51,849 bases of DNA, from positions 1 to 51,849 of IMG/VR virus record IMGVR_UViG_3300003691_000008. One strand, given 5' to 3'. Positions 1-51,849 of this stretch are shown piece after piece. Source of the stretch: a virus. Taxonomy: Duplodnaviria > Caudoviricetes. Within the stretch, counting starts at the first letter, position 1, and each line of letters opens with the position of its first letter. The translations under genes were made by a program, and so were the position numbers. The notes under the pieces were generated by a model. The model did no database searches. It saw only the letters and a list, made by a program, of their open reading frames with translations, and had not been told where the DNA came from.

Positions 1-1
1 A

Positions 2-193
2 GAATCTATAAACGGCTCTTATGTTGTGGCAAGGTTAGAAGATGATAACCAAGCCACGTTTAAGCAGTTGGTTATTGAAGGTAATCAAAAGTTTTTAAAG
101 CCACTTAATAAAGATTGGCCAGATCAACTAATACAGATTAACGCTAATTGCACCATTGTTGGCAGGGTAATTTTTACAGGTAAGGAACTTTAA
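2..193 (+). CDS. C-terminal part of S24-family peptidase / CI-LexA-like repressor (5' end outside window)
   Basis: Frame 2 reads ESINGSYVVARLEDDNQATFKQLVIEGNQKFLKPLNKDWPDQLIQINANCTIVGRVIFTGKEL*; ATFK, LKPLN and IVGRV are typical S24 C-terminal motifs. Confidence 0.85.
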   Translation, partial: ESINGSYVVARLEDDNQATFKQLVIEGNQKFLKPLNKDWPDQLIQINANCTIVGRVIFTGKEL

Positions 194-364
194 TAAATCA
201 AGGAATGCCTGGGATAAAATGTACCCCGTAGATACTTGGGAGTGTACAAGATCCAAGAAGATATCTGGCCTACAAAAAAGTGAGAATAAGGTGGTCAAAA
301 GCCGATGTAATGCTTTGAGAATGTGGTAATGGTGCCAATATCCGACTAAATCAACAATATCCCA

Positions 365-396
365 ATAGTCACTCTGTGCGCATTGAAGACGTTAGC
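365..396. repeat. Palindromic boundary unit (GTC-N17-GACGTTAGC) preceding module A
   Basis: ATAGTCACTCTGTGCGCATTGAAGACGTTAGC resembles the units at 5662-5697 and 47801-47836. Confidence 0.6.
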
Positions 397-409
397 ATTT
401 AATTATTTG

Positions 410-429
410 CCATATGTTTTCTAATGAAT
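410..429. repeat. Conserved 20-mer CCATATRTTTTCTAATGAAT, copy 1
   Basis: CCATATGTTTTCTAATGAAT; other copies at 5711-5730 and 7405-7424. Confidence 0.9.
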
Positions 430-598
430 TACGTCTGTTATTTACTTAATTTTATGTACAGCTCCACCAGAGGTTTACACTTTTTGCGAGAAAGAAGGCA
501 TAGCGCCATTTTTGTACTTAGGGTATAAAATCTAGTTCTTGTTAATTTATTGAGAATCATCGAGTTAACCGTTATTATTAAACTCAATAAATTATGAA

Positions 599-658
599 AG
601 GAGGCATGGTGCCTTGTTTAAATAGGGCACCATGCCTCCTAATAAGCTGTTATGTTGC
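599..658 (+). other. Hairpin plus attI-like junction at the start of cassette 1
   Basis: Perfect 15-bp inverted repeat AGGAGGCATGGTGCC/GGCACCATGCCTCCT, then AATAAGCT and the core site GTTATGTTGC (649-658). Confidence 0.6.
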
Positions 659-704
659 TAATGAAGCTGATTAGTCCTGATGTGAATGTTAAACCAACAA
701 GGAA

Positions 705-1238
705 GTGTTACAAATGATAGGTATTATTGCTTTTTCTATTCTCTTTATTTTAATTTATATGGTTCATCGCATTGCTAAACGTTTTTCAACTGATTTTTCA
801 ACTGATGATAATCCGAAATTACGGAAGCTTTTATATAGGATTGCACTAGGGTTTCTTATTTTTGTGCTAGTGGGTGATGAAATTATAGGAGGCACACAAC
901 TGGCATATTTTTGTCTTTCAGAACCAAAAAGACAAGTGTTTGTGGATGAACTTGAAGGTCGTACTATTCAAGGACGTAATACTACTTTTATTAAAGAATA
1001 CACGCCACTCGATATAGAAAAAAGGATAACTGAAATATTTGATATTAATAGCCACGAACTAGTGTTTAAAAGGTACTGGTATTCTGCTAAGGGTGGATGG
1101 CTGAGTCGTACAATATCTTTTAATGGAAGTAAAAACCCACTTTTGTTTGATGGTAATTGCTCTAACACTAAAAAACTTAAACAATTAAGATTAACAAATA
1201 AAATGAATTACATACGCACAGAATTGACGGCGTTTTAA
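705..1238 (+). CDS. Integron-type cassette 1: hypothetical membrane protein (2 N-terminal TM segments)
   Basis: 177-aa ORF with an AAGGAA RBS, bracketed by GTTATGTTGC (649) and its exact complement GCAACATAAC (1242-1251). Confidence 0.75.
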   Translation: MLQMIGIIAFSILFILIYMVHRIAKRFSTDFSTDDNPKLRKLLYRIALGFLIFVLVGDEIIGGTQLAYFCLSEPKRQVFVDELEGRTIQGRNTTFIKEYTPLDIEKRITEIFDINSHELVFKRYWYSAKGGWLSRTISFNGSKNPLLFDGNCSNTKKLKQLRLTNKMNYIRTELTAF

Positions 1239-1255
1239 CTCGCAACATAACTGTA

Positions 1256-1317
1256 AATCAATGGGGTCAGAGCGATTGATTTCTTTCCCTCACCAAAAGC
1301 TAACGTCAAAAAAGTGC
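1256..1317 (+). repeat. 62-bp direct repeat, copy 1 (AATCAATGGGGTCAGAGCGATTGATT...GCTAACGTCAAAAAAGTGC)
   Basis: 61/62 identical to 5619-5680; the two copies flank the Lamassu operon. Confidence 0.95.
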
Positions 1318-1345
1318 CTTGAGTTCAAATAGTCAGTGCAACACA
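1318..1345 (+). mobile_element. IS30-family-like terminal inverted repeat (left), no transposase
   Basis: CTTGAGTTCAAATAGTCAGTGCAACACA matches the reverse complement of 7345-7372 at 23/28; TTCAA-N4-TCAxTGCAACA resembles IS30-type ends. Confidence 0.55.
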
Positions 1346-1375
1346 CCTTAAGCTGACGTTAAGTTTAATGCTGCT

Positions 1376-1450
1376 ATTGGCAACTGTGAGCCTAAAGCAG
1401 TCATTAACTTAATTTGAGTTCAAGGTAACTTTGTGCCAACAATCGTCTTT
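1376..1450. repeat. Two degenerate palindromic units with an 18-nt spacer
   Basis: ATTGGC-N18-GTCATT (1376-1405) and AAGGT-N18-GTCTTT (1422-1450). Confidence 0.5.
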
Positions 1451-1721
1451 CGCTAACATATGATAAATATTCCCTTAGTCCGTATTTATATATTCTTTCT
1501 TATCATATTTGGTATTAGTTCCATTAATATAAAAACTGAGTGTTTTTACGTTAAATCAACAGCTTGATGGTTTAGCTATACCAACGGATGATATATCAAG
1601 CTAACTGATTACAAGTCCGCTACGTGGTATAGCTAATCCTACTAGTTATGCGGTTTAACAGTATGAATAATATCTTTAAATACAATAATAGCCCTATGAG
1701 TTTTCAACCCAATTTATTGCA

Positions 1722-3689
1722 CTAATTATATTTTTTCAGCAAAGCATTGGCTTTATTTGGCAAAAATAACACTCTATTCGTTTTTAATGTTTGAGGGTAT
1801 TTATTCAAACCTGTTGCAAGAATTACTTGATAATTCTTTTGATAATCATCAAGAGCTTCAAGTTTATTTATGCACTTAATTAAGTTATCTAGCTCTATTC
1901 CTGCTGTCTCTGGGGTATCAACAATTAAAAACTTAGGAAAAGCCACATCATCATATTTTAATGACATGTTCATCAAAGCAACATAGTACATCATTCTCAT
2001 AGATACTAATGAACTTGCTTCTCGGTATTCACCATCATTAATAAGTGGCAGGTAGTCATCTAAGCTTATACGCGCAGATCTACAATCTGATAATGTATCG
2101 GTCATTAATTCATTGTAAATAGCACTAAAAGCACTTACTTTGGTACTAACTTCTCTTTTTGTTTTTGATTCTAACTCTTTTCTTTTTAATTCTGCATCTT
2201 GCGCTTTAGAACGTTTAGCTTCAAAATCTTTTTGGAGTTTTTGAAGCTTGCCTTCGATTTCAATTAACTGTTCTAGTTTTCCACTATCCTCTCGAATATC
2301 AAGAATTTTATCATCAATATCATTGAGACTATCAATATCAATTTCATCATCAATTTTTTCAAGATTTTTTCTTAGGCCAGACTTTAAACTAGGTAATTTA
2401 GCTGATAATTCTTTAGACTTACCCTTTTCCTGTTGTATATCCAAATTACAATCTGAGATGGCTAACTTTATAGTCGCTAACGTTTTAGTTTTTGATTTTA
2501 ATATTTCTTTATATTCTTGAGATGTATAAAAAAATCTTTCATATTGCTCTTCATTAATATCTGAACCACATACACATTTACCATGTCCTCTATCGACTTT
2601 TACTAAGCAGTATGGACAAGTATCACCAGAAAATAAATTTAATTGATCATGTGTATGTATTATTTTGCTAATTTGATTTATTTCACTGATGGTCTCATTC
2701 TGAATTGTAACTAATTTATATCTTTCATTATAAAGTGATAATAAAATTTCTTTTATATCCCCTAGCTCTAATTCTATTTCTATAATTTGGTTCTTTAAAT
2801 GCTCTATATTGGGCTCAACCGAAACTCGGCAATTTCGGTTCTTCTTAAATGCTTCTCTAGCAGCTTGCAATTTTTCTAACTGAAGATCATTAGCACGCTG
2901 CTCATTTTGAAGGAAATTAATGTTTTTTAGCTCACCATCACCTCTGATTTTGTCGGCTAGTAATGAATATTCATTTACCAAGCTTTTAGCTACATTCTTA
3001 TCTTTATCTTTTGTTTTAGCATCAACGATAGAGTCATAGTATTCAGAAAATGATTTACCGATTAATAATTCAAAAATAGCTTTACGTAAAATTTCAGAAT
3101 CAGACACATGATTTTGCTTGATATCTATTTTTTTATAAATATATTCTGGATCTGGCTGTTGATCGTGATACATCAATCTGAAGAGATCGGTAGAGTTAAT
3201 TTTGAAGGTGGAATACCCTTGATAAATTTCAACTACAGAAATACCAAGCTCTTTTAATAACCAGTCAGAAAAAGTATATGGCGTATTTTCTCTACGATAT
3301 ATTGGTAATATAGAAGTGTTTTGAGCATATTTATCTGTGGAAAATGTAATATTTCCATTTTCGGGATCTATTAATTCATCATATTCTGTAAGTGTTACAT
3401 CATTATCATTCAGATATCTTCGTAATTGGTAGTTTCCAACAGAAACCGATATATATATTTCAACGTAATTATTTGTATCTGAAGTTACTTCTTTGTGTTT
3501 TTTCTTTTCGCTATCTTTACGAAATTCTTCAACTCTACCGCCAAAAGCATAGTAAATTAAGTTACAAAGAGTCGTTTTTCCAGTACCATTATCACCTTCA
3601 ATTAATACAATGTTTTTGTCAAAAATTTCTGACTCAAAATGATATTTGTCTCCAGAATAGATAACTTGATTGACTCTTAAATAACCCAT
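1722..3689 (-). CDS. lmuB: SMC/Rad50-like ABC ATPase, Lamassu LmuB / ABC-3C ATPase
   Basis: Walker A GDNGTGKTT, long coiled coils, central CPYC zinc hook, Walker B LIVDTP; last gene of a tight 3-gene operon. Confidence 0.85.
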   Translation of the reverse strand: MGYLRVNQVIYSGDKYHFESEIFDKNIVLIEGDNGTGKTTLCNLIYYAFGGRVEEFRKDSEKKKHKEVTSDTNNYVEIYISVSVGNYQLRRYLNDNDVTLTEYDELIDPENGNITFSTDKYAQNTSILPIYRRENTPYTFSDWLLKELGISVVEIYQGYSTFKINSTDLFRLMYHDQQPDPEYIYKKIDIKQNHVSDSEILRKAIFELLIGKSFSEYYDSIVDAKTKDKDKNVAKSLVNEYSLLADKIRGDGELKNINFLQNEQRANDLQLEKLQAAREAFKKNRNCRVSVEPNIEHLKNQIIEIELELGDIKEILLSLYNERYKLVTIQNETISEINQISKIIHTHDQLNLFSGDTCPYCLVKVDRGHGKCVCGSDINEEQYERFFYTSQEYKEILKSKTKTLATIKLAISDCNLDIQQEKGKSKELSAKLPSLKSGLRKNLEKIDDEIDIDSLNDIDDKILDIREDSGKLEQLIEIEGKLQKLQKDFEAKRSKAQDAELKRKELESKTKREVSTKVSAFSAIYNELMTDTLSDCRSARISLDDYLPLINDGEYREASSLVSMRMMYYVALMNMSLKYDDVAFPKFLIVDTPETAGIELDNLIKCINKLEALDDYQKNYQVILATGLNKYPQTLKTNRVLFLPNKANALLKKYN

Positions 3690-4204
3690 GTTTTTATGCC
3701 TCGTTCCCTGTAGATTTTACCTAACATAGTATCCAGAGTAAGTGTTGATAGTCGTTTTATATTAGTTTTCAAACTGTTTAAGTTATTATATTCTTTTCCA
3801 AAAACTTTTTTATCAAAGAATGTTTTTGGTAGGTTTTTCTTATTTAATGATACGTTCACTAGCGATGAAATATTTCCTTTTTCCAGAGAGATAAACCCTT
3901 TTTTCTCTAAAGTAAAAAGTAATTTCAGAACCTCACTACGTCTCGTTAACCCATTGGAGTAGCTGTTAAATAAATATTCTTTATCAATATTGTTATGTGA
4001 TTCTGAATCTAAGTTATTTAATATGTACACTAGCCTTTCATCTTTTATAAAATCGATTATAAAAGCGAGCTTTCTGTAATCTTTAAAATATTTACCATCA
4101 TTGCATTTTAATGAATCTAGAGTAATTATTACTGCATAGCAAAATAGATAAAAATCTTCACCGGATAAGTACATTATTCCTTTTTTGACATTAATATTTT
4201 TCAT
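3677..4204 (-). CDS. ABC-3C middle component / LmuC-like small protein
   Basis: 175 aa lying between the effector and the ATPase, abutting one and overlapping the other; LFTLEKKGFI suggests a winged helix. Confidence 0.65.
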   Translation of the reverse strand: MKNINVKKGIMYLSGEDFYLFCYAVIITLDSLKCNDGKYFKDYRKLAFIIDFIKDERLVYILNNLDSESHNNIDKEYLFNSYSNGLTRRSEVLKLLFTLEKKGFISLEKGNISSLVNVSLNKKNLPKTFFDKKVFGKEYNNLNSLKTNIKRLSTLTLDTMLGKIYRERGIKTWVI

Positions 4205-5431
4205 TTATTTCTCGTCAAACGAAACAAAACAGCTATCAATCAAATCCATGACAACGCCATCAATTGTATTTTTATTAGATATTGTATAATTGTAGTCTTT
4301 TTTCAATTCTTCTATATGCTCAGATGATGCCGCATTTAACCCTTTAATCGTTGAATCTACTTCAGCTATAGAATTAGGCTCTGGAAAATCGTTATCGAAC
4401 AAATATTGATTACAAGCTTCATATGTTCGGTATTTAAGAGAGAGAAAAGACTTGTTGCCTGCTAGCTGTTCTACTTTAGAACGGCTAGCTAGTCGCGCCA
4501 AATGTCCCAGTTTTCGCTCAGGGTAATCAGGGCATACAGATATTATTTTTTCTGATAAGTTACGTTTATCCGTAATTTCTTTCTCTAAGGCTTCAATTGA
4601 ATTCCAAGTTGGATCAGTTGCATGATCTATTTCTTCGGACTCAGCTTCTTTAAAAACTAGCCTTACATCAGATGAATGAACAAACCTACCTGCATAACTT
4701 GAATTATTTTGTCTTTCATCAATAAGTTCCATCAATAAAGAAAATATAATTTCTTCTTTATTTGCTATTCTTGAATTGTATAACTGAGAGTTTCTTATTA
4801 AAGATAGGACAGTAGTTTTTAAATCTACTTCATTTTCTTCACCAAAATGCCATTTAATCCTATCTAAAAAATTTTTAAAATCGTCAGAATTAATAACTTT
4901 TAAAGTCTCAACGTGGCCATCAACTTTTTTATCTTGGTATTGCTTTGTATACTCTTCTAATACAATTGATTTTACGGTGTCAACCAGTTCTAGTGAAGTT
5001 GAATCATTACTCATTAAAATCGACAGGATTGGCTCTTTAGGTAATTTAATAATAGTGCCATTATCGAGCTTTGTCTTTTTTTCCTTTCCTATACCTGAGG
5101 TTGTATAAAAACCGAGGTTTAATTCATCACTAGCACGCCAAGTATTAATGTAAATATCAAAAAAACTGACTAATGTATTTTTAACTTCATTACTGAAAAT
5201 AGTAAAATTAGTCTTTGAATCATAATTTTTATCTTCTTCTACATATTGCGCTGACAATTCACTAGATTCAATTGTGTGGGAAATATCTTCGATGACTTCT
5301 ATTGCAGTGTAGAAAATAGAACTTTTTTTATGGTTTAAAGAATCAAGCATTAACTTGATGGCTCGAATTTTTTGTAGCCTAAATCCTTTTGACTTATCTG
5401 CCGCTTCGCGGTTGATTGTTTTATTTTCCAT
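4205..5431 (-). CDS. lmuA: Lamassu effector with Cap4/DUF4297-like PD-(D/E)XK DNase N-terminus (LmuA-like)
   Basis: AADKSKGFRLQ...IEVIEDI...VEEDKNY pattern; start taken at MENKT (ORF track starts at 5443). Confidence 0.75.
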   Translation of the reverse strand: MENKTINREAADKSKGFRLQKIRAIKLMLDSLNHKKSSIFYTAIEVIEDISHTIESSELSAQYVEEDKNYDSKTNFTIFSNEVKNTLVSFFDIYINTWRASDELNLGFYTTSGIGKEKKTKLDNGTIIKLPKEPILSILMSNDSTSLELVDTVKSIVLEEYTKQYQDKKVDGHVETLKVINSDDFKNFLDRIKWHFGEENEVDLKTTVLSLIRNSQLYNSRIANKEEIIFSLLMELIDERQNNSSYAGRFVHSSDVRLVFKEAESEEIDHATDPTWNSIEALEKEITDKRNLSEKIISVCPDYPERKLGHLARLASRSKVEQLAGNKSFLSLKYRTYEACNQYLFDNDFPEPNSIAEVDSTIKGLNAASSEHIEELKKDYNYTISNKNTIDGVVMDLIDSCFVSFDEK

Positions 5432-5576
5432 AATATATGTCAAGAGCCCTGCGCTAGTAATACTTAATGTTTTTGTTGTTATGTATCAATAATTAATATA
5501 ACACTTATGTCAAAATTTTGTCGATAATGAACTAATTAATTATTTGTGAATAAAAAGACCCTTTAGTTAAAAAAAC

Positions 5577-5644
5577 CAATGGGGTCAGAGTAAATCAATG
5601 GGGTCATAAAATCAATGTAATCAATGGGGTCAGAGCGATTGATT
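5577..5644 (+). repeat. Tandem CAATGGGGTCA iterations
   Basis: Three copies (5577, 5596, 5622) plus a partial ATCAATGT; the last forms an AATCAAT/ATTGATT hairpin. Confidence 0.85.
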
Positions 5645-5680
5645 GCTTTCCCTCACCAAAAGCTAACGTCAAAAAAGTGC
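5619..5680 (+). repeat. 62-bp direct repeat, copy 2
   Basis: 61/62 identical to 1256-1317. Confidence 0.95.
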
Positions 5681-5697
5681 GCATTAGAGACATTAGC
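5662..5697. repeat. Intact 36-bp palindromic boundary unit GCTAACGTC-N18-GACATTAGC
   Basis: 9-bp arms, complementary at 8/9; precedes module B. Confidence 0.8.
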
Positions 5698-5710
5698 CTT
5701 ACTTTTTTTG

Positions 5711-5730
5711 CCATATATTTTCTAATGAAT
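5711..5730. repeat. Conserved 20-mer, copy 2
   Basis: CCATATATTTTCTAATGAAT. Confidence 0.9.
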
Positions 5731-5741
5731 ATTTCATGTCA

Positions 5742-5765
5742 TGTTACTGAGCCGGCTCAGTAACA
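5742..5765. promoter_or_regulatory. Perfect 24-bp palindrome TGTTACTGAGCCGGCTCAGTAACA (candidate protein-binding site)
   Basis: Degenerate copies near 5836-5859, 5955-5977 and 7437-7459. Confidence 0.55.
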
Positions 5766-6012
5766 CACCTAAAGAACACCAATAAACGTATATTTGATTG
5801 ATCTTACTGTAATTAACACCGTTTTTTATAAGGGCTATTACTGCGTGGGCTTAGTAACATCCTATTTTCAATGGAAAATTCCGTTATTGTGGTTTCTAAT
5901 ACTTTGAATTTGTGGGATATTAATGTAAATTAATTTTAAATTATGGAATGGACATTATTGAGCCGGCTCCATAATAAGCTATTAGCTAGCAAACCCAAAG
6001 GTTGTCCAAATC

Positions 6013-6555
6013 ATGTCATTATATTTATATTTCCTGCCACCGATATTAGCTGTTATTTACAAGTGGCTGGAGTACGCTGGCATAATAGACAAATTAACTG
6101 GTCGAGGTTTAGCTTTAGATGGCCTTAAAAGGCTAAGATCTACATCAGGTTACCCAAAAGCTTGGATTTATAATAAAGATCAAGATGAAAAAATATTTAG
6201 AGCTATAGAGAAGCGAATCTCAAAAAATACAGACCAACCGATTATAATTTCTGCAATAAAAAATGGTTTTAAGCCAAACCTCATTTCAGTTGGCGGAAAA
6301 CCTACTGAGATTGAAGGCTTACCGACTGAGTGGCCACAAGCTGAAAGGTTCTCATACTTACCAAATCAACCTGTACTTTATTTTTTTGAAGTTCCTAAAT
6401 CAAAAACTGGTACAAAATGTGACAGAGCTTGCACGTTAGATGAATTGGATGGTTGGTTAAAAGAAGAAAAAGATAATAGAACCTTTTGGCTCGGTACATT
6501 TCTTTTAGGTGTGATTTCTATCACTTTCCTTTTAGTTAGGCTAAATATTGCTTAG
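6013..6555 (+). CDS. Integron-type cassette 2: hypothetical protein with N- and C-terminal TM helices
   Basis: 180 aa; starts after ATTAGCTAGCAA (5981) and ends at complementary TTGCTTAGCTAAT (6548-6560), followed by an attC-like site. Confidence 0.75.
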   Translation: MSLYLYFLPPILAVIYKWLEYAGIIDKLTGRGLALDGLKRLRSTSGYPKAWIYNKDQDEKIFRAIEKRISKNTDQPIIISAIKNGFKPNLISVGGKPTEIEGLPTEWPQAERFSYLPNQPVLYFFEVPKSKTGTKCDRACTLDELDGWLKEEKDNRTFWLGTFLLGVISITFLLVRLNIA

Positions 6556-6650
6556 CTAATAAGGAAATCAAACGGACACGCAACTGTTGGCTGCGTTTCG
6601 CTACACAATCTTAGCCAACTATTACTTAGCCTGTTATTTAGGCTTTATTC
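6554..6650 (+). other. attC-like site (97 bp, degenerate cores)
   Basis: AGCTAAT...internal GTTGGCT/AGCCAAC stem...GGCTTTATTC; shares AACWGTTKGCTG, TTAGCCAACTA and GGCTTTA with the split site at 8302/47324. Confidence 0.75.
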
Positions 6651-6664
6651 ATAAGAAGTAGACT

Positions 6665-7285
6665 GTGAGTAAATTTGATATAAAAGTACAAATGAATCCT
6701 GTAATAATGTCCATATTAGCCTTGTTAGTTTCATTCATTGGTTTGTTTTTTTCGTACCAGGCTAATGATTTAGCAAAAGAGCAATACCGACAAAGTAGGT
6801 TAATTGTTTTAAAAGCTGATTTTCTAAAACAAGATGATACCTTTATTCATGTTGAACCTATTGATGGCAATACTCATTTTATACGGGGAACTGCTTATTT
6901 ACCTCCTGTGATTCATAAAGAAGAAGTACCTATTGCCTCTAATGGTAATATTTTACACATGGGTTCTATTAGTTCAGAAATTAAAGATCATTTTTTAACT
7001 TACGTATCTTCTGAGAAAGGTATAACTAAAATATCAGAGGGAGATATCCCTGTTTTAATCAAATCATACTATGTATCGAAAGGTGTCGGATACACAGATA
7101 TATCGTTATATATGCTTGGCATGCAAGTCATATTAACGGAAGAACAACATGCGAGGCCAAAAATACAATTTACGAGCTTGGCATTTATCGAACGTTATAA
7201 CGAACTCAATGATATTAACTATGAAATGCTGGATGCTATGGTTTCAAGTGAAAAAGGATTTCAGTTACCTATCAATAAGCCTTAG
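6665..7285 (+). CDS. Integron-type cassette 3: hypothetical protein with N-terminal TM anchor
   Basis: 206 aa; TTTATTCATAAG (6644) complements CTTATGTATAAC (7288-7299) at 10/12. Confidence 0.75.
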   Translation: MSKFDIKVQMNPVIMSILALLVSFIGLFFSYQANDLAKEQYRQSRLIVLKADFLKQDDTFIHVEPIDGNTHFIRGTAYLPPVIHKEEVPIASNGNILHMGSISSEIKDHFLTYVSSEKGITKISEGDIPVLIKSYYVSKGVGYTDISLYMLGMQVILTEEQHARPKIQFTSLAFIERYNELNDINYEMLDAMVSSEKGFQLPINKP

Positions 7286-7323
7286 AACTTATGTATAACA
7301 AGTGACTATGGTGAGTTATCAAT

Positions 7324-7340
7324 ACAAAACCTAATCCGAA
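7324..7340 (+). repeat. 17-bp direct repeat ACAAAACCTAATCCGAA, copy 1
   Basis: Identical to 47765-47781; both copies follow a truncated attC. Confidence 0.8.
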
Positions 7341-7344
7341 AAAT

Positions 7345-7372
7345 TGTGTTGCACTGACCGTTTGAAATCACA
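7345..7372 (-). mobile_element. IS30-family-like terminal inverted repeat (right), no transposase
   Basis: TGTGTTGCACTGACCGTTTGAAATCACA, followed by GC and the right half of a palindromic unit (GCTAAGCG-GACTTTAGC). Confidence 0.55.
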
Positions 7373-7404
7373 GCGCTAAGCGGACTTTAGCATCAAATTT
7401 TTTA

Positions 7405-7424
7405 CCATATATTTTCTAATGAAT
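7405..7424. repeat. Conserved 20-mer, copy 3
   Basis: CCATATATTTTCTAATGAAT. Confidence 0.9.
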
Positions 7425-7518
7425 TATTCGTGTCATATAACTGAGAAGTCTTAGTAACAGCCCGAAAGTAACACATTTATTTTCTAAGTAATTATTTTAT
7501 ATTTACACTCAATAATAA

Positions 7519-7534
7519 CTGTATAAATACATAG
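7519..7534. promoter_or_regulatory. LexA-box-like site
   Basis: CTGTATAAATACATAG, one mismatch to CTGT-N8-ACAG, inside the module C leader. Confidence 0.45.
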
Positions 7535-7749
7535 TTTAATCGAGTTTCCCCTATATTCAGGAAAATAAGCAAATTGCGCATTTTCGTCCGTTGATAATTT
7601 TAAAAGTGCTTTAACTAGAAAAGCTATATTGAATTTGCTATTAATAGTGAAAGTAGAAAAGTGCGCGACTTGTCAGCAGAAATATGCGCAACTTGCGCAA
7701 CTTGCGCATTATTAAATTGTTATGTTTTTAGTATTCTTCGAGGGAGCTT

Positions 7750-8307
7750 ATGAATAAATCAATATTAATAAATGTGACTGCAGTTGTAATATCAATCTGC
7801 GCATTGACCCTATCCCTTAAACAAGCACAAGAAGCTGAAAAAGTAAGTAGTGTATCTGTGTTTCCTCACATAGATATAACTATGGTTGGAGGTAAAGGTT
7901 CAGGACAAGAAAACGGAATTCGTTTAGATAACGCAGGAACGGGGCCAGCATTAATTGATGACTTTAATTTGTATGTTGATGGCAAAATAATAAAAGGAAA
8001 AAAGCATGAACTTTGGTGGGATGCACTGATAAAACTAGGCTTTACCCCACAAGAGATTTATGACTTCAGAACCTTTTATTTTACGAATACTGCAGCTTTA
8101 AAAGATGGTAATGTGTACTATTTGATAAGACCAAAGTTAATCAATAATGACGAATTTAGAAGCCTAACAGAGTACGAATGGGATAAGTTGCAGAAGCTGA
8201 CTATAAGAATTGATTATCACGGTGCTTTTGGCGACAAATGCTATGTTACTTACACTCCTGCGAATAAAGGGAGTGCTATTGAACGCACCGAGTGTATAAA
8301 AACATAA
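7750..8307 (+). CDS. Integron-type cassette 4: hypothetical protein with N-terminal TM/signal segment
   Basis: 185 aa with a GGGAG RBS; GTTATGTTTTTA (7719-7730) exactly complements TAAAAACATAAC (8297-8308). Confidence 0.8.
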   Translation: MNKSILINVTAVVISICALTLSLKQAQEAEKVSSVSVFPHIDITMVGGKGSGQENGIRLDNAGTGPALIDDFNLYVDGKIIKGKKHELWWDALIKLGFTPQEIYDFRTFYFTNTAALKDGNVYYLIRPKLINNDEFRSLTEYEWDKLQKLTIRIDYHGAFGDKCYVTYTPANKGSAIERTECIKT

Positions 8308-8379
8308 CAAGCTAATTAATAAGGATAAAAAACAGTTTGCTGTTTTCGTCCCTCAACATTTTAGCCAACTAAATTTTGC
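8302..8379 (+). other. attC-like site, left part (interrupted by the prophage)
   Basis: ACATAACAAG...AACAGTTTGCTG...TTAGCCAACTAAATTTTGC; continues at 47304-47324. Confidence 0.8.
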
Positions 8380-8467
8380 TGATACAGAGAGAGAAAAGAA
8401 TACAAGAAAACAGAGATAAATGTGAAATTTTGTGAAATTGTGCGGAATTGAATGATTTAGTATTTGC

Positions 8468-8498
8468 AAAAGACTTTCATATGCTGAAAGTCTTTTTT
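8468..8498. terminator. Bidirectional intrinsic terminator at the end of the early operon
   Basis: AAAAGACTTTCA-tatgc-TGAAAGTCTTTT with A/T tracts on both sides. Confidence 0.75.
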
Positions 8499-8508
8499 GT
8501 TGGGGGAT

Positions 8509-8847
8509 TTAGAACAATTGGGGTTGGAGTTTATCCCTTTCTTCTTTACTAGCAATTTTTATAACTCTATAAACATGCGTTGTAGACATATTGAACTCTT
8601 TACCTAGTGCAACATGGTTACTACCCGTAAATGCTTTATATATAGCATGGTGTTTCATTATTGCATTTGTTTTTCTACCATAAGCAAAATAGATATGCTC
8701 GCCACCAAATTGATTACGTAGTTCGTCGCATACCTCAGTTGCCATTTTTTCAGCGTTATCTTTATCAACGCCAAATTTAATCAAGTTCTCCTCTATGTGT
8801 AATAACAATTGAAATACAAACTCGGCAGAACGTTCGGGTAAGCTCAT
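8509..8847 (-). CDS. mor: Mor/C-family transcription activator
   Basis: FGGEHIYF...IYKAFTGSNHVALGKEFNMSTTHVYRVIK is the Mor/C pattern. Confidence 0.9.
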   Translation of the reverse strand: MSLPERSAEFVFQLLLHIEENLIKFGVDKDNAEKMATEVCDELRNQFGGEHIYFAYGRKTNAIMKHHAIYKAFTGSNHVALGKEFNMSTTHVYRVIKIASKEERDKLQPQLF

Positions 8848-8852
8848 AGTAA

Positions 8853-9332
8853 TTAAGTCCTGTATTGATCCTGAATTTTATGAAACATCGCGTTGTTAGC
8901 TTCAGTGCTTTCTTCAAAGCCCCTTTTAATAACAGCTTGTGAGTCTTTAACTTTGGTTGCGCTAGCTGTTGGGTGATGGAATTTCTCTTCAGTAGTTTTC
9001 AGTACCTGGATTAAATAGCTGTGGTTTTTAAACGGCTGTAACGTACCTGATTGGCGTTTAGCTTGAATACTTAATGTAGTTTGTTCCAGGGCTGCACTAA
9101 GCGCTTGCTCATTGCCAGATAGTTCAAGTACTTCATTTATTAACTTAACTGCACGGTCATTGTTTAGATCTGATTTCTCAGGTCGCCACAATGCTACATA
9201 CCCAATAACATGCGTGGCTAGCTTAGGTTTTAACTTAGCTACCAGGGCCAATAGAGATTTAGCGCTACTGTCTTGCACTAACGTATCTAAATTAAGATGA
9301 CCGTGACAACTTGGGCAACGTGCTAGTTTCAT
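8853..9332 (-). CDS. Mu-like prophage hypothetical protein with N-terminal CxxC
   Basis: MKLARCPSCH, YVALWRP and NHSYL motifs; coupled to its neighbours. Confidence 0.7.
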   Translation of the reverse strand: MKLARCPSCHGHLNLDTLVQDSSAKSLLALVAKLKPKLATHVIGYVALWRPEKSDLNNDRAVKLINEVLELSGNEQALSAALEQTTLSIQAKRQSGTLQPFKNHSYLIQVLKTTEEKFHHPTASATKVKDSQAVIKRGFEESTEANNAMFHKIQDQYRT

Positions 9333-9784
9333 ACGTTAGATCCTCGCTCTTTTCTTCCTTCTCTTTCAAGCCAGTTTTTCAGTTGCTCAATTGCTTGATA
9401 AAACATATCTGGCGTAAACCATTCGAGCTTAGTTACTGGTACACCATCATTTTGCGCTTTGCAGTTTGACTTTGCCCAGCTCTCCAATGCTGAATAAGAA
9501 CGGTCTTTAACAAACCCAGCGTCAGCCATTTCTTGCCATAAAGAATAAAGCTTGGCATGTGAACCTTTTAATTTAGGCTTAACTTTACTCTGCACTTTAA
9601 ACCCTGATTTTTTCATGTGCTCAAGTACTTTGAACAACTCAGGGATAGTCATTGATGAACAGCTGCGTTTACCGGTTAATTCGTTTAAATTTGCTCGATA
9701 CAAATCATCATCAAGCTGTAACTGGCTTTTAGCTATATGAATGAGTTTAATGTACCAGGACTTAGGTTTGTATTCTGTTCTCAT
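9329..9784 (-). CDS. gemA: Mu gp16/GemA family protein (DUF1018)
   Basis: IKLIHIAKSQLQLDDDLYR...TGKRSCSSM...IEQLKNW. Confidence 0.85.
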   Translation of the reverse strand: MRTEYKPKSWYIKLIHIAKSQLQLDDDLYRANLNELTGKRSCSSMTIPELFKVLEHMKKSGFKVQSKVKPKLKGSHAKLYSLWQEMADAGFVKDRSYSALESWAKSNCKAQNDGVPVTKLEWFTPDMFYQAIEQLKNWLEREGRKERGSNV

Positions 9785-9993
9785 GATTTTCTCTCCGCTA
9801 GAAATTTTTTGTCTGCTTCCTGCTCAGCTTCAATTATGAGATGACACTCAGAGCAATATTGGTACTCTTCAGTATCTGCATCATGGTGCCAGTTATGCAT
9901 CGCTAGAAACTGTTCAATAGTATCAGTCCCTGTAGAATCAATGCTTTTGAAGCAATTGAGAGCATCACAGTTAATGGTTGTTTCAATAGACAT
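9781..9993 (-). CDS. Small Cys/His-containing phage protein
   Basis: 70 aa with CDALNC and YCSECH; overlaps the gemA start. Confidence 0.6.
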   Translation of the reverse strand: MSIETTINCDALNCFKSIDSTGTDTIEQFLAMHNWHHDADTEEYQYCSECHLIIEAEQEADKKFLAERKS

Positions 9994-9995
9994 TA

Positions 9996-10241
9996 TTAAT
10001 TCTCACTAAGGTCACGAAAAGAAATTTTTATCCCCTTGATTAGCTCAGGCATAATCAAACCTAACTCTTCAACTTCTTGTTTAATGAATTGATAGTTAGC
10101 CAAAAAACGCATGGCAAAGCCACTACGATCTAAAGCGATAAACATACTTTCAGTTTTACCGCTTTCAGCAACTTTTTTATCCCATCGTTTTTTAGCTTGT
10201 TCAAACGCTGAATCCACTTGTTCTTGACTAATTTCACTCAT
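9996..10241 (-). CDS. Hypothetical phage protein
   Basis: 81 aa with a GAGA RBS, in the early operon. Confidence 0.6.
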   Translation of the reverse strand: MSEISQEQVDSAFEQAKKRWDKKVAESGKTESMFIALDRSGFAMRFLANYQFIKQEVEELGLIMPELIKGIKISFRDLSEN

Positions 10242-10288
10242 AATATTCTCTGCTTATATAAGGTATGGCTTTCGCCGTTGTTTCACCC

Positions 10289-10316
10289 AAAAAGCCGCCC
10301 TGAAATCAGGCGGCTT
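10289..10316 (-). terminator. Hairpin / putative terminator downstream of HU
   Basis: AAGCCGCC...GGCGGCTT stem followed by a T-run on the minus strand. Confidence 0.55.
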
Positions 10317-10334
10317 ACTGGTTATTAGTCAAAA

Positions 10335-10610
10335 CTAGCTGTTTACAGCGTCCTTAAGTCCCTTGCCAACTTTAAACTTCGCCACTTTAGCCGCCGCAAT
10401 TTGAATGGTTGCGCCTGTTTGTGGGTTTCGACCAGTGCGAGCAGCACGGGCACCTAATGAAAACGTACCAAAGCCAACCAACGCCACATCACCGCCTTGC
10501 TTGAGTTCGTCAGTTACCGCGACAGTAAACGCATCTAGTGCGCGACCAGCTGCTGCTTTAGAAATGTCTGCATTGATTGAAATTTTTTCTATTAATTGAG
10601 ATTTGTTCAT
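10335..10610 (-). CDS. hup: Phage-encoded DNA-binding protein HU
   Basis: [10 protein letters not shown]...LVGFGTF...RTGRNPQTG; likely start at 10610 after a GGGGAA RBS. Confidence 0.95.
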
Positions 10611-10636
10611 ATTAAATTCCCCTTGAGGATTGAGTG

Positions 10637-10711
10637 TTAAGCACATTGTCTTTGTTTTTGCCAAAGCCATTGGCGCTGTCGTTTTAGTAACTTTTTATTT
10701 TTTGCTTTCAT
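10637..10711 (-). CDS. Putative 24-aa basic peptide
   Basis: [24 protein letters not shown] with an AGGGAAG RBS; fills the gap between DUF3164 and HU. Confidence 0.4.
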
Positions 10712-10720
10712 TGCTTCCCT

Positions 10721-11344
10721 TTAAAGGCTCTTACTAACCAACGGAATTTGCACCCAAGCGCCTTGTATATTGCGCTCTTGAAACGTAATGTACGTTTTAG
10801 AACTACTGCAAATAATGGCTTCGTCTAACGCCTTCATTGCATTGCTCCATTTATCAGACTTATTTGCATCACGGTATTTACGCAACGCTAAGATGCGGTT
10901 TTTGTTGTATTGGCCTTGCTTGTCAGCTTCGAATGCATCACGCATTAGTTGTGATATGAAAGTACTAGTTTCAGCAAGTTCTTCTTCTATAACTTCAGTG
11001 ATAAGTTGTTTAGCAATATCAATCTCAGCACCAAAAGAAATTTGATCTGCAATCCCAACTTGAATCTTCTTCTTTTGGTCAAAGCTTGTTAAAGAAATAT
11101 TACCTTTAGCCCCACCAATGCTCACTTCGTATTCATCAGCGACTAAAGCGATAAGGTCGTTAACCTCGCTGAAGACTCTTCGTTTAAAGTCTTCGTGAGC
11201 TTTGCTTTGCTCTTTTGCTTGCGCGGTTAGCAGCATTACCAAGTCATGCTTTAACAAATCTTGAGGTTTTATTTCGCTAATAGGTGTTTGAAAACCTCGA
11301 CTATTCATTAAAAATTTAGGTTTTTCTATTACTGTTGTCATCAT
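10721..11344 (-). CDS. DUF3164-family Mu-like prophage protein
   Basis: IKPQDLLKHDLV...GGAKGNISLTSFD...AFEADKQG...YITFQER. Confidence 0.85.
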   Translation of the reverse strand: MMTTVIEKPKFLMNSRGFQTPISEIKPQDLLKHDLVMLLTAQAKEQSKAHEDFKRRVFSEVNDLIALVADEYEVSIGGAKGNISLTSFDQKKKIQVGIADQISFGAEIDIAKQLITEVIEEELAETSTFISQLMRDAFEADKQGQYNKNRILALRKYRDANKSDKWSNAMKALDEAIICSSSKTYITFQERNIQGAWVQIPLVSKSL

Positions 11345-11353
11345 TATTTCCTG

Positions 11354-11527
11354 TTAGTAATGTTCGTTAATATCTAAGTCAAAATCTTTCTTGCAAGATG
11401 TGCATTTTATTTCATAGGTTCCAACTTCTATCGCTGTAGTGCAGCCATGCTCATGAGTACCTTGATCGTCTTCACAATGAGGACAATAAAATTCAATGTT
11501 CAAATTTACACTTACTGAAGCAGTCAT
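11354..11527 (-). CDS. 57-aa zinc-ribbon protein (not in ORF track)
   Basis: MTASVSVNLNIEFYCPHC...IKCTSCKKDFDLDINEHY*; GGGGAA RBS, fills the gap between operon genes. Confidence 0.7.
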   Translation of the reverse strand: MTASVSVNLNIEFYCPHCEDDQGTHEHGCTTAIEVGTYEIKCTSCKKDFDLDINEHY

Positions 11528-11536
11528 CGTGTTCCC

Positions 11537-12970
11537 CTATTTGATCATGCCGATAAGTTCGGCGGTAATTACTGGCTCACAAGCGCTAGCTGCTTCGTTC
11601 ATAGCCTTAACCAGTAAAGTGTTAACCATTAACGGATACGTCATATCTTTACTGCCTTTAGGTTTGTTGATACCGTATTGAACTTCGCCTTGAAGCTTGT
11701 TTTTCATGGCTTCAATAGCATCAGGTGTGATCACGTTTTTATAGTCCACATTGCAACGTCCTAGCTTATGAGCCACATAATCAGTGATTGAAGCGCCCAG
11801 TGGTGGCATGTTCATGATGTTGCAGCGGTAAGAAAATTCACGAATCTCAAAATTAGATAAACTTAATGTGGCTTCAAGCTCAGTTTGACCAACCAAAATA
11901 ACGCTAACCAAACGATTAAAACCATCACGTAACTCACAAATACGTTTCAAATGCTTTAAGGCGGCATTACTTAAATCGTGAGCTTCCTCAATAACCACCA
12001 CATGTTTAAAACCTGCTTTAGCGCTTTGCTTTAACGTGCGCTCAATTTTACGTGCCCGGTTCTCAAGGCCATTAGGCATAGACTTAACATTTAACTCTTC
12101 AGCCAACGCATCAAAAATCATGGCTGCAGTTAAGCGTTTTTTATCTATGATCATAGGCTCAATAATCATCAACTCAGGGTTGTTCTTACTTACATAGTCG
12201 TAAAAGCCTTTACGCAGTTCAGTTTTACCCGCACCACATTCACCAATTACCGCTAAAATACTGCCGTTAAGGCTCGCTTGTACCATGCTTTCACGCACAC
12301 GGTGTTGTGCATGGCTCATGAATAAATCTTCAATGCAATGCACTTCATTTTCAAAGGGGTGACGAGTCAAATTAAAATGACTCATCGTTTTTTGGTAAAG
12401 CATTTCAGGCTCCAATGGCTCAAAAATTACAGTGGGTTTAGGGGTGTTTTTTATTGTTGTTTTGCCTTTTTTCTCTTTTGTTTCATTCCACATAGTTGAA
12501 AGCTCATGCGTACTAACGTGCTCACTCATAAACTTTTCAATAGCGGCTTTTATTAATTCCTCTTCTATTGTTTTTGGCCATATTCCATGGCGCAATAGTT
12601 GACTAACGGCAGAGGGAGAAAGCTTCACGCCTGTTGTTTCCATCGCTCTGCGTAAATCAGCTTGTTGTAATTCATACTTCGTTAATAACGGCAGTACCTG
12701 GTAAGCGGCTGTCGCATTAACACTTGTTGGTGCTGCTTTTAGCATTTCCTCTATTTCCTCATTGTTGTCTTCACCCAATAAGCGGGTAAAGCATTCACGA
12801 ATAGCATTAGGGTTTGTACGTGCTGGCCATTGCTCATACCGAATAAAATTAAGCAATGACGTTTTTGAAATGTGCGACCCGTGGGCATTCATATCAGCGA
12901 CTACGTCAAGTTGATTAATACCGTGCGATTTCAACGTTCTTACAATTAAACTTTTCTGAGCAAGTGCCAT
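11537..12970 (-). CDS. Transposition ATPase (MuB/ExeA-like AAA) with duplicated N-terminal HTH
   Basis: Walker A GECGAGKT, Walker B VVVIEEAH, LVGQTEL; directly downstream of the transposase. Confidence 0.85.
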   Translation of the reverse strand: MALAQKSLIVRTLKSHGINQLDVVADMNAHGSHISKTSLLNFIRYEQWPARTNPNAIRECFTRLLGEDNNEEIEEMLKAAPTSVNATAAYQVLPLLTKYELQQADLRRAMETTGVKLSPSAVSQLLRHGIWPKTIEEELIKAAIEKFMSEHVSTHELSTMWNETKEKKGKTTIKNTPKPTVIFEPLEPEMLYQKTMSHFNLTRHPFENEVHCIEDLFMSHAQHRVRESMVQASLNGSILAVIGECGAGKTELRKGFYDYVSKNNPELMIIEPMIIDKKRLTAAMIFDALAEELNVKSMPNGLENRARKIERTLKQSAKAGFKHVVVIEEAHDLSNAALKHLKRICELRDGFNRLVSVILVGQTELEATLSLSNFEIREFSYRCNIMNMPPLGASITDYVAHKLGRCNVDYKNVITPDAIEAMKNKLQGEVQYGINKPKGSKDMTYPLMVNTLLVKAMNEAASACEPVITAELIGMIK

Positions 12971-12983
12971 GGTGATCTCCTTA

Positions 12984-14762
12984 TTAGCTGTTAACGAGTT
13001 TTAATGCTGGAGACTTAACGCGCGTTAACTCGTCTACAATGCGCGGTATATCTTCAACAAAAACTGCTTGGTATTGTGCCAATGCATTAATATCGCGTGG
13101 CTCTAGGTCACGGCCTAAGTTCTGCATTACGGCACGTTTAAGCTCTAACGGGCTTAATGGCTTAGCGGCTGTGGGTACAAACTCGGTTGGCATATCAAAC
13201 TGCGAGCCTTTCGGGGTAATCGCGGCTGGCATATCAATAGCGTTAAGTTGGCTAATGGCTTTAATCTCGCCATTAAACGGGGTGGTTTTTTTCTTCTTAG
13301 CTTTATCGATCTCTTCATCAGTAAGGTTTGGATACGCAACGCGGTCCATCACTTTTTGGTTAGTATCAATAACCGTATCTTGCTTCGTATCAAAACCTTC
13401 ACCAAACACAGGTGAATCGGCTCTAAAGCCAGCTGCATCAAACTCAAGCGGTGCAACTTCATGTAAAACGTTATCACCAGACTTATTAGCTATGGTTACT
13501 AACACCTTGCATTCATCGTTTATAACCAATGGGCTTACAGAAACTTTTAACCCTGCAAAAATACCGTCTAAGTTAGCCAGGCTATACGTGAGTTTCTGCT
13601 TAGCAACCGGATGGCGAAACGATATTTCTAAATCACCTTTAACTAAACGCGTTACAGGCTCATGCGTAAAAATATAACGACAGTAATCTAAGTCAGGTAA
13701 CGCACGTAAATGCTGAATATTCTCGCTTTGCATAATGGTTAGCCAAGCATCAGTACGTGCCATGCCGTGGCGATTATGTTTCGCGTTATAGTTAGGGATT
13801 AAATTAGCGTTGTAAGCATTTTGCCACTGAACAACCGCTTGGTTCAGCTCCTCAACACTATTCACCGCTTCAAGAAACAAACGACCTTCAAAGAGTTTTT
13901 CAACTAAATCATTCGCTTTTTCTACCGCCCCAGTAGCACGTGCTAAATGCGTGGTATGGGCAATATGGTCAACCTTCAAACAACCAAGCGCATGTTTAAT
14001 CGCTTTACTGGTCATGGCGCTACCTTTATCCCAATACACATAGCGTGGCAAACCATGGTATGGCGAGCCAGATAACTTGCTCCAACCAAACAATAAAAAG
14101 TCATAAAGTATTTGCTGATTCTCACCTGCTGATTCAAAATACTTCACTGTGATCAAACCGCTAAAATGGTCAACCATCACATAGCGCCAAACACGTAACC
14201 GCTTTATTTTTTCAAGCATTTCAGGTTTGTTTTTATACTGCTCTTGCATCGTGGTGTACTTTTGAACTTTCATACCCTTCTTTTTACCCGGGGGGTAATA
14301 AAGCACACACATTGACGCATCAGCCAAATGCACATGATTGGCATGTAAGCTTTTAAAATGACCGTGAGTAGTGTCTTGCTTGGCTTTTTTAGCAGTCATG
14401 TTATTGTCTCGCAGCAAACGGTTTACATTGCTAGTGCTGGTAAACTTGTGACCATTTTGAGATAACACACTAATCAGGTTAGGCGTTTCTAACAGTGTTT
14501 TACCATTGGCTCTAGCACTGGCTTTGCTGGCTGCAGCAAGTAAAGTTAACGATGCCATGTCTTGGCTAGTAGTCCCTGCATCAGCACGCGTTTTACGTCC
14601 AGAGCCACCCGTTAAGGTTTTTAATGTGCGGTAAAACTTATCTTTGCCCCAACCCAACTGAGTTAATGCGCGAGATAAAATAGCGCCTTTGGTGCCACTT
14701 TTAGCGTTATCAAGTTGCTGACCAAAATCAAGAACCATAGTGCGAGCTACATCAGAAATCAT
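12984..14762 (-). CDS. DDE transposase (MuA-like, B3/BcepMu type)
   Basis: RKTRADAG, HLADAS, VDHFSG, YWDKGSA and ATGAVEKAND give a D/D/E triad. Confidence 0.92.
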   Translation of the reverse strand: MISDVARTMVLDFGQQLDNAKSGTKGAILSRALTQLGWGKDKFYRTLKTLTGGSGRKTRADAGTTSQDMASLTLLAAASKASARANGKTLLETPNLISVLSQNGHKFTSTSNVNRLLRDNNMTAKKAKQDTTHGHFKSLHANHVHLADASMCVLYYPPGKKKGMKVQKYTTMQEQYKNKPEMLEKIKRLRVWRYVMVDHFSGLITVKYFESAGENQQILYDFLLFGWSKLSGSPYHGLPRYVYWDKGSAMTSKAIKHALGCLKVDHIAHTTHLARATGAVEKANDLVEKLFEGRLFLEAVNSVEELNQAVVQWQNAYNANLIPNYNAKHNRHGMARTDAWLTIMQSENIQHLRALPDLDYCRYIFTHEPVTRLVKGDLEISFRHPVAKQKLTYSLANLDGIFAGLKVSVSPLVINDECKVLVTIANKSGDNVLHEVAPLEFDAAGFRADSPVFGEGFDTKQDTVIDTNQKVMDRVAYPNLTDEEIDKAKKKKTTPFNGEIKAISQLNAIDMPAAITPKGSQFDMPTEFVPTAAKPLSPLELKRAVMQNLGRDLEPRDINALAQYQAVFVEDIPRIVDELTRVKSPALKLVNS

Positions 14763-14796
14763 AAATTTCCCCTACTGAAAATAAAACACGTGAAAA

Positions 14797-15750
14797 TTAG
14801 TCAACTAAACGCTGTTCAGCAGGTTCATCTTCATTTTGCAGATTCAAAAAAGTATCCTCAGCAGATACATCAGGGCGATACTTACCACCCAACACACCAA
14901 ATAATTCGTTAGTAAAGTTATTCACTAAGGCATGAGCTGCTTGCGCTTCGCTTAATAAACTACGCGCAATTAAATCAATGGCTTTATCGTCTAACGATTC
15001 ATCATTCTGTAAGTTGTCAAAAACATCAGCTAATTGATTGATGCCTTGTTCTATGGCTGTTTTTGCATGCATCATGGCAGCGACATTATCTAAGGTTTGA
15101 CGTTGCCAAGGTGCTTGGTTGAAACGGCGTATAGCCTCTATTTCTTTTATTTTATTAAGCTCTTGTTGTGTTTCAGCCGAGTTCTCGCGTACTGCTGAAA
15201 CGGTTTGGTTGGCATCATCTACTTGTTTTTGCAATTCAGCTTTTTCAATCACTTGCTTGAAATTAAGGTCTTCAATAAGCTCTTTAACCGCTTCTTTATC
15301 AGATAAATCAACGGCTTCACTGTTGATGATAAGTTGTTGAGACTCTTCAGGTAATTGGCGTAATTTGCGAAGTTCACGATTGCCAAGGCCCATAGACTGA
15401 GAGGATTCAAAAAATTCTTGACCAAAAGATTCTAGATTTTGTTCGTCCTCTTGCATGGAACGGTAAGAGCGCCCAAAAAACACAGTACAAACATCCTTAA
15501 TATCTGCGACCGTCGCACTTTTCCCATCTTCATCGGTATAGACCAAACCCTTGTATTGCTTGGATTCTTTAATCTTTTTAAAGGTTACTAATTCTGCGAC
15601 AGTCGCATACTTCTTCATGTTGTTAAAAGCTTGTATTTGACCTATTGCCATCAATACATCTTGCTTACTTGCCAATACCGCTTTGGCATCTACAACAGCT
15701 GTTTGCTGTTCTGCAGACAGTTCTGTAACTTTTGTGTGTTCATTATTCAT
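14797..15750 (-). CDS. DUF3102-like Mu-like early protein
   Basis: IKESKQYKGL...NLESFGQEFFE...MGLGNRELRKLRQLP, typical of the gene upstream of B3-type transposases. Confidence 0.65.
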   Translation of the reverse strand: MNNEHTKVTELSAEQQTAVVDAKAVLASKQDVLMAIGQIQAFNNMKKYATVAELVTFKKIKESKQYKGLVYTDEDGKSATVADIKDVCTVFFGRSYRSMQEDEQNLESFGQEFFESSQSMGLGNRELRKLRQLPEESQQLIINSEAVDLSDKEAVKELIEDLNFKQVIEKAELQKQVDDANQTVSAVRENSAETQQELNKIKEIEAIRRFNQAPWQRQTLDNVAAMMHAKTAIEQGINQLADVFDNLQNDESLDDKAIDLIARSLLSEAQAAHALVNNFTNELFGVLGGKYRPDVSAEDTFLNLQNEDEPAEQRLVD

Positions 15751-15785
15751 GGGTTTTTTCCTAAGAAATGGCTAGTGTTTGAAAG

Positions 15786-16103
15786 CTATAGCGCCAAGCG
15801 ACTATAGTTGGTTTGATCTTGTTGAAGTTGAAGCTGTGCTTGTGAGAGATTAAGCGCCACAGTATTTGAAAGTTGTACCAGAGCCACGCCTAAGCGGTAG
15901 CGCTTATTATCAGCGGGTAAACGCTCAACAAACTGCTGTGCTTCAAGATTCGCGAGTACGCGGGTAATATTGCTTGCACTTACATTGGCAAACTTGCTTA
16001 ATTCAGTGGGGCTAATGCCGCTAATTTCTTTACCTGCCATGAAGCGAATTACGCGTAAAGTGCGTTGCACCTGGTCTGAAATATAATTTGGTGAGGTGCT
16101 CAT
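15786..16103 (-). CDS. IclR-type HTH DNA-binding protein
   Basis: RTLRVIRFMAG...GISPTELSK...NITRVLANL...RYRLG. Confidence 0.8.
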   Translation of the reverse strand: MSTSPNYISDQVQRTLRVIRFMAGKEISGISPTELSKFANVSASNITRVLANLEAQQFVERLPADNKRYRLGVALVQLSNTVALNLSQAQLQLQQDQTNYSRLAL

Positions 16104-16591
16104 TATTTAGCTCCTTGAGAGAACATATCAAATTCTTCTTGCGGCATTTCGGCAACCTTCACATTACGTTGCTGATATGCCAAATCTTGCATCAGCACTT
16201 TAATGCCATCTATTGCCTCTTGTGCTGTGCATTCGCCTTGGTTTGCTTCAATAATTTTGGCAACTACCTTAGCCATGTATAACTGCAATTCATTCAAATC
16301 TTTATGCTCTGCCTTGCGACCAGTTGGTGCAGGTACTAACAAGAACCCTTGGCTTTGAGCAAGGTATTGGGTAACAAAGTTAATACCGCAGGCTTCTTCA
16401 AACGCTATCACCTTGTTTACCGGCATGGTTGCATCGCCCAACCACTTGTATAAACAATCAGGGCTTACCCCTAATCGGTCACCAATACGTTGCACACTTT
16501 GCTGCTTTTTTTCTTTGCCATGGTCTTTAGCTAAGTTAAGCGCCTTAACCATAGAATGCGGAACAAGGCGGTTCCAATATGTCTTAGTCAT
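16103..16591 (-). CDS. Phage regulatory protein (CII-like HTH)
   Basis: RIGDRLGVSPDCLYKWL HTH; start after an AAGGAG RBS. Confidence 0.6.
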   Translation of the reverse strand: MTKTYWNRLVPHSMVKALNLAKDHGKEKKQQSVQRIGDRLGVSPDCLYKWLGDATMPVNKVIAFEEACGINFVTQYLAQSQGFLLVPAPTGRKAEHKDLNELQLYMAKVVAKIIEANQGECTAQEAIDGIKVLMQDLAYQQRNVKVAEMPQEEFDMFSQGAK

Positions 16592-16925
16592 TAGAAATGA
16601 CTCCTTGATCACGTTTCCAAAAATGTAGTTCGTTTTGCTCTATACAACCCAACAGCGCTGAGTCTAAGCTGTAATCAATCACTTGAAACGACAGGACACA
16701 GGCATCATGCATAACCAAACGAATACGGGTAGTAATACGTTTAACATTACCTTTAGTATTACTAATGAAGAATTTGGCATCATTAGAGCTTTGTTCGAAC
16801 TGTTGGTTAAATTGCCCAACCACATTCGGTACGACACAATTGCTTGGGCCATTGAGAGAAAGGACCCCACCATGTTGAAGCTCAAGGCGTTGTGCCAATG
16901 TTTGGGCTTGACTGGTTATATTCAT
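16584..16925 (-). CDS. Hypothetical early protein
   Basis: 113 aa with an AGGGG RBS, between Ner and the CII-like gene. Confidence 0.45.
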   Translation of the reverse strand: MNITSQAQTLAQRLELQHGGVLSLNGPSNCVVPNVVGQFNQQFEQSSNDAKFFISNTKGNVKRITTRIRLVMHDACVLSFQVIDYSLDSALLGCIEQNELHFWKRDQGVISND

Positions 16926-16977
16926 TATTATTTTTTAACCCCTGATAAATTTAGACAATCGTTGTTTACACCCAAAA

Positions 16978-17247
16978 CTAAGAGGCTAAACGTAGTTGAA
17001 GAGCCTCAATACGTTCTTGGCGTGAGGTAGCAAGATGTTGTTCATCGAGGTAGCCCGGCACATCAGGAAATACTTTTTCAATAGGCAGTTCAAGCGCAGC
17101 AGAAATAGCGGTGGCAACGCGTAGGCTGTTAGTTAAACGTTTAACTACCTGCTGAACATTGACGGGGGAGCAATTCAATGCGGCGGCAATCATAGACAGT
17201 GAATAGCCTTTTTTACGTAATTCGCTTTTAATTGTTTCTCGATCCAT
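16978..17247 (-). CDS. ner: Ner-like DNA-binding protein
   Basis: IKSELRKKGYSLSMIA...AISAALELPIEKVFP; divergent from the repressor. Confidence 0.85.
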   Translation of the reverse strand: MDRETIKSELRKKGYSLSMIAAALNCSPVNVQQVVKRLTNSLRVATAISAALELPIEKVFPDVPGYLDEQHLATSRQERIEALQLRLAS

Positions 17248-17323
17248 AGTAGACTCGCTTAGTTATGCTTAGTTGGTGCTAGGCATTGGTTAGTAGTTCT
17301 TTTATTAAGTTGGGGTTAGTGTA

Positions 17324-17341
17324 GGTGACATATATGTCACC
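17324..17341. promoter_or_regulatory. Immunity operator candidate
   Basis: Perfect 18-bp palindrome GGTGACATATATGTCACC between divergent ner and repressor. Confidence 0.7.
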
Positions 17342-17362
17342 GTCAACACTTTTATATGACAC

Positions 17363-17788
17363 ATGTTGCTATATAACAGATTGAAAAACGACCGGATGCG
17401 CTTAAAGGTAAGCCAAGAGCGCTTCTCTATCGTGTGCGGTGTTTCAAAAAGAACGTATATGCGTTGGGAAAAAGAGGTTGCGATTCCTGCCGACAAGCTT
17501 TCATTACTAGTGAATGAAGGGCTTGATGTTCAATATGTGGTCACTGGCGTACGATCACAAAACTTGAGCGAGATAACACATAAACCACAACGTCGTCATT
17601 TTGATTTTGAAGGAAAACTGAAAAAAATAATTTGTATTTTAGAAGAAGAGCTTGATGCTCAAGGGTTAGAGCTAGACCCCGAGCCTAAAGCACAAGTCAT
17701 TGAAGGCTTATTGATGCAGGCAATAATAAACGAAGAGCAACCTACCAAAGAAAATGTATTGCCATTTTTAAAGGTGGTTGGGTTGTAA
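17363..17788 (+). CDS. Prophage repressor (XRE HTH)
   Basis: RLKNDRMRLKVSQERFS...GVSKRTYMRWEK...DVQYVVTG. Confidence 0.88.
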   Translation: MLLYNRLKNDRMRLKVSQERFSIVCGVSKRTYMRWEKEVAIPADKLSLLVNEGLDVQYVVTGVRSQNLSEITHKPQRRHFDFEGKLKKIICILEEELDAQGLELDPEPKAQVIEGLLMQAIINEEQPTKENVLPFLKVVGL

Positions 17789-17819
17789 CCATTGGATAAT
17801 TAAGATGTAAGGTGTACCA

Positions 17820-18293
17820 ATGACAGAAAAAAATGACATGGAATTTAGGGAACAGGTCAAGCAAGGGTTAAAGCAAGTAAAACCAAGGCAAGGTCGAAGT
17901 CAAAGTAAAGCAGAATCAATACAGCAACCAAACAACATAAGCCAGGTTATTTCTGGAAACAACAATGTAACCTCACTTTTCGGGGGATCAGATAATAATA
18001 TCAATGTCGGCAGTTTTAATTACAAGCCCATATTCAACTATGGCTACCGTGAACCACCACTTGCTTTGGCATCTCAAGAACAAGCGGCTCAACTGCGCAG
18101 CTTACTTGAAGCTGCTGCTGACTGGGAAGAACGTGTGTGCAATCATCCAAAAACCTATACCCAATTATGTGCAGAGCTGAAAGAAAAATTTAAGTTCGTA
18201 CTTTTTGAAACATTACCTGAAGAACAATTTGAGCATGCTATTGCTTACCTAGAGCGAATTATTGGGCGTTTGGCACTAAGTCAAACAACTTAA
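17820..18293 (+). CDS. Hypothetical protein with ORF6C/antirepressor-like C-terminal domain
   Basis: ELKEKFKFVLFETLPEEQFEHAIAYLE; N/G-rich linker. Confidence 0.6.
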   Translation: MTEKNDMEFREQVKQGLKQVKPRQGRSQSKAESIQQPNNISQVISGNNNVTSLFGGSDNNINVGSFNYKPIFNYGYREPPLALASQEQAAQLRSLLEAAADWEERVCNHPKTYTQLCAELKEKFKFVLFETLPEEQFEHAIAYLERIIGRLALSQTT

Positions 18294-18319
18294 ACACATC
18301 AAGTTACAAGGAAATTAAA

Positions 18320-18877
18320 ATGAAATACTTTTCAATTGTAATGACTCTAATAATGCTTGTGGGTTGCTCATCCTCAGATAAGGCGCTTGAACTAGGTTAT
18401 GTTCTTACTCAAGATGAATTTAAGGACTTTAAACGTTACTCTATGCCACGAGCTGGAAACCTAGAAGGTGGAAATGCTCTTTCTTTCAATACAGTTGAGC
18501 TGGAAATTTATGCTGCTATAGAAAATAAAAAAATAGGTTTGGCGCTAGCAATCATTTTAACAGACGATAGTTGGGTTTTTATTCAGTCGGGAAAGTCACT
18601 GATACTCATGGTTGATGGTGAAAAGGTGCATTTATCCAGCCCTAGAGGCTCTGCTAATTTTAGAAAAGTGATAGGAAGAAGAATAAAAGAAGAAGCCCAT
18701 TACCCTATAACAACTGAACAAATAAAAAAACTAGCATATGCCAAAGAAATAAAAATTAGAATTTATGGCAGTAACGGATATGTAAGTCGTCAGTTTAATC
18801 AAGAATACTTTGCTTCAGTGAAAGGTTTTTATGAAAAGTTTATTTTGAAAAATGGAATTAAAACTATTTCAAAATGA
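18320..18877 (+). CDS. Lipoprotein (lysogeny-expressed moron candidate)
   Basis: Signal peptide with lipobox LVGC and an AAGGA RBS; co-oriented with the repressor. Confidence 0.75.
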   Translation: MKYFSIVMTLIMLVGCSSSDKALELGYVLTQDEFKDFKRYSMPRAGNLEGGNALSFNTVELEIYAAIENKKIGLALAIILTDDSWVFIQSGKSLILMVDGEKVHLSSPRGSANFRKVIGRRIKEEAHYPITTEQIKKLAYAKEIKIRIYGSNGYVSRQFNQEYFASVKGFYEKFILKNGIKTISK

Positions 18878-19024
18878 TTCATATAAGGAAAATATATCAT
18901 AGGAGTAACGCCATCCTTGGCCTCCTTGCTAGATGTATGACTAAAGATTAGAACAATAATAAACAAAAGCAAGCATGGGCTTGTTTTCAGTAAAAACAAA
19001 AGATTAAGAAATAAAGGGAAAATA

Positions 19025-20092
19025 ATGACACCAGTAGAACTTTTAGAGCATTGTGAAAAACGCATTCCTTTTAATACTATGCGCAGCATTTTAAAGGGTA
19101 AAGATATGCCTACTCATGGAGGTTGGTCTAAAACAGTGAGTGCCTATAAAGATAAGTTAGAGGAAGATCCAAACTTTGAAAGTAAAGTGATGTCATTAGA
19201 AAGCACATATAAGCATTATCTTCTAGCGGGTGATAAAGTTGTTTCTATTTATAAAGTAACTGATGATATTACTGATGCTATGTTACGTTTTACAAATGCC
19301 TTTGATATTAATAACGTTAGAAAAGAAGACTGTGTTTATGAAGATGACTATCCCTTTCCTGTTAAAGATCTTACCGGGATAAATTCTGATGTAGAAATTG
19401 TTTACAGTAAAAGTATTAATGGCAAGTTAACCCTTGGCTTTTGTTCAACCAGAAAAATAGAAGAGCATGTAAAAGTTGCTATTGAAGAATTGGACACCAA
19501 TACCCAAGCCAGTTTTTCTGATTATACAGAGCTGTTTGGTACTAAACGTTATCGAAGACAGTTATTTGACTTTGTTGTTATTGATACGATTAATAATTAC
19601 GTTGAGTATCGAATTGACGCTTCCAATGGTCTGTCAGTTAAAGATATAGAAAAGTCATTATCACGTGTAAAAGCTACTTTTTTAACTATGCTGCATGGCA
19701 CTGATGTTGATGAGCATAAATTACTAGCGCATAACTTGTACCCTAAAATAGGTACTTTATATGATAGTAATGAAGGACGTGTATGTGAGCTATCTTTTAC
19801 CGTTGACAGCGGTGGTACCTTTAATGAAAGAATGAGAGGGACCACTGTAGATATACGTAATGAAGAGTTTCACAGTGCTGGTATGCGAGCGGTAGAAAAG
19901 ATTAATACTTATAAAATTGCCGTACGATGGCCTGTAGATGCAAATAATGAAGAAAATAAATTAGAGCTAGAATTACTGCTTAATAGCAGTATGAACGAAA
20001 CCTATAATACAAGACCCACACTGTTTAGTGCATCTATCTTAAAGTGCTATACTGTAGATCAATATAATGCACTTTTAGACAAAATATTATAA
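19025..20092 (+). CDS. Hypothetical protein, gene A of a 3-gene candidate defence operon
   Basis: 355 aa, AT-rich, soluble, no Mu-like motifs. Confidence 0.7.
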   Translation: MTPVELLEHCEKRIPFNTMRSILKGKDMPTHGGWSKTVSAYKDKLEEDPNFESKVMSLESTYKHYLLAGDKVVSIYKVTDDITDAMLRFTNAFDINNVRKEDCVYEDDYPFPVKDLTGINSDVEIVYSKSINGKLTLGFCSTRKIEEHVKVAIEELDTNTQASFSDYTELFGTKRYRRQLFDFVVIDTINNYVEYRIDASNGLSVKDIEKSLSRVKATFLTMLHGTDVDEHKLLAHNLYPKIGTLYDSNEGRVCELSFTVDSGGTFNERMRGTTVDIRNEEFHSAGMRAVEKINTYKIAVRWPVDANNEENKLELELLLNSSMNETYNTRPTLFSASILKCYTVDQYNALLDKIL

Positions 20093-20101
20093 TATAAAAA
20101 C

Positions 20102-20509
20102 ATGTTTATTATCGATAATGTCATTGAACAGGCTTCAGCAGACTTGCCCAATAAAGAACTTTATAGGGCATGTTTTAATGTGTGTGAATATATTAAAAAT
20201 ACTAAACCATCATTACTTCAGCATATTAACTACTCTACGCTATATACAGCGTCTAAAGCTGAAAATACCGAGCTACTACTTCAAACCATTCAATACCTAA
20301 CCGGCGGTAGAACGCAGGTTCTTGACTCGGCTTATGAGCTTTTTTATGGTGATTTTCCTATTCAAATAGAAAAGTCTTATTTAGCTGAAGCAGATAGAGA
20401 TGGTGTATTTATACACCCTGAAACAGGTGAAACAATAGATAACTACCAATCTTTCATAGAAGTCTATTTTAAGCTTTCTGATAAAGTATCTAAGGCTTGG
20501 AATCTGTGA
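20102..20509 (+). CDS. Hypothetical protein, gene B of the 3-gene operon
   Basis: 135 aa with FIHPETGE motif; 9 bp after gene A and overlapping gene C. Confidence 0.7.
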   Translation: MFIIDNVIEQASADLPNKELYRACFNVCEYIKNTKPSLLQHINYSTLYTASKAENTELLLQTIQYLTGGRTQVLDSAYELFYGDFPIQIEKSYLAEADRDGVFIHPETGETIDNYQSFIEVYFKLSDKVSKAWNL

Positions 20510-21165
20510 GTAGAGAAGAAGAAATAGGAAAGCTAACTTTAGCAACACTCCAATTATCGTCAGCTAATGATCCTTTGATAAAAAGTATCTACAAAAAATT
20601 GCTTGTTCATGATTACAATTCTTTTGTTGATTACGTAGAGGATGAATTATCTACTTGTATTCAGCAACTAGAGTCCAACCCAGAACACCATTGTAATAAA
20701 GGGGAAGATGAGGTCACTATTTCTCTTCGGGATATGTTAGTGATGAAAGGAGTAGATGCGGAACATGATGTACAGCATGGTGGTCATGTGGATTTGTTTA
20801 TTAAGCAAGCCTCTTGGAAGTATCATGCTGAAGCTAAAATTTACAAAGGTAACGTTAATAGTTATGAAGGTTGGCTGCAATTAACCACGCGCTATGCATC
20901 AGGCAACCCTTGTAATAAAGGCTGTATTTTATTGTACCTCCAAGAACACGCTGGCACACTGGATGTGATGAAAGGCTGGAAAGTACATGTTGAAGATAAA
21001 GTTGACGATATAAGTGTTAATTTTTGTGGAAAAAACCCTTTAGCTTTAGTGTCTACCCATACATTGTTAAGAACAGGTTTGCCTTACCATATTAGGCATC
21101 TACCAGTATCATTATATTTTAAACCTTTAGATAAAAGCGGTCGAAATAGCAAGAAGTACAATTAG
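20506..21165 (+). CDS. PD-(D/E)XK nuclease-like protein, gene C of the 3-gene operon
   Basis: GEDEVT...GHVDL...HAEAKI...QLTTRY; a GTGA overlap suggests a start at 20506. Confidence 0.7.
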   Translation: MSREEEIGKLTLATLQLSSANDPLIKSIYKKLLVHDYNSFVDYVEDELSTCIQQLESNPEHHCNKGEDEVTISLRDMLVMKGVDAEHDVQHGGHVDLFIKQASWKYHAEAKIYKGNVNSYEGWLQLTTRYASGNPCNKGCILLYLQEHAGTLDVMKGWKVHVEDKVDDISVNFCGKNPLALVSTHTLLRTGLPYHIRHLPVSLYFKPLDKSGRNSKKYN

Positions 21166-21182
21166 TAAGAAGAGCTTTATTT

Positions 21183-21237
21183 TTACTAACTCAGGTTAAT
21201 ATTACCTAGCCCCACATGCTGTCACTCTGGCAGCATG
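21183..21237 (+). promoter_or_regulatory. Late promoter 1 (Mor/C-type dyad, apparently leaderless)
   Basis: TTACTAACTCAGGTTAATATT...GTCACTCTGGCAGC-ATG, repeated with the same spacing at 30310. Confidence 0.8.
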
Positions 21238-21852
21238 AAAAAATTAAACTCCCAACTCGCAACACTCACTGTCTCAATACGAAACAGTATTCCTAAAAAC
21301 GCCTTGCGCGCCATTGAATTAATCCTTGGTGTTGAGGGCGGCAACGTTAACGACCCTGACGACCATGGCGGTAAAACCAATTTCGGTATCTCTGATTTAC
21401 GTGACGGTAAAGAAGATGGCTTAATTGATATTAACCTTGATGGCATTGGTGACGTTGACCCTGAAAACCTAACCCGTGACCAAGCCATTGTTATTTTCTT
21501 TACCGACTACTGGTTAGCCAATAAGTGTGACCAGCTGCCCGAACCCATTGCGTTTATCATCTTTGATATTGCAGTTAACCAAAGTGCGGCATTTGCCCGC
21601 AAAAGCTTACAGCGCATCATAGGTGCAAAACCTGATGGTTTCATCGGTAAAAAAACCCTTAAGTCCCTGCAAAATGCAGACATAACCGATGTAATGCATG
21701 AGCTAACCAAGCGCCGTAGCCTACGTTACGCCAAAAAAGTCAAAGGCAATCCCACGCAAATAAAATACCTCAGCGGCTGGTTAGACCGTGCCTTTACTGT
21801 TTGGTATGAAGCCCATCACCTTTATATTTTTGGTGACAACAATGCCAAATAG
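21235..21852 (+). CDS. Endolysin, glycoside hydrolase family 108 with peptidoglycan-binding domain
   Basis: EGGNVNDPDDHGGKTNFGIS, FDIAVNQ, DGFIGKKTL, YLSGWLDR. Confidence 0.92.
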   Translation: MKKLNSQLATLTVSIRNSIPKNALRAIELILGVEGGNVNDPDDHGGKTNFGISDLRDGKEDGLIDINLDGIGDVDPENLTRDQAIVIFFTDYWLANKCDQLPEPIAFIIFDIAVNQSAAFARKSLQRIIGAKPDGFIGKKTLKSLQNADITDVMHELTKRRSLRYAKKVKGNPTQIKYLSGWLDRAFTVWYEAHHLYIFGDNNAK

Positions 21853-22087
21853 AACCCAACACAATAAGTTAACGGCCACTCAAAATCGCCACAGGCTTGG
21901 CCGCCATGCCCGATTACGTGCTGAAGTGGCTTACGCCCTTCATAGCACACCTATTCAGTATGCCTGCATTTACCGACGTATAGAGCAAGCCAACCAGTTT
22001 AAGCGCGGCTGGAATAGCGTTACTGACATAGATATTGATGTAGCTGTTAAACGAACACAAATAGAGGAGATACACCATGAGTCGTAA
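21842..22087 (+). CDS. Hypothetical protein
   Basis: MPNRTQHNK...FKRGWNSVT; overlaps both neighbours. Confidence 0.55.
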   Translation: MPNRTQHNKLTATQNRHRLGRHARLRAEVAYALHSTPIQYACIYRRIEQANQFKRGWNSVTDIDIDVAVKRTQIEEIHHES

Positions 22088-22451
22088 ACAAGTTTTACCC
22101 GTTTTTATCGGTGAGGTTTTTACTTGCTGGTTGCCAAGAGAGCCGCGAAAAATGAAGTTAACACAAGACTTCTCTTTTATTGATAAACGCGGAGTCACTT
22201 GGCTGGCCCCAGCAGGTGCAATTATTGACGGTGCAAGTATCCCACGAACTTTCTGGGGTGTTATCGGCACACCGTTCTTTGGTCATTATCGCAGAGCAAG
22301 CGTTATCCATGATGTTTATTGTGTCAACAAAAGCCGACCACATAAGCAAGTTCACCGTATGTTTTACGATGCTATTAGAGCTGATGGTGTTGGAAAATAT
22401 AAAGCAAAATTAATGTACTTTGCCCTAAAAGTTGGAGCACCAAAATGGTAA
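22077..22451 (+). CDS. DUF1353 family protein
   Basis: APAGAIIDGASIPR...ASVIHDVYC...MFYDAI. Confidence 0.85.
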   Translation: MSRKQVLPVFIGEVFTCWLPREPRKMKLTQDFSFIDKRGVTWLAPAGAIIDGASIPRTFWGVIGTPFFGHYRRASVIHDVYCVNKSRPHKQVHRMFYDAIRADGVGKYKAKLMYFALKVGAPKW

Positions 22452-22699
22452 ACGCAAAACTGAAAGTCAAAATAGTATTAACTGTCATTGTCTTAATGGC
22501 TTTAGCACTGAGCGCTTGCTCAAACTATCAATTTGGTGATGTATCTAGCATTTATTGTGGCTCTACTAACCGAGAAATACGCGCTGAAATCAAACTGACA
22601 CTTCAAGACAACGGTATTGATATTGGCGTTGATTACTGTGCCAGTGTCGGTTTGGTTGATGCGCTTGTATTAGCGCCAATGAGAAATAAAAAGCCGTAA
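22445..22699 (+). CDS. Small lipoprotein (possible spanin-like lysis accessory)
   Basis: Lipobox LSAC, located in the lysis region. Confidence 0.55.
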   Translation: MVNAKLKVKIVLTVIVLMALALSACSNYQFGDVSSIYCGSTNREIRAEIKLTLQDNGIDIGVDYCASVGLVDALVLAPMRNKKP

Positions 22700-22716
22700 C
22701 CGGAAAGGATAATACT

Positions 22717-22947
22717 TTGGACATTACAGACAGAGCAAGTGCCGCTGAAGCATTAGATCGTGAACAAGCATTAGCTGCAAATAAGCCCGTAATTGAAAAG
22801 CCTGTTGAATTTCATGGCCACCGTTATTGCAAAGACTGCAGCTGTGAATTAACCACACAGCGTTTGCTAGTAGTACCAACAGCGGTGCGATGTGTTACGT
22901 GCCAAACATGCAGTGAGCATTTAGCTAAACAGTTCAGGAGTCGTTAG
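22717..22947 (+). CDS. TraR/DksA C4-type zinc-finger protein
   Basis: DITDRAS...CKDC...RLLVVPTAVRCVTCQ. Confidence 0.88.
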   Translation: MDITDRASAAEALDREQALAANKPVIEKPVEFHGHRYCKDCSCELTTQRLLVVPTAVRCVTCQTCSEHLAKQFRSR

Positions 22948-23231
22948 TGATGGATTGGCTTTTAAAATACTGGCCTATATTGTTTTGCTCTTTCAACTTT
23001 GTCGGCGTGTTGATTATTTGGTCTTTGCATAAAACCTACGCAAAAACCGAAGCAGTAACAGAGCTTGATAAACGACAAACAATCACTGAAAAACAACTGT
23101 CAGAAATGGACACACATAGCATAGAACTACAGCTTAAAGAGCTTAAAGGTGAATTTGACGGCATGAATCGCCTACTCAATCGCGCCGCAAATCAGCTTGA
23201 CATGTTAGTAGAAAACGAACTTAAGGGATAA
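22947..23231 (+). CDS. Mu gp25-like (DUF2730) membrane/coiled-coil protein
   Basis: N-terminal TM, KTYAK, ends LDMLVENELKG. Confidence 0.75.
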   Translation: MMDWLLKYWPILFCSFNFVGVLIIWSLHKTYAKTEAVTELDKRQTITEKQLSEMDTHSIELQLKELKGEFDGMNRLLNRAANQLDMLVENELKG

Positions 23232-23234
23232 ACG

Positions 23235-23522
23235 ATGGCACTTCAAGATATACAAAATGAGCATACGCGGCGGTCTATTTTACTTGCCTTAGCAGCGCTT
23301 AATTACACCAGTAATGACAGTGTAATTAAAGACTCTTGCGAGTTGTTCGGTAATGCAATGAGCAGCGACCAGGTACGAACGCAATTGGGTTGGTTAGCTG
23401 AACAAGGCTTAGTCACTATTGAGCGTAAAACCAGTTACATGATTGCTACGCTAACCAGTCGTGGTCAAGACGTTGCCAATGGCCGTAGCTTTGTCGATGG
23501 CGTTAAACGCCCAAGCGCTTAG
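23235..23522 (+). CDS. Mu gp26-like winged-helix protein
   Basis: LGWLAEQGLV...ATLTSRGQDVANG...GVKRP. Confidence 0.85.
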   Translation: MALQDIQNEHTRRSILLALAALNYTSNDSVIKDSCELFGNAMSSDQVRTQLGWLAEQGLVTIERKTSYMIATLTSRGQDVANGRSFVDGVKRPSA

Positions 23523-23531
23523 GAGAACATC

Positions 23532-23819
23532 ATGGCTAAAGCGAAAACCAAACCTTATACAGCGGGTGAAAAATGTATTATTCATCAACTGGGCTTAGCC
23601 CTTGTTTGTGCTGAAATTGAAACGCAAGTAATCAAACCGTTTTTTGAAAAAGACAAAGGTATCCCCTATCAATCTAAAGGCGGTTATCTTGATATATATC
23701 TTGCTTCGGATCCTAAAGTTAAACGTGCATGGAAAGCGTTGCAAAAAGATGTAAAACAAATTCGCAAGGATTTTTTAGCACATTCAAAAAATGAGGCTAA
23801 GCAGGATGAAAGACCGTAA
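23532..23819 (+). CDS. Hypothetical phage protein
   Basis: 95 aa with an AGGAG RBS. Confidence 0.6.
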   Translation: MAKAKTKPYTAGEKCIIHQLGLALVCAEIETQVIKPFFEKDKGIPYQSKGGYLDIYLASDPKVKRAWKALQKDVKQIRKDFLAHSKNEAKQDERP

Positions 23820-24381
23820 GAAACGTGGCAAGCCGTCCAAGGTAGATTTATTACCTGCAGCAATAAAAACCCAACTTGATCAATTGCTGCGTGATAACAA
23901 GATGCAGCAAAAAGACATTCTAAAAGCGGTTAATTTGCTTATTGATGATGCGGGCTTAGGCAAGGAAGTAAAGCTATCAGCATCGGGTGTTAATCGATAC
24001 TCAACGCAAATGGAAACTATAGGCCATGACATTCGCCAGGCACGCGAAATGGCTGAAATGTGGGTAGCTAAGTTGGGCACAGCGCCAACGGGTGATGTAA
24101 GTCAGTTACTGATGGAAATGCTACGTACGCAGTCGTTCAGATTGTTAGTTAAAGCTAATGAAAACCCTGACGATGTACTCGACCCGAAAACCATCGGCGA
24201 GCTAGCATTGGGTATTCAGCGTATTGAAAAAGCCGCCATGTTGAACATGGAAAAAGCAAAGGAGATCAAAAAAGCCTTTGCTGAAGAAGCTGCTGGTGCT
24301 ATTGATAAAACAGCCAAACAGGCAGGTTTAACAAGTGAAGGCGCAATGTTGATTAAGCAACAAATTTTAGGACTTGCCTAA
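23806..24381 (+). CDS. Terminase small subunit (Mu gp27, DUF3486)
   Basis: RGKPSKVDLLP...LSASGVNRY...IKQQILGL. Confidence 0.85.
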   Translation: MKDRKKRGKPSKVDLLPAAIKTQLDQLLRDNKMQQKDILKAVNLLIDDAGLGKEVKLSASGVNRYSTQMETIGHDIRQAREMAEMWVAKLGTAPTGDVSQLLMEMLRTQSFRLLVKANENPDDVLDPKTIGELALGIQRIEKAAMLNMEKAKEIKKAFAEEAAGAIDKTAKQAGLTSEGAMLIKQQILGLA

Positions 24382-26021
24382 TGAAGTTGCCCCCAACGCC
24401 AGTTATTGAGCAAACAAAGCCTGAGCTTAAGCTTTCTAAGTATCAGAAAGCGATTAACGATTGTGACAATATCGAGAAGCGCTTTGGTTTGCCTGTTTTC
24501 ATTCCTTTTGATCCTGATGAAGTTTTATTGGGTTATCAAAAGCGTTGGATGGCTGACGATTCCACCTTAAAAATTGCCGAGAAATCACGCCGTACCGGTT
24601 TAACCTGGGCAGAAGCTGCCGATGCTGTTTTAGAAGCCAGTAAAAGTAAAGTTGCTTTTGGTACCAACCATTTTTATGTTGGCTCAACCAAAGACATGGC
24701 GCGTGAGTTTATTGATGCTTGTGCCATGTGGGCTATGGCATTTGATAAAGCGGCAGGAGATATTCAAGAAGAAATATTTGTAGATGAAGGTCAGGAAGGA
24801 AAAGAGATCCTTACCTTTACCATCAACTTTGCTAGTGGCTTTAAAATACAAGCGCTAAGCTCTAACCCGTCAAATTTACGTGGTATGCAAGGCAATGTAA
24901 CTATTGATGAAGCCGCATTTCATGACCGTTTAGCCGAAGTACTTAAAGCCGCCAGTGCCTTAACCATGTGGGGCGCTAAAGTGAGATTAATTAGCACTCA
25001 CAATGGCACAGACAATCTATTCAATACCCTTATTCAAGATAGTCGCGCAGGTAAAAAAGCCTATTCAGTACACCGCATTACCCTTGATGATGCTTGTGGG
25101 GAAGGACTTTATCAGCGTATTAGTCAAACACGCCGTAAAGAGTGGACTCAAGAAGTTGAGGATATGTGGAAGGCTGCATTACTTAACCAAACAGCCACTG
25201 AAGAAGATGCGTTAGAAGAATACGCTTGTGTGCCTAAGCAAGGTGGTGGTGTATATATCAAACGTGTGCTTGTAGACCAAGCCATGAAAAAAGATATTCC
25301 CATTATTCGCTTTACTGCCCCTAAAGATTTTTTAGAGTGGTCGGCAAGACATAAAGAAATTCAAATTAAAGAATGGCAAGACGAGTTAAAGCCTCATTTA
25401 GCCAAACTTCATAAAGACTTAAATCACGCGTTTGGTGAAGATTTCGCTCGCAAAGGTGATTTATCGGTATTTGTACCACTGCAAATAAATAAAGATTTAA
25501 CCAAGCGCGTACCGTTCTTGCTTGAAATGAGTAATTTAACCTATGACGCTCAGCGTGAAATACTGTTTTATTTGTGTGACCGTTTACCACGATTACAGGG
25601 CTTAGCGTTTGATGCCACAGGCAATGGCGGTTACTTAGCTGAAACTGCTGCCTTACGTTATGGCACCGACATGGTTGAACAAATTGATTTAAGTGAAAAA
25701 TGGTACCGTGAATGGATGCCAAAATTAAAAGCTGAGTTTGAAGACCAAAACTTAGAAATACCACGTCATCAAGATGTTCAAGATGATATGGGACAAATCA
25801 AAGTAATTAACGGCACCCCAAAAATAGACAAAGGTAGCACTAAAGGCACTGACGGCAGACAACGCCATGGCGATGTTGCAGTAGGTCTTGCTATGGCTGT
25901 TAGAGCAAGTTGGATGGAAGGTGCACCCATTGAATTTACCCCATTACCCAATAAACGCGACAGCTTTGAAGGTCGCGATGATAGCGACTACGGCGGCAAT
26001 TATTCACAAGGTTGTTTTTAA
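24381..26021 (+). CDS. terL: Terminase large subunit (Mu gp28)
   Basis: EKSRRTGLTW, NLRGMQG, IDEAAFH, ISTHNG, DATGNG, RHGD. Confidence 0.95.
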   Translation: MKLPPTPVIEQTKPELKLSKYQKAINDCDNIEKRFGLPVFIPFDPDEVLLGYQKRWMADDSTLKIAEKSRRTGLTWAEAADAVLEASKSKVAFGTNHFYVGSTKDMAREFIDACAMWAMAFDKAAGDIQEEIFVDEGQEGKEILTFTINFASGFKIQALSSNPSNLRGMQGNVTIDEAAFHDRLAEVLKAASALTMWGAKVRLISTHNGTDNLFNTLIQDSRAGKKAYSVHRITLDDACGEGLYQRISQTRRKEWTQEVEDMWKAALLNQTATEEDALEEYACVPKQGGGVYIKRVLVDQAMKKDIPIIRFTAPKDFLEWSARHKEIQIKEWQDELKPHLAKLHKDLNHAFGEDFARKGDLSVFVPLQINKDLTKRVPFLLEMSNLTYDAQREILFYLCDRLPRLQGLAFDATGNGGYLAETAALRYGTDMVEQIDLSEKWYREWMPKLKAEFEDQNLEIPRHQDVQDDMGQIKVINGTPKIDKGSTKGTDGRQRHGDVAVGLAMAVRASWMEGAPIEFTPLPNKRDSFEGRDDSDYGGNYSQGCF

Positions 26022-27646
26022 TGACTACTCAAAAAAGTAAAAGCGAAAATAAAATTCATGACATTAATGGTGTTCGATTTCGTATTAAGGAAATCACAAA
26101 GCCCCAAAGTGAAGACAACGCCCAGGTTGCTCAGTTAAAACGTGAGTTTGCTGAACACCCCAGTGCGGGACTTACCCCTGCTAAACTGGCTAGTATTACC
26201 CTTGAAGCTGAAAGAGGTAATTTAATGGCGCAGTCTGATTTAGCCGAAGATATGGAAGAAAAAGACAGCCATATTTTTGCTGAGTTAGCTAAGCGTAAAA
26301 ACGCCTTGCTTACCGTGCCTTGGTCTATTGTGCCACCCCGTAATGCTAGTGATGCAGAGAAGAAAGACGCTGAACTAATTGAAGAGATATTGCGTGATGG
26401 TAACTTTATTGATGACACCATCTTTGATATGGCTGACGGTATTTTAAAAGGCTTTAGTAATTTAGAAATGGCTTGGGAACGCCGCGATGCTTTATGGGTA
26501 CCTGAAAAAATTGAACATAGGCCAGCACGTTGGTTTATGGTTGACCCCGAAGACCAAAACATTTTGCGTTTACGTGACCAAAGTTTTAACGGTGCTGAGC
26601 TGCGCCCGTTTAATTGGATACAACATCAACATAAATCTAAGTCTGGTTACATTGGCCGAGCTAATCTAATCCGAGTATTAGCATGGCCCTATTTATTTAA
26701 AAATTACAGCGTACGTGACTTAGCTGAATTTCTTGAAATATATGGCATACCTGCCCGTATAGGTAAATATCCTACAGGTGCAGGTACTGCTGAAAAAGCC
26801 AGTTTGTTACAAGCTATTATGTCAATCGGACACAATTCAGGCGGTATTATTCCCAAAGGAATGGACATTGAATTTGCTCAAGCTGCAGGTGGACAAGGTG
26901 ACCCATTTGAAATAATGATCTCCTGGTGCGAACGTAGTCAGTCTAAAGCTATTTTGGGTGGCACCCTAACCAGCCAAGCCGACGGTAAAAGCTCTACTAA
27001 CGCATTAGGTAACGTTCATAACGAAGGCCGAATAGAATTGCGTAATAGCGATTGCCGTCAAATTGCCAACACATTAACGCGGGACTTGGTCAAAACTATT
27101 TATATTTTAAATGGAAAAAGCTATAAAAGTGATCGTCGTTTCCCTCGTTTTGAATTTGATATTCAAGAGCCTGAAGACTTAAAATTATTTTCTGAAGCTC
27201 TGCCTGTACTGGTCGATTACGGCTTTAAAATTCCCCTTGCTTGGGCGCAAAACAAAGTGCAAATACCGTTAGCTGAAAAAGATGAAGCGGTAATGATGTT
27301 AGCTAACCAACCGCCTGAGCCTGAAAAAGAGAAAGCTAAGTCGCAAAAAATGGCCATCACTAAGTTAGCCGCTTTAAAAGCTAAGTCAGCAAAACCAACG
27401 ACTGATGAATTGGACGGTTTAACTAACCAGTTAAGCTCAAATATGTCACCTGTGTTAGCGAGCTTTACCAATGAAGTGCAGCAGCTGGTAGAGAACGCAA
27501 CCTCTCTTGAAGAGCTTAGTGCGGCACTAGCTAGTTTAGATTTAACTGTTGATGAAGCCAGCGAGGTAATGCAACAAGCATTTTTTGCCAGTGAATTAAG
27601 TGGCATGTATGACGTTGACATGGATGCAACAAAGGAAAACGAATAA
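26021..27646 (+). CDS. Portal protein (Mu gp29, DUF935)
   Basis: HPSAGLTP, DMEEKDSH, FLEIYGIP, SKAILGGTLTS, ALGNVHNE. Confidence 0.95.
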   Translation: MTTQKSKSENKIHDINGVRFRIKEITKPQSEDNAQVAQLKREFAEHPSAGLTPAKLASITLEAERGNLMAQSDLAEDMEEKDSHIFAELAKRKNALLTVPWSIVPPRNASDAEKKDAELIEEILRDGNFIDDTIFDMADGILKGFSNLEMAWERRDALWVPEKIEHRPARWFMVDPEDQNILRLRDQSFNGAELRPFNWIQHQHKSKSGYIGRANLIRVLAWPYLFKNYSVRDLAEFLEIYGIPARIGKYPTGAGTAEKASLLQAIMSIGHNSGGIIPKGMDIEFAQAAGGQGDPFEIMISWCERSQSKAILGGTLTSQADGKSSTNALGNVHNEGRIELRNSDCRQIANTLTRDLVKTIYILNGKSYKSDRRFPRFEFDIQEPEDLKLFSEALPVLVDYGFKIPLAWAQNKVQIPLAEKDEAVMMLANQPPEPEKEKAKSQKMAITKLAALKAKSAKPTTDELDGLTNQLSSNMSPVLASFTNEVQQLVENATSLEELSAALASLDLTVDEASEVMQQAFFASELSGMYDVDMDATKENE

Positions 27647-27783
27647 TGCTTACCCGATTCATTAAGCGTTATGAGCGTTGGTACAACCGCTATCAATTTA
27701 ATCGCTTGTCAGAAACAGATAGAAAGATTTTTCGTTTTCTTGAGTTAGATCCCGATTCATTAATTAAACGTGGTGAGATATGA
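27646..27783 (+). CDS. 45-aa hypothetical protein (not in ORF track)
   Basis: MLTRFIKRYERWYNRYQFNRLSETDRKIFRFLELDPDSLIKRGEI*; TAATG and ATGA overlaps with both neighbours. Confidence 0.55.
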   Translation: MLTRFIKRYERWYNRYQFNRLSETDRKIFRFLELDPDSLIKRGEI

Positions 27784-28079
27784 CCGAATTTATTATGTTA
27801 GATATAAGTTTTCAAGATTTCGTTTTTTATCTTTTTTTAATTCCTCTTTCTTCTGTTGTTGGTATGTTTTGGACTACACGTATTTTATATGTGTGCATGC
27901 TGATAAGAGATATTTACGCTTGTTGTTTTTATCAATGTTTAGGCTTTGGAACTAAAAAAGGTAAAAATGGCGAAAAAGATAAAGAAGTTCCCATATTCAA
28001 AGTAAAAACTAATGTTGTGTATTTAGGGTTAACGTTTATCAGCCATCGTAAAGCGAGGAAAGCTAACAATGACAGCTAG
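27780..28079 (+). CDS. Hypothetical membrane protein
   Basis: 99 aa, hydrophobic N-terminal half, AT-rich, overlaps both neighbours. Confidence 0.55.
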   Translation: MTEFIMLDISFQDFVFYLFLIPLSSVVGMFWTTRILYVCMLIRDIYACCFYQCLGFGTKKGKNGEKDKEVPIFKVKTNVVYLGLTFISHRKARKANNDS

Positions 28080-29469
28080 ATATGGCTCAGTACCTTTTAC
28101 TGAAGCAATAGACTTCTTTCAAACAAAGTTAAACATACCAACAGAGCGTTGGAATGATTTGTGGCAAGGTGCCCATAATACGGGTTTTATGGTTGCCGGA
28201 GCCATGAAAGATGATTTACTCAATGACTTTAGAAAAGCCGTTGATAGTGCCATAGCGGAAGGTAAATCACTTTCATGGTTTAAAAAAGAGTTTCAAATAA
28301 TAAAAGAACGCCATGGTTGGGATCATAACGGTAGTGCTGATTGGCGCAGTAAAGTTATTTACGATACCAACATGCGTCAAGCATATAACGCGGGGCGTTA
28401 TGAACAACTGCAGCACTTTGACTTTTGGGAGTATCAACACGGTGACAGCATGTCACCGCGTCCTATGCATTTATCCTGGCATGGTTTGGTATTACCCAAA
28501 GCAGATTCATTTTGGGGAACTCACTTTCCGCAAAACGGCTGGGGCTGTAAATGCAAAGTACGTGGCCGTACCCAAGATTACATAGACCGTAAAGGCATTA
28601 AGGTAGGTAAATCGCCTAAAAAGGAACTTATTGATTGGACTGATAAAGTGACTGGCGAAGTACATCAAATACCAAAAGGCATAGACCCTGGTTTTGATTA
28701 TGCCCCGCAAAAAAGTGCAGTTAAACAAAAGCAAAAGAAAGTAGCTACCCAAAAAGCTAAGCCCTATGAGCCACCACCACGCATTGCGCCAACCGCTTTT
28801 AGTACAGTGCCCGGTGCAGACATTCATGCCTTAAATAAAAAGCTTAGCGAGTTTGCACCGGCTAAAGCCCGTTTAGATCTTCTTGGTCAATTTTTAAATA
28901 AACACGACATTAAAACCTTGTTTCTCAAACAAGCTGAAATGGGCGCTAAAACCAAAGCATCACGTAACTTAGCACCACAAGTTCAGCCGTACTTAAATTT
29001 GGGTAGTGCAACGCATAGCTATTTCACCACCCGTAATGCATCAAGAACAAATGGCTTTACCTGGCGCAATAAAAATCATGTGGTTGTTAAAGTGAAAGCA
29101 TCAACCCGATTTAATAAAGTGGTGTTTGAAGAACTCAGCGAAGCAGTAGAAAATGCTATATTATTAATGCGTGAAGGTGATAAGCAATGGTCACTTTCTC
29201 ATATTGTAAGAGTAGCCAGTGAAAGCCGTGAACATGGTGGCGCTTTGGTGACTTGGCTACATGAAATTGGCCACCAAGTACATTACAAAGCGGGTAAGCC
29301 GAAAATGCCAGTGCCCTATGGTTATGGTGTTACCCAGTATAGTTTAATTAATGATTTTGAATGGCACGCAGAGCACTTTGCCATGTGGTTACTCAATCGC
29401 GAAGCTTTAGCCAAGTGGGATGAAGGTATCGCAGTATATTTTGATAAATTAATGAAGGCAGCACTTTAA
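28069..29469 (+). CDS. muF: MuF (Mu gp30) head protein with C-terminal HExxH metallopeptidase-like toxin domain
   Basis: N-terminal TNMRQAYNAGR, HFPQNGWGCKCKV, GIDPGFDYAP; ~250-aa extension with HEIGH and YSLINDFEWHAEHF. Confidence 0.88.
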   Translation: MTARYGSVPFTEAIDFFQTKLNIPTERWNDLWQGAHNTGFMVAGAMKDDLLNDFRKAVDSAIAEGKSLSWFKKEFQIIKERHGWDHNGSADWRSKVIYDTNMRQAYNAGRYEQLQHFDFWEYQHGDSMSPRPMHLSWHGLVLPKADSFWGTHFPQNGWGCKCKVRGRTQDYIDRKGIKVGKSPKKELIDWTDKVTGEVHQIPKGIDPGFDYAPQKSAVKQKQKKVATQKAKPYEPPPRIAPTAFSTVPGADIHALNKKLSEFAPAKARLDLLGQFLNKHDIKTLFLKQAEMGAKTKASRNLAPQVQPYLNLGSATHSYFTTRNASRTNGFTWRNKNHVVVKVKASTRFNKVVFEELSEAVENAILLMREGDKQWSLSHIVRVASESREHGGALVTWLHEIGHQVHYKAGKPKMPVPYGYGVTQYSLINDFEWHAEHFAMWLLNREALAKWDEGIAVYFDKLMKAAL

Positions 29470-29699
29470 TGAATATGCTTGAGAAGTTAAGACAACAAAA
29501 AGTTAGTCGTGAAAATGCGAATGAAGCGGTAAGCGTAATTAACGATAAGTCGCTTAGCTTTAGTGAAAAGGTTAAGCGTGTGCAAGCACTTGAAGCCGAA
29601 TCTTCTGCAGCTGAGCAAGTGCTTTTTGCTGAGGTTTATTCTAGTTTACATGGCATGGCCATCACACCAGAAGACATTAATTTAATGGCGGGTGTTTAA
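29469..29699 (+). CDS. Small protein, candidate immunity for the MuF toxin
   Basis: 76 aa, TAATG-coupled directly after muF. Confidence 0.5.
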   Translation: MNMLEKLRQQKVSRENANEAVSVINDKSLSFSEKVKRVQALEAESSAAEQVLFAEVYSSLHGMAITPEDINLMAGV

Positions 29700-30133
29700 T
29701 GGCTGGTGGTTTTGTTTCAGTTGATGTCATTGGCACCAAGTCGATAGCCAATGCATTAAACCGACTGTTAAGACAAGGCAGTGATTTAAGTCCAGCTCTT
29801 CGAGAAATAGGCGAACAGGTACTTGAGTCAACCCAACAACGTTTTACTGAAATGGTATCACCTGATGGTGAAGCATGGGATCCATTATCACCCCGCACCT
29901 TAGCCAAGAAGAACCGTCCAGACCGAATACTGACCGAAACAAGCATCTTAGCTGATACCTTAAACTTCCAACTGGGTAACGACCAAGTAATGATCGGCTC
30001 TAATCTAGACTATGCCGCTACCCATCAATTTGGCCGTGAAGCCGATGGTATTCCCGCCCGACCTTTTTTAGGACTTGCGCCATTCGAGCGTGTTGAAATT
30101 TTAGAGATATTACAAGCACACTTAATCGATTAG
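29699..30133 (+). CDS. Virion morphogenesis protein (Mu G/gp31 family)
   Basis: SPDGEAWDPLS, GSNLDYAATHQFG, IPARPFLGL. Confidence 0.92.
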   Translation: MAGGFVSVDVIGTKSIANALNRLLRQGSDLSPALREIGEQVLESTQQRFTEMVSPDGEAWDPLSPRTLAKKNRPDRILTETSILADTLNFQLGNDQVMIGSNLDYAATHQFGREADGIPARPFLGLAPFERVEILEILQAHLID

Positions 30134-30309
30134 TTAACAGCGCCTAAAACGCCTTTTTAGCGATTAAACGCTATAAGTCGCCTAATGATATTCAAATTGA
30201 ACTTTAAGCGCTGTATGCGTTTTATAAAAACTTTATAAAATAGCTCTATGGCTGATTTTAGTCTGTCAAAACCACTACTAGCATTTACCCCTCTCAAAGC
30301 AGTTGAAAA

Positions 30310-30364
30310 TTACTAACTCAGGTTAATATTTAAAACCGCTCGATGTTGTCATTCTGGCAGCATG
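30310..30364 (+). promoter_or_regulatory. Late promoter 2 (same motif as 21183)
   Basis: TTACTAACTCAGGTTAATATT...GTCATTCTGGCAGC-ATG. Confidence 0.8.
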
Positions 30365-31531
30365 AAAAAAATACTTAACACAAAAATCAAACTACACCCC
30401 ATTGCCGTTTTATCTGCGTCTAATGTTGGCGCTCAAAATATCGCTATTTTGGGTGCTGAACTTATTACGCAAGAAAGCGGTTTGGTTCAATTACTTCCTT
30501 CAGGAAAATTTAATGCTGTTGATGGTCGTCCTGCAGACGTAGCCGATAATCATTGGTTAATGGATGAAATTGCTTTTCAAGCATTAAAAGCCAATACACC
30601 ACACCAAGAAGGTGATTTGGTTATTGACTATGAACACCAAACTCTTAAAGCCCCGGTAAACGGACAACCTGCAATCGCGTCGGGCTTTTTTAATATTGAC
30701 GATGTGCGTTTTATTGAGGGTAAAGGTTTATTCATAAAGCCTAAATGGACTGAAAAAGCACAAGCGCATTTGAGCGCCGGTGAATACAAATATATTTCTG
30801 CCGTGTTTGGTTATGACGCAACCACTGGCCGACCTACCTATTTACATTCTGCTGCATTGGTTAATCGCCCAGGCGTTGATGGCATGAAGCCATTAACACT
30901 GCTTGCTGCAGATTTGTACTTAAAAAAAACCAATACCAACAACCAAAAGGACACTGCCGTGAATCCAATATTACTGGCGATATTACAAGCCTTGGGAATT
31001 AAAGTGGACGGTGATTTACCCACCGAGCCTGCTGCCCTAAGTGCACTAAACACACAAGTAACAACTGCCTTGGCAGCGTTACAAGCAGATGCAGGCAAAG
31101 TTGCTTCACTTAATGACCAAGTTGCTGTGTTAAGCGCAGGTCAAGCGAACCCTGCCACACATGTTCCAATTGCGGCGATTACTGAATTGCAAAACACAGT
31201 TGCTGCGCTACAAGCACAAGTAAGTGGTGGCGAAGTTGAAAAACTGGTTCAGCAAGGCTTAGCCGATGGTCGCATCATTGCTTCAATGGAAGGTTGGGCT
31301 ACAGAGTTAGGCAAGCAGTCTGTTGCACAGCTTCAAGCTTATTTAGATAAATCAGCACCTATTGCCGCGTTAAGCGGTAAGCAGACAAAAGACTTAAACC
31401 TTGATGCTGAAGGCAACAAGTTAACGGGCGTTGCAGCACTGAGCGCCGAAGACAAAGATGCAGCAACTGCGCTTGGTATTTCTCATGAAGATTTTGCCAA
31501 GCAAAAAGATGCTGAATTAGGAGCTAAATAA
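30362..31531 (+). CDS. Prohead protease (Mu I/gp32)
   Basis: LVIDYEHQT, EYKYISAVF, AALVNRPGVDGM. Confidence 0.92.
   Translation: MKKILNTKIKLHPIAVLSASNVGAQNIAILGAELITQESGLVQLLPSGKFNAVDGRPADVADNHWLMDEIAFQALKANTPHQEGDLVIDYEHQTLKAPVNGQPAIASGFFNIDDVRFIEGKGLFIKPKWTEKAQAHLSAGEYKYISAVFGYDATTGRPTYLHSAALVNRPGVDGMKPLTLLAADLYLKKTNTNNQKDTAVNPILLAILQALGIKVDGDLPTEPAALSALNTQVTTALAALQADAGKVASLNDQVAVLSAGQANPATHVPIAAITELQNTVAALQAQVSGGEVEKLVQQGLADGRIIASMEGWATELGKQSVAQLQAYLDKSAPIAALSGKQTKDLNLDAEGNKLTGVAALSAEDKDAATALGISHEDFAKQKDAELGAK
30959..31531 (+). CDS. Nested in-frame scaffold protein (Mu Z-like)
   Basis: AAAGGA RBS upstream of an in-frame GTG at 30959; Ala/Gln-rich helical C-terminal half. Confidence 0.65.
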   Translation: MNPILLAILQALGIKVDGDLPTEPAALSALNTQVTTALAALQADAGKVASLNDQVAVLSAGQANPATHVPIAAITELQNTVAALQAQVSGGEVEKLVQQGLADGRIIASMEGWATELGKQSVAQLQAYLDKSAPIAALSGKQTKDLNLDAEGNKLTGVAALSAEDKDAATALGISHEDFAKQKDAELGAK

Positions 31532-31533
31532 TC

Positions 31534-32451
31534 ATGATTGTTACTTCAACAACACTTAACGCTTTGCGTACTGGTTTTAGTAAACATTTTCAAGACGGTA
31601 AAAATGGTGTTAAACCACAATTTACTAAAATTGCCACAATTATACCTTCAACAACAGCCACTAATACTTATGGCTGGTTAGGTGAATGGCCAGGCTTTAG
31701 AGAATGGATTGGTGATCGTGTTCACAAGTCAATGAAAGAGCGAGATTACACCATTGCTAACAAAGACTGGGAAAGCTCAGTAGATGTACAACGTAATCAT
31801 ATTGAAGATGACCAGCTGGGCATTTACGACCCTATGTTTAAAGAAGCTGGCCGTGCAACTGAATTGTTTCCTGACGAATTGGTATTTCCACAATTGGCAT
31901 TAGGTGAAACAACCACTTGTTACGACGGTCAGTTCTTCTTTGATTCAGACCATCCAATCAATGCAGAAGTTGATGGTAGTGGCGCTGATGTTAGCGTGAC
32001 AAACATGATAGTTGATGTCGTTTATACAGGCGACACCTGGTACATGATGTGTACTAGTCGTGCTTTAAAACCAATTATTTATCAAGAACGCAAAAAGCCA
32101 CAATTTACAGCGATGACAGCCTTAACTGATGAAGCCGTTTATACAGCGAAAAAGTTCCGTTATGGCATTGATTTACGCAGTAATGCTGGTTTTGGTTTTT
32201 GGCAAATGGCTATCGCAATCAAAGCCGCACCTACGCCTGATGTTATTTGGCAAGCGATGGAGTTGATGAAGTCTTTCACTGCTGATGGTGGTCGTAAGCT
32301 TGGTCTAGTGCCTGATTTAATTGTTGCTCCATCATCTATTGAAAAAACACTAACACGCATTTTAGAGCGAGAGCTTTATGAAGAAAATGGCGCAGCAGTA
32401 ACTAATGAGCTTAAAGGTAAGTTTGAATTGCTTGTAGCACATCAACTTTAA
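31534..32451 (+). CDS. Major capsid protein (Mu T/gp34)
   Basis: YGWLGEWPGFREWIG, CYDGQFFFDSDHP, GFGFWQMA. Confidence 0.95.
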   Translation: MIVTSTTLNALRTGFSKHFQDGKNGVKPQFTKIATIIPSTTATNTYGWLGEWPGFREWIGDRVHKSMKERDYTIANKDWESSVDVQRNHIEDDQLGIYDPMFKEAGRATELFPDELVFPQLALGETTTCYDGQFFFDSDHPINAEVDGSGADVSVTNMIVDVVYTGDTWYMMCTSRALKPIIYQERKKPQFTAMTALTDEAVYTAKKFRYGIDLRSNAGFGFWQMAIAIKAAPTPDVIWQAMELMKSFTADGGRKLGLVPDLIVAPSSIEKTLTRILERELYEENGAAVTNELKGKFELLVAHQL

Positions 32452-32497
32452 ATACGGTTGAGTTAACTGGGTTAGATATACCTTTCCCTGGGTGTTT

Positions 32498-32528
32498 GGC
32501 CACCAACGAGTGTGGTGGCCTTTTTTTT
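32498..32528 (+). terminator. Intrinsic terminator after the capsid gene
   Basis: GGCCACCA-N7-TGGTGGCC-T8. Confidence 0.85.
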
Positions 32529-32549
32529 AATATTAATTGAGTACACAAA

Positions 32550-33158
32550 ATGACTAAATTAACACTGGTTGCTATAGCTGTTATTTGTTCAAGACCTTCA
32601 GGTTATCGTCGAGCAGGTTTTTCCTTAAATCAAGGTGAGAACTTAATAGATGCTAACAAAACACAATATGACGCATTAGATGCTGATAAACACTTAACAG
32701 TTTCAATGGTATCGGACAACGTAGAGTTTGATGATGCCCCTCTTAATAATGGTGATTTAGAAGACCAAATTACAATCTTGAAAAATAAAGTGACCGAGTA
32801 CTCATCGATGTTGTCAACCGCATATGACGACATTAAAGAACTTGAAGAGCAGCTTGCCACTGCTTTAGCGGCTAACAGTGATCATAAAGTGAATGTTGGT
32901 GAAATCGGTAAGGTTGTCGAAATGGATTTTTCTTGGGCACCTGAGCCATTAGCGCCTTGGATTGCAGCTCTCCATGAAATGCACACACAAACGCCTTTAA
33001 CTAAACGCCCTACGGTTGCAGAGCTAGAAGTTGAAGTACCTGGTGATGGTGAGCGTGAAGCTTTTATGCATAAACCAACTGCAGCTCAAGCTGATGAAGC
33101 TTGGGCTTACTACTCAGATAACGTTATTAATCACGTTCCTGATAGCGCTAAAGGTTAA
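32550..33158 (+). CDS. Mu gp35-like (HI1506-related) protein
   Basis: GYRRAGF...LDADKHLTV N-terminus; position after the capsid gene. Confidence 0.65.
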   Translation: MTKLTLVAIAVICSRPSGYRRAGFSLNQGENLIDANKTQYDALDADKHLTVSMVSDNVEFDDAPLNNGDLEDQITILKNKVTEYSSMLSTAYDDIKELEEQLATALAANSDHKVNVGEIGKVVEMDFSWAPEPLAPWIAALHEMHTQTPLTKRPTVAELEVEVPGDGEREAFMHKPTAAQADEAWAYYSDNVINHVPDSAKG

Positions 33159-33163
33159 TCACT

Positions 33164-33583
33164 ATGTTGTATTGCAGCAAGCAAGGTTTAATTGACCGCT
33201 TTAGTGAAGATGAATTAGTTCAACTTACTGACCGTGACAGTTTAGGCGTTATCAATGATGAAGTACTAAACAGAGCGATTGAAGATGCCAGCACTGAAAT
33301 GGACGCGTATTTATCGCGCTTCAATTACAGTGCTGACAACTTGCCCAAGTCACTTAAACCGCTTGCTTGCGATATTGCTCGTTATCGTTTGTACGATGAA
33401 GAGCCAATTGAGCATATAACTACTCGCTACAACAACGCCATTAAGTTTTTAAAAGCCGTTAATAAAGGTGAAATCACTATTGGTACCACCGATGCTGATA
33501 CTGAAGTAACCAGTACTGATTTAGCTGAAATGCAAAGTGCTGGCACTGTGTTCTCTCGTGACAAATCCAGCGGTTTTATTTAG
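33164..33583 (+). CDS. Head-tail connector (Mu gp36, DUF1320)
   Basis: ELVQLTDR...AIEDAS...ACDIARYRL...RYNNAIKFL. Confidence 0.9.
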   Translation: MLYCSKQGLIDRFSEDELVQLTDRDSLGVINDEVLNRAIEDASTEMDAYLSRFNYSADNLPKSLKPLACDIARYRLYDEEPIEHITTRYNNAIKFLKAVNKGEITIGTTDADTEVTSTDLAEMQSAGTVFSRDKSSGFI

Positions 33584-33593
33584 GGGCTAAGCA

Positions 33594-34028
33594 ATGATTG
33601 ATGAAATTATTACTCAGTTAACAGCCGCCACCTTAAATGATAAGCCTTTATATAAAAACGTTGAAGAAGCCATCGATTTAGCGACAGCAATGAAAGGCAG
33701 CATAAAAAATTCACCGGTTGCTTATGTTATTGAGATAAACCGTCGCCCTGGTAAAAATGCTCGGGACATGGGGCCAGCTTTACAAAAAATAAGCACCACC
33801 ATTGGCGTAGTTGTCGGCATTAGCAAACGAAATGATGTTAGCGGACTGAAAGCGAAAACGATGGCTGAGCCAATACTCAAAGAAACCCGTAACGCCTTAT
33901 TTGGTTTTACCCCCAATGGCGCTGAGCCACTGTTACTTGGTGCTGCAGATATCATCGGTACAACTGACCATGCACTGTGGACGTTAGAGCGATTTACCAC
34001 TGAACATTTTGAGGAAGCAAGCCAATGA
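33594..34028 (+). CDS. Tail terminator / gp37-like protein
   Basis: Position after gp36; ALFGFTP. Confidence 0.65.
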   Translation: MIDEIITQLTAATLNDKPLYKNVEEAIDLATAMKGSIKNSPVAYVIEINRRPGKNARDMGPALQKISTTIGVVVGISKRNDVSGLKAKTMAEPILKETRNALFGFTPNGAEPLLLGAADIIGTTDHALWTLERFTTEHFEEASQ

Positions 34029-34207
34029 GCAAACCAACACTATTAAACAAACGCCAAGGCGGCAGCTATACCAAAAACCCCGAAACGGGTGAAATCAACT
34101 TGATAGAGCAAACCACGCATCAAGAAATCACCGGTTTTGAAAATGTAGGTTCGACTTCAGTCGTACAAGCCGTCAAATCACCAGCTAAAAAAGCCCAGGC
34201 TAAATAA
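34025..34207 (+). CDS. Small hypothetical tail-region protein
   Basis: 60 aa with GGSYTKNPETG; GAGG RBS and ATGA overlap. Confidence 0.6.
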   Translation: MSKPTLLNKRQGGSYTKNPETGEINLIEQTTHQEITGFENVGSTSVVQAVKSPAKKAQAK

Positions 34208-34218
34208 GGACGCTAACC

Positions 34219-35139
34219 ATGAAATTTAGTGAAAAATTATTACTCGCAAAAATTGAAGCCACTTATGGCGTAGATTCGTCACCCGGTGCAACCAATGCCA
34301 TTTTAGCGAAAGACGTTGAGCTAACACCGCTTGAAGCGGAAGCCTTAGAACGTGGTTTAGTTAAACCGTATTTGGGCGCTGATGAATCTATTATCAGCGG
34401 TGAGCATGTGCTTATTAGCTTTAAAATCGAATTTCAAGGCAGTGGCACAGCGGGAACAGCTCCCGCATGGGGGCCTTTAATCCGCGCCTGTGGTTTTGCC
34501 GAAACGATTGCGGCAGTAACGTCTGTTGAATATGATTTAGCGGCAAGTAATTACGAAAGTGCCACGCTGTATTTCAATATGGGCAAGAACCTACACGCCA
34601 TGAAAGGTGCACGCGGTAATGTCAAAGTTAGTTTAGAAAAAGGCATTCCGTACCTAGAATTTAATTTTATTGGCCTTTGGGTAGATCCAACCCAAGTTGC
34701 TGCAGTAACGCCAAATTGGTCACTTTGGCAAAAACCGACACCAACGGGTGTTGGCCGCACTTCAGGTTTTAGCATCAATGGCTTTGCCGCTAAACCTTAC
34801 AAACTATCGGTTGATGTGGGTCAAGACGTTAAATTTATTGAAACATTAACGACGCAAAGCGTTGATATTAATGAGCGTAAAGCCAGCGGTTCAGTCAGCA
34901 TTGAAGCGCCTGACTTGTCAGTTAAAGATTTCTTTAGTGATGCTAAAAACTCCACTACGGGTGCCTTGGCTATTCAACACGGCCAAGTGTCTGGTCTTAT
35001 CTGCAAAATTGATTGCCCTAAAGTACAAGTTAAAGCCCCGAAATATGGCGATAACGAAGGCACGGCCAGTTTAGATATGGATTTGATCTTAATTCCGACC
35101 AGTGCCGGCAACGACGAAATAAAATTGACCTTAACTTAA
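34219..35139 (+). CDS. Major tail tube protein
   Basis: LLAKIEATYGVD, GSGTAGTAPAWGPLIRACG, GNDEIKL; no sheath gene nearby. Confidence 0.8.
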   Translation: MKFSEKLLLAKIEATYGVDSSPGATNAILAKDVELTPLEAEALERGLVKPYLGADESIISGEHVLISFKIEFQGSGTAGTAPAWGPLIRACGFAETIAAVTSVEYDLAASNYESATLYFNMGKNLHAMKGARGNVKVSLEKGIPYLEFNFIGLWVDPTQVAAVTPNWSLWQKPTPTGVGRTSGFSINGFAAKPYKLSVDVGQDVKFIETLTTQSVDINERKASGSVSIEAPDLSVKDFFSDAKNSTTGALAIQHGQVSGLICKIDCPKVQVKAPKYGDNEGTASLDMDLILIPTSAGNDEIKLTLT

Positions 35140-35256
35140 AGTAATCAAGGACGTTGAAGGCGTAGCTTCGCTGGAGTCAGGTTTCTTTGGCAAGGATGCC
35201 ACCTTAATCCCTTTTAATGGCTGTTTAAACAGCCTTTAATTTTATAGAGAGTTCCC

Positions 35257-35580
35257 ATGTTTACAATAATGAATAATCCCATTGTGTGGTGGCCTGTTGT
35301 TATTAACATGCCAATTGATGGTGGTGAAACATCAAAGCACGAAGTCAGTTTGCAGTTCGAAATTTTAACCGAAGATGAATATGACGAGATAGTAGTAAAG
35401 GGTGAGAAAGCTATTTTAAAACGTGTCATTAAAGCGTGGAAACATATTGATGATATTGACAAAAAGCCCCTTGAATTCACCGTTGATAATCTGGATATGT
35501 TATTGAAAAAAAGCTTTGTACATCGTTCATTTATGGTTGGTTATCTCAACGCCGCTATTGGTGAAGTAGTAAAAAACTAA
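35257..35580 (+). CDS. Tail assembly chaperone (G-like)
   Basis: Between tube and tape measure; ends on the slippery site A AAA AAC. Confidence 0.8.
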   Translation: MFTIMNNPIVWWPVVINMPIDGGETSKHEVSLQFEILTEDEYDEIVVKGEKAILKRVIKAWKHIDDIDKKPLEFTVDNLDMLLKKSFVHRSFMVGYLNAAIGEVVKN

Positions 35581-35918
35581 CAGCCGCTGCTAAAGACTGG
35601 GCAGCGGCACCTCTTGTAGAGAGCAGCACAATTAAAGAGATGAAAGCCCACGGTGCACCCAAGGAAATTATCGACGAGTTAACCAAAGTGAAAAACTTTG
35701 GCGTGTTCCCACAAAATTGGCCCGTTGTTGTGTGGTTTGTTCAAGTTTGCGATTTGATGCGCTATCGCAGTGACGGTGCATGTTTAGGGCTTGATTTACC
35801 ACAAATTGAGTCAGACGCAAAGCTAAGTGAACGATGCTTTACCAAAGCACATTACAACGGTTTGCGCATCATGAGTAGGGCAGCCGCTAGAGCATTAAAT
35901 AAGGTAAATGATGACTGA
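35571..35918 (+). CDS. -1 frameshift extension of the tail chaperone (GT-like, DUF1799-like)
   Basis: -1 frame is open from the slippery site (LTAAAKDWAAA...) into the 35640 ORF (VFPQNW...GLDL). Confidence 0.75.
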   Translation, partial: KKLTAAAKDWAAAPLVESSTIKEMKAHGAPKEIIDELTKVKNFGVFPQNWPVVVWFVQVCDLMRYRSDGACLGLDLPQIESDAKLSERCFTKAHYNGLRIMSRAAARALNKVNDD

Positions 35919-38900
35919 TTTAAAACTAGGTATTGTTTTTGATGTTAAGAACGGCAGATTCAAGTCTGAAGTTAAAGAAAATACTCAAGCGTTCGATAAG
36001 TTCAGCGTTTCTACCGAACAAGCGTCAACAACGACCAAGCATTTTGATAAAAGCTTAGGCCTTTCAAATTTTACCTTAGCGAAAACTAATAAAGTCACTC
36101 AAGCCGTCGGTCGCGGTATAGAGATGATGAAAAAAGAGGTCAAACAAAGCGCCTCTGTTGTCAATGTGTTTGCTAAAGAAGCTCAAGGTGCGGCAACTAA
36201 AGTAAACCAGTTTGATCGTAACACTAAGCAAGTCACGCCTAAGGTTCGAAGCCTAGGTTCATCAACGCAAAAAGCAGCTGGTCAAGCCCGTCAGTTTAAT
36301 GCCGCCATTGACGACACCAATACCAAGTTATTTAAAACCAATAAAGTTGCCACAGGTGTTAAAAACGCTATTGCGGGTCTAGCAGCTGGTTTTGGTGCCA
36401 TTCAACTTGGCAAAGGCTTAGTAACCGAACTCGCTGCCTTTCAAGACATTCGTACCCGTTTACAAGGTCTTTCTACCGATGCATCAGATTATGCCGATAA
36501 AGAACGCTGGTTAATTGATTTAGCTACCGAACATCATAAAGAATTAAACGGCCTAGCTGATGGTTATAGTCGCTTATCGACATTAACCCAAGAAAAAATC
36601 ATCACTGATGGCCAAGCCAGAGACATGCTGGAGGGCTTATCAAATGCAGCGGCACAAAATGGTGCTGGAACGGCTGATTTAGAGCGAGTTTATTACGGTT
36701 TAGCCCAAGCACTTGGCCAAGGCGTAGTGCAAATGCAAGAAGTTAATCAGGTGGTTGAACCCTTACCAGGCTTAATGACTAAATTAGCTCGTGCTGCAGG
36801 TGAAGAGACTGGCGCAGGATTTAAAGCCCTTATTGCTTCAGGCACCATAACCTCTGAAGTGTTCGGCACTTTATTAGTTAAAGCGTTAAGCGAATACGAT
36901 GGCGCTGCCGCTAAAACCGCAGATAACATTAATGCCAAATACCGTGACATTAAACTTGAATATCAATTATTAGCCGTTGAATTAGAACAACCAATTAATG
37001 GTGCCTTATTGCCAACGCTTGATGGTTTAGCTTCGGGGCTATCATTCCTTAAAGACCATGCGACAGCTGTTATTACCATTTTACAAGGGGGTCTTGTTAT
37101 TGCTGCTGGTCATGCGACCACCGCAATTATAGCGAAAACATCGGCTACCGCTAAAAGCATCATTGCTGCACGTATTAGTACGCGAGCATCAAGGCTACAG
37201 GCACAAAGTGAGTACAATTTAGCAGTGGCTTACAAAGCATCTGCTGTAGGTAGTGTACAAAATTCACTTGCAGACAAACGATTAATTGCCAGTAAAACGG
37301 TATTAACTGCTGCAACGAATAAAGCAAACTTCGCCCTTAGAGCGGGTGGTGGTGCGATGGCATTACTTGGCGGTCCAGTGGGTGTTGCTATGTTAGCGGC
37401 TTTTGCTGTTGGCACTTATGCCATGAGCGCTGCTGATGGCGCGAGAGAGAGTACCAACTTAGCCAATAAAGTCAGCTTAGCGAATAAAAAACTGACCGAA
37501 TTAACTACTAAACAATTACGCTTAAGATTGTTCGAACTTGAAAATGATCCCGCGGCAGAAATTGACAAAGTTCGCTTAAAAGCCCTTAAAGCCCAAGAAG
37601 AATATAATAAGGTTCAAGCAGCGCGTGGTTTTAAAAATCCTAATAAAGAATCTGAAAAAACAGTATTGAATCGTGATGTTGAAATTGAAGCATTAGAACT
37701 TAAGCTATCAAAAATAACCACCTTAAAATCCAAAATAGAGACATTACTAGCCAAGCCATCAGAAGGACAAAAGCCAGAAGCACCCACTACCCAAAGCGGC
37801 AAAGTATTAGACGTATTTAAAGACCAAGAAGCCGCTTTTAAAAGACAGCTGAGTTTACTCGGTAAAACCACAGAATTGGCCAAAGCCGAGTATGAAACTC
37901 AGCTAGGTAAGTACAAAGACTTACTCCCAGGTCAAAAAGAAACGATCGTTAATTTGGCTAAAGAAGTTGATGCTAAAAAAGCAAGCATCGCAGCGGATAA
38001 ACAAGCGCTTCAACAATCTGAACAACTTGAACAATCTGCACAAAGTTATGCCGAGACACTCCAGCGAAAATTATCTCTTTCAGGTGAAGTGACTAATGTT
38101 CAACAACTGGCTTATGAGCTAGAGAATGGCAGTTTAATTGGCATTAACGACCAATTAAAAGAGCAATTAATGTTAAAAGCTCAGCTTGCAGATAGAGTTG
38201 AAGCCGATGCCGAAAAACAGTTGCCTTTTTGGGAGCAGATGAATGAGCACATTGCGAGTACTACTGAAAATTTTGATGTGATGTGGGGTAATTCATTTGA
38301 CCGTTTTGCTCAAGGTATTGGTGATGCGACAGCAACGTCAATAATGGAAGGTCAGAGTTTTAGTGATGCCATGAAAAATATTGGTCGCTCAGTTATTAAA
38401 GAAGTAATCTCAGGCATTGTACAAATAGGTGTTAAAAAACTCGCTCTATTTGCCATTGAGAAAGTCATTAATAAAGGCACTGCTACTTCAGCAGCTATGG
38501 TGATGTCGGCTAATGCTTCAGCAACTGCCATGCAGGCTGGTTTAGCTACTTTTGCATCTATTTCGGCTATTCCTGTTCTTGGCCCTGCTGCAGCTCCTGC
38601 TGCCATGACGGCAGCATTAGCGGTGGCAGGCCCTATGGCTGGTGCTATTACCGCTGCTTCAGCAGGTATGGCAGGCATGGCTCACGATGGTATTGACGAA
38701 ATCCCTCGCGAAGGTACCTGGTTACTTGATAAAGGTGAACGCGTAGTTGATAGCCGCACCAACCAAGATTTGAAACAAGCTTTAAAATCTGGAAACAACT
38801 TAGGCGGCTCAAAGGTCACGGTAAACCTTATCGAAGATGCGTCGAAAGCTGGCCAAGTTTCGCAAAGCAAAGGCTTAAACAATGAAGACGTTATCCGCAT

Positions 38901-38982
38901 TTTTGTCGCTGATATTCGTCAAGGTGGTGATAGCGCCGACGCTGTAGAAATGACCTATGGACTACAAAGGGCGGGAACGTAA
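35908..38982 (+). CDS. Tape measure protein
   Basis: 1024 aa, Ala-rich and helical; GLAQALGQG, LLGGPVG, GMAHDGID..PREGTWLL. Confidence 0.92.
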   Translation: MMTDLKLGIVFDVKNGRFKSEVKENTQAFDKFSVSTEQASTTTKHFDKSLGLSNFTLAKTNKVTQAVGRGIEMMKKEVKQSASVVNVFAKEAQGAATKVNQFDRNTKQVTPKVRSLGSSTQKAAGQARQFNAAIDDTNTKLFKTNKVATGVKNAIAGLAAGFGAIQLGKGLVTELAAFQDIRTRLQGLSTDASDYADKERWLIDLATEHHKELNGLADGYSRLSTLTQEKIITDGQARDMLEGLSNAAAQNGAGTADLERVYYGLAQALGQGVVQMQEVNQVVEPLPGLMTKLARAAGEETGAGFKALIASGTITSEVFGTLLVKALSEYDGAAAKTADNINAKYRDIKLEYQLLAVELEQPINGALLPTLDGLASGLSFLKDHATAVITILQGGLVIAAGHATTAIIAKTSATAKSIIAARISTRASRLQAQSEYNLAVAYKASAVGSVQNSLADKRLIASKTVLTAATNKANFALRAGGGAMALLGGPVGVAMLAAFAVGTYAMSAADGARESTNLANKVSLANKKLTELTTKQLRLRLFELENDPAAEIDKVRLKALKAQEEYNKVQAARGFKNPNKESEKTVLNRDVEIEALELKLSKITTLKSKIETLLAKPSEGQKPEAPTTQSGKVLDVFKDQEAAFKRQLSLLGKTTELAKAEYETQLGKYKDLLPGQKETIVNLAKEVDAKKASIAADKQALQQSEQLEQSAQSYAETLQRKLSLSGEVTNVQQLAYELENGSLIGINDQLKEQLMLKAQLADRVEADAEKQLPFWEQMNEHIASTTENFDVMWGNSFDRFAQGIGDATATSIMEGQSFSDAMKNIGRSVIKEVISGIVQIGVKKLALFAIEKVINKGTATSAAMVMSANASATAMQAGLATFASISAIPVLGPAAAPAAMTAALAVAGPMAGAITAASAGMAGMAHDGIDEIPREGTWLLDKGERVVDSRTNQDLKQALKSGNNLGGSKVTVNLIEDASKAGQVSQSKGLNNEDVIRIFVADIRQGGDSADAVEMTYGLQRAGT

Positions 38983-39459
38983 ATGTCACAATTAATATTA
39001 ATTAAATACCCAAGTAACTTACCTTCTCCTTTATTAAGTACACATAGCTTAAAGCAGCAATCAAACCTACTACGGACAAAAATGGACTCAGGCCACGCCA
39101 GAGTTCGCCGTCGTTTTAAATCAGTACCCACCATTATGGCTGCTAGTTGGCGCTGTAAAGCAGAAGAAGCGGCAGTCTTTGAAGGATTTATTACCCACGC
39201 TTTGGGCGGTGGTGTTTCTCGCTTTTTAATGAATGTATTAACCCCACTTGGCGTGATTGAACATGAGGTTAGATTTATTACTAGCCCGTTAGAAGACTAC
39301 CAACCCATTAGCGCCACTTGGTGGGAGTACAAAGCAAAAATTGAAATTAAACGCGTAGTGCTTAATGAAGAGCAAACCGCAAGCGCGTTATTAACGCCAC
39401 AAACAACAGCCCAATTCACCGACGGCGTAAAAGCGTCGATTGAAAGTTATCAGGAGTAA
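38983..39459 (+). CDS. Distal tail protein-like
   Basis: LRTKMDSGHARVRRRF; directly after the tape measure gene. Confidence 0.65.
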   Translation: MSQLILIKYPSNLPSPLLSTHSLKQQSNLLRTKMDSGHARVRRRFKSVPTIMAASWRCKAEEAAVFEGFITHALGGGVSRFLMNVLTPLGVIEHEVRFITSPLEDYQPISATWWEYKAKIEIKRVVLNEEQTASALLTPQTTAQFTDGVKASIESYQE

Positions 39460-39465
39460 AAGAGA

Positions 39466-42400
39466 ATGTCAGATTTTTTTGATTTGGTGGCAAGCTTACA
39501 AGCAAGCGTTGACGATTTAGACAGTATTGTCTCGGGTGGCGATACTGAAACGGTGAGTGTTAATGGCGTGAGTAAGGACACTATCTCCAAAGCAATCAAA
39601 GATAAATTTACAGAATTGCTGACAGGTCAGCGTAGCGGCGTTATTAGTTTTACTACCTATGCCTTATTAGATGCGTATACACCAACAATCGAGCAACGAA
39701 CGGCCTCATTCAAAGTATCTAACGATACCAATACCTCACTTAACGGTTTTTACCATTGGGTAAGCGGTACTGCTTATGTTAAAGATGAAGATTTAGCTAA
39801 TGGAGTTGTTGTGTCTGACAACCTCGATGCAACAAGTGGTGATACTGTATTTACTGCAATAAATAACAGTGAAAGATCGATAGGTATTTTCGCAACAAAT
39901 TTAATGAATAACGGTATCTTTCAAGAAGGGCATTCGGGATGGAATAGCCAACGGTGGACAAGTTTTACGGTAAATGGGGTGTTTATAGGCGAGTCGAGTG
40001 GTGTTGGTTCGTGGTCATATACTCGAAGATACCCACCAATGAGCATCGGAAATCATTACTACTATAGTTATCACATACACACATCAAGAGCGTTGGAAGC
40101 TAGAGTTATTATACAAGGTGCTGAGGATTTACAGGCTATTGATGCGGGTATTTGGACTAGGGTGTCAGGTATTGTGGTTGGCACTAGTGCCACAGGTCAG
40201 GCTTTATTTGGGGCGTACGGTACAGCAGCAGGCGATATTATTAAAATGGATAATATCGTGTTACTCGATTTAACCGCTACCTTTGGCGTGGGTGTTGAGC
40301 CTAGTGTATTAGAAGTTGATACGCTAATGAAAGCATACCAAAATCATTACTTTGATGGTGATGCATCGTTGGTGAATAGTAAAAGTATCATGCCACTCAA
40401 TGATATTAATCGAACTAACTCGATTAATATCACTAAACTAATACCGTTAGCCTCTGGATATTATGACAGTGGCAGTGCCAGGTTGGCAGTGCCACAAAAT
40501 TTGAGAGTGGGCGGTATCAGTGTTTCATACCAAACATGCTTGAACCAATGGCGAGAAGATAGATTTATTTCAAATGACACCGCAAACTGGGATATGGCAA
40601 AATACTGGTTAAGCGAAATAAATAACGTAGACTTATATAAACAAAACACAGGTTACGGTGTAGTAGGCTCAGGCCTATACGTTGACTTGGGTACTGAAAT
40701 TATTGAGTCTTATTCGGGAGATGTGTACTTTGAATTTGTCATGAAAGCATCATCTAATAATCCAACACCTGATTTAACACAGTTATATGGTGTTGGACTA
40801 ACTTCACCATCATCTTTTAAAACTTATCTAAGACGAAGATTTGCCTCACGGTTTGAATTTACAGTATATGACAGCAACGGCACTAGACATATTGCACAAA
40901 TGGATACTGAAGTTGATAAACCAACTCACATGATTATTTTTATTGTTGGGGAAGTGCTTACTTATTGTGTTAATGGCGTGATAATCGGTACCATGCCGAT
41001 AGTCGGGGGCATGAAAGAATACCCAGGCCAATCGGCATGGTTAAGAACACTAGAAAGTACCTACTTATTTAGAGTGGGGAGCACTACCAACATAAACCCA
41101 GAAGAACGCTTTAACAACGGTAAACCATTGGAGTACGTTGCTACAGATGCCATTTATGAAACTAAAACAGACGGTATTAATCCTGAATATTTAAAGGATA
41201 ATGTCAGTAAATTATATTTAGATTATATTGATGCAAGCGCTACGTTAATCACTGAAAACCCATACCCTAATGAGGTTATAGGCTCAGGCCCACCGAGTAT
41301 TATTCCTCAGTTTATCAGGCAACGTTATTTCGACACCTTATCGAAGGTAGAGCACATAGCCTTTGGCCGTGGTACTTTAGCCGATTGGTATTCATTAAGC
41401 ACATCGAGAGAAGTCGATAACAAACAGGAAATACTTGTATCAGGCGCTAATATCAAGACGATTAACAATGTGTCTGTTCTCGGTGGAGGTAATCTTACAG
41501 TCGGTGATGGTGGTGTGTCAGTTGAAACCAAGGAAGCCGAAAATGTCACCGCTTACGGCGCGGTAGGTAATGGCATTGTCAACGATACCGTAGCTATTAA
41601 AGCGGCACAGGCAGTAGCAAAAGTGAGTGGTGTCCCCGTAGTATTCCCCGGTAATAAAGAATACCTTATTACTGAGGGGTTAATTCTGGAAAACGGTATG
41701 GAGCTACTTGCGTTTAGTGGCGCTAAACTTAAAAGACCTGTGCCGGTTACTCAATATTTAGCGGCTGATATGGTTATTGGGCAAACTTTTGCCATTGTTT
41801 CTAACGGCTCTGCCTATGCTGTAGGTGTTGAGTTGGCAATACTCAAGCTAATTAGTGGCGGCGTAACTCACGGAATAATTAATGATATTGTCGGCAATAC
41901 TTTATATTTTACACCGCGGCCTGGCTATTCTGGTGCTGTTGCAAATCACAAAGTCGCAGAAGGTGCGATGGTAACAACTGCTTTTTCGATGGTTACGACA
42001 AACAAAACAGTCGACACAGTAAACAATATTGTTGATGGTTTCAGTTTTGTTACTCAATCACAACCATCTGATCCTGATTATTATTTTTTAGCTATTATTC
42101 ACTTTAATGCTGAAAGTGCCAATGCAACCATTCAGAATAATAAAATAGATGGCTCAGGCTCAGATGGTATATCACTGCAATGTCGTGACCGTATGATATT
42201 TAGGAATAATGAATTAACTGACATTAACACTAATGCAATACATTTTGGCTCAACCGGTACTGAAATTATCATTGATGATAACAAAATAACGAGAGCAGGT
42301 CGAAACGGCGTATTTCATTGCTACAATAACGACAGGGTTACCATTACTAATAATCATTTTACTGAGTGTAAGTGGGGTGTTGCTGAAATGGATTCGCAAG

Positions 42401-42915
42401 ACTTTCTTGGTGATAGGAACTCAATTATTGCTCACAACACTTTTGAAAATTGTGAGTTGGGTATAGGTATCAATGGTGGTTACGGTATAACAATTGACAC
42501 TAATATATTCACAAAAATGGAATTAAACGCGAGAGGTGTAGAAATATCAAGTTCGTATAAAGGTGCTGTAAATGTAAAAGGTAATACTTTTTCTGAGTTT
42601 AAGGCTAACTATGTTGGTGATTGTATTACAGTTAATGATGCTGCGAACTGTAATATTAACGGCAACATAATTAGTGAATTTGTCGGCTCGGGTATACCTA
42701 TTCATTTACAAGATACTAATGGCCAGTGTGACCGCATTATGGTTAGTGGAAATAATATTGAAAGTTCGGGATTGATTGGTATTAAAGCATCAAACACGTT
42801 GAACTGTATGATTTCCCCTAACATCATAAAAGTAGCCACAGGCGGTACACCTGTATTATTAACAGGAACAAACTCAGGCTTGGTAGATTTGGGTAGTGTA
42901 AAAGTAAACTCTTAA
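39466..42915 (+). CDS. Tail spike / receptor-binding protein with parallel beta-helix (depolymerase-like)
   Basis: NVTAYGAVGNGIVNDTVAI pectate-lyase-like entry motif, many I.NN repeats, CBM- and LamG-like middle segments. Confidence 0.8.
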   Translation: MSDFFDLVASLQASVDDLDSIVSGGDTETVSVNGVSKDTISKAIKDKFTELLTGQRSGVISFTTYALLDAYTPTIEQRTASFKVSNDTNTSLNGFYHWVSGTAYVKDEDLANGVVVSDNLDATSGDTVFTAINNSERSIGIFATNLMNNGIFQEGHSGWNSQRWTSFTVNGVFIGESSGVGSWSYTRRYPPMSIGNHYYYSYHIHTSRALEARVIIQGAEDLQAIDAGIWTRVSGIVVGTSATGQALFGAYGTAAGDIIKMDNIVLLDLTATFGVGVEPSVLEVDTLMKAYQNHYFDGDASLVNSKSIMPLNDINRTNSINITKLIPLASGYYDSGSARLAVPQNLRVGGISVSYQTCLNQWREDRFISNDTANWDMAKYWLSEINNVDLYKQNTGYGVVGSGLYVDLGTEIIESYSGDVYFEFVMKASSNNPTPDLTQLYGVGLTSPSSFKTYLRRRFASRFEFTVYDSNGTRHIAQMDTEVDKPTHMIIFIVGEVLTYCVNGVIIGTMPIVGGMKEYPGQSAWLRTLESTYLFRVGSTTNINPEERFNNGKPLEYVATDAIYETKTDGINPEYLKDNVSKLYLDYIDASATLITENPYPNEVIGSGPPSIIPQFIRQRYFDTLSKVEHIAFGRGTLADWYSLSTSREVDNKQEILVSGANIKTINNVSVLGGGNLTVGDGGVSVETKEAENVTAYGAVGNGIVNDTVAIKAAQAVAKVSGVPVVFPGNKEYLITEGLILENGMELLAFSGAKLKRPVPVTQYLAADMVIGQTFAIVSNGSAYAVGVELAILKLISGGVTHGIINDIVGNTLYFTPRPGYSGAVANHKVAEGAMVTTAFSMVTTNKTVDTVNNIVDGFSFVTQSQPSDPDYYFLAIIHFNAESANATIQNNKIDGSGSDGISLQCRDRMIFRNNELTDINTNAIHFGSTGTEIIIDDNKITRAGRNGVFHCYNNDRVTITNNHFTECKWGVAEMDSQDFLGDRNSIIAHNTFENCELGIGINGGYGITIDTNIFTKMELNARGVEISSSYKGAVNVKGNTFSEFKANYVGDCITVNDAANCNINGNIISEFVGSGIPIHLQDTNGQCDRIMVSGNNIESSGLIGIKASNTLNCMISPNIIKVATGGTPVLLTGTNSGLVDLGSVKVNS

Positions 42916-42965
42916 TGTTATATCTTTTATCGTACACAAAATAACGCAATTCATAAGGTTTTAAC

Positions 42966-43478
42966 ATGAGTAATGTACTTCAAACCCTTTACGCCTCTGC
43001 CCCAGTAAATGATTTAATCATTCACACATTGGAGCTAAAAAACCCTGATTTTAACGTTGAGGGACATGTTGTCGGCTCGGTTCATTTAGTGCAAGGTTTT
43101 GATGATGTGACCGCCACGTTGGAAGATGCTACGAGCGCCACATTTAAATCGTCAGGGTTTGGTGTGTCATTGCCGCAAAAATCAATTAAAGGTCGTCAAG
43201 ATTTAAACTTTTCAATTGATAATGTCACCGGTGAAGTGCTTAAAGCCATTGATGCCGCCATTGAGGGAGGTAATAAAATCATTGTTATTTATCGCGCTTA
43301 TGCGGGCAGTGACTTAAGCGCACCAGGGCAACCCCCCATCGTTATGACAGCAACAGCAATTAAAGCGGATTTTTCTTCCGTTAGTATTAGTGCAAGCTTT
43401 CATGATTTAGTGAATAAAGCATGGCCGTTTCGTCGTTATACGCCCAACTTTGCACCGGGGCTTAAATATTATGGTTAA
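42966..43478 (+). CDS. DUF1833 tail tip protein
   Basis: LYASAP...HTLEL...QDLNFSIDNVTG...WPFRRYT..FAPGL. Confidence 0.85.
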   Translation: MSNVLQTLYASAPVNDLIIHTLELKNPDFNVEGHVVGSVHLVQGFDDVTATLEDATSATFKSSGFGVSLPQKSIKGRQDLNFSIDNVTGEVLKAIDAAIEGGNKIIVIYRAYAGSDLSAPGQPPIVMTATAIKADFSSVSISASFHDLVNKAWPFRRYTPNFAPGLKYYG

Positions 43479-43908
43479 TGTTGTTAATAATGTAGTTAAC
43501 AATAGTTTTGTTAGCCAACATTGGGCGGATAGTTACTTAACTATCCCTTATGTTGATGGTGGACGCGATCCTGTTATTGGTCTTGATTGTTGGGGCTTAG
43601 TGCGCGATGTATTGTACCAACATTTCAAATTACCTTTGTTAAAGGACTTTGGCGGTATTCATGCAGATGACAAAGCCAGTATGACGCGTGCTTATCGTCA
43701 CCTTAAAAACGCCTTTTCGCCTTGTAATCCAATAGAGGGGGCTATTGCGGCGGGGTTCAATGGTGACGCGTTAATTCATGTAGGCGTAGTTGTTGAAATT
43801 AACGGCTTGCATGTACTCCATACCAGCTCGAAGCATGGCATGAGTAAATGCAGTGTGCGCCGTTTTAATCGTTTATTCTCAAAAGTGAAATATTATGCTT
43901 ACAAGTGA
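43471..43908 (+). CDS. NlpC/P60 tail tip protein
   Basis: PYVDGGRD..GLDCWGLV...HVGVV...VLHT. Confidence 0.88.
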   Translation: MVNVVNNVVNNSFVSQHWADSYLTIPYVDGGRDPVIGLDCWGLVRDVLYQHFKLPLLKDFGGIHADDKASMTRAYRHLKNAFSPCNPIEGAIAAGFNGDALIHVGVVVEINGLHVLHTSSKHGMSKCSVRRFNRLFSKVKYYAYK

Positions 43909-46399
43909 AACCACAATATTAAAAAAAACTGTTAAACCGCAAATATTGGTTTTCCCAAACAAGTTGGATAATGAACTTTTTGAAACAAATAGTGGTGAAG
44001 TTGGGCAAACATTGCATAGCTGGTTAATTGATAACGTGCCTGCCTATATTGTGCAAGCAGTGCCATTATTTAGCGCTACGTTAAATAACCAGGCATTTGA
44101 GCAGACGCAATGGACGTCATATCAATTAAAATGCGGTGATACGTTAGCGTTAACGGTTGAAGCTAAAGGTTTAGTCATTTCCATGGCCATCATTGCCGTT
44201 ATTGCCGTTGGTGCGGCAGTGTATATGTCAAGTCAAATACCCGACAATTACAACAGCACAACGCCTGATGGCTCCTCTATTTATGATTCAAATGTACAAG
44301 GGAATAGACCACGTTTAATGGGGGTTATTCCTGAATTAGCCGGAAGACATAAAATATTCCCCGACCATTTAAACATGCCACGACGTGAATTCATTGATAA
44401 CGAACAATGGGTTTTCTTAATGTTAGCTGTGGGTGTTGGTGAGCATGAACTGAATGCAAATGAAATTTTTATAGGCGATACACCTGTTATAAATTATGCA
44501 GGTGATATTTTTTATGACATATTCCCACCAGGCGTAGATGTCACTAGCCATGAAGCCTTTAGAAATGTTTATACCAGTGCAGAGGTTGGTAGCACGTCGG
44601 GAACAGCTGGGATTGAATTGAAAGGCATAGTCTCAACCACCGGCGAAGGCTTTATTTGGACGTTTAATGGCAATACTATTACATGTTATAAAAAGCACAG
44701 TATACGCGGCTTAACTATGTTAAGAACCGAAACGTTCCCTTTTCCCGCAGGTAACATGATTACTATTACGGAAAGCGCCGCTAATAATGGCGACTATCGC
44801 GTAGTATCTGATGATGATTATAACGCCACGCTGCAAAAAGTAGATGCGCAAGGTGATGATGATAATTCGTGGACGTCATTTACTACCGCCTCTAAAGTTA
44901 CTGCGGTAATAAATGTTTCGGCGGGTGTAGGTGATGGCGAGTATAACGGCCCTTTTTATTCATGCCCTAAAAACGAAACCACTAACACTATTTGGTTAGA
45001 TTTTAAGTTGCCGCAAGGGTTAGGGGAAATATCAGACGAGGGTGATTTTTTAAGTCGAACTGTTAACATAAACATTCAATACCGAAAAGAAGGTGATATA
45101 GCGTGGACTGATATACCGTATTCCTTTACTAATTCAACCAATGACGAATTAGCTGAAACACTAAAAATTGATTTACCCAGTGCTATTCGCCCCGAAGTGC
45201 AGATAAAACGTGCTACAGGCGCAGAAGATGACACCCGTATTTATGACAAAGTTGAATGGACAGCGCTCAAGTCAGAATTAGATAGCGCCACCAGTTATGT
45301 AGACGTCACAACAATAGCGATTAAAGTTCGCGGCACTAATTCGTTATCAAACTCATCTGAGAATAAATTCAATGTAATTGCTACCCGTAAACTACCTATT
45401 TATATCGGTGGTGAGCAAAATGGCGGATGGACAGCGCCCCAAGCAACCACAGACATTGCCCCATTTTTCGCCCATGTTATTAAAGATGTAGGGCATAGTG
45501 ATCAGCAAATAGGGCTTGATGAAGTATCACGTTTACATAGTGTGTGGCAGGGCCGCAACGATGAATTTAACGCGGTCTTTGATAATGACAGCACCTTGTT
45601 TAATGTCTTAAAAAGAGTGTTGTCGGCAGGCTTTGCTGAGCCAACACTCGACTATGGGCAAATAATCCCCGTACGTGACGAGCCGCGTACGGGCTTTGAT
45701 TACATGTATCAGCCTGAGAACATGAAAACCCCGCTTAAGCGTGAAACAAAACTGTTTGACCCCGACGAGCCTGACGGTATTGAAGTCGAATATTTTAGTC
45801 ATATAACCTGGAAACCTGAAACCGTACTTTGTTTGCTGGGTGATGAATTAGGCATTAAACCTAAAAAAGTGCGTGCTTTTGGTATCACCAATAAAGCTAA
45901 AGCGTGGCAATTCGGTATGCGTAAACGCCGAGAAATACGTTATCGCCGCACTAAATATAATTTCACCACTGAAATGGATGCGCTTAACAGTAGTTATTTA
46001 AGTTATGACGCATTGGCCGACGACATACCAGGTTATTCGCAAACGGGTAAAGTGATTGGTGTTAAGGGTAGAGAACTTGCACTAAGTGAGCCGCTTGAAT
46101 GGAACAGTGGGACACATTTTATATCACTACGAAAACCCGATGGTACGTTATCAGGACCCTATATTTGCACCGTGAATAGTGTTGAAGACAGCGTACTACT
46201 AACAACCGACTTAGACTTTACCCCAGATTGTTCGGGCCGGATGGAATTATCAATCTTTCAATTTGGTGTGGCTAATAGATGGTGTTTACCTGCGCTAATC
46301 ATGGACATTAAACCCAGTGGCACAGAGAAAGTGAGCGTAACAGCCGTTAATTATGATGCTCGGGTTTATGCGGATGATGATAATTCGCCGCCTGTGTAA
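43895..46399 (+). CDS. Tail tip / host-specificity protein (J-like)
   Basis: IPELAGRHKIFPD, VIATRKLP, PVRDEPR, ends AVNYDARVYADDD. Confidence 0.85.
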   Translation: MLTSETTILKKTVKPQILVFPNKLDNELFETNSGEVGQTLHSWLIDNVPAYIVQAVPLFSATLNNQAFEQTQWTSYQLKCGDTLALTVEAKGLVISMAIIAVIAVGAAVYMSSQIPDNYNSTTPDGSSIYDSNVQGNRPRLMGVIPELAGRHKIFPDHLNMPRREFIDNEQWVFLMLAVGVGEHELNANEIFIGDTPVINYAGDIFYDIFPPGVDVTSHEAFRNVYTSAEVGSTSGTAGIELKGIVSTTGEGFIWTFNGNTITCYKKHSIRGLTMLRTETFPFPAGNMITITESAANNGDYRVVSDDDYNATLQKVDAQGDDDNSWTSFTTASKVTAVINVSAGVGDGEYNGPFYSCPKNETTNTIWLDFKLPQGLGEISDEGDFLSRTVNINIQYRKEGDIAWTDIPYSFTNSTNDELAETLKIDLPSAIRPEVQIKRATGAEDDTRIYDKVEWTALKSELDSATSYVDVTTIAIKVRGTNSLSNSSENKFNVIATRKLPIYIGGEQNGGWTAPQATTDIAPFFAHVIKDVGHSDQQIGLDEVSRLHSVWQGRNDEFNAVFDNDSTLFNVLKRVLSAGFAEPTLDYGQIIPVRDEPRTGFDYMYQPENMKTPLKRETKLFDPDEPDGIEVEYFSHITWKPETVLCLLGDELGIKPKKVRAFGITNKAKAWQFGMRKRREIRYRRTKYNFTTEMDALNSSYLSYDALADDIPGYSQTGKVIGVKGRELALSEPLEWNSGTHFISLRKPDGTLSGPYICTVNSVEDSVLLTTDLDFTPDCSGRMELSIFQFGVANRWCLPALIMDIKPSGTEKVSVTAVNYDARVYADDDNSPPV

Positions 46400-46458
46400 T
46401 GGCGTAATAAATACAATGTATTTACTAAGTAAGTATTAAATAACTCTTTGGAGGGTTT

Positions 46459-46878
46459 ATGGGTTTTTTTGATGGTTGGTTATCTGGCCCCGCTTCACCT
46501 ATTGAGGCAATAGGCAAAGCGGGTGATTCTTTATTTACTTCCGACGAGGAACGTTTGCAGTTAAGTAATGATTTAGAAGAGATAAAGCAAAAGCCGCATT
46601 TAATGCAAGCTTTAGCGAATGTTACCGCCGCAAATCATAGAAGTGTTTTTGTTGCGGGTGGCCGTCCGGCGCTTTTATGGGTTGCTGCGCTCGGGTTGTT
46701 TTTCTTTTTTCCTGTCAAATATGCTTTTGGCACTATGTTATGGATAAGGCATTCTTGGGATGCTGATAAGTTGTTAGCTTTTCCGTTTTCGGGGGATGGA
46801 TTAATGGAGTTGGTTGGCATGTTGTTGGGGCTTGGGCTTATGCGAACAGCCGAAAAATTAACAGGTAAAGCTAAGTAA
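46459..46878 (+). CDS. 3TM-family holin
   Basis: LFTSDEER, HRSVFVAGGRPALLWV, MLLGLGLMRTAEK. Confidence 0.85.
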   Translation: MGFFDGWLSGPASPIEAIGKAGDSLFTSDEERLQLSNDLEEIKQKPHLMQALANVTAANHRSVFVAGGRPALLWVAALGLFFFFPVKYAFGTMLWIRHSWDADKLLAFPFSGDGLMELVGMLLGLGLMRTAEKLTGKAK

Positions 46879-46890
46879 CCAAGCAGTGCA

Positions 46891-47142
46891 TTGTCATTGA
46901 AAACAGTGGGGTTTATGATCAGCAAAGATTACATTAACCACGAATTGATTTTCACAGGCTTTGGTTCAGATGGCATACACCTACTTTATAGAGAGTACAC
47001 GTTTAATGACATGGCTCGCACCGCATTTCAGCAAGAGTTGGTATACCCTATTAACTCAAAAGAAATAAGATTCAGGAATTACAATATTAAAGTAGCACCC
47101 AAACTACCATCAGAACTAACATACACGGTAATGTCTGAATAA
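46891..47142 (+). pseudogene. Probable C-terminal fragment of an accessory gene
   Basis: ELIFTG...LLYREY...DMARTAFQQELVY looks like a domain lacking its N-terminus; TTG start and no RBS. Confidence 0.4.
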
Positions 47143-47177
47143 GAATAAACCTGGGAAGCTGTTCAAAGATTAATTAA

Positions 47178-47209
47178 AAAGACCATCGAGCGTAAGCAAG
47201 ATGGTCTTT
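47178..47209. terminator. Hairpin/terminator near the prophage right end
   Basis: AAAGACCATC-N12-GATGGTCTTT. Confidence 0.6.
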
Positions 47210-47297
47210 CATTATGTGCAAAAGTGTTTCATTATACGCAACAATTAGTTTTCTCAGTTATCGCAGTTTTATAACTAAGTTTTCGCGCTCGGCATCA

Positions 47298-47324
47298 TTT
47301 TGCCCCTTAACGAGGGCTTTAGCA
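47298..47324 (+). other. Target duplication plus right part of the split attC
   Basis: TTTTGC-CCCTTAACGAGGGC-TTTAGCA completes a 99-bp attC with 8302-8379. Confidence 0.8.
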
Positions 47325-47339
47325 TTACTTGGAACATTT

Positions 47340-47750
47340 ATGGAAGAATCTAACTTTTTATGGGAGCACTTTAAGCTTCACGCAGATCAAAGAATTAAAG
47401 CATTTAATTTTTTTGTTATATTATCAATTTTTGCAGATGGTGGTGTGTTCACTGCTATAGCTAAAAGCTTCCCCCCATATTTGTTGATTGTCTTAGGTTT
47501 TTTTATAATCGTATTATCAGGAATTTTTTGGATACTGGATATCCGCTCTCATAACTTGGTAAAGCTCTCTTATAAAGGGCTTAAAAAATATGAATCATCA
47601 TTGGCTATTGAAAGTAGACTTTTTACTTTAGATTCAAGAAGGAAAAAAGGAATTTTCAGTTACACGAAAGCATTTGCACTTTTATTTAGCCTTCAAACTG
47701 CATTCGGCTTATTTGTTATGACACTAGGCTTGGTTAAAGCGTTATGCTAA
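47340..47750 (+). CDS. Integron-type cassette 5: 136-aa multi-TM membrane protein
   Basis: MEESNFLWEHFKLHADQRIKAFNFF..., about 3 TM segments; TTAGCATTAC at the start complements GTTATGCTAA at the end at 9/10. Confidence 0.75.
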   Translation: MEESNFLWEHFKLHADQRIKAFNFFVILSIFADGGVFTAIAKSFPPYLLIVLGFFIIVLSGIFWILDIRSHNLVKLSYKGLKKYESSLAIESRLFTLDSRRKKGIFSYTKAFALLFSLQTAFGLFVMTLGLVKALC

Positions 47751-47764
47751 GCACTTCAAACGGA

Positions 47765-47781
47765 ACAAAACCTAATCCGAA
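47765..47781 (+). repeat. 17-bp direct repeat, copy 2
   Basis: ACAAAACCTAATCCGAA, identical to 7324-7340. Confidence 0.8.
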
Positions 47782-47800
47782 GTCTCGATTGTCTTTAAAA

Positions 47801-47836
47801 GCTAATGTCTCGAATGTGGTAAATGTGATCATTAGC
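47801..47836. repeat. 36-bp palindromic boundary unit closing the cargo array
   Basis: GCTAATGTC-N18-ATCATTAGC, same geometry as 5662-5697. Confidence 0.7.
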
Positions 47837-47872
47837 AATGTGCAATACATCCAACTATGAGAGGGATTAATT

Positions 47873-49120
47873 TTACTCTGTTTTCGTTATTACTTTGTCC
47901 ATTAAAAATGTTGTCCAAATGTCCATTGCTTGCCGTTTTTCATTAATATAGTTATATCTGTCGTAGTGAATCGTTGATACGTCTGATTTATCATGCTGCT
48001 GCAGTATATCCCGCATTTCTTTACTAATACCCGCCGCCCCCATTAATGTTTTACATGTTCTCCTAAAATCACGCGGGGCAAATATTGGCATATCATGCTT
48101 TTTACACCAACGTTGCAGTGACATTCTTAACGTTGACAAACTTGCATGTTCGTTAGCATTATCTCGATGCGGCCACAAGTGCCCTACTTTGTTTCTCATT
48201 AACGCGAGTTCAGTTATTAACTCTTTACCTAACGGTGAAATAGGTACCAGGTGATCACCACGTTTTCTCATTTTAATACGGTCTTTGGGTATGGTAAAAA
48301 TACCACTCTCTAAATCAAACTCGCTTAGTTTGCTGTAATAAAGTTCACAAACACGTTGACCACCAAATGCTAACGCAGCTTTAAAATAAAGTTGCGACAT
48401 TTTAGGTAAGTCGTCGGCGTGCCAAACTTTGTATAGTTCGTCAGTTGTTAACCAACGTTCACCGGCATTTTTAGGGATTTCATAGGTAATATCACGAATA
48501 GGGTTATTCGATAGGCCGTAACGGTTTTCTTCTTTAAATTGCTCTGGTGAATTGTCAAACTCGATGGCGAATTTACACATAGACATTAAAGCGCTACGTA
48601 CAGCCCAAGATTGTTGCTTAGCGCCACGATTATAAACGCGGTAAATTAATTCACGGGCAAAATCAGTGGTAAAGTCTTGCGGTTGCATAGATGAAGTAAT
48701 AAATGGGGTAACGTCACTTTTGTATATATTTACAGTACGTTTTATTGTTGTATCTGCCCAATTTTTCTTTACAAATAAAATGAAGTCTTCAATCAGTTCT
48801 AATAAAGAACGCTGTGCCACGGCTTGTTGCTTTTCCACTTTTATTTGAATTTTATCTGCAGCAGGGTTTCCGCCCCTTTGTACTAATTCAGATAGCGCTA
48901 AAAACTTCTTTCTAGCATCAGCTAACGAAAGTGCCCCATACGGGCCAATCTCTATTCGTCTGCGGCCATTGAGAAAATATTGAAATTGAAACTTTTTAGT
49001 ACCCGTTGGATACACTTTTAATTGTAAGCGGCCAACGCCCCGCGCATCACTATCAGCGGTGATTACATAAGGCTTATCTTTAGGTTTAAGCGCTTTAATA
49101 CTTTTATCGGTAAAGTGCAT
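47873..49120 (-). CDS. int: P4-like tyrosine integrase with arm-binding N-terminal domain
   Basis: MHFTDKSIKALKP...IGPYGALSLADAR; catalytic GQR, RDFRRT, QH and HYDRY. Confidence 0.93.
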   Translation of the reverse strand: MHFTDKSIKALKPKDKPYVITADSDARGVGRLQLKVYPTGTKKFQFQYFLNGRRRIEIGPYGALSLADARKKFLALSELVQRGGNPAADKIQIKVEKQQAVAQRSLLELIEDFILFVKKNWADTTIKRTVNIYKSDVTPFITSSMQPQDFTTDFARELIYRVYNRGAKQQSWAVRSALMSMCKFAIEFDNSPEQFKEENRYGLSNNPIRDITYEIPKNAGERWLTTDELYKVWHADDLPKMSQLYFKAALAFGGQRVCELYYSKLSEFDLESGIFTIPKDRIKMRKRGDHLVPISPLGKELITELALMRNKVGHLWPHRDNANEHASLSTLRMSLQRWCKKHDMPIFAPRDFRRTCKTLMGAAGISKEMRDILQQHDKSDVSTIHYDRYNYINEKRQAMDIWTTFLMDKVITKTE

Positions 49121-49251
49121 AGTGTCAGTAACCGAGTCAGTTAGTCTTAATATAAGTGTAACTGAGTGAGATAGCACAAACAAGGAATGTGATTAAGAGG
49201 CCGTATTATATAGGGTTTTAGAGATTATATGGTGTTATTTAAGAAAGGCCG

Positions 49252-49278
49252 TTAAGTCATCGCTAAAAGCTCACACAT
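49252..49278 (-). pseudogene. yafJ: 5' stub of class II glutamine amidotransferase (yafJ-like) marking the att junction
   Basis: AAGAGG RBS then ATG TGT GAG CTT TTA GCG ATG ACT TAA = MCELLAMT*; YafJ proteins begin MCELL(G/A)MS and lie near fadE. Confidence 0.75.
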
Positions 49279-49441
49279 TTTTTAACCTCTTAAAACCACC
49301 AAACACTTAAAAGTAAAATGAGCTTGGCTAAACTTACAATTTATTCTATAAATAGAGTATATCATTGACTAAAAATTATTTTAAATTCAAATACTTTTTC
49401 TCTCTACGTTTCACATAAAACATACACTAAAAGGAATCCTT

Positions 49442-51849
49442 GTGGATATTATTATTTGGTTATTTGTCGCAATATCCTTAACTTGGTTTATGAGCTATAC
49501 AAGAGCATCATTATCAAGTTTTACCTTGAGCTTTGCTGCTCTGATGGCGTTAGGGTCATTATTCAACATAATTGGCATAGTTTCTTGGCTACTTTTTGCT
49601 GTCATCGCTTTGCCGATAAATATAGATACTATTCGCCAGCAGTTTATCAGTATGCCTTTGTTGGCGATATTTAAAAAAATAATGCCACAAATGTCCTCGA
49701 CTGAACAAGAAGCTATCGATGCTGGTACCACATGGTTCGATGCCGATTTATTTCGTGGTGACCCTGACTGGCAAAAACTTCATAATTATCCAAGACCGAG
49801 ACTGAGCTCTCAAGAAAAAGCATTCTTAGATGGCCCTGTCGAACAAGTTTGTGCCATGGTTAACGATTGGCATATTACGCATGAAATTGCTGATCTTCCA
49901 CCAGAAATATGGCAGTTCTTAAAAGAAAACAAATTTTTTGCCATGATTATCAAAAAACAATACGGTGGCTTAGAATTCTCTGCTTATGCCCAATCACGGG
50001 TTTTACAAAAACTCACCGGGGTTAGCTCGGTTCTTGCCAGCACTGTTGGCGTTCCAAACTCTTTAGGTCCAGGAGAGTTGCTGCAAGAATATGGAACCAA
50101 AGAACAGCAGGATTACTACTTACCTCGCCTAGCGAAAGGTGAAGAAATACCTTGTTTTGCGCTAACAAGTCCTGAGGCAGGATCCGATGCAGGATCTATC
50201 CCTGATGTTGGCATTATTTGTCATGGACAATTTAATGGCAAAGTTGTGCTTGGGATGAAACTGACTTGGGATAAACGTTATATCACCCTTGCCCCTATTG
50301 CTACGGTTTTAGGATTAGCATTTAAATTACAAGACCCTGAGCAGCTACTATCTGAGCAACAAGAGTTAGGTATTACTTGTGCTCTCATTCCAACTGATTT
50401 ATCAGGTATTACCATTGGCCGCAGACACTTCCCGCTCAATATCCCTTTCCAAAATGGTCCCACGCAAGGTAGTGATGTTTTTGTACCACTAGATTTTATT
50501 ATTGGCGGCCCTGATATGGCGGGCCAGGGTTGGCGCATGTTAGTTGAGTGCCTTTCTGTTGGTAGAGCGATTACATTACCATCAAACAGTGCTGGGAGTA
50601 TTAAAGCCACGGCTCTAGCAACGGGTGCATACAGCCGCATAAGACGTCAATTTAAAATGCCCATAGGTAAAATGGAAGGTATCGAAGAACCACTCGCCAA
50701 AATCGGCGCCAATGCCTATTTAATGGATGCTGTCACAACGATGTCAACAGGTGCAATCGACTTAGGCGAAAAGCCCTCGGTTATTTCGGCGATAGCTAAA
50801 TACCACCTTACAGAAAGAATGCGATCTTCCATCATCGATGCAATGGACATTCATGGCGGTAAAGGTATATGTATGGGGCCAAACAATTATCTAGCAAGAA
50901 CTTATCAGGGCGCCCCCATTGCCGTGACGGTTGAAGGTGCCAATATCCTTACCCGCAGTATGATAATTTATGGTCAAGGCGCCATTCGTTGCCATCCATA
51001 CGTATTAGCAGAATTAGAGGCAGCAAATAATAGTGATAATGAACAAGCTCTCAATGACTTTGACCATGCCCTTTTTGGTCATATAGGTTTTAGCATCAGT
51101 AATATTAGTCGTAGTTTGTGGTGCTCAATTACTGGTTCACGTTTCTTAGGCAGTCCATATAATGATGAGACTTGCCGATATTATCAATTACTGACGCGCT
51201 TTAGTGCCAACCTAGCCATGCTTTCAGATATTTCTATGTTATCACTTGGTGCAGATTTAAAACGTAAAGAGCGAATCTCAGCAAGGTTAGGCGATGTGCT
51301 AAGTCAACTGTATTTAGCTAGCGCGACCTTGAAACGTTATAATGATGAAGGAAGAAATACTGCTGATTTTCCTCTAGTACAATGGGCTGTAGAGGATTGT
51401 CTCTACAACATTCAGCATGCTATTGATGAGTTGATTAGTAATTTTCCTAACAAAATTGTTGGAAAAGTATTACGCGTGGTCATCTTCCCTCTAGGTACTT
51501 GGTTAAAAAAACCTAACGATGAAATATCACATAAAGTAGCACAATTATTACAAACCCCTGGTTCCGCACGTACTCGATTAGGTCAAGGACAATACCTAAC
51601 CCGCGATGGTTGTAATATTTTTGGTCGATTAGAGCAAGTACTTGAAGACATAATTAACTGTGAGCCAATTTATGAAAAAGTTTGTCGTGAACTAAATAAA
51701 AAATTACCTTTTTATCATCTCGATAAGGTAGCAGAACTCGGCCTTACTAATAATATCATTTCAAAAGTAGAAGCTGAGTTATTAACCACTGCCGAGATTG
51801 GGCGTCAGTGGGTGATTGCCGTGGATGATTTTGATAATAAGGATATGAC
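49442..51849 (+). CDS. fadE: Acyl-CoA dehydrogenase FadE (3' end outside window)
   Basis: GTG start after AAGGA; N-terminal TM segments, [50 protein letters not shown]. Confidence 0.95.

Follow-up and report, generated by a model that had tools for sequence, protein, structure and literature searches.

The usual picture of an integron is a single integrase with a single attI site and a single array. Clusters of attC sites that lack an integrase are frequent, and their origin is unclear in the field. The array described here resembles such clusters (CALINs) and sedentary chromosomal integrons in its small promoter-less ORFs, each with an attC site of the host type, in having no intI nearby, and in carrying defence genes among or beside the cassettes; the available part of one source reports defence cassettes in chromosomal integrons (10.1101/2024.07.02.601686). 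Unlike in CALINs and sedentary arrays, the sub-arrays here open with an attI head that seems to stem from an integron leader and close with a fixed tail, and the heads are found one behind another as well as at several separate sites on the chromosome. It is also interesting to compare them with the Delta-attI-type cassettes of mobile integrons, which, in the accessible portion of PMC12901181, are resistance cassettes with a partial attI. These likewise place attI-derived sequence in arrays away from intI, whereas in our case a whole leader with the attI core heads the sub-array. A literature search for orphan or solo attI sites, or for an integrase-less integron, found no paper using such terms.

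The pdif modules of Acinetobacter are Xer-dependent, and their 28-bp site consists of a XerC arm, a 6-nt centre and a XerD arm. Like the units described here, they are discrete, have short, partly palindromic delimiting sites, are stacked, carry accessory genes and need no module-encoded enzyme; unlike in pdif, the site here is 36 bp long, has another sequence and no XerD-type arm, and lies in chromosomal cassette arrays. ISCR elements occur beside integrons, and a similar linkage of an IS91-family transposase gene with integron arrays is seen in Colwellia. The presence of an IntI-like tyrosine recombinase in IS91-type elements is already on record, the recombinases of such elements being placed, in the part of the text available, in an IntI-like subgroup (10.1101/542381).

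Layout of the array

The window, i.e. the whole stretch of 51,849 nt analysed here, has at positions 365-47836 what is probably an integrase-less integron cassette array of the CALIN type, from a Colwellia-like bacterium. Its features and neighbours are:

2-193, plus strand: 3' end of a CI-like repressor gene (Peptidase_S24, PF00717, 4.3e-12), left neighbour, outside the array
195-331, plus strand: fragment matching the 3' end of a conserved gene (78-85% identity to four genomes)
376-649, plus strand: Head A, with the right half of the palindrome (376-396), the 20-mer (410-429), a leader and an attI-like core ending G649|TT
650-1255, plus strand: Cassette A (ORF 705-1238, no family match)
1256-1317, plus strand: 62-nt repeat, copy 1, 98% identical to 5619-5680 (family D4)
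1318-5618, minus strand: Lamassu-like block (LmuB 1722-3689, 175-aa ORF 3677-4204, 412-aa ORF 4205-5443)
5619-5680, plus strand: 62-nt repeat, copy 2 (family D4)
5662-5697, no strand assigned: complete palindrome of the GTGCGC type, GCTAACGTC-N6-GTGCGC-N6-GACATTAGC
5677-5981, plus strand: Head B (20-mer 5711-5730, attI-like core ending A5981|TT)
5982-6644, plus strand: Cassette B1 (ORF 6013-6555, complete attC 6550-6655)
6645-7319, plus strand: Cassette B2 (ORF 6665-7285, short attC-like site 7295-7319)
7320-7340, plus strand: X element, start of an array tail, by comparison across loci
7371-7719, plus strand: Head C (variant half palindrome 7371-7391, 20-mer 7405-7424, attI core ending G7719|TT)
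7720-8379, plus strand: Cassette C (ORF 7750-8307, then 82 nt of its attC up to the point where the prophage splits that site)
8380-47297, no strand assigned: transposable prophage of the Mu-like kind, splitting the Cassette C attC
47298-47318, plus strand: rest of the Cassette C attC, by comparison with the attC alignment
47319-47764, plus strand: last cassette (ORF 47340-47750; start of an attC, from 47745, fused to X)
47765-47836, plus strand: array tail (X element 47765-47781, GTGG-type palindrome 47801-47836)
47873-49183, minus strand: 436-aa integrase-like ORF (Arm-DNA-bind_3, 4.7e-15), right neighbour

The array sits between phage-like genes and was later interrupted by the prophage. 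The full repressor gene, with HTH_3, is present in a locus 100% identical to window positions 1-1536, and the alignment of the adjoining fragment with the four genomes breaks upstream of about 195. The label yafJ island, used in an earlier note on this DNA, does not fit: no yafJ was seen, and the left gene is the end of the CI-like S24 repressor. The same note had the palindrome at 47801 close the array beside an island integrase. The closing palindrome is there; the ORF shows only an arm-type DNA-binding domain, the NCBIfam match covering residues 20-143 only, and no catalytic-domain match was found even at E<=1. The prophage has the features of a Mu-like phage, namely Mor (PF08765, 6e-23), a DDE transposase (rve-type, 12984-14762, a weak match of 2.4e-4, below cut-off) and a short target duplication, TTTGC/TTTTGC at both ends (8374-8379 and 47298-47303).

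A profile search of the window for intI (TIGR02249), the integrase that a complete integron would have, gave no match, in agreement with the earlier note. Two attC sites were detected with our own covariance model built on attC sites beside a true intI, and the region thus has the at least two attC sites with no intI nearby that define a CALIN. These are the attC of Cassette B1 (model R1, 68.9 bits, E 5.6e-14) and that of Cassette C (R1, 45 bits, E 3e-8; the match spans 8298-8402, the attC part 8298-8379). Cassettes classically begin with bases that complement the beginning of their own attC, and such pairs are found in Cassettes A and C (TTATGT/ACATAAC, the latter at 1246-1252 in Cassette A) and in B1 (TTAGCT/AGCTAA, inverted repeat I21). 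The cassettes bear the attC type of true Colwellia integrons; the ORF of the last one has a match below cut-off to the 8xMP family (PF24838, 1.5e-6). In the earlier description one or two cassettes followed each leader and the last attC was truncated. The attC of Cassette C resumes beyond the prophage at about 47298-47318, so it is interrupted, not truncated, B2 ends in a short attC-like site, a pattern seen in three other loci as well, and the attC of the last cassette is fused to X.

The G of G|TT, present at 40 of the 41 distinct attC ends elsewhere, is replaced by T6644 at the end of the B1 attC and by T47318 at the end of the Cassette C attC. With the junction at 5981, three recombination points of the window have lost this G, so the array in the window may be frozen.

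Heads and their leaders

Three copies of a 54-nt block (376-429, 5677-5730 and 7371-7424; repeat family D1) head the three cassette sub-arrays of the window. The block consists of a half palindrome, 19 nt and the 20-mer CCATATRTTTTCTAATGAAT, which occurs at 410, 5711 and 7405 with zero mismatches (0.01 matches expected, 100 shuffles). As claimed earlier, GAC stands exactly 19 nt ahead of the 20-mer in all three copies, and it does so in 53 of the 69 distinct copies elsewhere, in whose consensus GTGCGC-N6-GAC-TTAGC is conserved upstream of the 20-mer. Public genomes contain the exact 20-mer at 68 loci, most of them in Colwellia, and Colwellia-type attC sites usually follow it; in most of these loci the attC matches come after the head and share its strand, and opposite-strand matches were seen in two loci only, which carry the same sequence. 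The earlier note had held that a 20-mer not associated with cassettes elsewhere would speak against its reading; the association exists in many genomes, so this objection does not arise.

The distances from the 20-mer start to the junction base (239, 270 and 314 nt, to G649|TT, A5981|TT and G7719|TT) were as first reported. The Head A leader has a perfect hairpin at 599-640 (-20 kcal/mol, z -6.4), and copies of this head with 76-86% identity over about 351-662 are present in six genomes. Head B, with three related hairpins (5744-5763, 5838-5857 and 5955-5974), has many matches at 70-86% identity in other genomes; five copies elsewhere align from GTGCGC to AAGCTG|TTA with complete divergence outside, and contigs of sequencing runs X5 and X10 diverge at 5677. 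Head C contains a degenerate LexA-box-like site (7519-7534). Its leader (7495-7719) resembles the DNA between intI and attI in a true Colwellia integron; positions 7495-7699 show 80% identity to the sequence adjoining that intI, and the alignment extends as far as G|TT. One further locus has a leader with 76% identity, over 198 nt, to the intI-attI region of another genome, again up to G|TT. Two leader types thus share homology with the DNA between intI and attI of true integrons and stop at the G|TT crossover, and true-integron attI cores resemble the head ends. Neither the 20-mer (up to 3 mismatches) nor the palindrome was found within about 1.5 kb of any of 30 true intI loci. Judged by this homology, the heads would be attI sites with cassettes inserted at G|TT.

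A head would accordingly comprise the 54-nt block, a leader probably derived from the intI-attI region of a true integron and an attI core ending in G|TT, after which the cassettes follow. The leader homology and the Colwellia-type attC cassettes therefore support the earlier view of these units as integrase-less mini-integron platforms. The uniform layout proposed for the three modules holds for the 54-nt block, the leader and the junction. It does not hold for the palindromic unit, which is complete in B, represented by its right half only in A, and a variant in C (7371-7391).

Nor is this layout peculiar to the island; the same architecture is found throughout the genus. A single 5.37-Mb contig has heads at several points far apart, and in one genome tandem head-led arrays are closed by X and the palindrome. 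Four pairs of near-identical heads (88-97%) share the head and not the cassettes, so the head, rather than the head with its cassettes, may be the unit.

Could the heads simply be the remains of integrons that lost intI, spread through homologous recombination and the action of IntI at G|TT, with the palindrome and the 20-mer a remnant or a protein-binding or regulatory site? The descent of the leaders from true-integron leaders would fit, IntI alone accounts for the right-hand joint, no enzyme is known for the palindrome, and the recombination points in the window are decaying. We nevertheless consider this passive origin improbable. One and the same 54-nt block stands before several leader types that are unrelated to one another, the sequences on its left are likewise many and unrelated, and it shows no significant likeness to the 5' coding DNA of intI. 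The dispersal of heads over the 5.37-Mb contig argues in the same direction, as do the tight constraint on the 6-nt spacer and the insertion of an IS element at one exact point of the palindrome in 3 of 3 copies.

The palindromic joint

Full palindromes are found in the window at 5662-5697 and 47801-47836, and the motif, TAAYGWC-N6-GTG and its continuation, is tightly constrained and present across the genus. In its strict form it has 119 matches in 32 of the 55 genomes, a count made without selection of loci, versus 7 for the reversed control. At 78 distinct sites the spacer measures 6 nt, against 1 to 8 sites for each other length from 2 to 14, a count that is biased since its loci were picked for carrying heads or the IS element. 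Arrays start at a GTGCGC-type palindrome and end at a GTGG-type one. They end in a fixed tail, in which X comes after the last attC and is followed by the left arm of the palindrome; the GTGG-type palindrome lies 44-45 nt from X in 40 of the 45 cases with a palindrome. No empty head, with the attI core joined straight to X, was found among 41 cases. Left and right parts assort independently at the palindrome, and copies break off from one another at varying points between the spacer and TTAGC, which does not single out one exact crossover. We found no earlier description of such a joint in the literature. The spacer constraint, the genus-wide count and the exact IS insertion point bear out the palindrome as the junction motif that the earlier note took it for.

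If the palindrome were a short variant of attC acted on by IntI, a single recombination layer would suffice. It lies inside cassette arrays, and its arms GCTAAC and GTTAGC look like what we take to be the outer attC boxes. Such an origin appears very unlikely to us, as the attC model does not detect the palindrome, the single strands of 5662-5697 fold weakly (-2.8 and -4.7 kcal/mol; z -0.5 and -1.4), the second box pair is absent, the right arm is usually ATTAGC and not GTTAGC, and the IS element enters the left spacer, a long way from the G|TT position. Little probability attaches also to the palindrome as a dif-like Xer site, in which case the modules would correspond, on the chromosome, to the Acinetobacter pdif modules and host XerC and XerD would move them. 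The pdif modules provide a known precedent, and GTGCGCAT at the palindrome centre presumably resembles the XerC-binding arm of dif. A XerD arm, however, is not recognisable, the joints are situated to the left of the XerC-like arm and not in the central region beside it, and the GTGG-type sites have no likeness to a XerC arm. A search with two patterns did not find the true dif of five Colwellia genomes.

Other Colwellia genomes contain a 2.55-kb element that encodes Y2_Tnp/Zn_Tnp_IS91 (PF04986 5.2e-65 and PF14319 1.1e-30 in one locus) and an IntI-like tyrosine recombinase. With its Y2 HUH transposase, zinc-binding domain and both junctions duplication-free in three copies, it belongs to the IS91 family. 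According to the portion of PMC13181058 at hand, IS91 elements insert without duplication beside a tetranucleotide such as CTTG or GTTC. Unlike known IS91 elements, the Colwellia element enters one exact point of the 36-bp palindrome, not merely a tetranucleotide: in all three copies read at both ends it sits exactly in the 6-nt spacer, and its removal in silico restores a palindrome with a 6-nt spacer. Joining its two ends gives a palindrome-like junction. On the recombinase side the end of the element does not vary among the 16 loci closely related to the query, and a seventeenth, with a 36%-identity homologue, has a related motif there; GTG[CG] is at the expected place in only 6 of 15 readable right junctions. 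The element is present in only 14 of the 55 genomes and absent from the window.

Assembly of the arrays

Lamassu systems consist of LmuB, an SMC-like ATPase, with an LmuA effector and LmuC, an order which we take the genes of the 1318-5618 block to fit. That a Lamassu operon lies between modules A and B, as the earlier note had it, is borne out for LmuB (PADLOC, 7.7e-61; Pfam AAA_23 and SMC_N below cut-off); the adjoining 175-aa and 412-aa ORFs gave no PADLOC match and no Pfam match above cut-off. The block is bracketed by the 62-nt direct repeats, which end in the palindrome left arm (in copy 1, arm and spacer at 1299-1313), and the same linker precedes heads in five other loci.

It is possible, if rather doubtful, that modules of head, cassettes and tail, and the Lamassu block with them, excise as circles and integrate at the palindromes. 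The GTGCGC-type start and the GTGG-type end are as expected of attL and attR after integration, and the 62-nt repeats around Lamassu and the palindrome-like joined ends of the IS element are consistent with it. Pieces of 5677-7358, a stretch that comprises head B, its two cassettes and X, are present in run X10, one of them diverging at 5677, but these are short metagenome contigs, from which linkage is not provable. No circular form and no empty site was seen, only repeats being matched in the empty-site search, and near-identical heads lack common cassettes. The isolate runs X5 and X6 have an arrangement identical to the window's, no Lamassu DNA was found in the 55 genomes, and no gain or loss of a module at the palindrome was found in related genomes. 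The movement of whole attI-plus-cassette blocks or of Lamassu as units, which was the central proposal of the earlier note, therefore did not find support; gain and loss exactly at the palindromes was what that note had expected of relatives.

The explanation that we favour, and hold to be probably right as a whole, is that arrays are composed of heads, cassettes and a tail, with two kinds of joint and site-specific events at the palindrome. The G|TT joint would be the ordinary integron crossover, served in trans by a chromosomal IntI, which most Colwellia carry (43 of the 55 genomes, above cut-off). The palindrome would be a separate, second joint, around whose 6-nt spacer left and right sequences appear to assort independently. 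As the G|TT and palindrome joints are distinct, two kinds of joint would therefore build the arrays, and heads, head-led arrays and the Lamassu block may have been juxtaposed through site-specific events at palindromes. A second recombination layer is plausible on these grounds. Only tentatively do we go further and suggest a two-tier system in Colwellia, in which intI-less attI heads are mobile units that seed arrays chromosome-wide. Heads would be moved, and arrays and defence operons stacked, via the 36-bp palindromic site by the IntI-like recombinase or the HUH transposase of the IS91-family element, and IntI would fill the heads in trans.

Genus-wide, these integrase-less arrays possess attI heads of their own, together with a fixed tail and another kind of joint. 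Were the heads to accept cassettes in trans, a single IntI could supply many arrays; each head might also start expression afresh within a long array. Should the palindrome prove to be a true recombination site, arrays and defence operons would have a means of moving as blocks, and there would be a function for the IntI-like recombinases of IS91-type elements, for which we found no reported function in the parts of the sources available.

Layout and surroundings of the arrays

The window is a complete record of the virus collection, and it contains, from left to right:

2-193: end of a CI-like repressor gene
195-331: gene fragment
after the gene fragment: head A, followed by one cassette
between cassette A and head B, minus strand: Lamassu-like block
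right of the Lamassu-like block: head B, followed by two cassettes
right of these: head C, followed by one cassette, the attC of which is split by the prophage
8380-47297: Mu-like prophage, 38.9 kb
right of the prophage: remainder of the attC of cassette C, another cassette and the closing palindrome
47873-49183, minus strand: integrase-like ORF, 436 aa, then an acyl-CoA dehydrogenase gene

By head we mean a 54-nt block (half palindrome, 19 nt and the 20-mer) followed by a leader and an attI-like core ending at G|TT. The 20-mer is present at three sites of the window with 0 mismatches, where 0.01 matches are expected. It stands 239, 270 and 314 nt away from the junction base, in agreement with the earlier note, and the window is indeed devoid of an integron integrase. 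The description of three palindromic modules has to be narrowed: the modules have the 54-nt block in common (the 20-mer and the 34 nt upstream of it), and module A has only half of the palindrome. One attC had been called truncated, in fact it is interrupted by the Mu-like prophage. The sequence TTTGC (or TTTTGC) is found at both prophage junctions (8374-8380 and 47294-47303), and deletion of the prophage with one copy of it gives back a normal attC. The ORF at 47873-49183, previously named the island integrase, has a P4-type arm DNA-binding domain, and the tyrosine-recombinase catalytic domain was not detected in it even at E<=1; this ORF may represent a diverged or disabled integrase.

Bases 1-1536 of the window are found without difference in a metagenome contig (L140), the sole return of the metagenome scan with cassette A, which reaches 6 kb further left. 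The part of this contig left of the window (1-6285) carries phage-like genes, namely those of a P2-type GPA replication protein, AlpA, the full CI-like repressor and a ParD/ParE pair, and a P2/P4-like element may hold the array in its cargo region. A genome syntenic with the left flank of the window was not found among 151 genomes of the family, nor was there a direct repeat of at least 10 nt between window 1-420 and the DNA around the integrase-like ORF, or a tRNA gene within the window. An Rfam scan of positions 1-8500 (E<=1) returned nothing at the heads, its sole match being a snoRNA at chance level. A 47-nt inverted pair (1299-1345 and 7345-7391, 74% complementary) lies 6 kb apart; each half is attached to a palindrome arm, and jointly they would form a long attC-like hairpin.

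The heads and their relation to integrons

The claim that the modules are integrase-less mini-integron platforms is supported by homology and by distribution. True intI genes were present in all five Colwellia genomes first examined, and scored above the curated cut-off in 43 of 55. The attI cores beside two true intI genes are similar to the ends of the heads, and the leader of locus L042 shares 76% identity over 198 nt with the stretch between intI and attI in one of the genomes with intI (G004). Window 7495-7699, in leader C, is 80% identical to DNA abutting a true intI in another genome (G156), the alignment beginning close to the start codon of intI and ending at the G|TT point, with a LexA-box-like site in between. 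Directly to the left of this stretch there is a degenerate fourth copy of the 20-mer region (7474-7496, 87% over 23 nt). Neither the 20-mer nor the palindrome was found within about 1.5 kb of true intI in any of 30 loci, thus the 54-nt block occupies the place where intI would stand. The idea that this block is what remains of the first intI codons was attractive by eye, but local alignments scored like shuffles: of 24 comparisons with the 5' ends of three true intI genes, 22 gave z below 1.5 and two gave about 3, and an intI-coding origin is unsupported. A promoter scan gave fewer sites than were found in shuffles, just one of them within a head (550-578), and no terminator-like sites were seen at the palindromes.

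When one genome per species was scanned for exact matches, 68 loci with the 20-mer came up, mostly of Colwellia and often several per genome. Conservation of the 20-mer among these loci is by construction, as the scan demanded it; this does not apply to the upstream part, where the consensus of 69 distinct copies shows GTGCGC-N6-GAC-TTAGC to be conserved. In 53 of the 69 the GAC, which the earlier note had proposed to look for in other genomes, has a distance of exactly 19 nt. The upstream block is absent in at least two loci (L026 and L062), whose 20-mers may have matched by chance. Five relatives of head B chosen by similarity are free of this bias, and in them the 20-mer is almost invariant against 76-86% overall identity. 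Association of the 20-mer with cassettes elsewhere could also be confirmed. An attC covariance model built from 20 sites (17 by the true intI of G004, one by the true intI of G005, one from L033 and one from the window) detected two sites in the window and 82 across the 68 loci, where the hits lie downstream of the head and on the same strand with few exceptions; opposite-strand hits occurred only in L002 and L050, both with the same sequence. In L009 and at a joint of 5730 to 8299 in sequencing run X5, the 20-mer is directly followed by the start of an attC, with no leader.

Across five genomes, the copies of head B can be aligned between GTGCGC and AAGCTG|TTA, with no relation beyond either end; the right-hand break is the classical integron crossover. 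Pairs of heads with 88-97% identity, within or between genomes, have 339-377 nt in common and nothing downstream. The G of G|TT is lost at three recombination points of the window, 5981 (A), 6644 (T) and 47318 (T). One pattern matched 41 distinct attC ends in all the loci examined, and 40 of these have G, the sole T being that of the window, and the attI point is G in the five relatives of head B. By its sequence, the array of the window may be frozen against IntI.

The palindrome and the units beside it

The left flanks of the heads form several families unrelated to one another, and contigs of other runs depart from the window at 5677, 7383 and 391 (window parts without cover in runs X7 and X10 were excluded from the evidence). 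The spacer of the palindrome (TAAYGWC-N6-GTG...) is 6 nt long in 78 distinct sites and other lengths have one to eight sites each, in a sample biased by selection of the loci for other features. GTGCG-type palindromes account for 37 sites, and in 23 of these a 20-mer can be seen after the palindrome; GTGG-type palindromes account for 39. A strict GTGG-type pattern had 119 hits, spread over the chromosome, in 32 of 55 genomes (reversed control, 7). As a single strand the palindrome folds weakly, and the attC model does not detect it. In the arrays it is read as a joint distinct from the G|TT crossover. Two search patterns for true dif, of interest for a possible Xer reading of the palindrome, gave no hits in five Colwellia genomes or hits that did not surpass the control.

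The last attC is followed by a conserved element (X), which begins at the G|TT point; of the 45 cases with a palindrome, 40 have one of the GTGG type at 44-45 nt. X may plausibly be what originally flanked the attI site on its right, but in none of 41 cases was a head joined straight to X. A 25-nt mini attC-like palindrome (ATAAC...GTTAT) directly precedes X in the window (7295-7319) and in L042, L053 and L054.

A Xer-like recombinase gene beside the head in L033/G168 was considered as the cognate integrase; it turned out to be part of a 2.55-kb element, which encodes this recombinase of about 300 aa and an IS91-family transposase. The element is found in 14 of 55 genomes, and only in one of the 14, on two overlapping contigs, does the recombinase adjoin the 20-mer. 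The two G168 copies are not independent, they are one region assembled twice, 99.95% identical all the way to the ends of the contigs. On the recombinase side, the end of the element is constant in the 16 close relatives of the query and the DNA beyond it differs; a homologue with 36% identity (L128) has a related motif there. In all three copies that were read at both ends, excision of the element in silico left a palindrome whose spacer is 6 nt long, the insertion point being between spacer positions 3 and 4. According to the literature, recombinases of IS91 elements fall in an IntI-like subgroup without the IntI-specific insertion (10.1101/542381, preprint), and IS91 elements insert beside CTTG- or GTTC-type tetranucleotides (PMC13181058). 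Such a preference would not by itself account for insertion at a single point in a 36-bp site. Either enzyme of the element could act at the palindrome on the element itself, and perhaps also serve other units in trans.

The Lamassu operon reported between modules A and B is only partly confirmed: LmuB is clear, and its two partner ORFs are without assignment. The block is flanked by 62-nt repeats, 98% identical, which end in the left arm of the palindrome and the spacer. This bracketing fits integration at the palindrome; unequal recombination between linkers would equally leave it. Related Lamassu DNA was found in none of 55 genomes and the window arrangement is identical in two isolate runs, so there is no polymorphism to choose between integration and unequal recombination. 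Just right of the block (5571-5632) there are four tandem partial copies of AATCAATGGGGTCA, which is the start of the 62-nt repeat.

The anatomy of the arrays is best read, with moderate confidence, as the product of a second recombination layer that would act at the palindromes. To this extent the proposal of the earlier note is plausible; no event was caught. That whole modules move as units seems doubtful, and less probable than the second layer itself. In the papers searched we found no description of Colwellia integrons, orphan or solo attI sites or integrase-less integrons of this kind; among known systems, CALINs, pdif modules and IS91/ISCR elements beside integrons come nearest.

Head-led arrays in Colwellia

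A 5.37-Mb contig of another genome (G163) carries several tandem head-led arrays closed by X and a palindrome, as in the window. Head-led arrays are situated at about 0.21, 0.90, 1.68 and 1.69 Mb. No match to intI was found in this genome at E<=1e-60. An empty site orthologous to that of the first array was not found, its flank consisting of other dispersed repeats. A dispersed repeat of about 150 nt in G163 (L141 8851-8997) adjoins an array tail and makes up the bulk of the matches, which came from 40 of the 55 Colwellia genomes and were frequently multiple within a genome. The likeness between the tandem arrays of G163 and those of the window indicates that the layout of the window is standard in Colwellia rather than peculiar to this island.
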